Assembly (NCBI GenBank): GCA_048213135.1
Contig: PS015171.1
Coordinates: forward strand, 23,215 to 67,912
Length of the DNA: 44,698 nucleotides
Source of the DNA: Reclinomonas americana ATCC 50394
Taxonomy: Eukaryota
Reading direction: 5' to 3'
The first letter of the stretch is position 1, and the number at the start of each line of letters is the position of its first letter. Positions 1-44,698 of this stretch are shown piece by piece. The notes under the pieces are model-generated. The model worked only from the letters and a program-made list of their open reading frames with translations. It did not search any database and had not been told where the DNA came from. The translations under genes and the position numbers were made by a program.

Positions 1-3000
1 AGCAGTCAACGCCTCCAATACACAATCACAGTGATGCTCACACTGTCACGAATGACAGACCTCGGTGCGGACGGACATGATGCGCTGAGACCAGACCAGC
101 GCCGGCTCATAGACGTAGTAGCGCCCGAGTTCATTCAACTGCACGCGGAAGGCATCAGTAGCGACGACGACGACGACGACGGTGATAAGAACAACAGCAT
201 CAAACCTTGAACTCTGGGATTGTGTTCTTGCGCTTGCTATTGGCACACGCCTCCTTCCACGAGGAACTGGCCTCCTGCGCGGCAATAAGATCGTCGACCA
301 CGCGCACTGGTGTGATCCACGCAGAGAGTGCGAGGGGCGAGTATGTCGGATTCGCCGGCTGCATACGCGCACGTGCATGAGGAATGATGAAGCAAGCTCG
401 CACAACGGAAGCAGGGGCAACTCACTCACCGAAGCCAGTGGCACGAAATCAGTAATGTACTTGCCCTTCGGGATCTTGGCGAACAGGCTGCCGTTGCCGA
501 CGATCCTGCATCAACAGTACACCCCAATTCGTCAGTGACAGCTTATCGGTCGACCTCCCTTGACATGGAAGAGCACGAAACTCGGCAATCACGGGCGTCG
601 GCGACGCGGCAAGTGGAGCCAGTGCCACTCGAATGTCCTCGGCACCGGTGTTGACGGCAAGACGTACGTACGAGTCCTGCACGCGTCAATCAACGTTAGC
701 CCCAACTCGTGCACACACACGTGGGCCAGCGCCACTCGCCTCCAGGACCACCATCCACGGATGATGCTCAAGAGGCCACTCGAAGACTCCCTGCAAACGA
801 CACTCGCGAACCAGTCCCAGGCACGCCACAGTGTTCCAGGTCACCGGCAACGGCATGTACTTTTCGTGATTCCACGAGAGGTCCAGAGCTGGCGACCCAG
901 GATGCGTGAGCGCAATGAACATCGAATCGAATGAGTGGGGGTTTAAAAAAGACAGACCTGGCACACGACCACCGGCCTCGTCGGTACCCGCAGAGGCACT
1001 GGTGGCCTCCACAACCAGGCGCAGCGAAAACTGGACGCAGATTTCGTCACTGGAGCCAGTCTTTGGAGCCTCGGCCTGCACGTGGAAGGAAATGAACAAA
1101 GGAGACGCAGAGCCACGGCGAAGCGTTAGTGCCTCAACAGCGCACCTCTGGGTCTTGACCGAGCTCATGGATGAACAGGACATGGTCGCCGGTCGGGAGG
1201 TCGGTGATGCGCACCGAGGAGCGGAACACGTGATTGTGTGTCGTCACTTCAACATCTGCAGACACACACACACACACACTGCGATCAGCAAGCGTGCAAC
1301 TACAGAATGCCAACTGTGAGTGACAGCTGCGACGTACCACCAGTGACGGCGCCGTCCGGAGTGATCACCAATCTCGATGGAGACGCCGTGTAAACCTCTG
1401 CATAGAGACTGTACACGCTGTCCGCCAGTTGCGGCAACTGCACAAAGCACCATCACGATAGCGGTTCAGTGGACTTCGGCGAAGGAGAGAGAGAGAGAGA
1501 GAGATGATGGCGTGCTAGGGAGGGTGGAAAGAGAATGAAGAGTATGAGATGGGGAGAAGGGATGGCCAGTCGCGTGTGCATACCTCGTCACGCGTGCCCA
1601 CAGTAAGCGGAATGGCCACAGGCGCAAACACACCCTGCACACGCCGTTGTCGCAGGTCGCGTCCACTCACACGGCTGTCGTACACATAGGCCAACACACC
1701 AGGTCCCCACGGCTTCCACGTAGTCACCTGTCGGGCGAGAGAATCATTAATGACGATTGCAAGCAAATCTCTTTGTTTGGCACGTGTTATCGACACAAAC
1801 CAACGGCACAAGTGGAATCTCAGGCTGTGTTCCCGACGGTGGGCACAGCGAATCGGCGGCGTCGGCCGGCATCACTGGTTCCAACTACGACAACGATCAT
1901 GCAGCGCATGGTCAGCCATCAGAATCGCCCCGGCTCTCTCGAGAAACACACACCATCATATCCAATGAGTATTCGGGGCACGGCTGAGTGTCCTCCTCGT
2001 CAAGTCGCGTGAACGTGAAGGTAACACGATACGACAGGCCCTTGCGAAGAACCAGTTGCAAATCAACACCCTGTCCGTATGCGTGTGCCAAACCCGTGCC
2101 CACCAGCACTGGACTCTCCGCTGCGCCAATCGCAAACACAAAATAAGGAACATTCGTACACACCGTCGCAACGGGAGTCGCACGTACCACTCAATCGTTC
2201 CACCATCACCGAAATGTCGATAGAAGAGGACAACGCGACAAGTGTGAACACTGACGTCTGCTCCGGCACCACCAGCATGCAGTCCGTAGAAGATGACTTT
2301 TCAGGGCGCATCTTGGCGTGCAATTGCATATTCTGCGACGACCCGCGGTCAAACGCGCAAGCATCGTCAGGGTGGTGTGGGGAATAAGGACTGTACCTGG
2401 AAGTGAAGCTTCTCCGGTCCGCGGCGATACCACGGTCGATGCAGTGCGGCAGGGAGCTGTCCAGTCGGGGCCAGGCAGCGGTCGCTGACGCTGCGATCTG
2501 CACGACACACAGCATAAGAGACGACGATGCCCTCCTACACAAGGAAGACGTGCGCTCACACTCTCTCACCAGTGTGGTCGTGCGTGAGGTACGACACACG
2601 CACGTGCATGTCGAAATGCTGGCAATTGACACTGGTCATTTGACACAGCAGTCGATTGTCGGACGACATGATGCTGAGCATGTATCGGCCGGTGCTCACA
2701 AACGCATCCAGAACGTAGCGATTGAGCTCGCGACGGCCAGTAGCTAGTAGCAAGCACACACACGCACACGCACGGGTGAGGGGCATGAGGACAGAAAACT
2801 CGATGACGCTCGCTCACTCACCATGCTCCACCGACGTGTCAGTCTCGTAGTGAGTGATCCAACCAATGACGTCGGCAGTCAAAAAGTCGGACTCCAGAAC
2901 CACCGTCACTCGCGCCTCACTGGTTACGACCGAGTGAGAAACGACAACCGCACACGCGAACCATATCACGCGTGACTGACTCACCGTTCGACGGAAAAGT

Positions 3001-6000
3001 CGTACGTGTAGATACCGCCAGAGTTGCACGAGAGACTGAACCGAGCAGAGTCGTCCCGGTCGGCACTGGCACAGGTGGCCGTGCGAACGCCAAACAGTAC
3101 GGGCTTCACATCCCACTTGACACGCGGGATCACGTGCGACTCAGTGCAGCCTTCGGTGGCCAAGGCTGACTCCATGGCCTCCAGCGGCGCAATAGCCCAG
3201 TTCAGTCGGAACGCTGGGCACGACTCCCACGCCGGAGCTGCGATAACCACAAACCGGGGTGAGCTCACCTCGCACAGTCGCCACCAACACGACAGATAAA
3301 CATTTGGCACACGCAACTGGCATCGACCTCCTCCGCCAACTGGAACGTGAACGATAGGAAGTACTCGCCCGGCTCCAGATCCAGGTTCATGGGCGAACCT
3401 TCGGTCGCCGGCTTGTCATCGCCGGCACGATAGAGAGAGACACGACCAGTGATGTACTCCTGCATCTCGAGCATGACGCCGTCGGCCTTTTCGATGGTCA
3501 GTCGCATAAGCGAGCGGCGCGTGACCTTGAAGCGCACGGCCTGCGACGTGGCTGAGAAGTCGGCGTGGTAGTCGCCCGACACGTGCAGCGTGCCCGTGGC
3601 CTCGTCCAAGTAGCCAGCAGTGTTGGCAGTCGGCGGCAAAAACTCCACGGTTGGATCGCACAAGTGATGCGGCATCTGTCGCATGACCTCATCGACAGAC
3701 GTGCCCGTCGACGGCTCCGATGGTTCCTTGGGCGTCGGTGCAGAGTCAGTGGAATCATAGTCCTCCGTGTCCGACGTTGGCGTTGTCGGCTCAATCTCTC
3801 CCACCGGCGCCAAAGAGAACGTCAAATCCATGACCAGACAAGACACGGAAGACGCTGCCCGTGTGTCCGTCAGGTCGTAGCCCCACAGCGTGTACATGCC
3901 CGGCGACAGGAAGCGGTCAATGTCTTGCCGGTTGGTGTGGGAGACGCCGAGAATGCAACTGCGTGCACTGGGGTCCTTGCTGTTGTACCCGCCCTCTGAG
4001 ATGGCAGCCAGACACCCACGCCGGTTGCCACCGACCTCCACCGCCAACACCACGTGGCCCGCCACAAATCGATGCCCGAGAACGGCACGCATGGTGAGCG
4101 GTCGGTTCATCACCTGGAAGTTGAAGGAGAACAGCTCGCGGTCGAGCTCCGTGTGGCGCTCCAGATGCATGACCTTGTGCTCCAGCAGCAGACTGCCGTC
4201 CACCGGGAACCACGACGTGGGAGGGACTGGGAACTTGATTGGGTGCTTCTTGAACGCACTGCACATTTTCTGTGCACATTTTCAAGACCATGAGCATGAG
4301 CGCGCATGAGTCATTCCATCCAACATGGCAAGAGAGACGCACCTCCACCGCTGGGACCTCCTCCGTCTTGAAGTGATCCAGAGGCTCCACCTGGATCTCC
4401 ATGTTTAGCAGCACGCACCCGGCATGGTGCGTCGAGCCAGGAGTGCTGACGACATCGATTTCCACGGCGTACATGTGGCCGCTCAGCACCTGACTGGAGA
4501 GGATTTTGAGACCGGACACCAGCTGCAAGGCACTGTGATCCTCCGGTGCCTCCGGCTCCTTGGACGGCTTGCCAATCCACACTGTTGTCACGTCGCGCAA
4601 CTGAACACGCAACGCTTCAATCGGCGCACCCAACGTGTGCACCGACAAGCGGAACAAGGAGTCGCTGCGGGCGGTGAACGAGATAGAATGCCAATGCTGC
4701 AGCGTTGCTTTCCACCGCGACGACACTCCCGGCCTGTGCGACGCAAGCAACAGGCAATTCAACAGCAGAGCGAGAGAGAAAGAGAGAGAGTGTGTGTGTC
4801 ATTGGCCAGCCACTCACCGATTCGTGTCACTGGCGTCGAGTCCGGATTCGACCTCTCCAGCCACGCCATCGTCGGCCTCGTCAACACGATCGGCGAGCCA
4901 ATCCTCGCCCTCCTCTTCGCCGTCGAGCTCTTCGCCCACCGGTGCACTGTCGGTGCCACCAGACGGCGGTCGAAGGGAGCTGGGTGGAATGTACTCGGAG
5001 GTGGCGGCCAGACCGTACGTGTCCGCCACATGGAACCACGCCGTGCGGCCAAACCCGAGCGATTCCAGCGTCAACGGCGGCGGTTCGGTGTGCGACGGAC
5101 ACACGTGTTTCACCGCCGACTCTTCGGCTTCGCTGTCGCCGGTGCGCTGACACACTGGGTACTCACCAAAGTAGCCATTCTCCTCGTCGCACGAGTCACA
5201 CATGCGATGAATCGACGTGTAGCCGGGCAGACACTCGCAGATGGGGTAGCCGAGATCGTCAGTGCAGGTGCCGTAGCCACTGCAGCTCTGCTCTGCGCAT
5301 TTGTGATCCATGACGCACAGGGCCGAGTGTGGGAAGTGGTGGTAGCCATCCACACACAGTTCGCACAGAGCGCCCGTGTACGGATGAACGCACTGGCATT
5401 GGCCAGTCGACGCATTGCATGTTCCGTGACCGCTGCAGTCGCACGTGGCGCCCGTCAAAAACACATGATCCATGCGGTACACGTCGTCGGAGACAACAAA
5501 GGGAAGCGACGGTTCACGAGCTGTCCGCAGACGGCTGATTCGCAGCTTGACCACGTATTTCTGGGCAGAGCGAACAAACAAAAAATATCGTGAGTGCACG
5601 GGAGCGTCGCTGAGCACGACCCACTCTTGGTGCCGGCACCTTTTTCGGCTCAAAGTCGGCACTGTTGAACGCCAGAATCACTTGCGTGTTGTGACCGCGT
5701 CCGTAGAAAAACGCGGCCCGTGGCAGCACGCTCTTCTTCTCGCGACAGCTCGGGCACATGAGCTCCACCACACGCTCGTCGACAAACAAGTCCAGCAACG
5801 ATTTCGGCGCCGACGGCGTCTGCACAGCTGCAGAGCGACGAAATGTAAACAACCAGATATCTCACGCCCCGGCCACAACAACGAACAGCAGGTGCGTGGT
5901 ACCTTCGGAAAAGGTGAACGTCATCGAAAACNNNNNNNNNNNNNNNNNNNNNNNNNNNNNNNNNNNNNNNNNNNNNNNNNNNNNNNNNNNNNNNNNNNNN

Positions 6001-8607
6001 NNNNNNNNNNNNNNNNNNNNNNNNNNNNNNNNNNNNNNNNNNNNNNNNNNNNNNNNNNNNNNNNNNNNNNNNNNNNNNNNNNNNNNNNNNNNNNNNNNNN
6101 NNNNNNNNNNNNNNNNNNNNNNNNNNNNNNNNNNNNNNNNNNNNNNNNNNNNNNNNNNNNNNNNNNNNNNNNNNNNNNNNNNNNNNNNNNNNNNNNNNNN
6201 NNNNNNNNNNNNNNNNNNNNNNNNNNNNNNNNNNNNNNNNNNNNNNNNNNNNNNNNNNNNNNNNNNNNNNNNNNNNNNNNNNNNNNNNNNNNNNNNNNNN
6301 NNNNNNNNNNNNNNNNNNNNNNNNNNNNNNNNNNNNNNNNNNNNNNNNNNNNNNNNNNNNGGTGCCTGCATGTCGACAGTGGAGCCGGCGGGTGGGAAGA
6401 TATCGAGTAGCAGCGGTCGCGGTTTCCGAACTGCAGGATCGTCTGCCTCCTCGTCGGGCAGCTGGCCAGTGGGCGCCTTGGCCTCGAGCGTGGCGCCAAA
6501 TGCGAAGCGGAAGCACGAGAACGAGCCGCTGAACTCTTGGTGTGGTACGAAATGAACCGTGGCGGTGTAGGTGCCGTGCAGCACGGAGGTTGNNNNNNNN
6601 NNNNNNNNNNNNNNNNNNNNNNNNNNNNNNNNNNNNNNNNNNNNNNNNNNNNNNNNNNNNNNNNNNNNNNNNNNNNNNNNNNNNNNNNNNNNNNNNNNNN
6701 NNNNNNNNNNNNNNNNNNNNNNNNNNNNNNNNNNNNNNNNNNNNNNNNNNNNNNNNNNNNNNNNNNNNNNNNNNNNNNNNNNNNNNNNNNNNNNNNNNNN
6801 NNNNNNNNNNNNNNNNNNNNNNNNNNNNNNNNNNNNNNNNNNNNNNNNNNNNNNNNNNNNNNNNNNNNNNNNNNNNNNNNNNNNNNNNNNNNNNNNNNNN
6901 NNNNNNNNNNNNNNNNNNNNNNNNNNNNNNNNNNNNNNNNNNNNNNNNNNNNNNNNNNNNNNNNNNNNNNNNNNNNNNNNNNNNNNNNNNNNNNNNNNNN
7001 NNNNNNNNNNNNNNNNNNNNNNNNNNNNNNNNNNNNNNNNNNNNNNNNNNNNNNNNNNNNNNNNNNNNNNNNNNNNNNNNNNNNNNNNNNNNNNNNNNNN
7101 NNNNNNNNNNNNNNNNNNNNNNNNNNNNNNNNNNNNNNNNNNNNNNNNNNNNNNNNNNNNNNNNNNNNNNNNNNNNNNNNNNNNNNNNNNNNNNNNNNNN
7201 NNNNNNNNNNNNNNNNNNNNNNNNNNNNNNNNNNNNNNNNNNNNNNNNNNNNNNNNNNNNNNNNNNNNNNNNNNNNNNNNNNNNNNNNNNNNNNNNNNNN
7301 NNNNNNNNNNNNNNNNNNNNNNNNNNNNNNNNNNNNNNNNNNNTTAGCGACGAGTGGAAGTTGAGGAAGGGCGCCGAGTGCGCCTCATCGCCGTCCTCAG
7401 AGCTGACGGCGACCACTGCACCATCAATGGCCTGCAACTCGATGCTCATGTCGGCCAGTAGCGCATCGTAGTCCACACGCAGCGAGATTGTCGCCGACGA
7501 TGCCTCCACCGCAATGACCATAAAGTGCACGACCCGATCCTTGTAGTCCATATCGTCCACTCGCATCACATACGTGTCGGCGTAGGAGCGCACGTTCTCG
7601 TTGGGAGGCACCGTGAGCGCCACGGGCGGAAGACGCACGTGGTCCTTGGTGACATCGCCGCAGCGCACCTCCGCCATCACACGATGACTGCAAGCGGGGA
7701 GCGTGAGCACTGAGTGATCAAGATGCACGTGGCACGGCGTGTGGCGACGCAACATGGGTCGCAGGATGAAAGAAAAGTGCAAAAAATCACACGGATCGTT
7801 GGTGGGCGTCGCCTTGCCCGCACGCAGGCGCGTCACCACCAGGCGATAGGGATCGGCACTCGGCTGCAACTCGATCAGCTGACTCTCCCACGAGCCTGGT
7901 CGTGTACTGGCAAACTTCTGTGACACGCTTGCACACGTGAGCAGGAGGAGGCGCGACGACGCGCGCACTACCAACGCACCGTGTCGACCACTCCCAGCGA
8001 TTCCTCCAGTGTGGGATGAATCAGACGCGTCTGGATGTCGTCGCCGAGCGTCTCGCTTCGAAAGAAGAAGCGAAGACGGGCGCGCACCAGCACTCGAAAA
8101 GCGACCTCATGCTCGGATCCATCCTGCGCACATACGCCACGTGGTAAGAGAAGTGTGCGAATTCGTTTCCGTGGACACACATTCCGCGTCACACACGCAA
8201 CTGGTGGCACCAGGAACCGCGTACCAAACACACGAACGGAGCCATCGGAGGCATCCTGCGTACCACCGTACTCGGCGAGCGCGTCTGCGCCACACGCGTG
8301 CCACGGTCGTCAGTCACAGAATAGAAAGAGACAAGGAGACTGTGCGCGGGAATACGCGCGCATGCATGCATGTATGTGTCGTGTGTGTGTGTGTGCGTGC
8401 ATGTGCACAGACGCAACCCTTGTACAGATCCGTCGGCAGGGGGTAGCCGTCGATGTCGCACACACCCGCGTCGGGAACCACCACGCCCTGCGCGTGCACT
8501 CCCACCAGCACCGAATCCAACAGCACCAACACAACAACAGTCGCCACCACCATAGCAGCAGCAGCGACGACACGCGACGACAGCCGCGGCTGTTGGCGTC
8601 GCCGCAT
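1..8607 (-). CDS. Gene A: giant secreted/cell-surface protein with laminin-type/EGF-like Cys repeats and repeated beta-rich modules. Multi-exon, interrupted by two N gaps, 3' end outside the window.
   Basis: ATG at 8607 is followed by a hydrophobic signal peptide (MVVATVVVLVLLDSVLVGVHAQ). GT-AG splicing joins consecutive ORF fragments in frame (e.g. PTDLYK-DALAEYGG; EEVDAT-PAWESC). EGF-type repeats CDCSGHGTCNASTGQCQCVHPYTGALCELC and CSGYGTC...CECLPGY lie at about 5140-5450. The last visible exon ends at a GT donor at 60. Confidence 0.75.
5932..6360. other. Assembly gap (N run) inside gene A
   Basis: Run of N. Confidence 0.99.
6593..7343. other. Assembly gap (N run) inside gene A
   Basis: Run of N. 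Confidence 0.99.
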
Positions 8608-8686
8608 GATTAGATGATGGAAAGCTGAATCCGTCCATCTCTCGAAATGATCCTTCGTCTCCCCTTCTCGACCTTCTCTCAGTTCC

Positions 8687-9691
8687 ATGGAGCAGGCGGT
8701 TGGAGAAGTGGTAATGATGGTGGAGAGGAAGGAGGAGGAGGAGACAGACGAGGTGAATGTGCTTGGCGACGGCGATGGCGGCGATGCCGTGGTGAACGAC
8801 CTCTTACGACGACATGCGTTGGGGTGTGTGTTTGTGTTTGTGTGACTCCTTTCGTGTTCGTCTTGAGCGTTGTTTCGCGCGCTGAACATGCGGGTTGTGG
8901 CAGCGAGGTGAATCCGATTGATTTCTGTGAGGTGCTCGAGGAGCGGCGAGAGAAGCTGCGCATGCTCGACGCGGTGTACCGCAGCGAGTTTGCTCGCCTG
9001 CGACGCGTGTTGAGTGGTCGCCTGGATGCGGTATGTGTCAATCTTCCTCCTGCATCCTCCTCTCTCTCTCTCTTCGTCTCCTTACACGGCATATGCACAG
9101 GTGGATGAACTGAAGGATCGCACCATTGCGGCCTCGGTGCTCTGGGCGGAGGAGCAGTATGCTGGTCGGACGCTGCATCGACGAAAGCGGCGACAGCGGC
9201 TTCAGCGGCGGCATTACGCCTCGCAGGAGGACTACGATGTGGTGGAGCACTACCGTCGCTTCCTGGACTTGGAGGTCGGCCGCTCCGGTCGACAGGCGTC
9301 GCACTTTCTGGTCTCGGTCACGCCGCAGTTGGCACTGGACTTCTCCGCCGACAGAGGATTGCACTTGTCGCGACCGCGAGTCATTGCCAATCCTGCACCG
9401 CCGCCAGCCACGGTGGTGACTCCCACTGTGTCGCACTCGTCGGCAATGGGTCGTAGTGATACAGCGTCGTCGCTGTTGCTGACGAACCGCGATCGAGTGC
9501 GCCTCGCCGCGCAGCTGCGGTCCATGGTGGAACAGGTGCGACACGAGAGGTTCAATCGGCTGCTGCAGGAGCCAGCTGAGGAGGCCGGCGCTGCCGACGA
9601 AAGTCAGAGAGGCGACAGCAGTGGTGGAGACACGGTGGCACCATCAGCAGAGGCGCCCGTAGTAAGTGACGGCGATGGTCTCCAGTCATAA
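8687..9691 (+). CDS. Gene B: hypothetical coiled-coil protein, 3 exons
   Basis: ATG at 8687 (MEQAVGEVVMMVERKEEEE). Intron 1 ends at GGCAG near 8903. Intron 2 is GTATGT..CACAG (9031-9100). The spliced ORF runs EVNPIDFCEVLEERREKLRMLDAVYRSEFARL...DGDGLQS to TAA at 9689-9691. Confidence 0.65.
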
Positions 9692-9700
9692 ACGGTTACA

Positions 9701-9706
9701 TTTATT
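9701..9706 (-). promoter_or_regulatory. Candidate AATAAA polyadenylation signal of gene C
   Basis: tttatt on the + strand, 7 nt past the gene C stop, within the only 22-bp gap between convergent genes B and C. Confidence 0.45.
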
Positions 9707-9713
9707 ATGCGCA

Positions 9714-12700
9714 TTATTTTTTCGCGAGGACGAGGAACGTGGGAATCACGCCGACTCCCTTGCACTGCAGACGAGGTGTGGTGGGTGGGCACAGGATTAA
9801 GAAGAGATGGAGAGACAGGGAGTCGCAGCGCGCGCACTGACCTCGGCACTCGATGATTCGGTCTTGAAAAGACCGCGTGACCGCTGGTTGGTGGCCTCCG
9901 AAATCTGAATCGAGTTCGGCGGTGCCGTGCTGGCCATGCGCGAGGCGACATTGATTGTGTCTGAGCGAGGGACGAGTGAGAAAACGTCACTTAGAGGCGC
10001 CGTTGCGACACTATGGTGGTCGTCTACTCACCGCCATACAGATCAAAGCTCTGTGTCAGCTGACCGACAATGCCAGCGGTACAAGGGCCCGAGTTGATTC
10101 CAGCACGGAACTCGAGCTTAATGCGTCTCTGTACATGCGCACACATGTTACTACATCACGTGTGATGTTGTGGAAGAAAAGACAACTGCCTCACCCTCTC
10201 GCAGAACGATCTGATGGCCTCGAGGGCATGCAGTGCAAAGTCGGTCGCTGCGAACGCATGGTCGGGCCGTGGTCTGTACATTCCGCACACGACCATGTAC
10301 GCGTGACCGATGGTCTTCACCCGCTCCGCGTGCAACTTGCGGACGGTGGTGTCAAGCGTGGAAAAGAGTTCGCCAAACAATCGGATCTCCTCCTGCGCAG
10401 TCAGTGGGCCGGCGCCTGCGTCGGTACCAGTAGGAGTGCGTGAGCAACATGCGCAACTGCACAGGTAAAGACAATACGATGCTCAACCTTGTTCGCTGTC
10501 GATGCGCTCCACATCGCTGAGCTTGATGAAAACACAAGAGACTTCTGGGTGGAAGTCGACCAATGTGACGGTCTGGTGCGCGCGAGAGTCAGTGTCACTC
10601 GCAGCACATTGACACGACAAGTGCAGCAGTGCGTGCACGGCACTGACGCAACGCCAGCATCGTCGGCGGATCTCTCCGATGTCAGTTTGCTCAGCACCGG
10701 TCGGGGGAATGCCGTGTCCAGCATCTTCTCAAACACCGTATTGACACTGCTGAGGACTTGCAAGTCGTCGACCTGCTTTGGTGGCTCGCCCACACGGCAG
10801 GAGTAGTATTTGACACTGTTGACCATGGTCTCGCGCATGCTGAACACACCGTCAAACTTGCTTCCGTCTTTCCGTGTAACCGAGTACACAGCGGGCGCAG
10901 ACGCGTGACCACCGGCGCCCGACGAACGCGAGAAAGTGTTCACGAGGTCGCCGAATGTCGCAGTCTTGTTGTTCAGTGTGAGACGAAGCAGCTGGTCGAT
11001 GGAAATCGCTGTATGCGGAAGGGCGATAAGTACACACGTGCAAAACGAGACACGAAAATCAAGAGGATTGTGCTGTGCGCCCACCAGCTGACGCCAGCTC
11101 GTCCGCCGTGTACCCAAACATCTATCACGTACCACACACACGTTGTGAGAAACTGAGAATCGCCCTGGACCAAGAAAAACACACGCACCCGCTGCACGGC
11201 AGGATTCACTTGCTGAATGACGCCGTTCCGATCGCACCAAATGACGGCGTCGGAAGAGGTGGCCAACACGCCGTGCAACTCGTCGTTCTTGCGTTCCATC
11301 TCGGATCTCGTCTGGCTCTCGTCCGACACGTCTGTGCGTGACAAGGTGCTTGCTTGTAAGGGGCAAGAGACAGAGTGTGCGACTGATGCAAGGTGACGCA
11401 GACCTCGTACAAATGCGCAGTACAGCTGGCGTGTGTCGAGATCGACGCGAATGACGTGGAGATGAACACTGACAGCCTCTCCGGAACGCTTCTGCGCGTA
11501 CACTCCTCGGCCACTGTTTGTATGTGCGTGAGATGCACTGCTCTGTGAGTCTGCGGTCGAGAGTTATGACTTGCATGAAAAGACGACAACGCAACGCCAC
11601 TGCCAGGGCCGACTTGGAGGCGTCCTGTTGGTTCATGCTGCGCACATAGTCATCGTGCCGCTCCTTGTGCGGCTCTGGAACAAACATCTGGCGCCAACTG
11701 TGAGCTAGAGAAAAACAAAAGGTGCATGCACTTGCACAACTCGCGCAGAAGACGTACCCGAACATTTTGCCCGATCACTGCCGCCCGGTCATTGCCGTAA
11801 CCGAGCAGTCGCAGGAGCGAAACATTGATATCCTCGATGATGCCGGCCGTGTCGGTGACCACAAAGCCTGTGAATGGTTCACAAGCAGGATAAAATGAAT
11901 ACCGCATTGGTTACCCCGGGCATGTGTACTTGTACGCAACCATCGTGCATGGAATTGAAAATGTACAACAACTGCACCGCGATTGTGTGGAAAGTGATGA
12001 GATGCGACAATGAGACGGACACCAGCTACAGAAGACCAGACAAAACCTTCTCGCGCTGCTCCTGGAGACGTCGTTCGCGTTCCTTGTCCTCCGACACATC
12101 GTTGATGAAGCAGGAGAAGAATCGTCGTGCGGCAATGCGCCCCTCGGCCAGCGTGACAGTGACGGGCACACCAGATCCGTCGCGATGCACAGCCTGGATG
12201 TACACGAATGGTGAACGGTGAGATATCATCGATCCTTGCAGCAGAGGACTGTGGGTGACTGCGGAGGACGTAACGACGCTTTCGATCGTGCGCCCAATGA
12301 TTCGCGAGGTGCCGGGTGGTTGCAATAGGTACTTGGCAATCAGCTGATCGTGCCTCTCCCTGCACGATGGGATTGGTGTAATGTCGACAAGCAGGCCCTC
12401 ACAGACAGACTACCGACTGACCGTACTTCGGCAGGCACAATCATCTTGATGTTGGAACCAAGTGCGTCCTCGGCCGGGTAGCCCAGCATTCGTGTGAACG
12501 ACTTGTTGACCATCTCGATGAGCCTGCGCGTCAGTGTCAGCTACTTAGCCACCGCACGAGCCACACACACTCTCTTTCTCATGCAAGCAACATCTACACC
12601 ACTCACCCCTTGTCGTTGGTGATGATCACGGCACGGTCCGTGGTCTGCAGAATGGTGCGGAATTTCTCGCTGTTCTCCTTCATCTTCTTGCTGAGGTCAG

Positions 12701-15679
12701 CGGCGGAGCCAAGCATGCTTCCGGCAAAGAGGAACGACTGCAGTCCTTCGTCGCTGTTGATCACCCCAACAGGAATGAAGAGAGCGAGGTGCTTGAGGTA
12801 GCGTGTGTTAGCATCGGCCGTCAGCAACAGCGGTCGAATGTAGAACACCAGCAACAGAATGATGGCGGCCAGGGCGATGCCGAAGAGCGCCTGCAGAATC
12901 ATATTCTGCCGTGCGAGATACGACGAGAAAGCTGACCGCAGTATCTACAGGTCGACAACGCACACACAGATGAACACGAGGACACGTGAAGCAAGCGTAC
13001 TCACTCACTCCCACTCACACGCACCGCATTGCTCTGGACAAAGTAATAGTCGAGGTAGGCGCGGGCAGAGAGCATGATGCTGAGTTGCTCCTGATCAAGA
13101 GCTGCGGATGCTCCATACGACTGCACGAGTACACTGGCGGCGTCAAGAGCTCGGATGAACTGCGACAGAGCGAGACCCGTGAGGAGGAGGAGGAGGAGGA
13201 GGGAGACCTGCGAAACGAAGAACCACACTCACCACCGTATTGTACGGCCAGCACATCAGACCAATCTGCCAGCTGCTGGTGCTGCTCACACTCGGCTCGC
13301 ACCGATCGTCGTAGAGGAGGCTGTTTTGGCGTTCGTTGGCCGACGAGTCCCAAATCATCTCCGTGATGGTCGCCGCGGAGTCGGCTGTTGTTGCAGCCCA
13401 GGCTAGACGAGCGTTGCTGACGGCTGCTTGCAGTGTATCCAACAATAACCGCGGATCGCTAACACCAGAGCCACTGACGAGCTCGGCGGCGGCCAAAGTC
13501 GCCGTCTCAAAGTCTGCCACTCGGTCCTGAGAGTTCTTCACCACCGCCGCGAACACACTGCTCTGGGTGCTGGTGTTGAGGGACACGACTCTGTGGTGCG
13601 CGACGAGCGTGAGAGAGGTTCGGAGGAAGCGCTCGGCACAACAAGTGTGCTGCGTAACTGCATGATGCACAGCAACACGATGATGATGATGGTGAAAACA
13701 GCCACCCGGAACCCGATGTTGCCGAGGAACTGCCAGTCGGTGCGCACGCACTGCGAAGGCCCGTATCTTCGCTTGGCAACCACCTGCGGCGCGTAGCCCT
13801 ACACACCGCCCATGTCAACGGGTTGCTGTCGACATTGCACAACTAACTACAAGTGACAGCAATGAAACGCACCTCGCGTTCCTGCTCCGTCCGTGCCATG
13901 AACGAAAGGAACCTCTCTCGGCACTGAAAGTACACCTCCTGTGCCGTCTTACGGGCAAGCGCCTCAAACGACTGCACCGCGCCCCTCAAGTCGGCAGTCA
14001 ACGATCGCTCAATCAGAACAATGACAACAGCGGCCACGACAGCCACGCATCTGCCAGAGGCATTTCAGCCAATGTATAACAACGATCAAGCCTCACATGC
14101 AACTCACCCAACGAGAACGGCCAAGACAATGGCAGCCTCCAGTCGAAAGCTTCGATTCGTGCTGTCGAGTCGCGCACGGTGCTCATCACGCAGCGCATCC
14201 AGCGCGTCATCGACCCACAGCAGAGCATTCTTCAGCATAAAGTACGGGTTGTTTTTCATGGCCCCGCTGAGCAGCGTTGTGTCTTGCTTTGCGTACTCCT
14301 GCGAAAAAAGTAATGTCAGAGATGCACACGTGACATGACCATCCATGTACAAACGAAAACTAATGGCCGCACCGATGCAAGATCGCTGGTGGCAGCCAGC
14401 ACGTCGGCCAGCGGCAGGGTGCTTTCTACGGACGCCAGCTTGCCAGCCGCCACATCCACCAGCCAGTTGATGGAGACGCTTTGCGACATGGTATTCAGTT
14501 GCTCACTGCGTTGTATGGTGTAAGGTCAGCACCGGTCCGCACACCACCATAAGGGATGACAGGCGGATTCGGAGGCACGCAACTCTTGATACTTGAGTAA
14601 CTCGATGGCATCGCTTCGGGCGGCCGTGGCGTTACCTTGGAGGTAATTGGTGAGATCGCTTACTTGCCGCTGCAGGTCGGCACCGGACGAAGTCGTAGTT
14701 GCCAGTCGTCGAAGGCGCGATGCCGAATAGACGCTGCGCATGAATGCAACCCTGCATGGAAACACGTGTTAGCTAGTGAGCGACAACTGCGATGTGCCCG
14801 ACTGCAGTAGTGGGGGCGACGAAACTTGAGGTGATTGACGGCAAAGGAGGTGACCAGCTGCCGGTTCACGGCCGAGTTGGTTGAGGTGGCAAGCACGAAG
14901 CTGGCAACAACGGTTGCAACGAAGACAATGCCGATGCTGACCAGCAACAGCATGGCCTGGCGCGTGTGTGGATTCTGTGCAGCCTTGTTCAGGAACACAG
15001 AGGACGGCCATCTTTCAGTACGAACTGTCGTCAAACCATTTCCGAGAGAACGACCTGACGGAGCATCGAGGAGTACATGCTGTCCATCGACATGGTGGAG
15101 GATCCTCGCGAGCTGGACGACATTCCGCTGCTGCTGCCGGTGGGTGAGCTATCGGCGTCACTTGTAGTGTCTTTCGCGGCCATGCTGGTGTCGACTGGAG
15201 TAACACTCGGCTTCGTTGCCTCTGCAGTGGACGAAACGACTCGTGAGCTCAGAGAAATGCAGACGGAAGAGGGATGATGGCTGCCAGTTACGAAACTCTC
15301 CACCAGTCGTCGGTGAGAGCCAGCCATCTGCGGACAGAATAGACAGGATCAGCAACAAAAAAAACACAAATAAGAGCGGCAGAGCGAAGCAAGAGACCTT
15401 TCGTGTGCTATTGGATCGAGGCGCCAGCTCATTCGAAATAGCTTGCACCGGTACCATTTCGGTGGCGGTGGGTGCCTCGTCCACATTCACGAAACCGATG
15501 CGTCGAGATTGCGTTCTCTTGACATCATGCCGTGGTGACCGACCAGCTGCGGCGAGGAACTTGCCAGGCACAGTGGCCGTAGCGTGACACCCTTCATCGT
15601 CGTCCTCCTCGTCGCCACAGTCAACCGCCGCACACTCTGCCTCGCTGCCAGTCTCGAACGGCCGCACTGCACCAACAGC

Positions 15680-15736
<57 letters not shown>

Positions 15737-17711
15737 AGTACGTACGTAGACGACGACGACGACGGAGGACGGACGGTAGTACGTGTCGTACGTACGGTAC
15801 CGGTACCGGTAACCGGACCGGTACCGTACCGTACGTTACGTTCGTTTTTGGNNNNNNNNNNNNNNNNNNNNNNNNNNNNNNNNNNNNNNNNNNNNNNNNN
15901 NNNNNNNNNNNNNNNNNNNNNNNNNNNNNNNNNNNNNNNNNNNNNNNNNNNNNNNNNNNNNNNNNNNNNNNNNNNNNNNNNNNNNNNNNNNNNNNNNNNN
16001 NNNNNNNNNNNNNNNNNNNNNNNNNNNNNNNNNNNNNNNNNNNNNNNNNNNNNNNNNNNNNNNNNNNNNNNNNNNNNNNNNNNNNNNNNNNNNNNNNNNN
16101 NNNNNNNNNNNNNNNNNNNNNNNNNNNNNNNNNNNNNNNNNNNNNNNNNNNNNNNNNNNNNNNNNNNNNNNNNNNNNNNNNNNNNNNNNNNNNNNNNNNN
16201 NNNNNNNNNNNNNNNNNNNNNNNNNNNNNNNNNNNNNNNNNNNNNNNNNNNNNNNNNNNNNNNNNNNNNNNNNNNNNNNNNNNNNNNNNNNNNNNNNNNN
16301 NNNNNNNNNNNNNNNNNNNNNNNNNNNNNNNNNNNNNNNNNNNNNNNNNNNNNNNNNNNNNNNNNNNNNNNNNNNNNNNNNNNNNNNNNNNNNNNNNNNN
16401 NNNNNNNNNNNNNNNNNNNNNNNNNNNNNNNNNNNNNNNNNNNNNNNACGAGAGACGTAGAGACGAGAGAGAGAGAGAGAGAGAGAAATGAGTACGTGCA
16501 GATCTAGAGGAGGAGCGACTGTGTCATGGCCTAGGACGCACCGTGATCTGTGTTTGCTGGTGGCGACCTGGCCACTGCCTTGACACGCACAAATCTAGTT
16601 GGCGAGGCGACGGCACGTGTACGAGATGCCACCGTGTTCCCTTGATCGGTGCTGTTACTTGAGGCGGACGACGACAACTGCGCAATGTCCACACGACCAA
16701 CACCACCGTGGTCGTTGGCGGCTCCTGCGTCACGATCGGCTTCTGCCTGTTGTGGATCGTGTGCGTCGAACTTGGTCATAATGAAGTTGAGTTGCTGCAG
16801 GCGGTCGGCCATGTCCATCACGCGCTCGCTGGATGCGGCCTCTGCGTCGGCCGCAGATGTAGTCTGTTCTCGAGAAAGCTCGTCGGCGAGGTCGTCCAGC
16901 AGTGAGCCCGTGCGTTTATCGTTCAGGATCTCTGCAACAAACTTTGCAGCGAAAGGCCGGTCAGCACCGTCGCCAAAGGTAGCACGAAAAGCACAACAAC
17001 ATCGAGCCGGATACCTCCGCAAACATGGTCATTACTTGACCGTCGTTGGGGTAGTCGCGCAGGAGGTCGCGGAACTGCTGCTCGCATTCATCCTGCTGCT
17101 CACGAATGTTGATGGGGATGGTAATGATCCGCTCGTCATGGCGGAACTCGCCGGCGAGGTGCTTCCAGAAGCTGACCAACAACGCGTGTGTCTCGTACCA
17201 CTTCAACCTGGCGGCGCGGATTCTGCAAACGCCACTTCTGTGTCAGGAACAGTGCGGAGAAAACACGTCACACAAAGGCGCAAGTGACACACCTGATGGT
17301 CTTGTCGACACTCTCCTGGCCACTGTCGACAAACATGCGGAGGAACGCAAAGTACTTGAGTCGCATGTCCAGCGGCAACTCCTGCTGCCGCTCTGCCAGC
17401 GCCGAGCCAATAGCAATGGCAGTGTCGCTGTCGATCTCGTAGTGCCACAAGTAGTGCGCGTACAGCAGACTGAGTACAGGCGACTGCGGGAGACACTCGC
17501 TACCGAGATCGAAAATGTCTCGGGCTCGAGCCAGCGGATCCTGCGTGTGCGACGTCGGAATGCGAGCCACAAACTCCACATCGTACGCGTTGGAGAAGAG
17601 GCCATGGATACCGGCCGACATGTCGCTGGCATCGGAGGCCATTCCGTACCGACTTTGCGGACTCTGGAACAGCGCAAATGTCAGGAGTCGTGCAATTACG
17701 GCAAGGTGTAT

Positions 17712-17744
<33 letters not shown>

Positions 17745-19409
17745 ACCTGCAGCGTCGACTCGTTCCCCTGCCCACCACTGCGTAGCGAGTCGATGAACTG
17801 GTCCACCGCCTTCCCCAGCACCGCCAGTCGCCATCGTTGAAGCAGTAAACCGACGACGACAGCAATCGGCAAGCCAGCACCAAGAATGATGAGGGAGAGG
17901 AGTGTGCGGGTGAGCAGCTGGCTTGCACTTGGTGCCGTGGTCGCGGGGATCACAGAGACGGCCGCCCACAGGATGCATCCGACACCCACGTGCGACATGA
18001 TGTTGGTGGAGTGTCGGTAAAAGGGCGAGAACCGGATGGCGAAAATGGTGTATGTGAGTGCCAGTATGGCCACACCCGCTGCTGCGTGCACCACGCCAAG
18101 CCGCGCCGCAAAGAATGTATGTGTAATGCACAACATGATACGGCACACATTCAGGGTGGCCAAGAACCGGCCGGCCAGAGGGCCCGCCGTGAACGCTGGC
18201 GAGGTCGGCTCGAAATCCTGAGAGAGCAAATTGGCCAGGGTGGTCACCACCCCCAGGAAGGTAACTGCCAGCACACCCAGCGAGCCGAGGAGCATATTGG
18301 ACGACTGCAGAGACAGCAGCAGCACACAGACTCAGTCAGCTATAGTGATGCGGTGGATGATTTGCGATCCCCAAACCTTGCTGCACACAAGCGCAACACC
18401 GCCGTCGGTGGTGCTCAAGTGCGTCATGTCGTCAAAGTTGCAGTGCAGAGGCCGCAGCAGTGCGAGACACACCGGCGTCAGCGCCACGGAACTCAGCAAA
18501 TGCAACTGCATGCGCAGCGCGCGGACCAGCAGTGTCGACTCGGCTGTTGTCTCATCGTCGCTCACCGATGTTCCGGCCTTGCGAGTCGACGACGTGCGCA
18601 CCTGCACGGAGACCTTCCGCAGACGACGAAAGGCCACCACAATCTGCCAGACGAGCGCCGCCACATACACCAGCACAAAGACGGAGATGCTCTGCACGAA
18701 ACCGAGCGAGACCGTCTGCAATCATGTAGAGCAGTAAGGCATCGGTCATCGCTACCACCAAATGCATCGCAAAGAGCGAACCCAGGGGACAACTTCGTTG
18801 GCAAGGAAGGCGTAGCGCAGGACGCGTGGAATCCACACCGACCAGCCGCCGGTATTCGACAAGCTGCCGAGGCCGCCAGTCGAGAGCGGCGCAAACATCC
18901 ACGGATCCAGCACCAGCATCAGGGTCTGGAAGAAGATGAACAGCGTGACAGCCATCTCGATCCACAGCGCCTGCACGATATTCACGGTTCACATAAGAGG
19001 AAATCAGTGGTGGATTGCCTTTTTTGGCTTCTTCAAAACTAATTATTCTCTTTCCCCCCTGTTTTCTCATTCGCTGCACATTTTTTTGTGCGCCGTGTGT
19101 GCGAGACGTCTATCTCCCACCTCTTCTCCTGCAAACCCTCCTCACTCCACCAAAGCAACAAGTGCGCAATGTCTCAAAGCACTGTGCGCAACTTGGTACT
19201 CTCTCTGCTTCTGCGACCTGTATATGTGATGGTGGTGCCAAACTCACCGAGCCTGTGGAGCTCGTCGTGCGTCGGAAGAGGGCAAACAGGAACTTGTCCA
19301 TGTTGCCGGCCGCCTGCTGCTTGTTCATTGGCGATGCGTCATTCCATCCACCACCGCCACCATGGCCATCTGCGTGGCAACGGCTAGGCGAGTCCGCTGG
19401 CGTGGCCAT
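9714..19409 (-). CDS. Gene C: TmcB-like multi-pass membrane protein with 3 PAS domains and a class III cyclase domain of C2 type (adenine-specifying, lacks the metal-binding Asps)
   Basis: ATG at 19409 and multiple TM segments (ALWIEMAVTLFIFFQ..., LLGSLGVLAVTFLGVV...). FSNAYDVEFVAR motif and TPR-like helices. PAS repeats at about 10790-12660. The spliced cyclase reads VSCVFIKLSDV...VKTIGHAYMVVCG...RAGINSGPCTAGIVG...FDLYGDTINVASRM...CKGVG, with TAA at 9714-9716. Confidence 0.85.
15682..15733. repeat. (GA)n microsatellite inside a gene C intron, continuing after the gap at about 16466-16486
   Basis: Direct reading. The flanking exons join in phase 1 across a single intron 15667-16541 (TDH-VRPFETG). 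Confidence 0.9.
15852..16447. other. Assembly gap (N run) within a gene C intron
   Basis: Run of N flanked by GA repeats. Confidence 0.99.
17714..17743. repeat. (GT)n microsatellite inside a gene C intron
   Basis: Direct reading. Shorter GT/CA and GA/CT tracts are common in introns throughout the window. Confidence 0.9.
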
Positions 19410-20046
19410 TGCTGCGCCAATCCAGTGCGTATGCGCAACGTGTGGTGTGCGAAAGAGGAGAAAACACGGCTGAGAAGTCTCGCCTGCAAAGCCGCTTCTC
19501 TCTCGCCACAAACTGCAAAAACAATGAGTTTGTAGACGACGAAGACGTTTCCAGACCGTTACTTTGCAGCGCGGGTTGGACATACTCCATTCTGTGAAAC
19601 AACAGCCCCTGACCAGCGTGGTGTGGAGAGTCGTGTGGCAGAGTACAAAAACCGGCTGCGATGATCGCCAGTTTGCGTCTCTGCTGCCGCATCATTCGCC
19701 ACGGTGACGATCGTCACTAGCTTTTACCAAAAGATGCCTTTCTAGACAATAACGCGGTTGCAATTGGCGCATCCCCGTGGAGGACGTGGCAGCAACGTGG
19801 AGCGCTCCCATGGCTCGGTGACCCGTCGCGACGCGCAACTTTCCAGCTTGCCATACGCTGATATGCCGGAGTACACACCCTCCTGTTTGGTCCGGAAACC
19901 CGCTTCCTTTTGGAAAACAAAAGTTCTTTTCGTGTCATGTCTGGATATCTAAAACAGCGGAACAAAGTCAGCCGTCTCTTGTCGTGCACCTTAGACTGCA
20001 TTCGCCATCCACAGCATTGTCATCAGTGAAAGTACAATTTTGTTCA

Positions 20047-23000
20047 TTATCGAGGCGACTGTCTCTCAGCATCGACCGCAGATTCTGCTGCTGCCGTGAC
20101 GGCTGCTGCTGTTTCGGGCGTCTCCGAGAACCGCACCACCGATCCTTGTCTCCTGCTGTAATCCAAATTCGAAAATGAGCGCATTTGCGTCGGCACTCGA
20201 ATGAGTTGCGGTCGCTCCTCGCCGCCGTTCGGTGCCGCACCATCCGCACTAGCGGAGCCGTTTGCGGCATCAGAGATGTGCTGGAGAGCGGCCAAGTTCG
20301 GGCGAGCCACACTCAAGCGTCGATCGGTGGAGACCACGCTGATGCGGCGGTTCGCCGGAGGCATTGCGGCCTGCAGCATTGCTCCGGCATCTGCTGCTGG
20401 TGCTGCCGCCGTCGCCCCTGTCGCCGACTCTGCGCCAGCGACAACCGCCGTTGTGACCGAGGTTGCCACGTTGCCGAGAGCGTACTTGCTGTTTGGGGGG
20501 GCGCTGGCGGCGACGAGACTGGTGCCGGCCATTTTCGGGCAATCGTCGCGGAGCTCGAGTGGGAAGGCGTGTCCCAGCAGCGCGGTCACTTGACTGGAGA
20601 CGTGCACGCGACCCGGCTTACTGAGTTCTTCCAGGTGGACGGCATTATCGATCGCGTCCCCGTACAACTCAAACGTCAAGTTGTCGGTACCGAGAACGCA
20701 GGTCGTGAGTGGTCCAGTGTGCACGCCGACCCTGATCTGGATGTTGTAGTTGTTGGCCTGTGCGCACGTGCATGATGGGGTGAGAATCAACACCGTGCAG
20801 AAAGAAGGCGCTGCTACAAGAGTACGTAACTTCGTTGAACTTGTGCAGCTCCGACATGACCTCCACGGCAAAGCCGACCACTGCCTTGACGTGCTTCTCC
20901 GGCTCAATGACCTCCTGCATGCCACACACGGCAATGTAGGCGTCGCCAATGAGCTTGCACCGAATGAGTCCGTACTTGATGGCCACGCTGTCGAAAATGT
21001 CAAACATGGCGGAGATGGTGGCGATGAGCGTGTCGGGCGACAGTTGCGAGCTCATGCGCGTAAAGTTGACAATGTCGCTCGCAAACACCGTCACACTTTC
21101 GTGCTCCTCGATGATCGGTTCCTTGGAGCCATTGCACTCCTGGAGAAGTGCACACAAACAATTTAGTGTTGTTTACAGAGAACCACCGACCACAGAAAAC
21201 GCTGCGCAACTCGGTCCATGATCTGCGCAAGCACATACGGCGGGAAGGAGCAACGCAAAAGGTTGCGACTCGAAAGCCCACTCGCGGCCGCCTCCTCTAG
21301 CTGGCGCATCAGTGCCTCGGCATCCTCCACAAACGCCACAAAGATGCGACGACCGCCAACGCGGCCCTCCCGCACTTTTACGTTGGCGTAAAACCTGTCA
21401 CCGTTGGCTCTCCTGGCCGGCGTTCCGTAGGTGCCCTTGCCAATAATCTGACTCCTACCCGAGCGCAGGTACTCGGCAATGTAGCGATCGTGTGCCTCGC
21501 GATGTTGGTCGGTGCCAACCAGCTCCTTCACGTTCACATGTCGCATCGATCCAGCCTCGTAGCCAAACTGCTCCTCGGCTGTTGAATTGGCCTCCTGGAT
21601 GATTCCGTGGTCGTCGCACACTATAATACCATGGTCGTAGTGCTTGATAATGGTGCTGAGCTCCTCGCCAATGCGCACAATCTCCGCCAACGCCTCACGC
21701 TGCACGGTAAGATCTGCAGGAAGTATGAGTTTCTCGCTTACAATGCATCAACAGCTACTGCTTTGGCGCAGCCGCGTACCTCGCAAATAGGCAGCAAAGA
21801 ATCGTGCTCGGCCGTCGTTGCCGTCGACAACCGTCAGCTTCAAGTGGACGAGGCTGCCGTCTTTGCGCAGGCCCTGCACATTGCGGCCATTCTCCAACAC
21901 TCCACCGTCTTCGCCTGTCTCCACCAGCCTCTGCAGGTACTCGTCGTGCCTGACCACAGTTTGTAAGCACTCACGAAAGCAGGCTTGTTGTATCAAGGAG
22001 GTCAGCACACTCACCGATCGCAGTGGGGTGCAGGCATCAACATGTTGACCTTTTGGCCCACCTACAAGACGGGAAATGTGCGATCAGCCAAGAGTGTATC
22101 ACTCGCGCAAGCATGCATGCATTTGCATACCATCTCCTCTCGGCTGTACAAGAAGATCTTGGAGGCCGTCTCGTTGACATTGGTGATAACTCCGGTCACA
22201 TCAATGATAACCAGAGCGTCCTTAGAGCCGTCAAGAATCCTCTGCGTGCGCTGCTCCTCGGCTGCGTAAGGCGAGTGAGTGATGGTGGCAAGTAGGATGC
22301 TCTCCACATGGAACGAAACTGCGTTGTTGTGCTTGTTGTGCCGACCTCTCCGACATGTCGTGCACAAAGGCCCTGTAGACCAGATACTGTGATGTGAGCA
22401 ATGTGCACACACATGACGCGGATCGGAGAGAATTGCGACGACGCACGCGAAGAATCGAGCGCTCTTCAGTCGAGCCTCGCTGACACTGACAATCACAGGC
22501 CGCGTTGAACCATCCTTGCAAGTAAGGTCGCTCTGAATGCTGCGACCCACCAGACGCGAAGCGCCAGTGAGGACGTGATTGGCGATGAGCTGTACACGCA
22601 AGAGAGTCAGTCGGCTGCAGTGTTCTGTGGTTTGCATTGCAGCACATCCGCCCACAAGTCACCTGGTCGTGGCGGTCGCGTACGTGTGCCGGTGTAAGAA
22701 TCTTTACGTTTTGCCCGACGAGCTCTGCGAGGCGAAAATGATAAGTATGAAGACATGCAATACGGAGAGGAGCGCGTGTGTTCGTACCAGTGTCGGAGAA
22801 TCCAGCCAGACGCGACATGGCAATGTTGGTCATTTGAATGATTCCGAGCTCGTTGCACAGCAAGACACCGTCGGAAGATGACTGCAACACAGAAAACAAC
22901 TTCTCCTCGGCTTCCTTCATGGAGTCGTTGAGGCGCGCCTCGGAAATCTCTTGGCCTGCGCGCAGGCAACAAAGCTGTGAGCCAGATCAAAAGACTTCGG

Positions 23001-26000
23001 CAAAGAGAAAGAGAGTGTCACGCACCGCGCACAACGAAATCGTGAATAACGGTCACGGAAGTGACGACATCGGGCGCCAAGTGGCTCAACATCTTGCGAA
23101 CTTGTTCCGACTGAAGAAGAGGCGATTGCAAGTATTGAGTAGCGTGAACAGTCAGCAAAATTTTTCGTATGACGACACCTTGCGATAAAAGTGGCCGAAT
23201 GATGGCAGCACCATGAGGAATGCGACAGCAGCGAGCGCAATCAGCTGTGCGCAGAAGTCTGTGAGCGACAGCTCGCCGGTGCACTCACAAGCGATATATA
23301 ACTCACGCCAAGGATGAACAGAGCCTCGATCAACAGCAGGCTGGTGGAGATGGCCGACTCCAACTCCCGCTGGTAGTAGTCCGTGGAGGTGTCAAAGGAA
23401 GCGCCCAGCACGGATGATGCCGTCTCCAGAAACAGGGCGTTCGAGTTTGAGATGGTCAACCGCGAAGTGCTACTGAGTGTGGCTGCTGCCGACTGAAGAA
23501 TGCCGAACGCTTGGGTGAGCTGCATTGTATGCATGGGGGAGAGAGGCAGTGAGACAACACTAAAGTGGGGACAACAGAGCGGAACACCACAAACCACAGT
23601 GTTTGTCGCGGCGCAAGAAATAAAGTCGGTGATCGCCTGCTTGTCAGAGGTCACCGTACCGGCAGCCGACACTGTATTGGCGCACTGTGTGGCGTACAGC
23701 AGTTCCTGCTGATCCACAGAATTGAACGCACGCCGACTGCTCGGCGTGGAGGAGTCGACGAATCGGAGCGAGTTGTGTGAGGTCGCCATCTGTGGTGCCG
23801 AGCATGAGCAAGTGCAACGACGCCGGCATAAATCGACAAGTGTACGCAACGGCTTGTAGAGACGACACCCACAGTGTTTGTATCTCACTGCTGCCGAATA
23901 GATTTTCGTTCTCAAACAGACCTATCAACAGCAAATAGAGTGCGTGAGAAGCAGGACGATGACACACACACATCAGCACATGTACTACTCGCCTGTTGCC
24001 TGAGAAAAGTCCGTAGAAGCCACTTGTGTGCAGCGACGAGCCTCGCAGAACAAGGCCAGCATGTTGTACAAATTCGAGAGGCGCACGCTGGACGTGTTCA
24101 TCTCGAAGGCCAGGGATGTGGAGCGGGTGTGCAGGCTTGACGCGGCCGCCCACCACACGCCAAATGTTCCGCAGAAGATCAGCATGGCAATGAAAATGGT
24201 GAACAGCATCTGGCGTCGCAAGGGAATCCGGTTGGGTGCAGCCTCGGAAGACTGCAACGCCTCCTGCTCCAACGTCGAAACGAAGATCGTTAGCGTCACG
24301 TACACAGAGCAAAGGGACACATACTATAGTGGGTGCTTGCCTCACCTCGTTGTTGCCTGCGACTGTGGAGCTTTCGGCGGCAGCGTCCGACGAGTACGAA
24401 GTCATGCTACCGTAGGCGCGGAACAGCGCTTTGGCTGCCGTCTTCGGCACCACCAGGAAGAGGCGAAGTGTGAATGCCTGTCGCTTGCGATGATGCAAGA
24501 AGGCCGGAACGAAGACACACAACCAGAAGAACACTCCGACGCCGAGACAGACTGCGAGCGCCAGAGTGGTGACCTGGTAGTGGTCAGCGAGGTTTGCTTG
24601 CTGAAGTCCTTCAAAGTACGCGTTCAGTGCGTCCATCGCCGGCAGCAGCTGCAGGGGGCCGTTGCGCACGACATACATGAACTGAGGCGACTTGCGCAAG
24701 GCATCTCGACTCGTCCACGTTGTCGATGCAATGGACTGCCGGTCGTAGCAAGTTAGAAGTCAGACATCACAAGCACACACATACAGCAACGCCGCGCACG
24801 CTCACACACCTTGGCATCTTCAAACAGATTCAATGCCAAATCCTTGAAGAGAACTGTCATTTGCCTCATTTGCGGTGTCTGCCCGTTCGCAGCCGTGTAG
24901 TACACTTCGACGGTACTGCAGCAGAGGACGCAGGTACGCACACATTGGTAAGCACAACTTGTGTGGTTTCATACATACAAATCGCCAGGCTGCACGTAAC
25001 AGAGAACGCGACAAGATCGAGTCGAATTGGTTTGTGTCAACGAAAAGTGACTCGAAGAGTGATGTTGCTTGCTTTGCTTGCGTCAGCATGCTGGCCTGTA
25101 ACATGGCAATGCGGGCAGCGCTGAAGTCGCCCGCTGTAAGACCCAGCTCTTGAGACAGCAGTGTTGCCTTGTAGGTCAGCATCGCAACCGATTCCCTGTG
25201 CAAAAGAGAGTTAATACGATGTGGGAGGTGGAAGTGGGAGAGCGCTCTCTTTGCTTACCTTACGGTCGTCGTCTTGTCCCACCAGTGGAGGTCCGTCATC
25301 TCATCTCCCTCATTCACCACGAGGATCGCAAATGTGACGAGCACGGCAAACAATAGCACCAGCAGCGTGCAAAAGACAACAAACAGCAATCCGCGGTGCG
25401 GTCTACCGAGCCAGTTAGTACACTCCCAAAGAGCCAGCAAGACGCGCGGTGCATATTCACGACACTCAACTTGCCGGCACTGACTTCGAGCTCGTCCTCT
25501 GGTACCGTCGAGTTGCGTTGCATGTCGGTATCCTTGGTTGCCTTGGGCTTCAGTCGCGAGACCAACTTTCGTCCGTTGGGATTGGCGCGCACTGCCAACA
25601 GCAGCACCGATGTCAGTGTCACGCTGTGTTATCTCGTGTGAAAACAATACAGACAAACGCACAGCGATTAGACTTCTCCGCAGTGGTAGCCGTTGTCTCT
25701 GTGGCCTCATCTCCGTCGTCTTCGCCAGCAGGTACCGCATGCGGCATTTGCGGCGTCTCTTGAAGCCAGTTCGTAATTCGGTCCAGTTTCTCTGCGCAAG
25801 CAGTGAGCAAAAGAGTGATTATAGCCAAACGATGGACGAAATGAGTTCAAGAATACCTGCATCGATAGTTGCCTCCGCTCCTTCGTCGCTGACGTCGTCA
25901 AATGCGCCACCTAATAGTGACTACATGTGAGCACTGCGCACCAGGCGACAGTTGTAGCACGATAGCATCTCACCTTGGAGCCCCTGCTCAAACTGTGGGT

Positions 26001-28795
26001 AGTACTCTTCGTCGGCTACCGCAGCGCTGTGATTCGACCGACTGCTGATCAGGTACCGATCTCCATGCCCGGTGTGGTCGGCCATGTCAGCATCGCTCAC
26101 TGGCACGACTTTGCCGGAGACGGCCGCACCCTTGTGGGTTCGATTGTCACGTGTGTCGGTGGTGCGGACAGCATGCACTTGCTCTTGTTGCACTCGTTTC
26201 GGATCGGCATGTCGCAGCAGGCGAGCGCGCAAGTCAAACAAGCGGCGCCGGCGAGCATTCGTGTCGGCGGCAGTGCCTCCATGCGCAGCTCCGCCGCTGG
26301 CAATGGGCGCCACCTTACCGTCGCCATCAGCCGTTATCGCGTACTGATCTCTCGAGTCAACGCGGCCCGACGCGTCCTCTGCGGCGTTGGCTTGACGCTG
26401 CAGTTCGTCAGCCTCGTGTGGCATCCGACGGAAGGTGCGCAAAAACTGCAATGCGCGCATGCATTGACGTGTGAGGAAGCAGTAGACGCCCGAGCAAGCC
26501 CTCCCGAGCATCGAACCTCCGAATACAAACGAAGCAGGCTGCGGTTGGTCGGGTATTCGACCACAAGGCGCTCGAACAGACGACTGAGTTTCGTCTCCAC
26601 CTCCTCGATGGTATCGATCAGAGGTGGCAGAACTTCCACGTTCACGTCTTCTTGCAGCACGTTCTTCCAGAATTTGCGATGCATGTTTCTGCAGCACCAA
26701 GCGGACACAGATGATTGACGGTGTCAGTGAGGAATGTAGTGCGCCAGCAATAAATGAAATGTACCGACACTTACCGCATGCGTGTCATGAGCTGACGGAT
26801 TTGTGTCATTTGTCGGCGCAGCGTGTCATCCTCCTCGACGTCGGCGATCTTCTTGACTACAAGGAAGACAATGAATTGCAGATCTATTGGCTGTTGATGC
26901 GGTTCGCCGGCTTCTGCTCGGTTGCGCAGAGTGAGTGCGCAGGGTACGAGAGGGAGAGGTGTCGAGTAGATGGAGGCAACGCACCCTTGATGACCTTGTA
27001 CACTTGACGAGAATCGACACCGTGCTGCATCATGAAAATGGCGTGGAACAAACGCAGGTGCTTGCTCTCGGGGAACATGAGAATGCCTGCGTGTGGCGAC
27101 GGAGAGACATAGTGTGGTGCTGAGTATGGAACATCTCGAAGCCGAGCAGACCAGATGTGCCTCACCATACTCAAATACGGCGTTCGCCCAAGCGGCGTAT
27201 GCCGGTCCGAGATATGCAGTGAGAACACAAGGGCGAGTGAGGATCTCGGCCTCGTATGCGCTCTGGAAGATGTCGTCGTCCATTTGGCCCTGCACACACA
27301 CAAACACGTGCGTGAGCACACAAAAGGGCGGACAGAGAGTAAGTACAAATGCATTTTCCCTCAAACACACCGCCTCCAACAGCGGCCCACTCGCCACAAT
27401 CTTGCTGAAAAACCGTGAATGCAAGTGCGCCACTCGGCTTGTCACTGTTCGTGCTCCAATAAATAGCGCCAGAGCACCGACCACGACGAACACAACGCCG
27501 GCAGCAATGGATGTACTCTCGCCACCAATCGATACTGCAGGGCGATCGAGGAAAAGTCAGCACGGCTTGTCAAGGTCGGTAACCGTGCAAGTTGAAAATA
27601 ATGCTCACCAATGGCGGCGGCACCGACTGCACTGGCGCTAAGAAGCAGCCAGGCACACCAAAACGTATTGGCCGACACCTTGTAGAAGGGCAGTCGATGC
27701 GCTGCGTGCCAAATGCACACACAGAGCAGGACTGAGGCAAGCACCGAGGCAAGGGGTGCCACCAGGGTGGAGGTGAAGTTGGGTACGAAAATGAGCACTG
27801 TCTTCAGCAGAGATGCGCCAAAAAAGGCACGGCCCGCTTGTGGACCGGCGGCGAACCCGTGCGCCATATATCGGTACTCGACGGCACTACATGCAGGCGT
27901 GTATCAGCATCACGAATATGCACGCTGACACGCAATGCGACGCAACAATGCAGAGCTTGCCAAAGCAATGGCAGTGTACGCCAAGGCGATTATGGTACCG
28001 AGTACACCCATGATGAGTGTGGGCAGAGTGGCGCACGCTTCCGTTTCGCCACCACTGTGGCCGAGGCGCACTATCGTGGACGACGAGTAGTCGCAGTGCA
28101 CGGGTGCGATGAGAGCAAGGCACACCGGCACATGCAACACGCTGAAGGTGAGCGGCGCATGCAGCTGGAGATATCGTGTCGCCAGTTGTCCTGCGTGGCA
28201 CGCCTGCATCCACTTCGGAAGAGCAGAGCGCGAGCTGGCCATGGAAATCACCAGCGCAATGACTGTTGGTGCAGCGTATAGGGCGGCGACGACGAACGCC
28301 ACCAAGCCCGACAGTGCCGAGTGGCTGATCAGTGGGACGAAGGAGGCTGGTATGTAGAGCACTCGCACCACGATGCCGGGAATGCCACTCTGTGCCCGAG
28401 CGAGACAACAGAGTGAGGTTCGGGACACAGAGAGAGGGGAAAATGGGAGGGTGTTTGGCGGTGGTGACGCACCCAGGCGAGGTAAGGCTGCAGAGCCAGA
28501 CCAAGGATCTGGAGACTCATGATGAAGACCAGCAGTTTTTCGACCCACGCGCCTCGGCGGTGACCGTGGGTAAGTCGTGCGCAGCCTTCACCAAAGAGCG
28601 GAAACAGCATCTCTTGCAGCGTTTGCAGGCGTGACTCATCGGCGCCGGCCACGCCGCTGGTGGCCGTGGAGAGCGCGGCACTGTACGCATGGATAGAGAG
28701 TGTAATGTTAGAGCTGTGTGACGACAGGAGAGAGGGAGGGACGGCAGAGTGCACCTGCTTGCGCCATCCTTGACACTACTGGCGGCAACAGACAT
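20047..28795 (-). CDS. Gene D: TmcB-like multi-pass membrane protein with 3 FixL-like PAS domains and a class III cyclase domain of C1 type (has the metal-binding Asps, lacks the catalytic Asn/Arg); paralog of gene C
   Basis: ATG at 28795 (MSVAASSVKDGAS) with a phase-2 first intron. Same architecture as gene C (FQSAYEAEILTR; FAAGPQAGR vs FTAGPLAGR). PAS repeats at about 21320-22900. The cyclase reads VTVFASDIVNFTRMSSQLSP...CKLIGDAYIAVCG...RVGVHTGP...FELYGDAIDNAVHLEE, followed by a low-complexity tail and TAA at 20047-20049. Confidence 0.85.
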
Positions 28796-29283
28796 TTGAT
28801 TGGTTTCCGAGCAAGGAGCGAGACGATGTTCACACTGTGTGGCGCCACGCAAAGTCGCCTCTCTCGCCACTCACTGCCACTTGTGTGTCAACGTCCTCGC
28901 ACAATTGGAACAGAAAAGTCACACACTGGTTTCTTTGTCTCGCACAATTGTTCAAAATCAACTGCAACGGTCGACGACCGTGATGTTGCCTTTTTTGGCG
29001 CGGAATGACCGCGAATCCAGTGAGATTCACAAGCACGGCCCGTGTGGCGCAAGAGACTACAGTGGCAGCGACGGGGGGGCAGGGGGTTTACTTTTTTTTT
29101 TTTTTTTCACTTCGACGCGGTTGACCTCGCATCTTCTTTGCGAGTTGGAATCTGTTCGCGATCGGTTTCTCGAATTCCGTGCAAACTGACGCACTGTAAA
29201 CGCTCTCTTTCGTCGTCACGGTGTAGAGAGTCGCAGACGGCAGGACGATTGGAATGCATCTCGTCGTCGTGTCGATACTCATT

Positions 29284-31391
29284 TTAATCGACTTCAATAT
29301 CAACGTGCAAGTGTAACGTGCCAGTGTCCTCGCACAGCCACACGCGTGGATCGGAGGCGCTGCGGTCAGCCGGTACAGCATCAATGTGCAGATCGAGACC
29401 AGAAGCCACAGGCGCCAATGAAGCATCCCACGCGGCCGCCAACCGGCGAGCACACTCACGAGCCTGCAGCAATTTTCTTTGTAAAACAACTAATTGCAAC
29501 GACTTTCCTCTGTTTCTGTGCGCGTGTGTAAACAAAGCGCACCTGTGACACTGTCACCGTGGGGTCGAAGTGGACTAGGCGGACGCCGCGCAGCTTGATT
29601 CGACACTCGTTGCAGATGGCGACCATGTCCTTGTTCCTTTGTGCGGCGGTCTAACATTGGCGGACAAGTTGGTGGTGGTGTGGCAAACGTGCGAGCTCGA
29701 TCGTAACACGTACCTTTTGCAGGGCGACACCGCGTGCACCCAGCGTGCGTATTCGGTAGCTGACCTCCTCGGCAGTGCTAGACTCGTTCACGTACAAGAA
29801 GCCGTGTACCGGATGCACGGGTGATTCGTGAGCTTCACGGCCCGTCGTGACAACCACGGACAGGAACGACCGATCTTCCGACGAGGTGCACTGGTGGATG
29901 TTTCGCTTTCCGGTGCGGAACACATGTGGCAAGGCAGTCATCCGATCGAGGAACGCGAGGTAACTGCATGCATCAGAGATACAGTGAGCAAGTGATGTTG
30001 CGCAGCCTCGACGCACGACACGCGCGCAGCAGTCCAACCTGGGCGATGTAGTGTGGTCAAACACCTCGGAGAACACGGCGCCCACATCCATGCTGTGCAC
30101 GGCCAGCTTTTCTTTTTCACGCGCAGACTCGTACACGAGTCGTCTGCACATGCACACCCACGATGAGTGCGCTCGAATGGAATCGGGCACGACTCCCAAG
30201 ACGCAACAGCCGATGACCGGCCGCCACGTCCACTCGCGAGAGCACATCATACCACGACTCGCTGGCCTCCTCCGTGTTAAGAACCACGCGGCCGGTGGCA
30301 TCCAGCCCGCTTGGTCTCTTCCGAGAGAAACACAGCCGCAGTCCACTCATCGACATCGATCGACCAGCGGGTGTGCTGCTCTTCGCTTTCAGCTCCGCAA
30401 TGAGCGTGTGGCTGATCTGCGCCTGCCTTCTCACGTCGCTCTCGTCTTCAAAGTGCACGTTTCGGAACGCCCACTCGTGCGTCAGCACGTGCTGCACGCT
30501 AATGAGACAACACTGATTGATGGTCACGCAATGTGAACAAAGACGTACGCAACTCGGTTCCAGTGAAACGCTCGATCGGCCTGCAATCGCTCCTCCTGAC
30601 GCAGCCGAATAAGGTCGACGTGCTGCGCCACGAATCGACGCAGCGTTCCTGCACGACCCAGACTCGGATCATCACGCGACAAGCCGAAATCCGAGTCCGA
30701 CTCGCTCTGCAGCAACATTGACACACGTATACACGCACAGAGAGAGAAACACGCGCGCGTACCAGATCGAGAGCATCGGTGGGCAGGCCAAACGCCTCAA
30801 ACACCGACAGCAGATTGCGCTGGAACTTGTTGAGCTTGACGGGCGGTGGATCTGTTGGCGCATGCACATGTCGCAAGCGAATGGCGACCCGCTGCAACTC
30901 ATGTCTGGCGACAGAGAGGGCGAGAAGGAGAGAGAGAGAGAGTGAAGCAGATGAGTTCTCTGCCGCACATCGATCGCACTCCACACACATACACACACAC
31001 CTCTGTATGTCAGCACTCTTCTTATCCGTCGGCTTCACAAAGAACTCCAGCTCGTGATTGGTGCGATCGTCGGGCTCATTCGCCGACACAGACTGCATAT
31101 ACGCCTGCAACTTTGCAAACGACGTCTCATTCGTCTCCTGCACCTCTCCAAAATGAGTGGCAACTTCGCCATACTCACTGCGATACACACAGAAACCTTC
31201 TCGTGCGGGAAATGCGCGGAGAACAAGTCGGGGTGAACGCGCATGTAGATCTTGCGCAAGTGCGAGCGCAGTGAGTGTGACTCGTCGGCTGTCTTTGATG
31301 ATGCTGTCGTCGCGTATACACATCGGTGTGGCAGCACAGCTCGAGGAAGCGTCGAGTGGAATGCACCAATGAGCCTTCTCACGATGATCAT
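29284..31391 (-). CDS. TCAIM: Gene E: T-cell activation inhibitor, mitochondrial (TCAIM)-like protein (DUF4460/DUF4461, degenerate J-domain)
   Basis: Presequence-like N-terminus. The spliced LRKIYMRVHPDLFSAHFPHEK-ETNETSFAKLQAYM matches the TCAIM/DUF4460 VHPDxF...E...NExS motif. Exons join in frame to TAA at 29284-29286. Confidence 0.75.
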
Positions 31392-31570
31392 TGCGAGCGG
31401 AACAAAAGCGCAGCGTCCTGCGAAGCTCACATTGTGCGATCGTCGTCAATCGTGCGCAGCGACTGTGTGTGTGTGTGTCTCTTTCTCTGTCTTTGTGTGT
31501 GTTCTCACCTGTGCGCAGTCTGTGTGTGTGTGTGCCCAGGCATCTATCATAAGCAAGAAAACCAGGCGTC

Positions 31571-34079
31571 ATGGGTCTTCGTGAGTTTCTGCGACGGACG
31601 AATCAAAAGGTCTCTCTACTCCCTCCCCCTCCCTTGTGTGGGTGTGTCTGTGTCTCTCCGTGAGAGTCAAGTCGCCTCACATACGATACGTGTCTCTTGT
31701 GCTCTGTGCGTGTGTATGTGGGAAATGGCCGTCGTCGTCGCAGTTCCTGCAAGGCGTGGGATTGGCCAAGGCCACTGGTGCGTGTGTGTGAGTGCGCGTG
31801 TGACTCTACACACACATGCGCAATCGAGCTGATGTCAAAAAAATCGCATTGTTCCATCGCATCGCATCCGCAGAGGACGAGGTCTTTGAGGCGACCAAGC
31901 AGCACGTGGGCGACTTGAAAAAGTGTGCCAAGCGCTTCGAGCCCATTCTGCGCAACCTCAGTGCGCAGTTGGCGATTGTGGTCGGCACGCTGCTGGAGTT
32001 GGAGACGGCGTTTGAGGAGGTGTATGAGCCCAAGACGCGTTTGCGCGGTGCGGTGTTGGAGCTCAAGGAGAATGTCGAGTCGGTGCACAAGTCGTTTGAT
32101 GCGTTTGTTGCGTGCACCGCTCTTGTTGTGCCCTTGTCTTGAGAGTGGCGATGATGATGACGATGGAAATCAATGGACACTGCAGAACGCCAAGATTGAG
32201 GAGGTCGCCGTGGAACCGGTGACGCGTTACTTGGGCTTGTGGGGACCGCTTGAGGTATTCGTCACTTGCGGTGATGTGCTGCATCATGGTTGTGACCGAC
32301 TGTGATGTGTGCGCAGGAGAAAATGAAGCAGCGGCAAGACTTCATGTTGGATTTCGACTCGCGTCGGCGGAAGCTGGCCAAGACGGAGAAGTCCAAGTCG
32401 CCGGATCCAGAGGTCCTGCAGCGGGTGCGTACTGCGGTGCAGCAGCTGTTGCGCACGTTGTACTCGGTCGCTCACGGTGTACTGCTCGAATCGCAGCGAC
32501 GCAACAAGACTGCGCAGTCCAAGGAGCAGTACGAGACCATGAACTTGGAATGTGTGCAGACCATGACAGACATGATCCGCAAGAAATTCGAGTTCTTCGA
32601 TCCTCTCCTGATCAACGTTGAGTGCACGCACACTGCCGGGCTGTGTGCACTACTCACTGCATTTTTTGGTGTGCGAAGGTGAACCTGACGGTGCTTGAAC
32701 TCTTTGCGTCGATGAGTTCGAGCCTGGACAATGTGCGGCCAACCATGGCGCGCCTCAAGCGTGAACAGGCGTCGTACGTGTACCAATACGACGAAGATGA
32801 TGATGTCGTGTTGCGTGTTTTTTCGGTCGGGCGCCCGTCCATAGAAGAAGTTTCCTGTTGACTCCACTTCATCTCCCCCGTTGAATTGCGCAGCGAGGGC
32901 GCATCGGCAAGTGCTGCAAGCGGCTCCTCGGCCGCTGCAGCCGCTGACTCCCCTGCGCCAACTCGGCGCATGAGTCAGGTGTGTGTGCATTTTATTTTTT
33001 CGTGCTGACTGCGCGTTACTGACACCGTCGACAATATCTGCAGTCGTCCATCACGCCGCCCGCCGCAGCATCGGCAAGCGCGGCCAGTGCGGCGCCCAAT
33101 CGAAGAGTTTCGCGTGGGAATAGGGCATTTTTGAAAGAAGAATGTCATCAATATGCGTTTTCTCACAATTAATGTGTGTGTGCGTGTGTGCAGGCGACTG
33201 TGACTGGTTAGTGTTCCTTATGTGCTTGTTCTCGGCATTGCTTGTGCGCTCATTACATTTTCTTTTCCTTGATCCAGGTCGCCCTCTGGATGGTGCGGAA
33301 CCACTCGTACGCCTTTTTGTCTGTCTGTCTGGACAACTCACCAAGCATCTGTCCCACAGTGTCATCGACGCCGGCCCCAGCAGCTGCTTCAGCGGTCAGT
33401 GGCGGTCATGATGACGACGATGACTTTGGCGCTCTGCGGGGCGGCCGGCGCCCAGTAAGCAGTTGCGTCGTTGCCTCTTCCATCGCCGTGCGTTTTTTTC
33501 CACGATCGCTTGTTTTGACGTGAAATTCGAACGCAGTGGCATCTGCACCAGTCGCGCCACCCAAGCCCGCTGCTGCTGCATCTCCGGCTCCAAGCGCGCC
33601 GCCGGCTCGTGTCGCACCTGGTACTCTAACACTTTCTGGCGCTCCTGGATCGTACCGCGTGACCTCATCCTCGCTTCGTATGAAAATGCAGTGGCAGTCG
33701 CACCCGTCAAAGCACCAGCCGCCGACGATTGGGCGAATGACGATTGGAGTGGTTTCGAGGACTTTGACTCACCGGCACCCGCCCGTGCCCCGCCCGCCGC
33801 AGCAAAATCCAGTGCCGCGCCAGCTGTCACCAGACCATCCAACCGCACCGGTGCGGTCGCAGCCCCCGCTGCAACCGCGAACCCCTTTGATGATGACGAC
33901 GACGGCGACAGCGACTCGGTGCCTCGTCCACAGTTCGGCGCCGGTGCACCCAAGAGCGGTTCTCTACTTCACGGCGGCAGCGGTGCGAACATTGCGTGCC
34001 AACACTCACCAGTTGATGACAATGTGTACTGACATTCTTTGGTGCAGGTGGCGGAGACGATCCATTTGGTTTCTTTTGA
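31571..34079 (+). CDS. Gene F: amphiphysin/Rvs-like N-BAR domain protein with an endocytic-motif tail and no SH3 domain; start uncertain
   Basis: Spliced FLQGVGLAKAT-EDEVFE...VAVEPVTRYLGLWGPLE-EKMKQRQDFMLDFDSRRRKL is typical of BAR helices. The Pro/Ala-rich tail has DDWSGF, NPF and a terminal DDPFGFF, with TGA at 34077-34079. Confidence 0.8.
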
Positions 34080-34370
34080 GCGCGTTACTCTTATCCACGT
34101 CTCACAACCCATGTAATTTTTTGAATGGAATGTGTTGATACCCCGTTCACTTGGTGTTGTGTTCACAATCCACACTGGGAGGCGAGCAGCACTGAGAGAG
34201 GAGAGAAGAAGTACACATTCGACTGGGACAGAGTTGTTTTCTGGTTGCGGTCCTGCCGATACGAGCAGCCTTGGTTGGCTTGTTCGAAGGAGAAGGACGG
34301 GCTGGATCAGAGACAAAAGACAAGGAAAGGCACAGAGAAATGTCCAGAGACTGGGCGCCATGTGCGCGTC

Positions 34371-37300
34371 TTACTGGCCCAGAGCGGCCCAGGTGAAGTC
34401 CACGGCTGGAGCACCAGGTCCCGGCACTGCAGCGCACACGTATCATGAGATCGAGAAACAATAGAGGCGCATAGATCGGCAGCACGCAACGGCCAAGTGC
34501 AGGGCCAGCCGGGTTCGTCAACGCGAGGCACGCCTGGAAGGCAGTGGCGGTCACATTGGCCGTCGTCAGAGAAATCGAGTAGGCGAGCGCAGTGCCGGCC
34601 ACATCGTAGACCGTGCGACTGGAGGAGTTGAGCTGCCAGCCGCGAGCAAACACCACCACTTGCGGCGCTGAAGTGAACGGCGTCGAAAACGTAATCGTGG
34701 TGCAGGTAGCCGAAGTCAGTGTGCCCTGCATACATCAAGAGAGTGGCAGTCAGTGACCAGCTGGCATCCGCACCGAGTACCACCAGTCACGCACCTCTCC
34801 ACCCTTGAGTCCAACGCCACCAGCATTGCCAGTCGCCTGCATGGCAATCCACGAGTACACGAGACGCGACACGCGAGCATCGGCGTACGCCCAGGCGCTA
34901 CGCAGCAAGCGACGTACATGAATGAGGCACAAGAGAATGTGCAACGGATAACCACGACAGATAACACACACCGATGCGTAAACGACTGTGTGCTCACACC
35001 CTCGACGGTGCCCGTAAAGTGCGCCGGACGGCGACCGTCCAAGTGCAAGTGACGAAGCGCTGCAACCACAGTGGGCGGCGAGTTGAAGCCGAGGAGCGAC
35101 TGATTGACGGCCTGATCGCGGCCCGGATCGGCAAGGAGCGAGCCAGACGGCGGCAGCGAGAACCAGTCGGAGCGCACTTGCGAGGAGTGGCTGACGGTGC
35201 CCTGCGCGGTGGCGCCGAGGTTGCGCGGCGTATAATGCGCCAGGATGTTGACTTGCAGATTCGTAATGCTATCACTGGCGTAGGCCAGGCAGCGCAGTGT
35301 CATGAAGCGCACATCGACACGCTGCACGGAGAGAGCAAAACACAATTTAGATCGCACGATGATCACACTCTGCAGCACATGAAAAGCACACCGTAGTCGA
35401 GCAATACACGCGCGAGTCACTAACAGCGGCCACAGCAAATGCGGAGATGCCGACGAGAACGTCCGGTGTGCCGGCTGACGACAGGAACATGCATGTGAGA
35501 ATTGCAGGGATAGGCACCCAGCATTCAAACACGCGCCAACAAACCGAAGCGCGAGTGGTTCGTCGGGTCCCATTCAATCTGCGTCTCAAAGGTGCGACTT
35601 CCCGTTCCGCCGTTGAACAGAGAATTCGCCCAGTCGGGGAAGAGCGGATCGGCGGCGACCGAGGAGTTGACAATGTCTACAACGTAGCGCGCGTGAGCAG
35701 TGGATCTGCGTACCAATGAAATCCCCCCGAGTGGACGCAACGAGTGCCCACAGCAATGACGCCACCAGGCACGGCAGCCCACGTAGTCCCGTCCGACTTG
35801 AGGTAGCAGACCTGGTAGGCGCCGCTGCTGGTGAACGTGGCCGTGGCGCCAAACGAGGTGCATGTGCCATCGGTGCCACAGTTCTTCACACCAACGTCAC
35901 CCGCAAGCGGGTCGTTTGACGGAAGCGACGATGCGAACGTGCCCTCCGTCGCCGGGCTGTTGCACAGATCCTTGCCAAAGACGACGGCCTTGATCTGGAG
36001 TGGTGCACATACACACATGAGTTCGCGAACGAGAAATGCGCGCTAGTCACCATGCACGCACATCGATGCAGCTGGTGAAGCGACCGAGAAGGCGAACGAG
36101 AGCCGCGGTGTTGGGGAGGAGACCATCCGCAGACGACAGCGTAGGAGTTGAATTCGGAGCCGCTGCACGAGGGACGCGTGCACGTTAATGCGACTGGCCA
36201 GCAACAAAACACATCAACGTGCGAGCACGAACCAGAGACGGCAAACTTGCCAAAGTCGACATCAGCGTTGCTGGAAACCGAGAGCTTGCCGCACAGACGA
36301 TATGGACCGGGTGTGGCCAGAGCAGTGCACGAGCTGCGCGTGTCGACCTGCAGCTCCAGACCAGTCAGGACGGTGGATCCCACCGTGATTGTGGTGTTTG
36401 GCAGCGAGGTGCCGTTGCATGCCGAGGTCGACGACACGTAGAACACGTTGCCGGCACCCGGCGTCAGTGCGGACAAGTCACCGCCCGTCACCGTGATCGT
36501 GGCGCCGACGATGCCCGAAGGCACCACATACACGCCCGACGACACCGTCGGCGACACTGTGCCACGCACGTTAGGAAACAGATGGTCATATGTGGGGGAA
36601 AAATAGAATCGACGCACAGATAGACACCGACAGGAAGAGCACTGGGCTGTACGAGACACCGCCATTGATCGACTGGCACAGAGTGAGTCCAGTGTAGCCA
36701 GTGGAGGTGGCCAGGGTGTTGAAGTTGAGTGTCACCGAGGTGGCAGAGGTGAAGGTCGTGATGCTAATCTCCGTCTGGGTGGCAGCATCTTGAGTGCAAG
36801 CCGCATTACTGAAGAGGTTGAACACCGTAAGGGCGGTGTTGCTGAAACCGCCACCGATGACCACAACCGGCTGCGTCAGGGTGCTGGTCAGCAGCAGGAT
36901 GCTCGTGGGCGAGACCGCGCACGGGCCAGCCACAGTCACAGTCGCGCCAGTCGGCGTGTAGGTGGTGCCGCCGTTAGTCGACGCACACAGCGTGAACGTG
37001 CCCGGTGCGACATCACCAGCCGCACTGGCGAATACCAACGTGGCCGAAGTCGCAGAGTTGATCGTTGGAGTGACAGTGGGGTTCGTGGCAAGAGTTCCGC
37101 ACAACCCCGTGCTCAGCACCGAGGTCGTCAGTCCAAACACCGGAGCGACGAGCGGGGCCGAGACGGTAAAGTTGGATCCCGCGACATCCACACTCTGTGT
37201 GAAGGGACCTCCGACCGCTGCACACACACGCGTAGTCAGCAGCGCACCAGAGCCGCGAGAGATGGCAAGAGGGGAATACGGGCAAACCTGCATTGCACTG

Positions 37301-40300
37301 GCCAGCGTAGATGGTCGGCTGAGTGCTGACACAGGTGCCGGTGATGGTCACCTGCACGCCCACGTAGCCCCAGTTGCCGTTGGAGCGGGTCTGGCACAAG
37401 AACATCGGAGCGCCGAGCGGGGTCGCCTGATTGCTCGTGTCGAAAATCAGACTCTGGGTCGTCGATGTGGAGGCCGGTGTGCTTGCGGCACGGATGCGAA
37501 CGGTGGTAAGCTGACCCGTGACACACTGGTTCGAATCAAACAGGCCAAGTCGGTAGGTGCTGTTGGCCGCGGGAAGCGACAAGCCAGTGAAGTTGATGGT
37601 GGTCAAGTTGGTGGAGGCCGAGCACGCCGGCTGCAGCTGCACGGTCGCCGGCGATGTGAGGCACGAGCCGTTGTTGCGGAGGACAACGCCTACACAACAG
37701 CAACAGAGTTGGTGCGTCAGGCATGGGTGGCTGAGGCAAACGAACTTGTGAAACATAAGCAAACCAGTGTGGGCATAGTGGCCATTGTCGCCCGCGGAAG
37801 TGGAGCACAGGTACAGGTTGCCAGTGATCGTGGCGTTGCTGGTGAACGTCAGCGACAGAGACGTGTTTGCAGTCACCGTAGTCGGCGAGGAGACTATCAC
37901 ATGGTTGCCTTGATTTGCCGTGCAAGCGGCGTCGGTAAACACAGCGTACTGCGCATGAGTGCATGTACATGTTGATAGTCAGCTTCCTTGTGTCGTACTG
38001 ATACGTATGGATAGCAATTACCGCACCGTGTTCGACGCCGCCAAGTCCGTACCCGTCAGCGTCACCACACGCGCAACCGCACACTGAGCACCACCTGACT
38101 TGTCGGCAATCACAATGCGCGTTGGCGAGAGCGAGCAGGCACCCGCCACTCGCACAGTTGCACCCTGTCGTCGAGCACAGTGAGCAAGAATTGAAAGTAT
38201 CGCGCGAAAGATGAATCACACAGAGGAATCACCGTGTCTACGTAGTTGCTCTGTGTGGACAGGTTGCGCACGCAAAGGTGCAGCACGGTGACAGACGATG
38301 TCAGGCGGTTGACGGTGTTGAAGCCGAGAGTTTCCATGTTCACACTGTCGACTGCAGTGCGCGAAATGCTGATCGAGGTTTCCAGGGTGTCGCACGTGGT
38401 CGTAGTTGCCAAGGCGTACACCTGGTTCGGGTACGCCGCCGCAGTCTTGAAGCTCGAACCGAATACGCCCACCGACAGAATGGCCGGATCCGGAATCGTC
38501 TGACCCACCACGGCCACGGTGCGCCTGTGGTAATCAATCGCAATACAGATTGTCAGCATCTCATGGAATGGACAGAGATGTGCACGCTCGAGGAGAAGCA
38601 CAGAGAAACTCAACTGTCGGACGAAGCAGGAACCAGGAGTCAGGCGGATGTTGGGGTTGGCGGAGAAGACCGTCTTCTGAATGCACGATCCGTCGTTGCG
38701 GATGACAGCACCCGTCCATGCGAAGCTGCCGGCGTCCGCGGCCGAAGAAGAGCAGAGGTACTGGTCGCTGTCCGAGACCAATGTGACCGATGTCAGCGCC
38801 AGCGACATGCTGGTGAGGCCGGAGACAGTAGTGGGCGACGCTGTCGTGACAGCGGGGCTTGCAGTGGAGGCGCAGGCTCTATCCGTGAACACGCGATACT
38901 GCGCAGATTTCACACAGTCACGAGGACATTGAGTGCCGGCGACAACAGGCAAATTGGCTGCACTCGAAAGAGTGCAAAACGCAACTGTCTTGGCCGGATC
39001 CAGCTGAGTGCCCACAAGAGTAAACGTGCGAGTCAACAGGGCATTAGTACAGAAGGGATCGGTCATCAAGATGGACAGCGGTCGAGTGACACAAGAGCCG
39101 TCGACCAGGATGGTGGCGCCGGTGAACATCCAGTTGGTGCCACTGTCTGCACTCTTGAAACACTGCGCGAATACAACAGTAAAGACACGGGCGCAATTGA
39201 CGCTCGGACGGCAGATGAATGCTTATCACACGTACCACGTATCCAGGGCTGGTGTTGGTTGCCACAACCGAGGTCAGCGTAAACTCCAGCCGCTGGTTCG
39301 TGGCACTCCAAGCCGCACCCGAAGCACTATTGGAGACCGTGCACACCGTCAGATGACAAGCGCACAACGAGGTGAACAAAGTTGATGCCACACGCAACGA
39401 AGGAACAATCGTGTAGCCCGTACGCTGCGTCGAGCAGGTGTTTTCATCGAAGACAGCGTACTTCTTGGCGGCGTTCGCAGGAAGCGAAGGGTCGAGGAAA
39501 CCACTGCCCTTGACAGAGATGGCTTGTGTGTTGGAGATGCAAGTGCCCGGGGTGAGGGCGACAGGGAATGTGTTGGTCAGTGCGCCGGCCGAGATACACG
39601 GCCCGTCCACACGGACAACCGAGCCCGTCCACGAGCTGCGCGGTGGGAGGTAAGACGTGCACATATATACATGTTTGTGTGTGTAAGGCGAGTAACAACA
39701 GGTCACGAAACTACTGGCCATTGTCAGCCGCCACATCCGTGCTGCACAGGTAAAAGTTCGCCGTGGATGCGGTGACTGAATTGAAATCCAGCGTCAAAGT
39801 CGACGTGCCGAACACAGGGTTGGCGACGGTGACGGCCGTGGCCACGGTGGCGCATGCCGAATCCGTCGTGATTTCGTACTTTTAGTTGAGAGAGAGAGAG
39901 AGAGAATACAACACGTCAGCCACGTGTGCGCATCGCCAGACCGCCAAACAACGTACCGCATTGTTGTTCTCGATACCGAAGCCCGACACGGTGATTGTAC
40001 GAGTTGATGTGCACACTGCAGCACCCGGGTCGGGGAGCTGAATGCGGGCAATCGTGTTGGTGCACACGCCGCCGACATTGACAACCGGGCCTAGAACAAA
40101 CATGTTAATGTCATACATCGGCGGTGCAGGTGAACGGAGGCACACATACAAAGTGCGCACCAACAAATGCCCAGTTGCTTGTGTTGCCTCGACGCATGCA
40201 GAGGACGAACGAGGTGTTCACACTGGGACGGTACACAGTGGTCTGAAACGACAGCTTCTGGTTCCCCGTGTCGGTCACGCTGTCGAGCAGAATCGTCACT

Positions 40301-41083
40301 TGGAGGTTGATATTCGCCGGATCGCAAGTTTCAAATACCCCGTTGCCAGTGCTGGCGAACAAGGCATACTGCTTGACTGCACGTATGCACACAACGTGGT
40401 GAGAGTGAGAACATGTCAGGCGTGTGCACGTGAGACTGCGAACCAGGGAAGTCTTGGAAGGGATTGCCAGTCACAGGAATGATCTGCGGCTCGTCAAAGC
40501 AACCGCCGCGGGTGACCTTGATAAGCGGAGTGTCGATGCATGTCGCGCCGACCCACACATCAATGCCCGTGTTCACGCCATCGGCAAACAGGAAGAAGTG
40601 CGTGTCGAAAATAGCTGAAGGGGCGGAGTCAAACTGCAGCCGGAGTGTCGTCGGCTGCAAGTCGAAAATGTTGGCACCAAATGCAAAGTTGGCTCCCGCG
40701 TCCCGTCTGCAGAAAGTAAATCGACAAGAGCTCAGCATTGGCGGCACTTAGTGGTGGGAGTGAGAGTGTGCAAAGTACGTACACAGAAAACGCGGTGCCA
40801 AAGTTGTAGATGGTGTCCAAGCTGGTGCCAGTGAAATCAATGACTTGCACATATCCACCAGTGGTGAACTTGACGCAGTCGGACGGAGCCAGGAACACCG
40901 CCGTGGGCGTCTCCAACGCTGCACACAGAAAGGATTCCATTAGTGAGTGGAAAGGAGTGGACAAGAGGCGAGACAGCGCTCACCTCCATCTGCGTGTGTC
41001 GCGTGCAACAGCACCAAAACTGCGACAAGCATGGTCGCCAGAGCAACCACAGAGTGGCAGTGCATTTTGCGGGTAGCACTCAT
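34371..41083 (-). CDS. Gene G: large secreted protein with tandem Cys/Thr-rich ~110-aa modules and three C-terminal H-type lectin-like domains
   Basis: ATG at 41083 with signal peptide SVVALATMLVAVLVLLHATHA. Repeating G.C...ITV.G..F...Y.VF.D..C...L.LC...Y..TG units. The C-terminal GFNSPPTVVAALRHL...VYSWIA and ITFSTPFTSAPQVVV...DFTWAALGQ resemble H-type lectin domains. TAA at 34371-34373. Confidence 0.75.
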
Positions 41084-41585
41084 GTTTCTCTGCGCACAGT
41101 GACGCTCAGTGAGAACACATCACAGCACGCAGCGACGAGGTGAGAAAAGACAACCAAGAGAAAGAGAGAGGACGCGTTGAAACCAAGGCAAGCAGTGATC
41201 GTGTGTGTGTGTGTGTGCACGCGCGCTCTCTCTCTCTTGCTACACAGGAGGGAGAGAGAGCACAGAAGCACGCGTGTGTTTGATACGCACGTCTCCACGC
41301 TCCACAGTGCGAGGGGGGACCGAAACTACCGAAACAAAAGAGACGAAAATGTGCGGCTTCGCGCGCGCGCGAAAGCCAACGTCTCTAACGGCCGCATTTT
41401 CTTCTCTGTCGCCGGTGCTCGCTTTCTCGCTCGTCCCTGTTGTCATTGGCCACCGCCGCCTGTGTAGAGAAAGGAATGCACGCTTAACATCGCCCAACGC
41501 ACCTCATAGAACTGCCTGTCTGTATACAGCTGCTGCACGAACACCGGCCGTCGTCGCTTACGCACTCGCATTTCGCTCACGCGTG

Positions 41586-41615
41586 CTCGGCGGACTCGGC
41601 GGACTCGGCGGACTC
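41586..41615. repeat. 9-bp tandem repeat (CTCGGCGGA)x3.3, just downstream of ISCA1
   Basis: Direct reading. Confidence 0.8.
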
Positions 41616-41674
41616 ACTGCATCGCACACGCCACCTGCCCCCACACACGGCACTTCCGTCTATCGTATCGTACG

Positions 41675-42433
41675 TCAGTCTACATTGAAACTCTCACCAC
41701 ATCCACAGGTGCCCTTGGCATTGGGATTGGTGAATGTGAACTCACTGGCCAGTCGCGTCTCCTGTGCATCGCCCGTCGCAGGCTGGTTGAGTTCGACGTG
41801 CACCTGGAGGGGGAAAAAGGAGAGGAGAGCAACACACACCTTGTAGTCCATCTCCACTCCCAGCAAGTACATGAGTGCCTTTGGCTCGATGACCACACGG
41901 ACGCCTGCGACCAAGAGGAGGAATGAGAGAACACACGCACACACGCAGACGCACATGCGCGTGAGAGAGGTACACGCACCCTTCGTCTCCACCACCTCCT
42001 CAAACTTGCCCGGCGGCTCACGAGCATAGTTGAGTGTGTACGAGAAGCCATTGCATCCACCACGCCGCACTCCCAGTCGCACTCCATAACAAGGACCGCC
42101 ACTGTCGCCGCTCTGCTCCGTCTGCATCCGCATCAACTCCGCAATTCGCTCCGCCGCCGCATCAGTCTGCCACCCACCAATCACATCACTCATCATCCAA
42201 CCATATCTCACGTGCACACTCCTTACCAATGTCAAAACTTCTTTCCGTGGTCGTAGCCGCGCAGCTGGTCGCTCCGGCAACGGTGCACCACCACTCGCGC
42301 CTCCACGCCGATCGCACGCTGACGTGTCGCGAGCTGCGGACGACGACAAGGATGACATGGAACGCGGTGGTGCCCATGCGGCGACGACTGTAAACTCCAC
42401 GCGAGACAACCGCGTCACTAGTGCACGCAGCAT
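41675..42433 (-). CDS. ISCA1: Gene H: mitochondrial A-type iron-sulfur cluster assembly protein 1, 4 exons
   Basis: Presequence [11 protein letters not shown]. Motifs [25 protein letters not shown] and [29 protein letters not shown]. Introns at 42167-42226, 41905-41979 and 41762-41839. Confidence 0.95.
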   Translation of the reverse strand: [252 protein letters not shown]

Positions 42434-42540
42434 CGTCGCTCTTTGAGTGGATAAGGATGCGCGGATTCCACGACAATCAACAAACAATTGTCGCGGGCTG
42501 GTGACTGCTTGCCAAGTGCGTTGGGCGTGGACTGGGGAGG

Positions 42541-44484
42541 ATGACGCCATTGGCGTCGAGACGATCGTGTACTGTCGTTGTGGTGTCGTTGTTTGCGTGT
42601 GCGGTGCTGTTGGGCACGGTGTGGTCGCTGCTGCGTGCTGATCGCCACGTGTCTGTTGACGGTGGCGAGAGAGAGGAGGCGGGATCGGTGGTGGTGGAGG
42701 AGGAGGAGTTGATGTTGTGGGATGGTCGAGAGGATGTGACGGCGGAGGTGCATGAGTGGCGTGAGCAGCTGGAGGTGTGGGTGATTGCGCTGGTGAGTGT
42801 TGTGAGAATGTGTTTGACTGGTGTGTGTGCAGGCGGCTCGACGACGGGGACCTGTGGGCGGTGGGCAGTGTCGGGAGCATGTGACACGCATGGCGGGGTT
42901 GCCGGCGTCGGTGGCCAACTGGATCGAGATGGCTGTGCGCAATCCGTTCATGTTGCGCTTTTTTTTTGATTGTCTCTGTTGACAACTGCGTGTGCATTTC
43001 GTGACACGAGTGTCGCGTCGCAGACATCGACTGCTGCTCGATCTGGCGTCGCCTACGTTGTGTCAGCGACCGTCGATGATGGCGCTGAGAGAGCGATTGC
43101 AGTCGGCGCAGTGCGCACGGCTGAGTAGTTGCGTGCACACGCGCGCGCAACGAACGATGCTGGGCTCTGTTTTGCTTGTTGGTGACGCGTCGATGGTACG
43201 CGCACGCAGGTCACACGTCCACATTCTGGCAAATCTACCACAAGCCGGAGACGTGGTCTTCATTGTACAACATGCCGTGGACAGGTGTGTGTTGCATCGC
43301 AGCGCGGCAACAAACAAGATCGCTCAATTGCCGTGCGGGCAGGTGGTATCAGTGTGACGCCCGACCAGTTGGCTCGCTACTGCGACATCAACATTACCGA
43401 CTTTACCACGACGTTTGTGACGGATCCACCCAGCAAGGGACTGCGTGCACAGACGCAGTTTGCAGAGCAGGCGGCGATTGTACCGTTCGGACTCGGCGCG
43501 TACTGCTTGCCACTGCCTGACTGGTTCGGCTTTGGCACATGGTGAGGGTGGGGCGGTACTCCATGCACTTGCCGCTTGCAGTTGCTGACGTGCGGTGTGT
43601 GTGCTCTCTGCAGGCAGCAAGACGTGAAGGTGCGGCCGCCGTGTGAGGTGCTGGGCGACTTTGACATTCAAGGTGTGTGTTTTTGGAGAGCGCACTCCCA
43701 CTCCCACTCTCGCTCATCGACGAGTTGCGTAGCTGTGTCAGAGAATACCGTGCTTGCATGGGTGCGTGCTGGAGAGGATCGAGCTGCTGTCGTCGTCGCC
43801 GTCGTCGTCCCCCTGCCCTCACATGTATGTGTGTATGTGCGAACAGAACGATTTTCTGAGTTCCACGCAGGGCAGTCTGCTGAAACAGGCTGCCGAGGCA
43901 CACGGCAAGGCACTGGTGGATACACTGGAGTCAATGATGCAGGAGGTGTTTGGCACGCCGTTCCCCATTCCGGCCGAGATCCAGTGCAAGGACTACCGCT
44001 GCATCCCGTGCTGTGCCCACATGTACATGCACCGGAACACGCTTCGCGTGTTTGCCAAATTCCAGCTGGCCTTCTTCGCCTACGCCTTCGGTACAGGGCA
44101 ATACTTGGGTGGTTGCTCGTACCTGGAGCGCGGAATGACGCACGGCCGGTGCTTCGCGTACGTGGCAGAGCGACTGACGTCGCTCTTCTTCTTCATGAAG
44201 GAACGCAAGGTGACCGCAACGTCGATGCGCTCTTCCCACCTATTTCGTTCCGTGCTCACTCCCTCGGTTGCGCCGCGCAGTTGCTACTGTGGAGGCTTCC
44301 GCTTCGCACCGAGTGTCCAGACCCGGTTTCCGTGGAAACCTTCGACTTTTACCAGCAACAGCCGGCACTCACTAATCAAGATATTAATCGATTGTTCGAC
44401 GCTCTCGTGGAATGCAACAATATGGCGGCGGCCGAGAATCAACAAGAGGAGGAGAAGGACGAGGCGGAGCGTGAAGTACCATAA
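42541..44484 (+). CDS. Gene I: type II membrane protein with a DUF4422-like (putative glycosyltransferase) domain; 5' exon joins partly unresolved
   Basis: N-terminal TM anchor VVVVSLFACAVLLGTVWSLL. Motifs FAEQAAI...PDWFGFGTWR, AHMYMHRNTLRVFAKF and RCFAYVAERLTSLFF resemble the DUF4422 pattern (E...YIG..HYRR; NMFIM; R..GFL.ERL). TAA at 44482-44484. Confidence 0.55.
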
Positions 44485-44698
44485 AGACTGTCGGAGTTGT
44501 CTGTCCCGCGCTCGAGCTCGCACTTCCCGCGCAGACAGATTTCTCGCGTTGCCAATGGAAGAACGCACTGTGCTCGACGGTTGCGTTTCTCCCACGAAGC
44601 CACTGCGCACATGCACGCACGCACACACACGCCACACGCATGTCACACTTCGGTCAGCGTGACATGTCTCTCACATGGCTCACACACACATACACGCG

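Follow-up and report, generated by a model that had tools for sequence, protein, structure and literature searches.

A candidate class of GTTRMGT 5' splice sites in Reclinomonas americana, probably paired by U1 in a shifted register

Introduction

Human 5' splice sites read in a shifted register were reportedly described by Roca and Krainer in 2009. At these sites, which belong to GT-AG introns, all U1 pairs lie one position off, the G at +1 replaces the G that ends the exon, and the cut stays at GU. Shifted or bulged U1 registers have so far been treated as rare exceptions: in the part of the study by Tan et al. (2016, PMC4856993) drawn on here, all validated non-canonical registers account for 1.5% of 201,541 human sites, and the bulge +2/+3 register for 68 predicted sites, or 54 after curation. 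Departures from the usual donor are also found in amoebae. In Entamoeba, U1 has co-evolved with 5' splice sites that are atypical, and in Mastigamoeba balamuthi the U1 recognition sequence is ACGUAC and donors follow the consensus GUGCGC, the section of the preprint that is covered here making no mention of a shifted class (Roy and Bowser, 2022, preprint, 10.1101/2022.06.08.495308).

In this work we analysed a stretch of 44,698 nt from R. americana ATCC 50394 (contig PS015171.1; hereafter, the window), in which an initial annotation had proposed an abundant class of introns whose donor consensus is displaced by one base, and had likened them to rare atypical sites of mammals. That likeness is correct as far as the covered part of Tan et al. 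(2016, PMC4856993) goes, and the proposal of abundant, real GT-AG donors is supported by the strand, usage, composition, homology and phase tests presented below. GTTRMGT sites, mostly GTTGCGT, are probably genuine 5' splice sites of GT-AG spliceosomal introns, paired by U1 in a shifted register, and account for between about one quarter and one third of the predicted introns in the window.

Like the human shifted-register sites, this GTT class does not need a G at the exon end. However, whereas the human sites are rare, the class represents about 24-31% of the predicted introns here, is dominated by one sequence (GTTGCGT) and pairs poorly with standard U1, its register being read from sequence. 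With the human bulge +2/+3 sites it shares GUU donors and a consensus displaced by one base from +4 onwards, but the exon-end G used by that register is missing. Judging from the covered part of the preprint, the resemblance to Entamoeba lies in a lineage-wide donor departure that is T-rich after GT, matched there by a changed U1 5' end; in Entamoeba, however, the atypical site is near-universal, genomes are intron-poor and U1 binds in the normal register, whereas here two classes occur in intron-rich genes. Mastigamoeba, according to the same section, prefers C as the fourth intron base, a feature shared with the GTGCGT donors found here, and a U1 of the Mastigamoeba type, with G opposite this C, would let the GTT class pair, an idea that we borrow from that system. 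Concept searches of the literature, in which few subscription journals were covered, led to the human register studies and the Entamoeba/Mastigamoeba preprint but to no earlier description of an abundant shifted donor class, and searches with the heptamer returned only primers and unrelated matches.

Excess and strand bias of the motif

GTT[GA][CA]G[TC] was present on the proposed strand at all 24 coordinates of the initial annotation, comprising 19 GTTGCGT, 2 GTTGAGT, 1 GTTACGT, 1 GTTGAGC (10487) and 1 GTTGCGC (21210), the last two being the sites at which a C at +7 had been rightly noted. Four donor sites were added to this list (4613, 12274, 25000 and 35741), and the predicted introns start with GT at 28 of the 28 sites. 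Counting both strands, GTTGCGT occurs 25 times in the window against 11.95 ± 3.86 in dinucleotide-preserving shuffles, with a shuffle maximum of 20 and none of 100 shuffles reaching 25. When coding strands were assigned by means of a codon score, 23 copies lay in sense and 2 in antisense orientation (binomial p=1.9e-5), an asymmetry that ranked fourth among 1219 in a scan of all heptamers, above GGTGCGT (16:3). The complete GTTRMGT class showed a sense:antisense distribution of 29:8, compared with 91:58 for ordinary GTRMGT. TTGCGT was preceded by G in 25 of its 44 occurrences, and the GCGT core was commoner in the GTT class (21/28) than among ordinary donors (21/47; p=0.016).

Usage of the sites as predicted donors

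Donor usage was assessed with a home-made gene parse that rests on a weak codon bias (GC3 0.63), gives a bonus to the class being tested, contains visible errors, and merges neighbouring genes. The parse took as donors 23 of the 29 coding-strand GTTRMGT sites (79%), with a score gain of 77.9, whereas 20 random GT classes had 8-15 of 29-36 sites used (25-48%) and gains of 14.8-53.3. Under a smaller bonus, usage was 15/29 with a gain of 44.0, while the random classes had 3-11 of 29-39 sites used and gained 3.1-30.1; rewarding ordinary donors alone left 2 of the 29 sites in use. Ordinary donor motifs were used at 50 of 91 sites, below the 79% of the GTT class, and were those recognised initially, namely GTGCGT (21), GTGAGT (17) and GTACGT (8).

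Depending on the parse, the GTT class contributed between 24 (of 100) and 32 (of 103) of the predicted introns, with 2-9 donors per parse unit in all 7 units. Median predicted length was 83 nt in the GTT class and 78 nt in the ordinary one. All three codon phases were represented (12/8/12), so GTT behaves as a signal rather than as a codon. AG acceptors were paired in frame with 21 of the 24 listed sites and with the 4 added ones, although the parse demands an AG acceptor and the AG ending and in-frame removal are thus partly by construction. The claim that donor phase matches the next acceptor in each case is supported at 20 of the 24 listed positions by one parse and at 21 by another. The candidate donors 30547..30553 and 39392..39398 (minus strand) and 33462..33468 (plus strand), all GTTGCGT, were chosen in none of the parses. 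Open-frame counts around each site gave no discrimination, ORFs being too permissive in this GC-rich DNA to judge phase site by site. Two other parsing schemes were discarded: a parse without a donor model was too noisy, and a self-training donor dictionary over-predicted, yielding about 300 introns that included the antisense strand.

Outside the domains treated in the next section, the parse predicts introns on the minus strand after the initially listed GTTGCGT donors 3311..3317 (80 nt), 7747..7753 (66 nt), 8195..8201 (78 nt), 8411..8417 (133 nt, with an alternative acceptor at 78 nt), 14577..14583 (158 nt), 23844..23850 (61 nt), 27940..27946 (60 nt), 30201..30207 (115 nt, alternatively 64 nt), 34484..34490 (117 nt, alternatively 64 nt) and 38979..38985 (87 nt). 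The same strand carries the listed GTTGCGC donor 21204..21210, used with a 71-nt intron even without the class bonus, and the listed GTTGAGT donor 25464..25470, whose unusually long intron of 275 nt makes the acceptor uncertain. On the plus strand, the listed GTTGCGT donors are 32107..32113 (210 nt, acceptor uncertain), 32810..32816 (84 nt) and 43128..43134 (225 nt, acceptor uncertain), together with the GTTGAGT donor 32617..32623 (62 nt), which was also obtained from the parse without a donor model. Newly added minus-strand sites are GTTGCGT at 4607..4613 (81 nt), GTTACGT at 24994..25000 (85 nt) and GTTGCGT at 35735..35741, given a 65-nt intron in the parse without a donor model and one of 322 nt in a later parse. 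Several parse introns are thus unusually long, at 210-322 nt.

The change in composition from exon to intron was scored with a training set restricted to ordinary introns. The median score at GTT sites was 4.73, significantly different from other GT sites (p=1.5e-4), which places the motif at exon-intron borders, with sequence that becomes intron-like downstream; control motifs did not reach significance in this score. With an acceptor weight matrix, the GTT class could not be told apart from other GT sites (p=0.49), and ordinary donors only barely (p=0.014).

Junctions supported by remote homologues

Three junctions, 20830, 12274 and 11940, are supported by comparison with remote homologues, and the domain matches in the exons are intact, without frameshifts. 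At the minus-strand GTTACGT donor 20824..20830, initially listed and located in a cyclase domain, removal of the predicted 73-nt intron joins positions 4-94 of the Pfam Guanylate_cyc model to positions 93-167. The homologue P0119 aligns up to residue 1947 before the intron and from residue 1950 after it, and two residues lie in between in the window too, so that the predicted join matches the homologue exactly in length.

For the PAS domains, 339 foreign PAS units were compiled into a profile, with which in-frame alternative junctions were ranked. The added GTTACGT donor 12268..12274 (minus strand, 81 nt) ranked first of 4 with a margin of 7.1 bits, profile positions 66-94 being followed by 93-139. 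First of 6 was the listed GTTGCGT donor 11934..11940 (minus strand, 73 nt), 4.5 bits over the next alternative, a GC donor 3 nt downstream, and the listed GTTGCGT donor 11589..11595 (minus strand, 82 nt) also ranked first, among 35 in-frame alternatives, by a margin of just 0.1 bit. The joins MHD-GFVVTD in a PAS domain and KFNE-ANNYNIQIRVG in the cyclase, initially read as rebuilt motifs, are borne out by this homology.

Two more listed minus-strand sites concern cyclase sequence. The GTTGCGT donor 10646..10652 is used in the parse, and an acceptor at 80 nt restores, by eye, the start of the cyclase domain. The GTTGAGC donor 10481..10487 lies inside the domain and was used only when the bonus included the +7 C class; by hand count the resulting loop exceeds that of P0119 by 4 residues, so that the support is inexact. 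Apart from 20830, 12274, 11940 and 11595, the sites lie mostly outside recognisable domains. A full HMMER search with a PAS exon found remote PAS proteins only, with cluster names of bacterial FixL-like proteins or none; when these proteins were compared with the window by tblastn, identity was 36-47% in the most similar pieces. Neither word-index protein searches nor a metagenome scan returned close relatives.

Register and pairing with U1

The G that commonly ends the exon was found at 26 of 47 ordinary sites but at no more than 3 of the 28 in the GTT class (p=1.7e-4). Shifting the exon side of the GTT sites by one base improved its fit to the ordinary profile by 11 nats. Written as GTTGCGTG for the GTT class and G|GTGCGTG for ordinary donors, positions +3 to +8 of the former mirror +2 to +7 of the latter, including a G after the core (12/28 at +8 versus 27/47 at +7). 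An A directly precedes 10 of the 28 GTT sites, compared with 7 of 47 ordinary sites at the matching -2 position; because of this mismatch, it is chiefly the missing G that makes the sites fit the shifted profile. This scarcity of G at the exon end speaks for a shifted U1 register rather than a bulged T.

Duplexes were predicted with nearest-neighbour energies, ignoring U1C and pseudouridines. For a standard U1 5' end, the median pairing energy was -1.5 kcal/mol at GTT sites, -2.5 kcal/mol at other GT sites and -6.6 kcal/mol at ordinary donors. Since standard U1 pairs more weakly with GTT sites than with GT sites taken at random, it is unlikely that an ordinary U1 simply tolerates them, and likely that U1 is adapted or that another factor takes part. 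A hypothetical U1 with G at position 5 raised the median at GTT sites to -5.5 kcal/mol, and the shifted register was then predicted fully at 14 of the 28 sites and partly at 9 more. No snRNA or other RNA family was detected by Rfam in the window.

From these patterns we infer where exactly the cut falls, in which register U1 pairs, and that U1 is adapted. The cut is predicted before the first G of GTTRMGT. U1 would read the same sequence as at ordinary sites, G|GTGCGTG, but with T at the ordinary +1 place, and the GU to be cut would be supplied by the G that ordinarily ends the exon. The pairing of U1 would thus be offset by one base relative to the cut, and later components of the spliceosome (U6, U5, Prp8) may fix the cut at GU. 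U1 may have become matched to the GCGU core, for instance by carrying a G opposite the C, or else a second U1 or additional proteins may be involved; such an arrangement is probable because the standard U1 5' end pairs very weakly. More tentatively, and with rather more doubt than confidence, we suggest that the spliceosome here routinely works in two registers, with U1 one base off the cut in about one in four introns and the cut set by later components, by means of a GCGU-adapted or second U1; R. americana would then be the first organism to have a major, sequence-defined intron class, rather than rare exceptions, served by a non-canonical U1 register. If true, it would offer a natural system for cut-site choice independent of U1 pairing and for the co-evolution of snRNAs and splice signals. 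Gene finders with a single donor matrix would score GTT sites badly, leaving the genome mis-annotated.

Alternative explanations

The same cut before GTT could be made with U1 in the normal register at +1/+2, either with one T bulged or with an extra base opposite it in U1 or U6. The motif can equally well be written as the consensus plus an inserted T, and single-base +2/+3 bulge registers are proven in human cells, according to the covered part of Tan et al. (2016, PMC4856993). A normal register, however, should keep the exon-end G that is depleted here. Pairing of +1 in the normal register is predicted at 3 of the 28 sites with either U1, while standard U1 gives no appreciable pairing in either register and the G5 variant favours the shifted one (14 full and 9 partial predictions versus 3). 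On this indirect evidence, the sites do not fit the bulge +2/+3 register, and we regard this explanation as rather unlikely and prefer shifted pairing.

That the element is real and donor-like, with many of its copies acting as minor, cryptic or regulated sites rather than as main donors, seems quite improbable. Of the 24 listed sites, three or four are unused in the parses, the 210-322 nt introns suggest wrong pairings, and a GTACGT lies 5 nt downstream of 30553. Nevertheless, the GTT junction is the best model in the 3 clear homology cases, and usage in the parse exceeds that of ordinary donor motifs.

The sites could also be GC-AG introns starting three bases further on (GTT|GCGT), with GTT as the last exon triplet, a possibility to which frame tests are blind, the frame being the same. 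The PAS profile places the GC donor at +3 high among the in-frame alternatives at 11940 (103.3 versus 107.8 bits for the GTT start) and 11595 (107.2 versus 107.8 bits). Such introns are conceivable only for members with a GCGT core, since GTTACGT and GTTGAGT have AC or GA at that place; both of the best homology-backed junctions, 20830 and 12274, are GTTACGT. Considering also the preference for the GTT start at 11940, the occurrence of the motif in all codon phases, and the absence of a comparable exon-end triplet from ordinary donors, we find a GC-AG class very hard to credit.

Least credible of all is an artefact, in which the extra T would be an overcall in GTGCGT, or chance, in which composition would make the heptamer frequent. 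The window is indeed gapped draft sequence, interrupted by N at three places. Against this, no shuffle matches the GTTGCGT count, the motif tracks the gene strand on both DNA strands, domain matches are free of frameshifts, and the exon-end base differs from that of ordinary donors. Moreover, the GTTGCGT:GTGCGT ratio is 23:44 in sense and 2:27 in antisense orientation (p=0.0049), unlike a sequencing error.

U12-type introns have a donor consensus of the RTATCCTT type, which was found at none of the sites. An introner origin was likewise rejected: among the 103 parse introns, the matches listed include 14 short ones of 15-18 nt, without families, and the match rows shown involve few distinct introns. 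As a separate observation, CTSAC-like branch-site motifs were noticed, by eye only.

A displaced candidate donor motif enriched on the coding strand

The window is a gene-dense stretch of nuclear DNA (G+C content of about 57%, three runs of N) whose genes carry many short introns. The initial annotation had listed 24 introns starting not with an ordinary donor, GTRMGT (mainly GTGCGT, GTGAGT, and GTACGT), but with the same consensus displaced one base by an extra T at +3 (GTTRMGT, hereafter the GTT class). Indeed, all 24 sites read GTT[GA][CA]G[TC], each on the strand assigned to it. The motif is real and far beyond chance: GTTGCGT occurs 25 times, compared with 11.95 ± 3.86 expected from dinucleotide-preserving shuffles (0 of 100 shuffles reached 25), and TTGCGT is preceded by G in 25 of its 44 occurrences. 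Codon scores placed genes on the minus strand at 1-31200 and 34051-42550, and on the plus strand at 31201-34050 and from 42551 to the window end; 23 copies of GTTGCGT lie on the coding strand and 2 on the opposite one (p = 1.9e-5). In an unbiased scan of 1219 heptamers, GTTGCGT ranked fourth in strand asymmetry, surpassed only by two CT-repeat words and GGTGTGT, with the ordinary donor word GGTGCGT (16:3) ranking below it. Over the whole window, under the coding-strand assignment, the sense to antisense ratio was 21:1 for GGTGTGT and about 60:10 for (CT)n words, a bias that may stem from the use of GTGTGT as a donor or from a preferential location of TG and CT microsatellites in coding-strand introns.

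Predicted use of GTT sites as donors

In every informative test, the GTT sites behave as donors, and their splicing is predicted from the sequence. Donor use was assessed with a custom dynamic-programming gene parser combining codon log-odds, GT donors, AG acceptors, a length prior, and a split-codon check. Run with no donor model, the parser was noisy, yet it chose 7 GTTRMGT sites. When GTRMGT alone was rewarded, 50 of 91 ordinary sites were used and only 2 of the 29 coding-strand GTTRMGT sites; an equal reward for GTTRMGT brought 23 of the 29 into use and increased the total score by 77.9, compared with 8-15 of 29-36 sites and gains of 14.8-53.3 for 20 random GT-heptamer classes of equal size taken as control. 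Use of the related classes GTA, GTC, and GTG followed by RMGT amounted to 0/1, 5/19, and 7/20, respectively. With a smaller reward, 15 of 29 GTTRMGT sites were used (gain 44.0), and random classes reached 3-11 of 29-39 sites (gains 3.1-30.1).

One parse comprised 100 introns, of which 47 were ordinary, 24 belonged to the GTT class (23 GTTRMGT plus GTTGCGC at 21210), and 29 were others; rewarding the variants with C at +7 as well gave 103 introns (46 ordinary, 32 GTT, and 25 other). About one predicted intron in four would belong to the GTT class, a rough share since the parser errs visibly (odd long introns, merged genes). As to the 24 sites originally proposed as donors, 21 were used in the parse with +7 C rewarded, and 30553, 39398, and 33462 were left unused; four additional sites (4613, 12274, 25000, and 35741) were used by the parse.

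The change in composition across each site was measured with a trinucleotide exon-versus-intron score whose training set was restricted to 40 ordinary introns and which does not depend on what the parser chose for the GTT class. Median changes were 4.73 for GTTRMGT, 4.49 for the training introns, and 0.05 for other coding-strand GT sites (GTTRMGT versus other GT, p = 1.5e-4). The change was not significant for [ACT]TTRMGT, GT[ACG]RMGT, antisense GTTRMGT, or GTTRMGC. The best downstream acceptor-matrix score did not separate the GTT class (p = 0.49), and even ordinary donors were barely separated (p = 0.014). Acceptors carry a weak signal: apart from CAG, in which 28 of 41 have C at -3, a matrix of 13 positions hardly tells true ones from the rest. 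Several of them are preceded, at a distance of 15-30 nt, by CTSAC-like branch motifs identified by eye.

Homology at the junctions

Pfam domains in the window correspond to two PAS/adenylate-guanylate cyclase genes, EGF, TPR_TmcB (26337-26723), DUF4460/4461, H-type lectin, and Fe-S assembly, nearly all on the minus strand. The two multi-PAS cyclase genes are paralogues located on the minus strand at about 9800-15000 and at 19700-23000 or beyond; in the first, the cyclase domain seems by eye to have a degenerate metal-binding motif. No RNA families were found in the window, and large public collections yielded no close protein relatives of the window-encoded proteins; the source organism seems to be missing from those collections or unannotated in them. 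Remote PAS proteins, recovered by a HMMER search with a PAS exon, matched the window in tblastn only in short pieces with identity of at most 47%. The evidence base is thus formed by the window sequence and remote homologues.

Three predicted GTT junctions (20830, 12274, and 11940, named by the first G of the donor) are clearly supported by these comparisons. At 20830, the upstream exon covers positions 4-94 of the cyclase Pfam profile and the downstream exon positions 93-167; the remote PAS-cyclase homologue P0119 aligned up to residue 1947 before the junction and from residue 1950 after it, and the window likewise has exactly two residues between. A PAS profile built from 339 PAS units of the remote proteins, with the window sequence excluded, was used to score all in-frame, stop-free GT/GC-AG alternatives lying no more than 36 nt from a given junction. 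The GTT junction ranked first of 4 at 12274 (+7.1 bits) and first of 6 at 11940 (+4.5 bits); that at 11595 ranked first of 35 with a margin of only +0.1 bit and is left undiscriminated. The control, an ordinary intron at 11757, ranked first of 28. The remaining GTT sites fall outside recognizable domains.

Register of U1 pairing

The most likely mechanism, judging from the sequence, is that GTT donors would be recognized by U1 in a shifted register, that is, paired one base off the cut site, probably with the help of an adapted U1. The main rival is a bulged T, looped out of an otherwise normal pairing, or an snRNA variant that carries one additional base. Both shifted and bulged registers are established at rare human sites. 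The available text of Tan et al. (2016; PMC4856993) gives 68 predicted sites (54 curated) for the bulge +2/+3 register, with all validated non-canonical registers representing 1.5% of 201,541 human sites. Seen from U1, GTTGCGTG equals the ordinary G|GTGCGTG with T replacing the ordinary +1 G. Exons end in G before 26 of 47 ordinary donors and before 3 of 28 in the GTT class (p = 1.7e-4). Sliding the exon side of this class by one base improves its fit to the ordinary profile by 11 nats, and the G following the core lies at +7 in ordinary donors (27/47) and at +8 in the GTT class (12/28). These three features fit pairing shifted by one base rather than a bulged T.

Duplex predictions, which disregard proteins and modified bases, were made with the U1 5' end as printed in Tan et al. 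(2016). Ordinary donors gave a median energy of -6.6 kcal/mol, other GT sites -2.5, and the GTT class only -1.5; therefore, ordinary U1 would not single out GTT sites. The core is GCGT in 21 of 28 GTT-class sites and in 21 of 47 ordinary donors (p = 0.016). With a hypothetical U1 bearing G opposite this C, a variant borrowed from Mastigamoeba balamuthi (Roy and Bowser preprint, section 15), the GTT class was predicted at -5.5 and other GT sites at -4.1, and shifted pairing was predicted in full for 14 of 28 GTT sites and in part for 9 more.

The available sections of the same preprint show that the 5' end of U1 can evolve in step with atypical donors in Entamoeba/Mastigamoeba, and associate C at position 4 with an altered U1 in Mastigamoeba, though in neither Thecamonas nor Micromonas; those sections make no mention of shifts or bulges. 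Ordinary donors of the window also favor C at intron position 4 (29/47; GTGCGT and GTACGT). No such GTT class is described in the available text of PMC12621601 and PMC13326754, and no report of an abundant shifted donor class was found in the literature covered, which took in few subscription journals; an earlier description, for instance as a donor logo in a genome paper, may exist.

Alternative readings of the motif

The reading frame does not distinguish a GTT start from a GC-AG intron whose start lies three bases further on. The GC reading nevertheless fails on three counts: GC is lacking at that place in the GTTACGT and GTTGAGT members, the two best-supported junctions are both GTTACGT, and at 11940 the PAS profile favors GTT by 4.5 bits. 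An intron beginning at the next base (G|TT) would require non-AG intron ends and was rejected in view of established spliceosome chemistry. A sequencing overcall of the extra T is at odds with the ratio of GTTGCGT to GTGCGT, 23:44 on the coding strand versus 2:27 on the other (p = 0.0049), and with the presence of sites in genes of both DNA strands. GTT is not a codon, since the motif is found in all three codon phases (12/8/12), and the introns predicted in the window do not duplicate one another.

Related donors

The +7 C variants (15 sense versus 9 antisense, no composition signal) have weak support as a class. Four further donors with T at +3 but no RMGT core (GTTTTGT, GTTTCGT, GTTCGTG, and GTTCGCA) were chosen in the parse on the minus strand, at 12040-12046, 14819-14825, 36226-36232, and 40437-40443, and may be real or parser errors. 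Sites of the form GT-N-T-RMGT (17 sense versus 9 antisense, 3 of 17 used) have little support as a class. At 11396-11403 on the minus strand, the donor GTCTGCGT has the GCGT core of the GTT class moved two bases along, a form shared with a human two-base bulge example in the available text of PMC4856993, where such bulges are proven in artificial contexts only. The GTCTGCGT junction at 11403 ranked first among 35 in-frame alternatives in the PAS profile, by 6.8 bits.

Follow-up and report, generated by a model that had tools for sequence, protein, structure and literature searches.

Adjacent genes with complementary class III cyclase domains in Reclinomonas americana: a candidate two-gene membrane adenylyl cyclase

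In animal soluble guanylyl cyclase (sGC), the catalytic residues are divided between the alpha and beta chains and the homodimers are inactive; the published account locates the metal-binding Asp pair in alpha (D486 and D530), leaves base, Arg and Lys residues to the other chain, and describes the pseudo-symmetric site as a candidate regulatory pocket (PMC3591389). The chytrid receptor cyclases RGC1/2 and NeoR are separately encoded by adjacent genes and are described as active only as heterodimers (PMC8815786, PMC10622942). Since RGC1/2 are reported to keep all catalytic residues (PMC8815786), complementary loss does not explain their need for a partner. Adenylate cyclases linked to haem sensors occur in protists, as the oxygen-sensing OACs of Leishmania show (PMC7719234). 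The principle of the complementary heterodimer is thus already known from tmAC C1/C2 and sGC alpha/beta, as are adjacent genes for heterodimeric receptor cyclases from chytrid NeoR/RGC. The gene pair described here is a variant of that principle, and the novelty claimed for it in an earlier note on this DNA was overstated.

How does the new pair compare? In the window, the whole 44.7 kb stretch of DNA that was analysed, the minus strand carries two intron-rich genes, C and D, in head-to-tail order. Each encodes a multi-pass membrane protein with two membrane blocks, a TmcB-type TPR segment, three PAS domains, a short transducer helix and lastly a class III cyclase domain.

20047..28795, minus strand: gene D, candidate C1/alpha-like subunit (self-trained gene finder: 34 exons, ~2188 aa)
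26517..26693, minus strand: D TmcB-type TPR segment (PF25474, 33.9 bits, cutoff 27, E 3.5e-8; residues 11-69 of ORF 26337-26723)
21282..22955, minus strand: D three PAS domains, FixL-like (Pfam PAS in ORFs 22234-22986, 22065-22658 and 21166-21747)
21211..21713, minus strand: D exon with PAS3 and the pre-cyclase transducer-like helix (..SFPPYVLAQIMDR)
21140-21210, minus strand: D intron after the PAS3 exon, 71 nt, GTTGCG..CTCCAG
20831..21139, minus strand: D cyclase exon 1, with FASD, the DIVNFT phosphate loop, Lys and IGD
20758-20830, minus strand: D intron between cyclase exons 1 and 2, 73 nt
20047..20757, minus strand: D cyclase exon 2 and low-complexity tail
19410..20046, minus strand: spacer from D stop to probable C start, ~640 nt, no frame free of stops, no coding signal
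9714..19409, minus strand: gene C, candidate C2/beta-like subunit, collinear with D (gene finder run on each side of the gap separately)
17015..17191, minus strand: C TmcB-type TPR segment (PF25474, 21.7 bits, under the cutoff of 27, E 2e-4)
10653..12523, minus strand: C three PAS domains and transducer-like helix (..AFPRPVLSKL..), from the gene-finder model
10488..10572, minus strand: C cyclase exon a, Lys at the first metal-Asp position, degenerate phosphate loop
10195..10415, minus strand: C cyclase exon b, Lys, and His at the second metal-Asp position
10032..10128, minus strand: C cyclase exon c, Asp (FDLYG)
9842..9960, minus strand: C cyclase exon d, Asn and Arg (DTINVASRM)
9714..9764, minus strand: C cyclase exon e, the CKGVGVIPTFLV strand with the KG Lys, and the stop

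Gene C probably opens at the ATG at 19407-19409 (MATPADSP..) and closes with the TAA at 9714-9716; a 596-N assembly gap lies within it at 15852-16447. Gene D ends in the TAA at 20047-20049, followed by TGA, and its tail scores as coding to about 20115 under a codon model trained on C and D themselves. Its start is uncertain: ATG 28795 in the earlier note versus an ad hoc model with exons up to 29282. That the genes are kept side by side agrees with the short spacer; the evidence is a single scaffold, and because of the gap inside gene C the linkage of its cyclase half to D rests on that scaffold. The TmcB label, proposed for both genes, holds for D, whereas the C segment scores under the cutoff, though at a position collinear with the D match. 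The C PAS matches, in ORFs 12343-12540 and 11653-11910, are likewise both under Pfam gathering scores.

In both genes the exons join in frame through GT..CAG introns of 66-77 nt. The D cyclase junctions are in frame, and the one between cyclase exons 1 and 2 is bridged by a contiguous homologue fragment, P0151; the splice of the PAS3 exon was homology-guided and replaces a gene-finder call that lacked the motif. The spliced C cyclase domain comprises five exons, in frame and ending in the stop. Of 143 minus-strand ORFs scanned, five matched PF00211 at 23-62 bits (gathering cutoff 21.9): three exons of C (50.2, 28.7 and 23.2 bits) and two of D (61.8 and 45.5 bits). C exon b aligned with 'KILGDCYY' of AC8, C exon d with 'GDTVNTASRM' of RhGC and D cyclase exon 2 with 'dtvNiasR' of AC9. 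Judged by sequence, these are genuine class III cyclase domains. Could an overlooked exon restore the residues each lacks? When 1317 ORFs of 12 aa or longer from the two strands were searched, only six exons, all of them known, matched, the two other matches having E of 5-7; judged from these ORFs, no hidden exon in the window therefore restores the missing residues.

The codons of the key residues were read one by one:

21074-21076, minus strand: D metal Asp (FASD), GAC
20954-20956, minus strand: D Lys of K-x-I-G-D, retained
20942-20944, minus strand: D metal Asp (IGD), GAC
20668-20670, minus strand: D Glu (FELYG) replacing the base-specifying Asp
20647-20649, minus strand: D Asp at the Asn position, GAT
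20635-20637, minus strand: D His at the Arg position, CAC
20533-20535, minus strand: D Lys of PKMAG, in place of KG, alignment ambiguous
10522-10524, minus strand: C Lys (FIK; VFIKLSD) at the first metal-Asp position, AAG
10315-10317, minus strand: C Lys, adenine-specifying, AAG
10303-10305, minus strand: C His (IGH; VKTIGHAYM) at the second metal-Asp position, CAC
10042-10044, minus strand: C Asp (FDLYG), GAT
9950-9952, minus strand: C Asn (DTINVASRM), AAT
9938-9940, minus strand: C Arg (DTINVASRM), CGC
9759-9761, minus strand: C KG Lys (CKGVG), AAG

Every codon named in the earlier note is as stated there, and by hmmalign the key residues of C and D fall into the same six columns, which PDB alignments anchor to AC8/AC9 and rhodopsin guanylyl cyclase, so the residue pattern claimed there stands. 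Two points need a nuance: D retains the Lys of K-x-I-G-D and carries Glu instead of the base-specifying Asp, and, with the KG motif absent, its PKMAG Lys is ambiguously aligned. At the seven key positions D reads D, K, D, E, D, H and (A/K?), and C reads K, K, H, D, N, R and K; DKDDNRK occurs in 64 of 199 reference domains. D retains both metal Asp residues and a canonical phosphate loop; C retains all five non-metal residues (Lys, Asp, Asn, Arg and the KG Lys), with a degenerate loop. Unlike homodimeric enzymes, neither has a full catalytic set (two metal Asp, Lys/Asp or Glu/Cys, Asn, Arg) inside a single domain. Because each domain is without catalytic residues that the other keeps, the two proteins probably must pair for activity.

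Post-hoc arithmetic puts the odds of the losses falling complementarily at random at about 1 in 75 to 1 in 150. Segments were scored in bits with a PSSM built from the domains of the 64 canonical relatives:

b1-a1 (metal/phosphate loop): D +47.4, C -5.4
a2-b3: D +52.9, C +50.9
b4: D +28.3, C +27.9
b5-a4 (Asn/Arg segment): D -8.4, C +30.0
b7-b8: D -20.0, C +2.2

For calibration, reference domains with Asp kept and N/R lost (n=55) have medians of 32.6 in b1-a1, 10.4 in b5-a4 and -2.5 in b7-b8, and those without Asp but with N/R kept (n=30) have medians of 15.0, 37.9 and 36.7. D fits the first class and C the second, C with a weak b7-b8 (+2.2 against the median of 36.7). The proposed division into a C1/alpha-like D and a C2/beta-like C is thus borne out as reciprocal over whole segments. 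At the sequence level, the complementary pattern exceeds chance, and the reciprocal decay covers whole segments, not single residues. Among 58 related single-chain two-domain cyclases, 42 show this split between their halves. In a2-b3 both C and D diverge (about 52 bits versus 108 for canonical domains), and this, with the weak b7-b8 of C, means that the pair could be catalytically poor.

Where did the pair come from? C and D are collinear paralogues of one architecture with 21-25% identity (E 1e-19 and 1e-64), which supports old paralogy of the kind that whole-gene duplication would give, and a C+D clade was not rejected by tree test (AU p 0.918). The duplication half of the earlier claim of an independent, duplication-derived heterodimer agrees with these results; its independence is less secure, since D groups with the Asp-keeping second domain of the two-domain protein P0064 (0.89 and 95 in two trees), a grouping flagged in the second tree as long branches meeting. 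The branch of C is itself 1.71 long. Because D joins P0064, a shared origin with single-chain pseudoheterodimers is possible. Two fragments from relatives resemble D, P0151 (70% identity) and P0010 (60%); KLIxD and the YELYG Glu are present in both, P0151 additionally has FASD, and both end before the N/R positions. An orthologous C/D pair from another species was not found.

An obligate C+D heterodimer is the best reading, which we hold at about even confidence. D would play the part of tmAC C1 or sGC alpha, contributing the phosphate loop together with both metal-binding Asp residues. C would correspond to tmAC C2 or sGC beta and bring Lys and Asp to specify adenine, Asn for the ribose, Arg for the transition state and the Lys of KG. 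In such a heterodimer, arranged head to tail, a single complete ATP site would produce cAMP, ATP being the predicted substrate because the C side carries Lys and Asp. The second site, formed by two residues of C (Lys and His) and four of D (Lys, Glu, Asp and His), would be dead and might serve as an allosteric pocket. A C/C homodimer would have no metal site and a D/D homodimer neither Asn nor Arg, although some D/D activity is conceivable because D retains Lys and both Asp residues. The PAS domains may regulate the cyclase, with haem or gas sensing as a possible mechanism. Dimerisation, homodimer inactivity, the cAMP product and PAS regulation are all what we infer from these residues and domains.

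This scheme has rivals. The complementarity may be real and the neighbour not the sole partner, or no partner, if there are further TmcB-PAS-cyclase paralogues whose C-type and D-type members pair in the combinatorial manner of sGC and nematode GCY subunits. The age of the pair leaves time for a family to form, and the fragments P0151 and P0010, being unlike one another, might represent either paralogues or variants between species; still, C and D are adjacent and co-oriented across a short spacer, and no third cyclase domain was found within the window, so we regard other partners as unlikely. Fusion is very improbable. If the D tail were spliced into C, a single TM-C1-TM-C2 pseudoheterodimer would result, and the strand order, C1-like D and then C2-like C, does mirror tmAC. 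The D frame, however, scores as coding up to its tandem stops, the spacer has scores at or below zero besides its stops in every frame, and C opens with an ATG in good context followed by coding signal, the coding scores coming from the codon model trained on these same genes.

The remaining alternatives concern catalysis. One or both domains could be pseudo-cyclases, modules for dimerisation, nucleotide binding or regulation that pair without making cAMP. The low a2-b3 scores, the long C branch and the weak C b7-b8 fit such decay, but random decay should not spare exactly complementary sets of residues and segments, nor leave C its whole non-metal set and D both metal Asp residues with an intact loop, and two related sequences preserve the D-type metal motifs; we give this reading a low probability. 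D might instead be a weak, non-canonical homodimeric cyclase that a dead C titrates or inhibits. D has the Asp residues and Lys for it, its His could partly stabilise the transition state in place of Arg, and 5 of 82 single-domain homologues likewise keep both Asp residues with N/R lost. Class III cyclases that have lost Asn and Arg are crippled, however, and a pure inhibitor would have no reason to preserve the whole non-metal set found in C, which makes this arrangement quite improbable.

What might the heterodimer sense? The closest solved relatives of the D PAS domains are FixL haem-PAS structures (E 5.8e-11 and 5e-7), and FixL is also the best PDB relative of the C PAS (E 0.003). A His-Asp motif aligns with the proximal-ligand position of FixL, with RDRHDQ, CDRHDEYL and EAHDRYI at the haem-ligand His position in D, and RERHDQLIAKY and HKERHDDYV in C. 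The third D PAS lacks the distal Arg in the alignment with FixL. FixL-like PAS domains with a haem-ligand His motif hint at a gas or redox input. The likeness to FixL/DosP, best in D and weaker in C, extends to His-Asp-x-Tyr at the proximal His, whereas the output there is a kinase or phosphodiesterase and here a cyclase. Haem binding by the C and D PAS domains is putative. The Leishmania OACs differ in using a globin sensor rather than PAS.

Among the precedents, sGC shares with the putative heterodimer two paralogous chains, PAS-type domains and a helical linker ahead of the cyclase, and possibly a haem-based input; the vertebrate sGC alpha1 and beta1 genes also adjoin. sGC makes cGMP, whereas cAMP is predicted here from Lys/Asp, and its chains are soluble H-NOX proteins rather than multi-pass membrane proteins with TmcB-type TPR and FixL-like PAS; the relationship is at domain-family level only, sGC chains being weak PDB matches. 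Mammalian tmAC shows the same division of labour, D aligning with AC9 C1 down to the lost Arg and C retaining the C2-type 'DTxNxASRM', but on one chain and with other membrane and sensor modules. Most related two-domain proteins begin with their Asp-less half; here the Asp-keeping gene D is upstream. Chytrid RGC/NeoR, also separately encoded receptor cyclases from neighbouring genes of a microbial eukaryote, belong to the rhodopsin cyclases, the best solved relatives of D (E 8e-17). Their genes are head to head (divergent) and they have a rhodopsin sensor and make cGMP, while C and D lie head to tail. In contrast to RGC/NeoR, complementary loss is the whole argument for the predicted C/D pairing.

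Taken further, and tentatively, C and D may be a convergent, membrane-bound counterpart of sGC: a haem-PAS-gated receptor adenylyl cyclase, duplicated and reciprocally reduced to obligate pairing from tandem genes, in which a dead pseudo-site and two different sensor arms would integrate two signals into one cAMP output. If true, C and D would be the first natural case of an adenylyl rather than a guanylyl cyclase built from the complementary products of two genes.

In a three-frame minus-strand reading, GT..CAG introns 66-77 nt long separate the cyclase exons of gene C and gene D, the tandem genes predicted to encode multi-pass membrane cyclases, and the exons of each gene join in frame.

Exons around the two cyclase domains
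10572-10488, 10415-10195, 10128-10032, 9960-9842 and 9764-9714, minus strand: gene C cyclase exons, 573 nt in total, with TAA at the end
21713-21211, 21139-20831 and 20757-20047, minus strand: gene D exons, with in-frame junctions

One D junction is independently supported by P0151, a related database fragment that is contiguous across it (70% identity over 86 residues). When the window was read codon by codon, every codon named for C and D in the earlier note was verified as stated. At the seven key positions (metal Asp, base Lys, metal Asp, base Asp, Asn, Arg and KG Lys, in that order), D has D,K,D,E,D,H and an ambiguous last residue, and C has K,K,H,D,N,R,K. D retains the Lys of K-x-I-G-D, and Glu replaces its base-specifying Asp; the Lys of PKMAG in D lies opposite CKGVG of C in an ambiguous alignment. 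The key residues of C and D were placed in identical profile columns by hmmalign. In alignments to PDB chains, VKTIGHAYM of C pairs with KILGDCYY of AC8, DTINVASRM of C with GDTVNTASRM of rhodopsin cyclase, and GDAIDNAVHLEE of D with GDTVNIASRMD of AC9 C2 and also with AC9 C1.

Could another exon restore the missing residues? No alternative cyclase exon was found in a profile scan of both strands (1317 ORFs, 12 aa or longer), which returned the six known exons and two noise hits (E 5-7); hence there is no hidden exon able to restore them. Decay into pseudogenes was rejected, as both C and D have long intact spliced frames.

A HMMER search of 1.84 billion representatives detected 11710 proteins at E<=1e-3 and 495 at E<=1e-10, with none at E<=1e-30. 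The best 150 proteins yielded 229 cyclase domains, and the 199 with more than 75% coverage of the profile, whose source alignment contained C and D, were kept as the reference set. DKDDNRK occupies the key positions in 64 of these 199. Within the best 150, 58 proteins have at least two near-full cyclase domains; in 42 of the 58, Asn and Arg survive in the first domain, where one or both Asp are missing, and the Asp pair survives in the second, which has lost Asn and Arg. A PSSM of the 64 canonical domains served to score C and D segment by segment.

Segment scores of the D and C cyclase domains (bits)
b1-a1 (first Asp and phosphate loop): D +47.4; C -5.4
a2-b3: D +52.9; C +50.9
b4: D +28.3; C +27.9
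b5-a4 (Asp, Asn, Arg): D -8.4; C +30.0
b7-b8 (KG): D -20.0; C +2.2

Median scores of the reference classes
Asp kept, N/R lost (n=55): b1-a1 32.6; b5-a4 10.4; b7-b8 -2.5
Asp-less, N/R kept (n=30): b1-a1 15.0; b5-a4 37.9; b7-b8 36.7
Canonical (n=75): b1-a1 46.8; b5-a4 75.3; b7-b8 42.1

These scores, together with the like behavior of the reference classes, show that decay is reciprocal across whole structural segments. The complementary residue sets claimed earlier, a metal Asp pair in D versus an Asn/Arg set in C, stand, since codons, column alignment and segment scores agree. At the level of sequence, reciprocal degeneration of the two cyclase domains is secure, and by the same measure D is the half that acts as C1/alpha type and C the half that acts as C2/beta type.

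What would this division mean for catalysis? Class III cyclases form their active sites where two subunits meet: one subunit contributes the Asp pair, and its partner contributes the base-specifying residues, Asn, Arg and Lys. A C/D dimer would possess one complete active site, for which the C-side Lys and Asp predict ATP as the substrate, and its second pocket would be dead. A C/C dimer would have no metal site, and a D/D dimer no Asn or Arg. In sGC this residue split inactivates both homodimers, and the pseudo-site left over may bind regulators (PMC3591389); the same is stated for tmAC in another paper (PMC8815786). We put the proposal that C and D form an obligate heterodimer at about an even chance.

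The gene models come from an ad hoc gene finder trained on C and D themselves, and their exon positions are approximate beyond the cyclase domains; for the D exon that precedes the cyclase domain, the boundary was set by homology, overriding the gene finder. The D model has 34 exons and about 2188 aa, and the C model consists of two parts of 819 and 1265 aa flanking an assembly gap. By hydropathy, both have about seven membrane spans clustered at the N terminus and four or five more in a second cluster. Residues 159-680 of D align with 115-708 of C (21% identity, E 1e-19), and 1277-2006 of D with 461-1230 of the second part of C (25% identity, E 1e-64); on these alignments, C and D are collinear but old paralogues. 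Three features of the models are less settled. The start of D is either the ATG at 28795 (MSVAASSVKDG..) or lies in three extra upstream exons from 29282 proposed by the gene finder, and homology backs neither. Small exons that the gene finder placed at 20047-19586, upstream of the C ATG, are probably spurious. A run in the C model, ..DTHTHTHTHTL.. (about 17293-17767, minus strand), resembles the translation of a dinucleotide repeat; the gene finder may therefore have overlooked an intron at this point.

Assembly gaps (N runs) in the window
5932-6360: N run
6593-7343: N run
15852-16447: N run of 596 within gene C, with the N-terminal membrane/TPR half on one side and the PAS-cyclase half on the other

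Because of the last gap, linkage of the C cyclase domain to gene D hangs on a scaffold join. The stretch of D between the two aligned blocks matches the surroundings of the gap in C, which makes the join plausible but unproven. Are C and D a single gene? A fused D-C transcript, yielding a single-chain pseudoheterodimer, is conceivable. In the D frame the coding score stays positive as far as two stops in succession, TAA and TGA, at 20049-20044; over the next 640 nt or so stop codons occur in every frame and coding scores are <=0; and C probably begins at the ATG at 19409, with coding signal after it. Two genes rather than one is the better reading.

Both proteins contain three PAS domains and a pre-cyclase helix, ..(F/L)P..V(L/A).., which we take to be of the transducer-like type. 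The best solved relatives of the PAS domains are FixL haem-PAS chains, with E 5.8e-11 for the third PAS of D, 5e-7 for the second of D and 0.003 for the first of C.

FixL-like PAS regions (from PDB relatives)
21282-22955, minus strand: gene D
10653-12523, minus strand: gene C

A His-Asp-x-Tyr motif aligns with the proximal-His motif of FixL, and by eye a similar motif is present in five of the six modelled PAS domains. This suggests putative haem-based gas or redox sensing, and a possible haem-based input would be a further parallel with sGC.

The window, eukaryotic DNA, has a G+C content of about 57%. Pfam was run on minus-strand stop-to-stop ORFs from 9500 to 29300, 143 in all, each >=42 aa long and with fewer than five X from the gap. 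PF00211 (class III cyclase) matched five of the 143, of which gene C accounts for three (9800-10482) and gene D for two (20050-21172), and PAS families also matched five. TPR_TmcB scored 33.9 bits in gene D (26337-26723), over the cutoff of 27, and 21.7 bits in gene C (16964-17242), under it. Outside this region, no further cyclase was found among the 118 of 187 ORFs of >=75 aa that were scanned, longer ones preferred. Other domains are encoded elsewhere in the window: EGF/laminin-EGF, DUF4460 and DUF4461, H-type lectin, and Fe-S cluster biosynthesis (HesB/IscA-type).

Non-cyclase genes bearing these domains (Pfam scan)
4817-5677, minus strand
30120-31445, minus strand
34150-35573, minus strand
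41678-43210, minus strand

The HMMER search of 1.84 billion representatives returned no full-length orthologue. The D cyclase exon had no match among longer proteins (294-2000 aa) and only two short D-like fragments in a near-length search; the C cyclase exon had none among proteins of 59-189 aa. For the 25 best of the 150 proteins, tblastn HSPs were confined to cyclase exons, save one of 18 aa. A metagenome scan found 3 loci at just 39-40% identity, and an ESM Atlas query with the first membrane block of D returned unnamed clusters only. P0151 (70%) and P0010 (60% identity to the D cyclase domain) are short ENA fragments. Each retains KLI(G/V)D and, in YELYG, the unusual Glu; P0151 retains FASD too, and both stop just past YELYGG, an intron site in gene C that is absent from gene D. 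Relatives of Reclinomonas americana are therefore present in public data, as fragments only. Five of 82 single-domain homologues (P0028, P0121, P0061, P0148 and P0099) are D-like, with both metal Asp kept and Asn and Arg absent; they may be additional subunits that depend on a partner, or non-canonical enzymes.

How did the pair arise? In a FastTree analysis of 201 domains D grouped (support 0.89) with the second, Asp-keeping domain of P0064, a protein with two cyclase domains, and C was left unplaced. A quick LG+G4 tree was computed with IQ-TREE from 60 rows, namely every domain of 24 selected proteins, 14 canonical domains picked at random, C and D. It recovered the D-P0064 join again (95), flagged as long branches meeting. 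As this tree was poorly resolved (25 of 57 inner branches open), inference on origin was limited to the AU test, which did not reject a single C+D clade (p 0.918); the constrained tree lay 46 log-likelihood units above the short free search. Whole-gene duplication followed by reciprocal loss is favored because the architecture of C and D is shared and unusual. The earlier note had proposed an independent, duplication-derived heterodimer: duplication is the simplest history, and independence from single-chain enzymes is beyond what a domain tree can prove.

The division-of-labor principle proposed for C and D is already known from tmAC C1/C2 and sGC alpha/beta, and chytrid fungi encode obligately heterodimeric receptor cyclases in adjoining genes (PMC8815786, PMC10622942). 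Unlike C and D, chytrid RGC1/2 keep all catalytic residues, and their genes are divergent where C and D are tandem (PMC8815786, PMC10622942). Within partial literature coverage, no paper was found on a TmcB-PAS-cyclase protein or on a protist two-gene complementary adenylyl cyclase.

Each gene alone would be labelled an ordinary, or dead, adenylate cyclase, a warning for annotation. If C and D are an obligate heterodimer, the C1/C2 or alpha/beta division of labor arose again in a third setting, that of a giant multi-pass TmcB/PAS receptor with separate chains and cAMP as product. The pair would offer a compact test system, its two catalytic domains being mixable in vitro, and would point to a sensing scheme in which a single active site is controlled by two distinct receptor arms together with a pseudo-site. 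It would also bear on how often duplication and reciprocal loss lock paralogues together.
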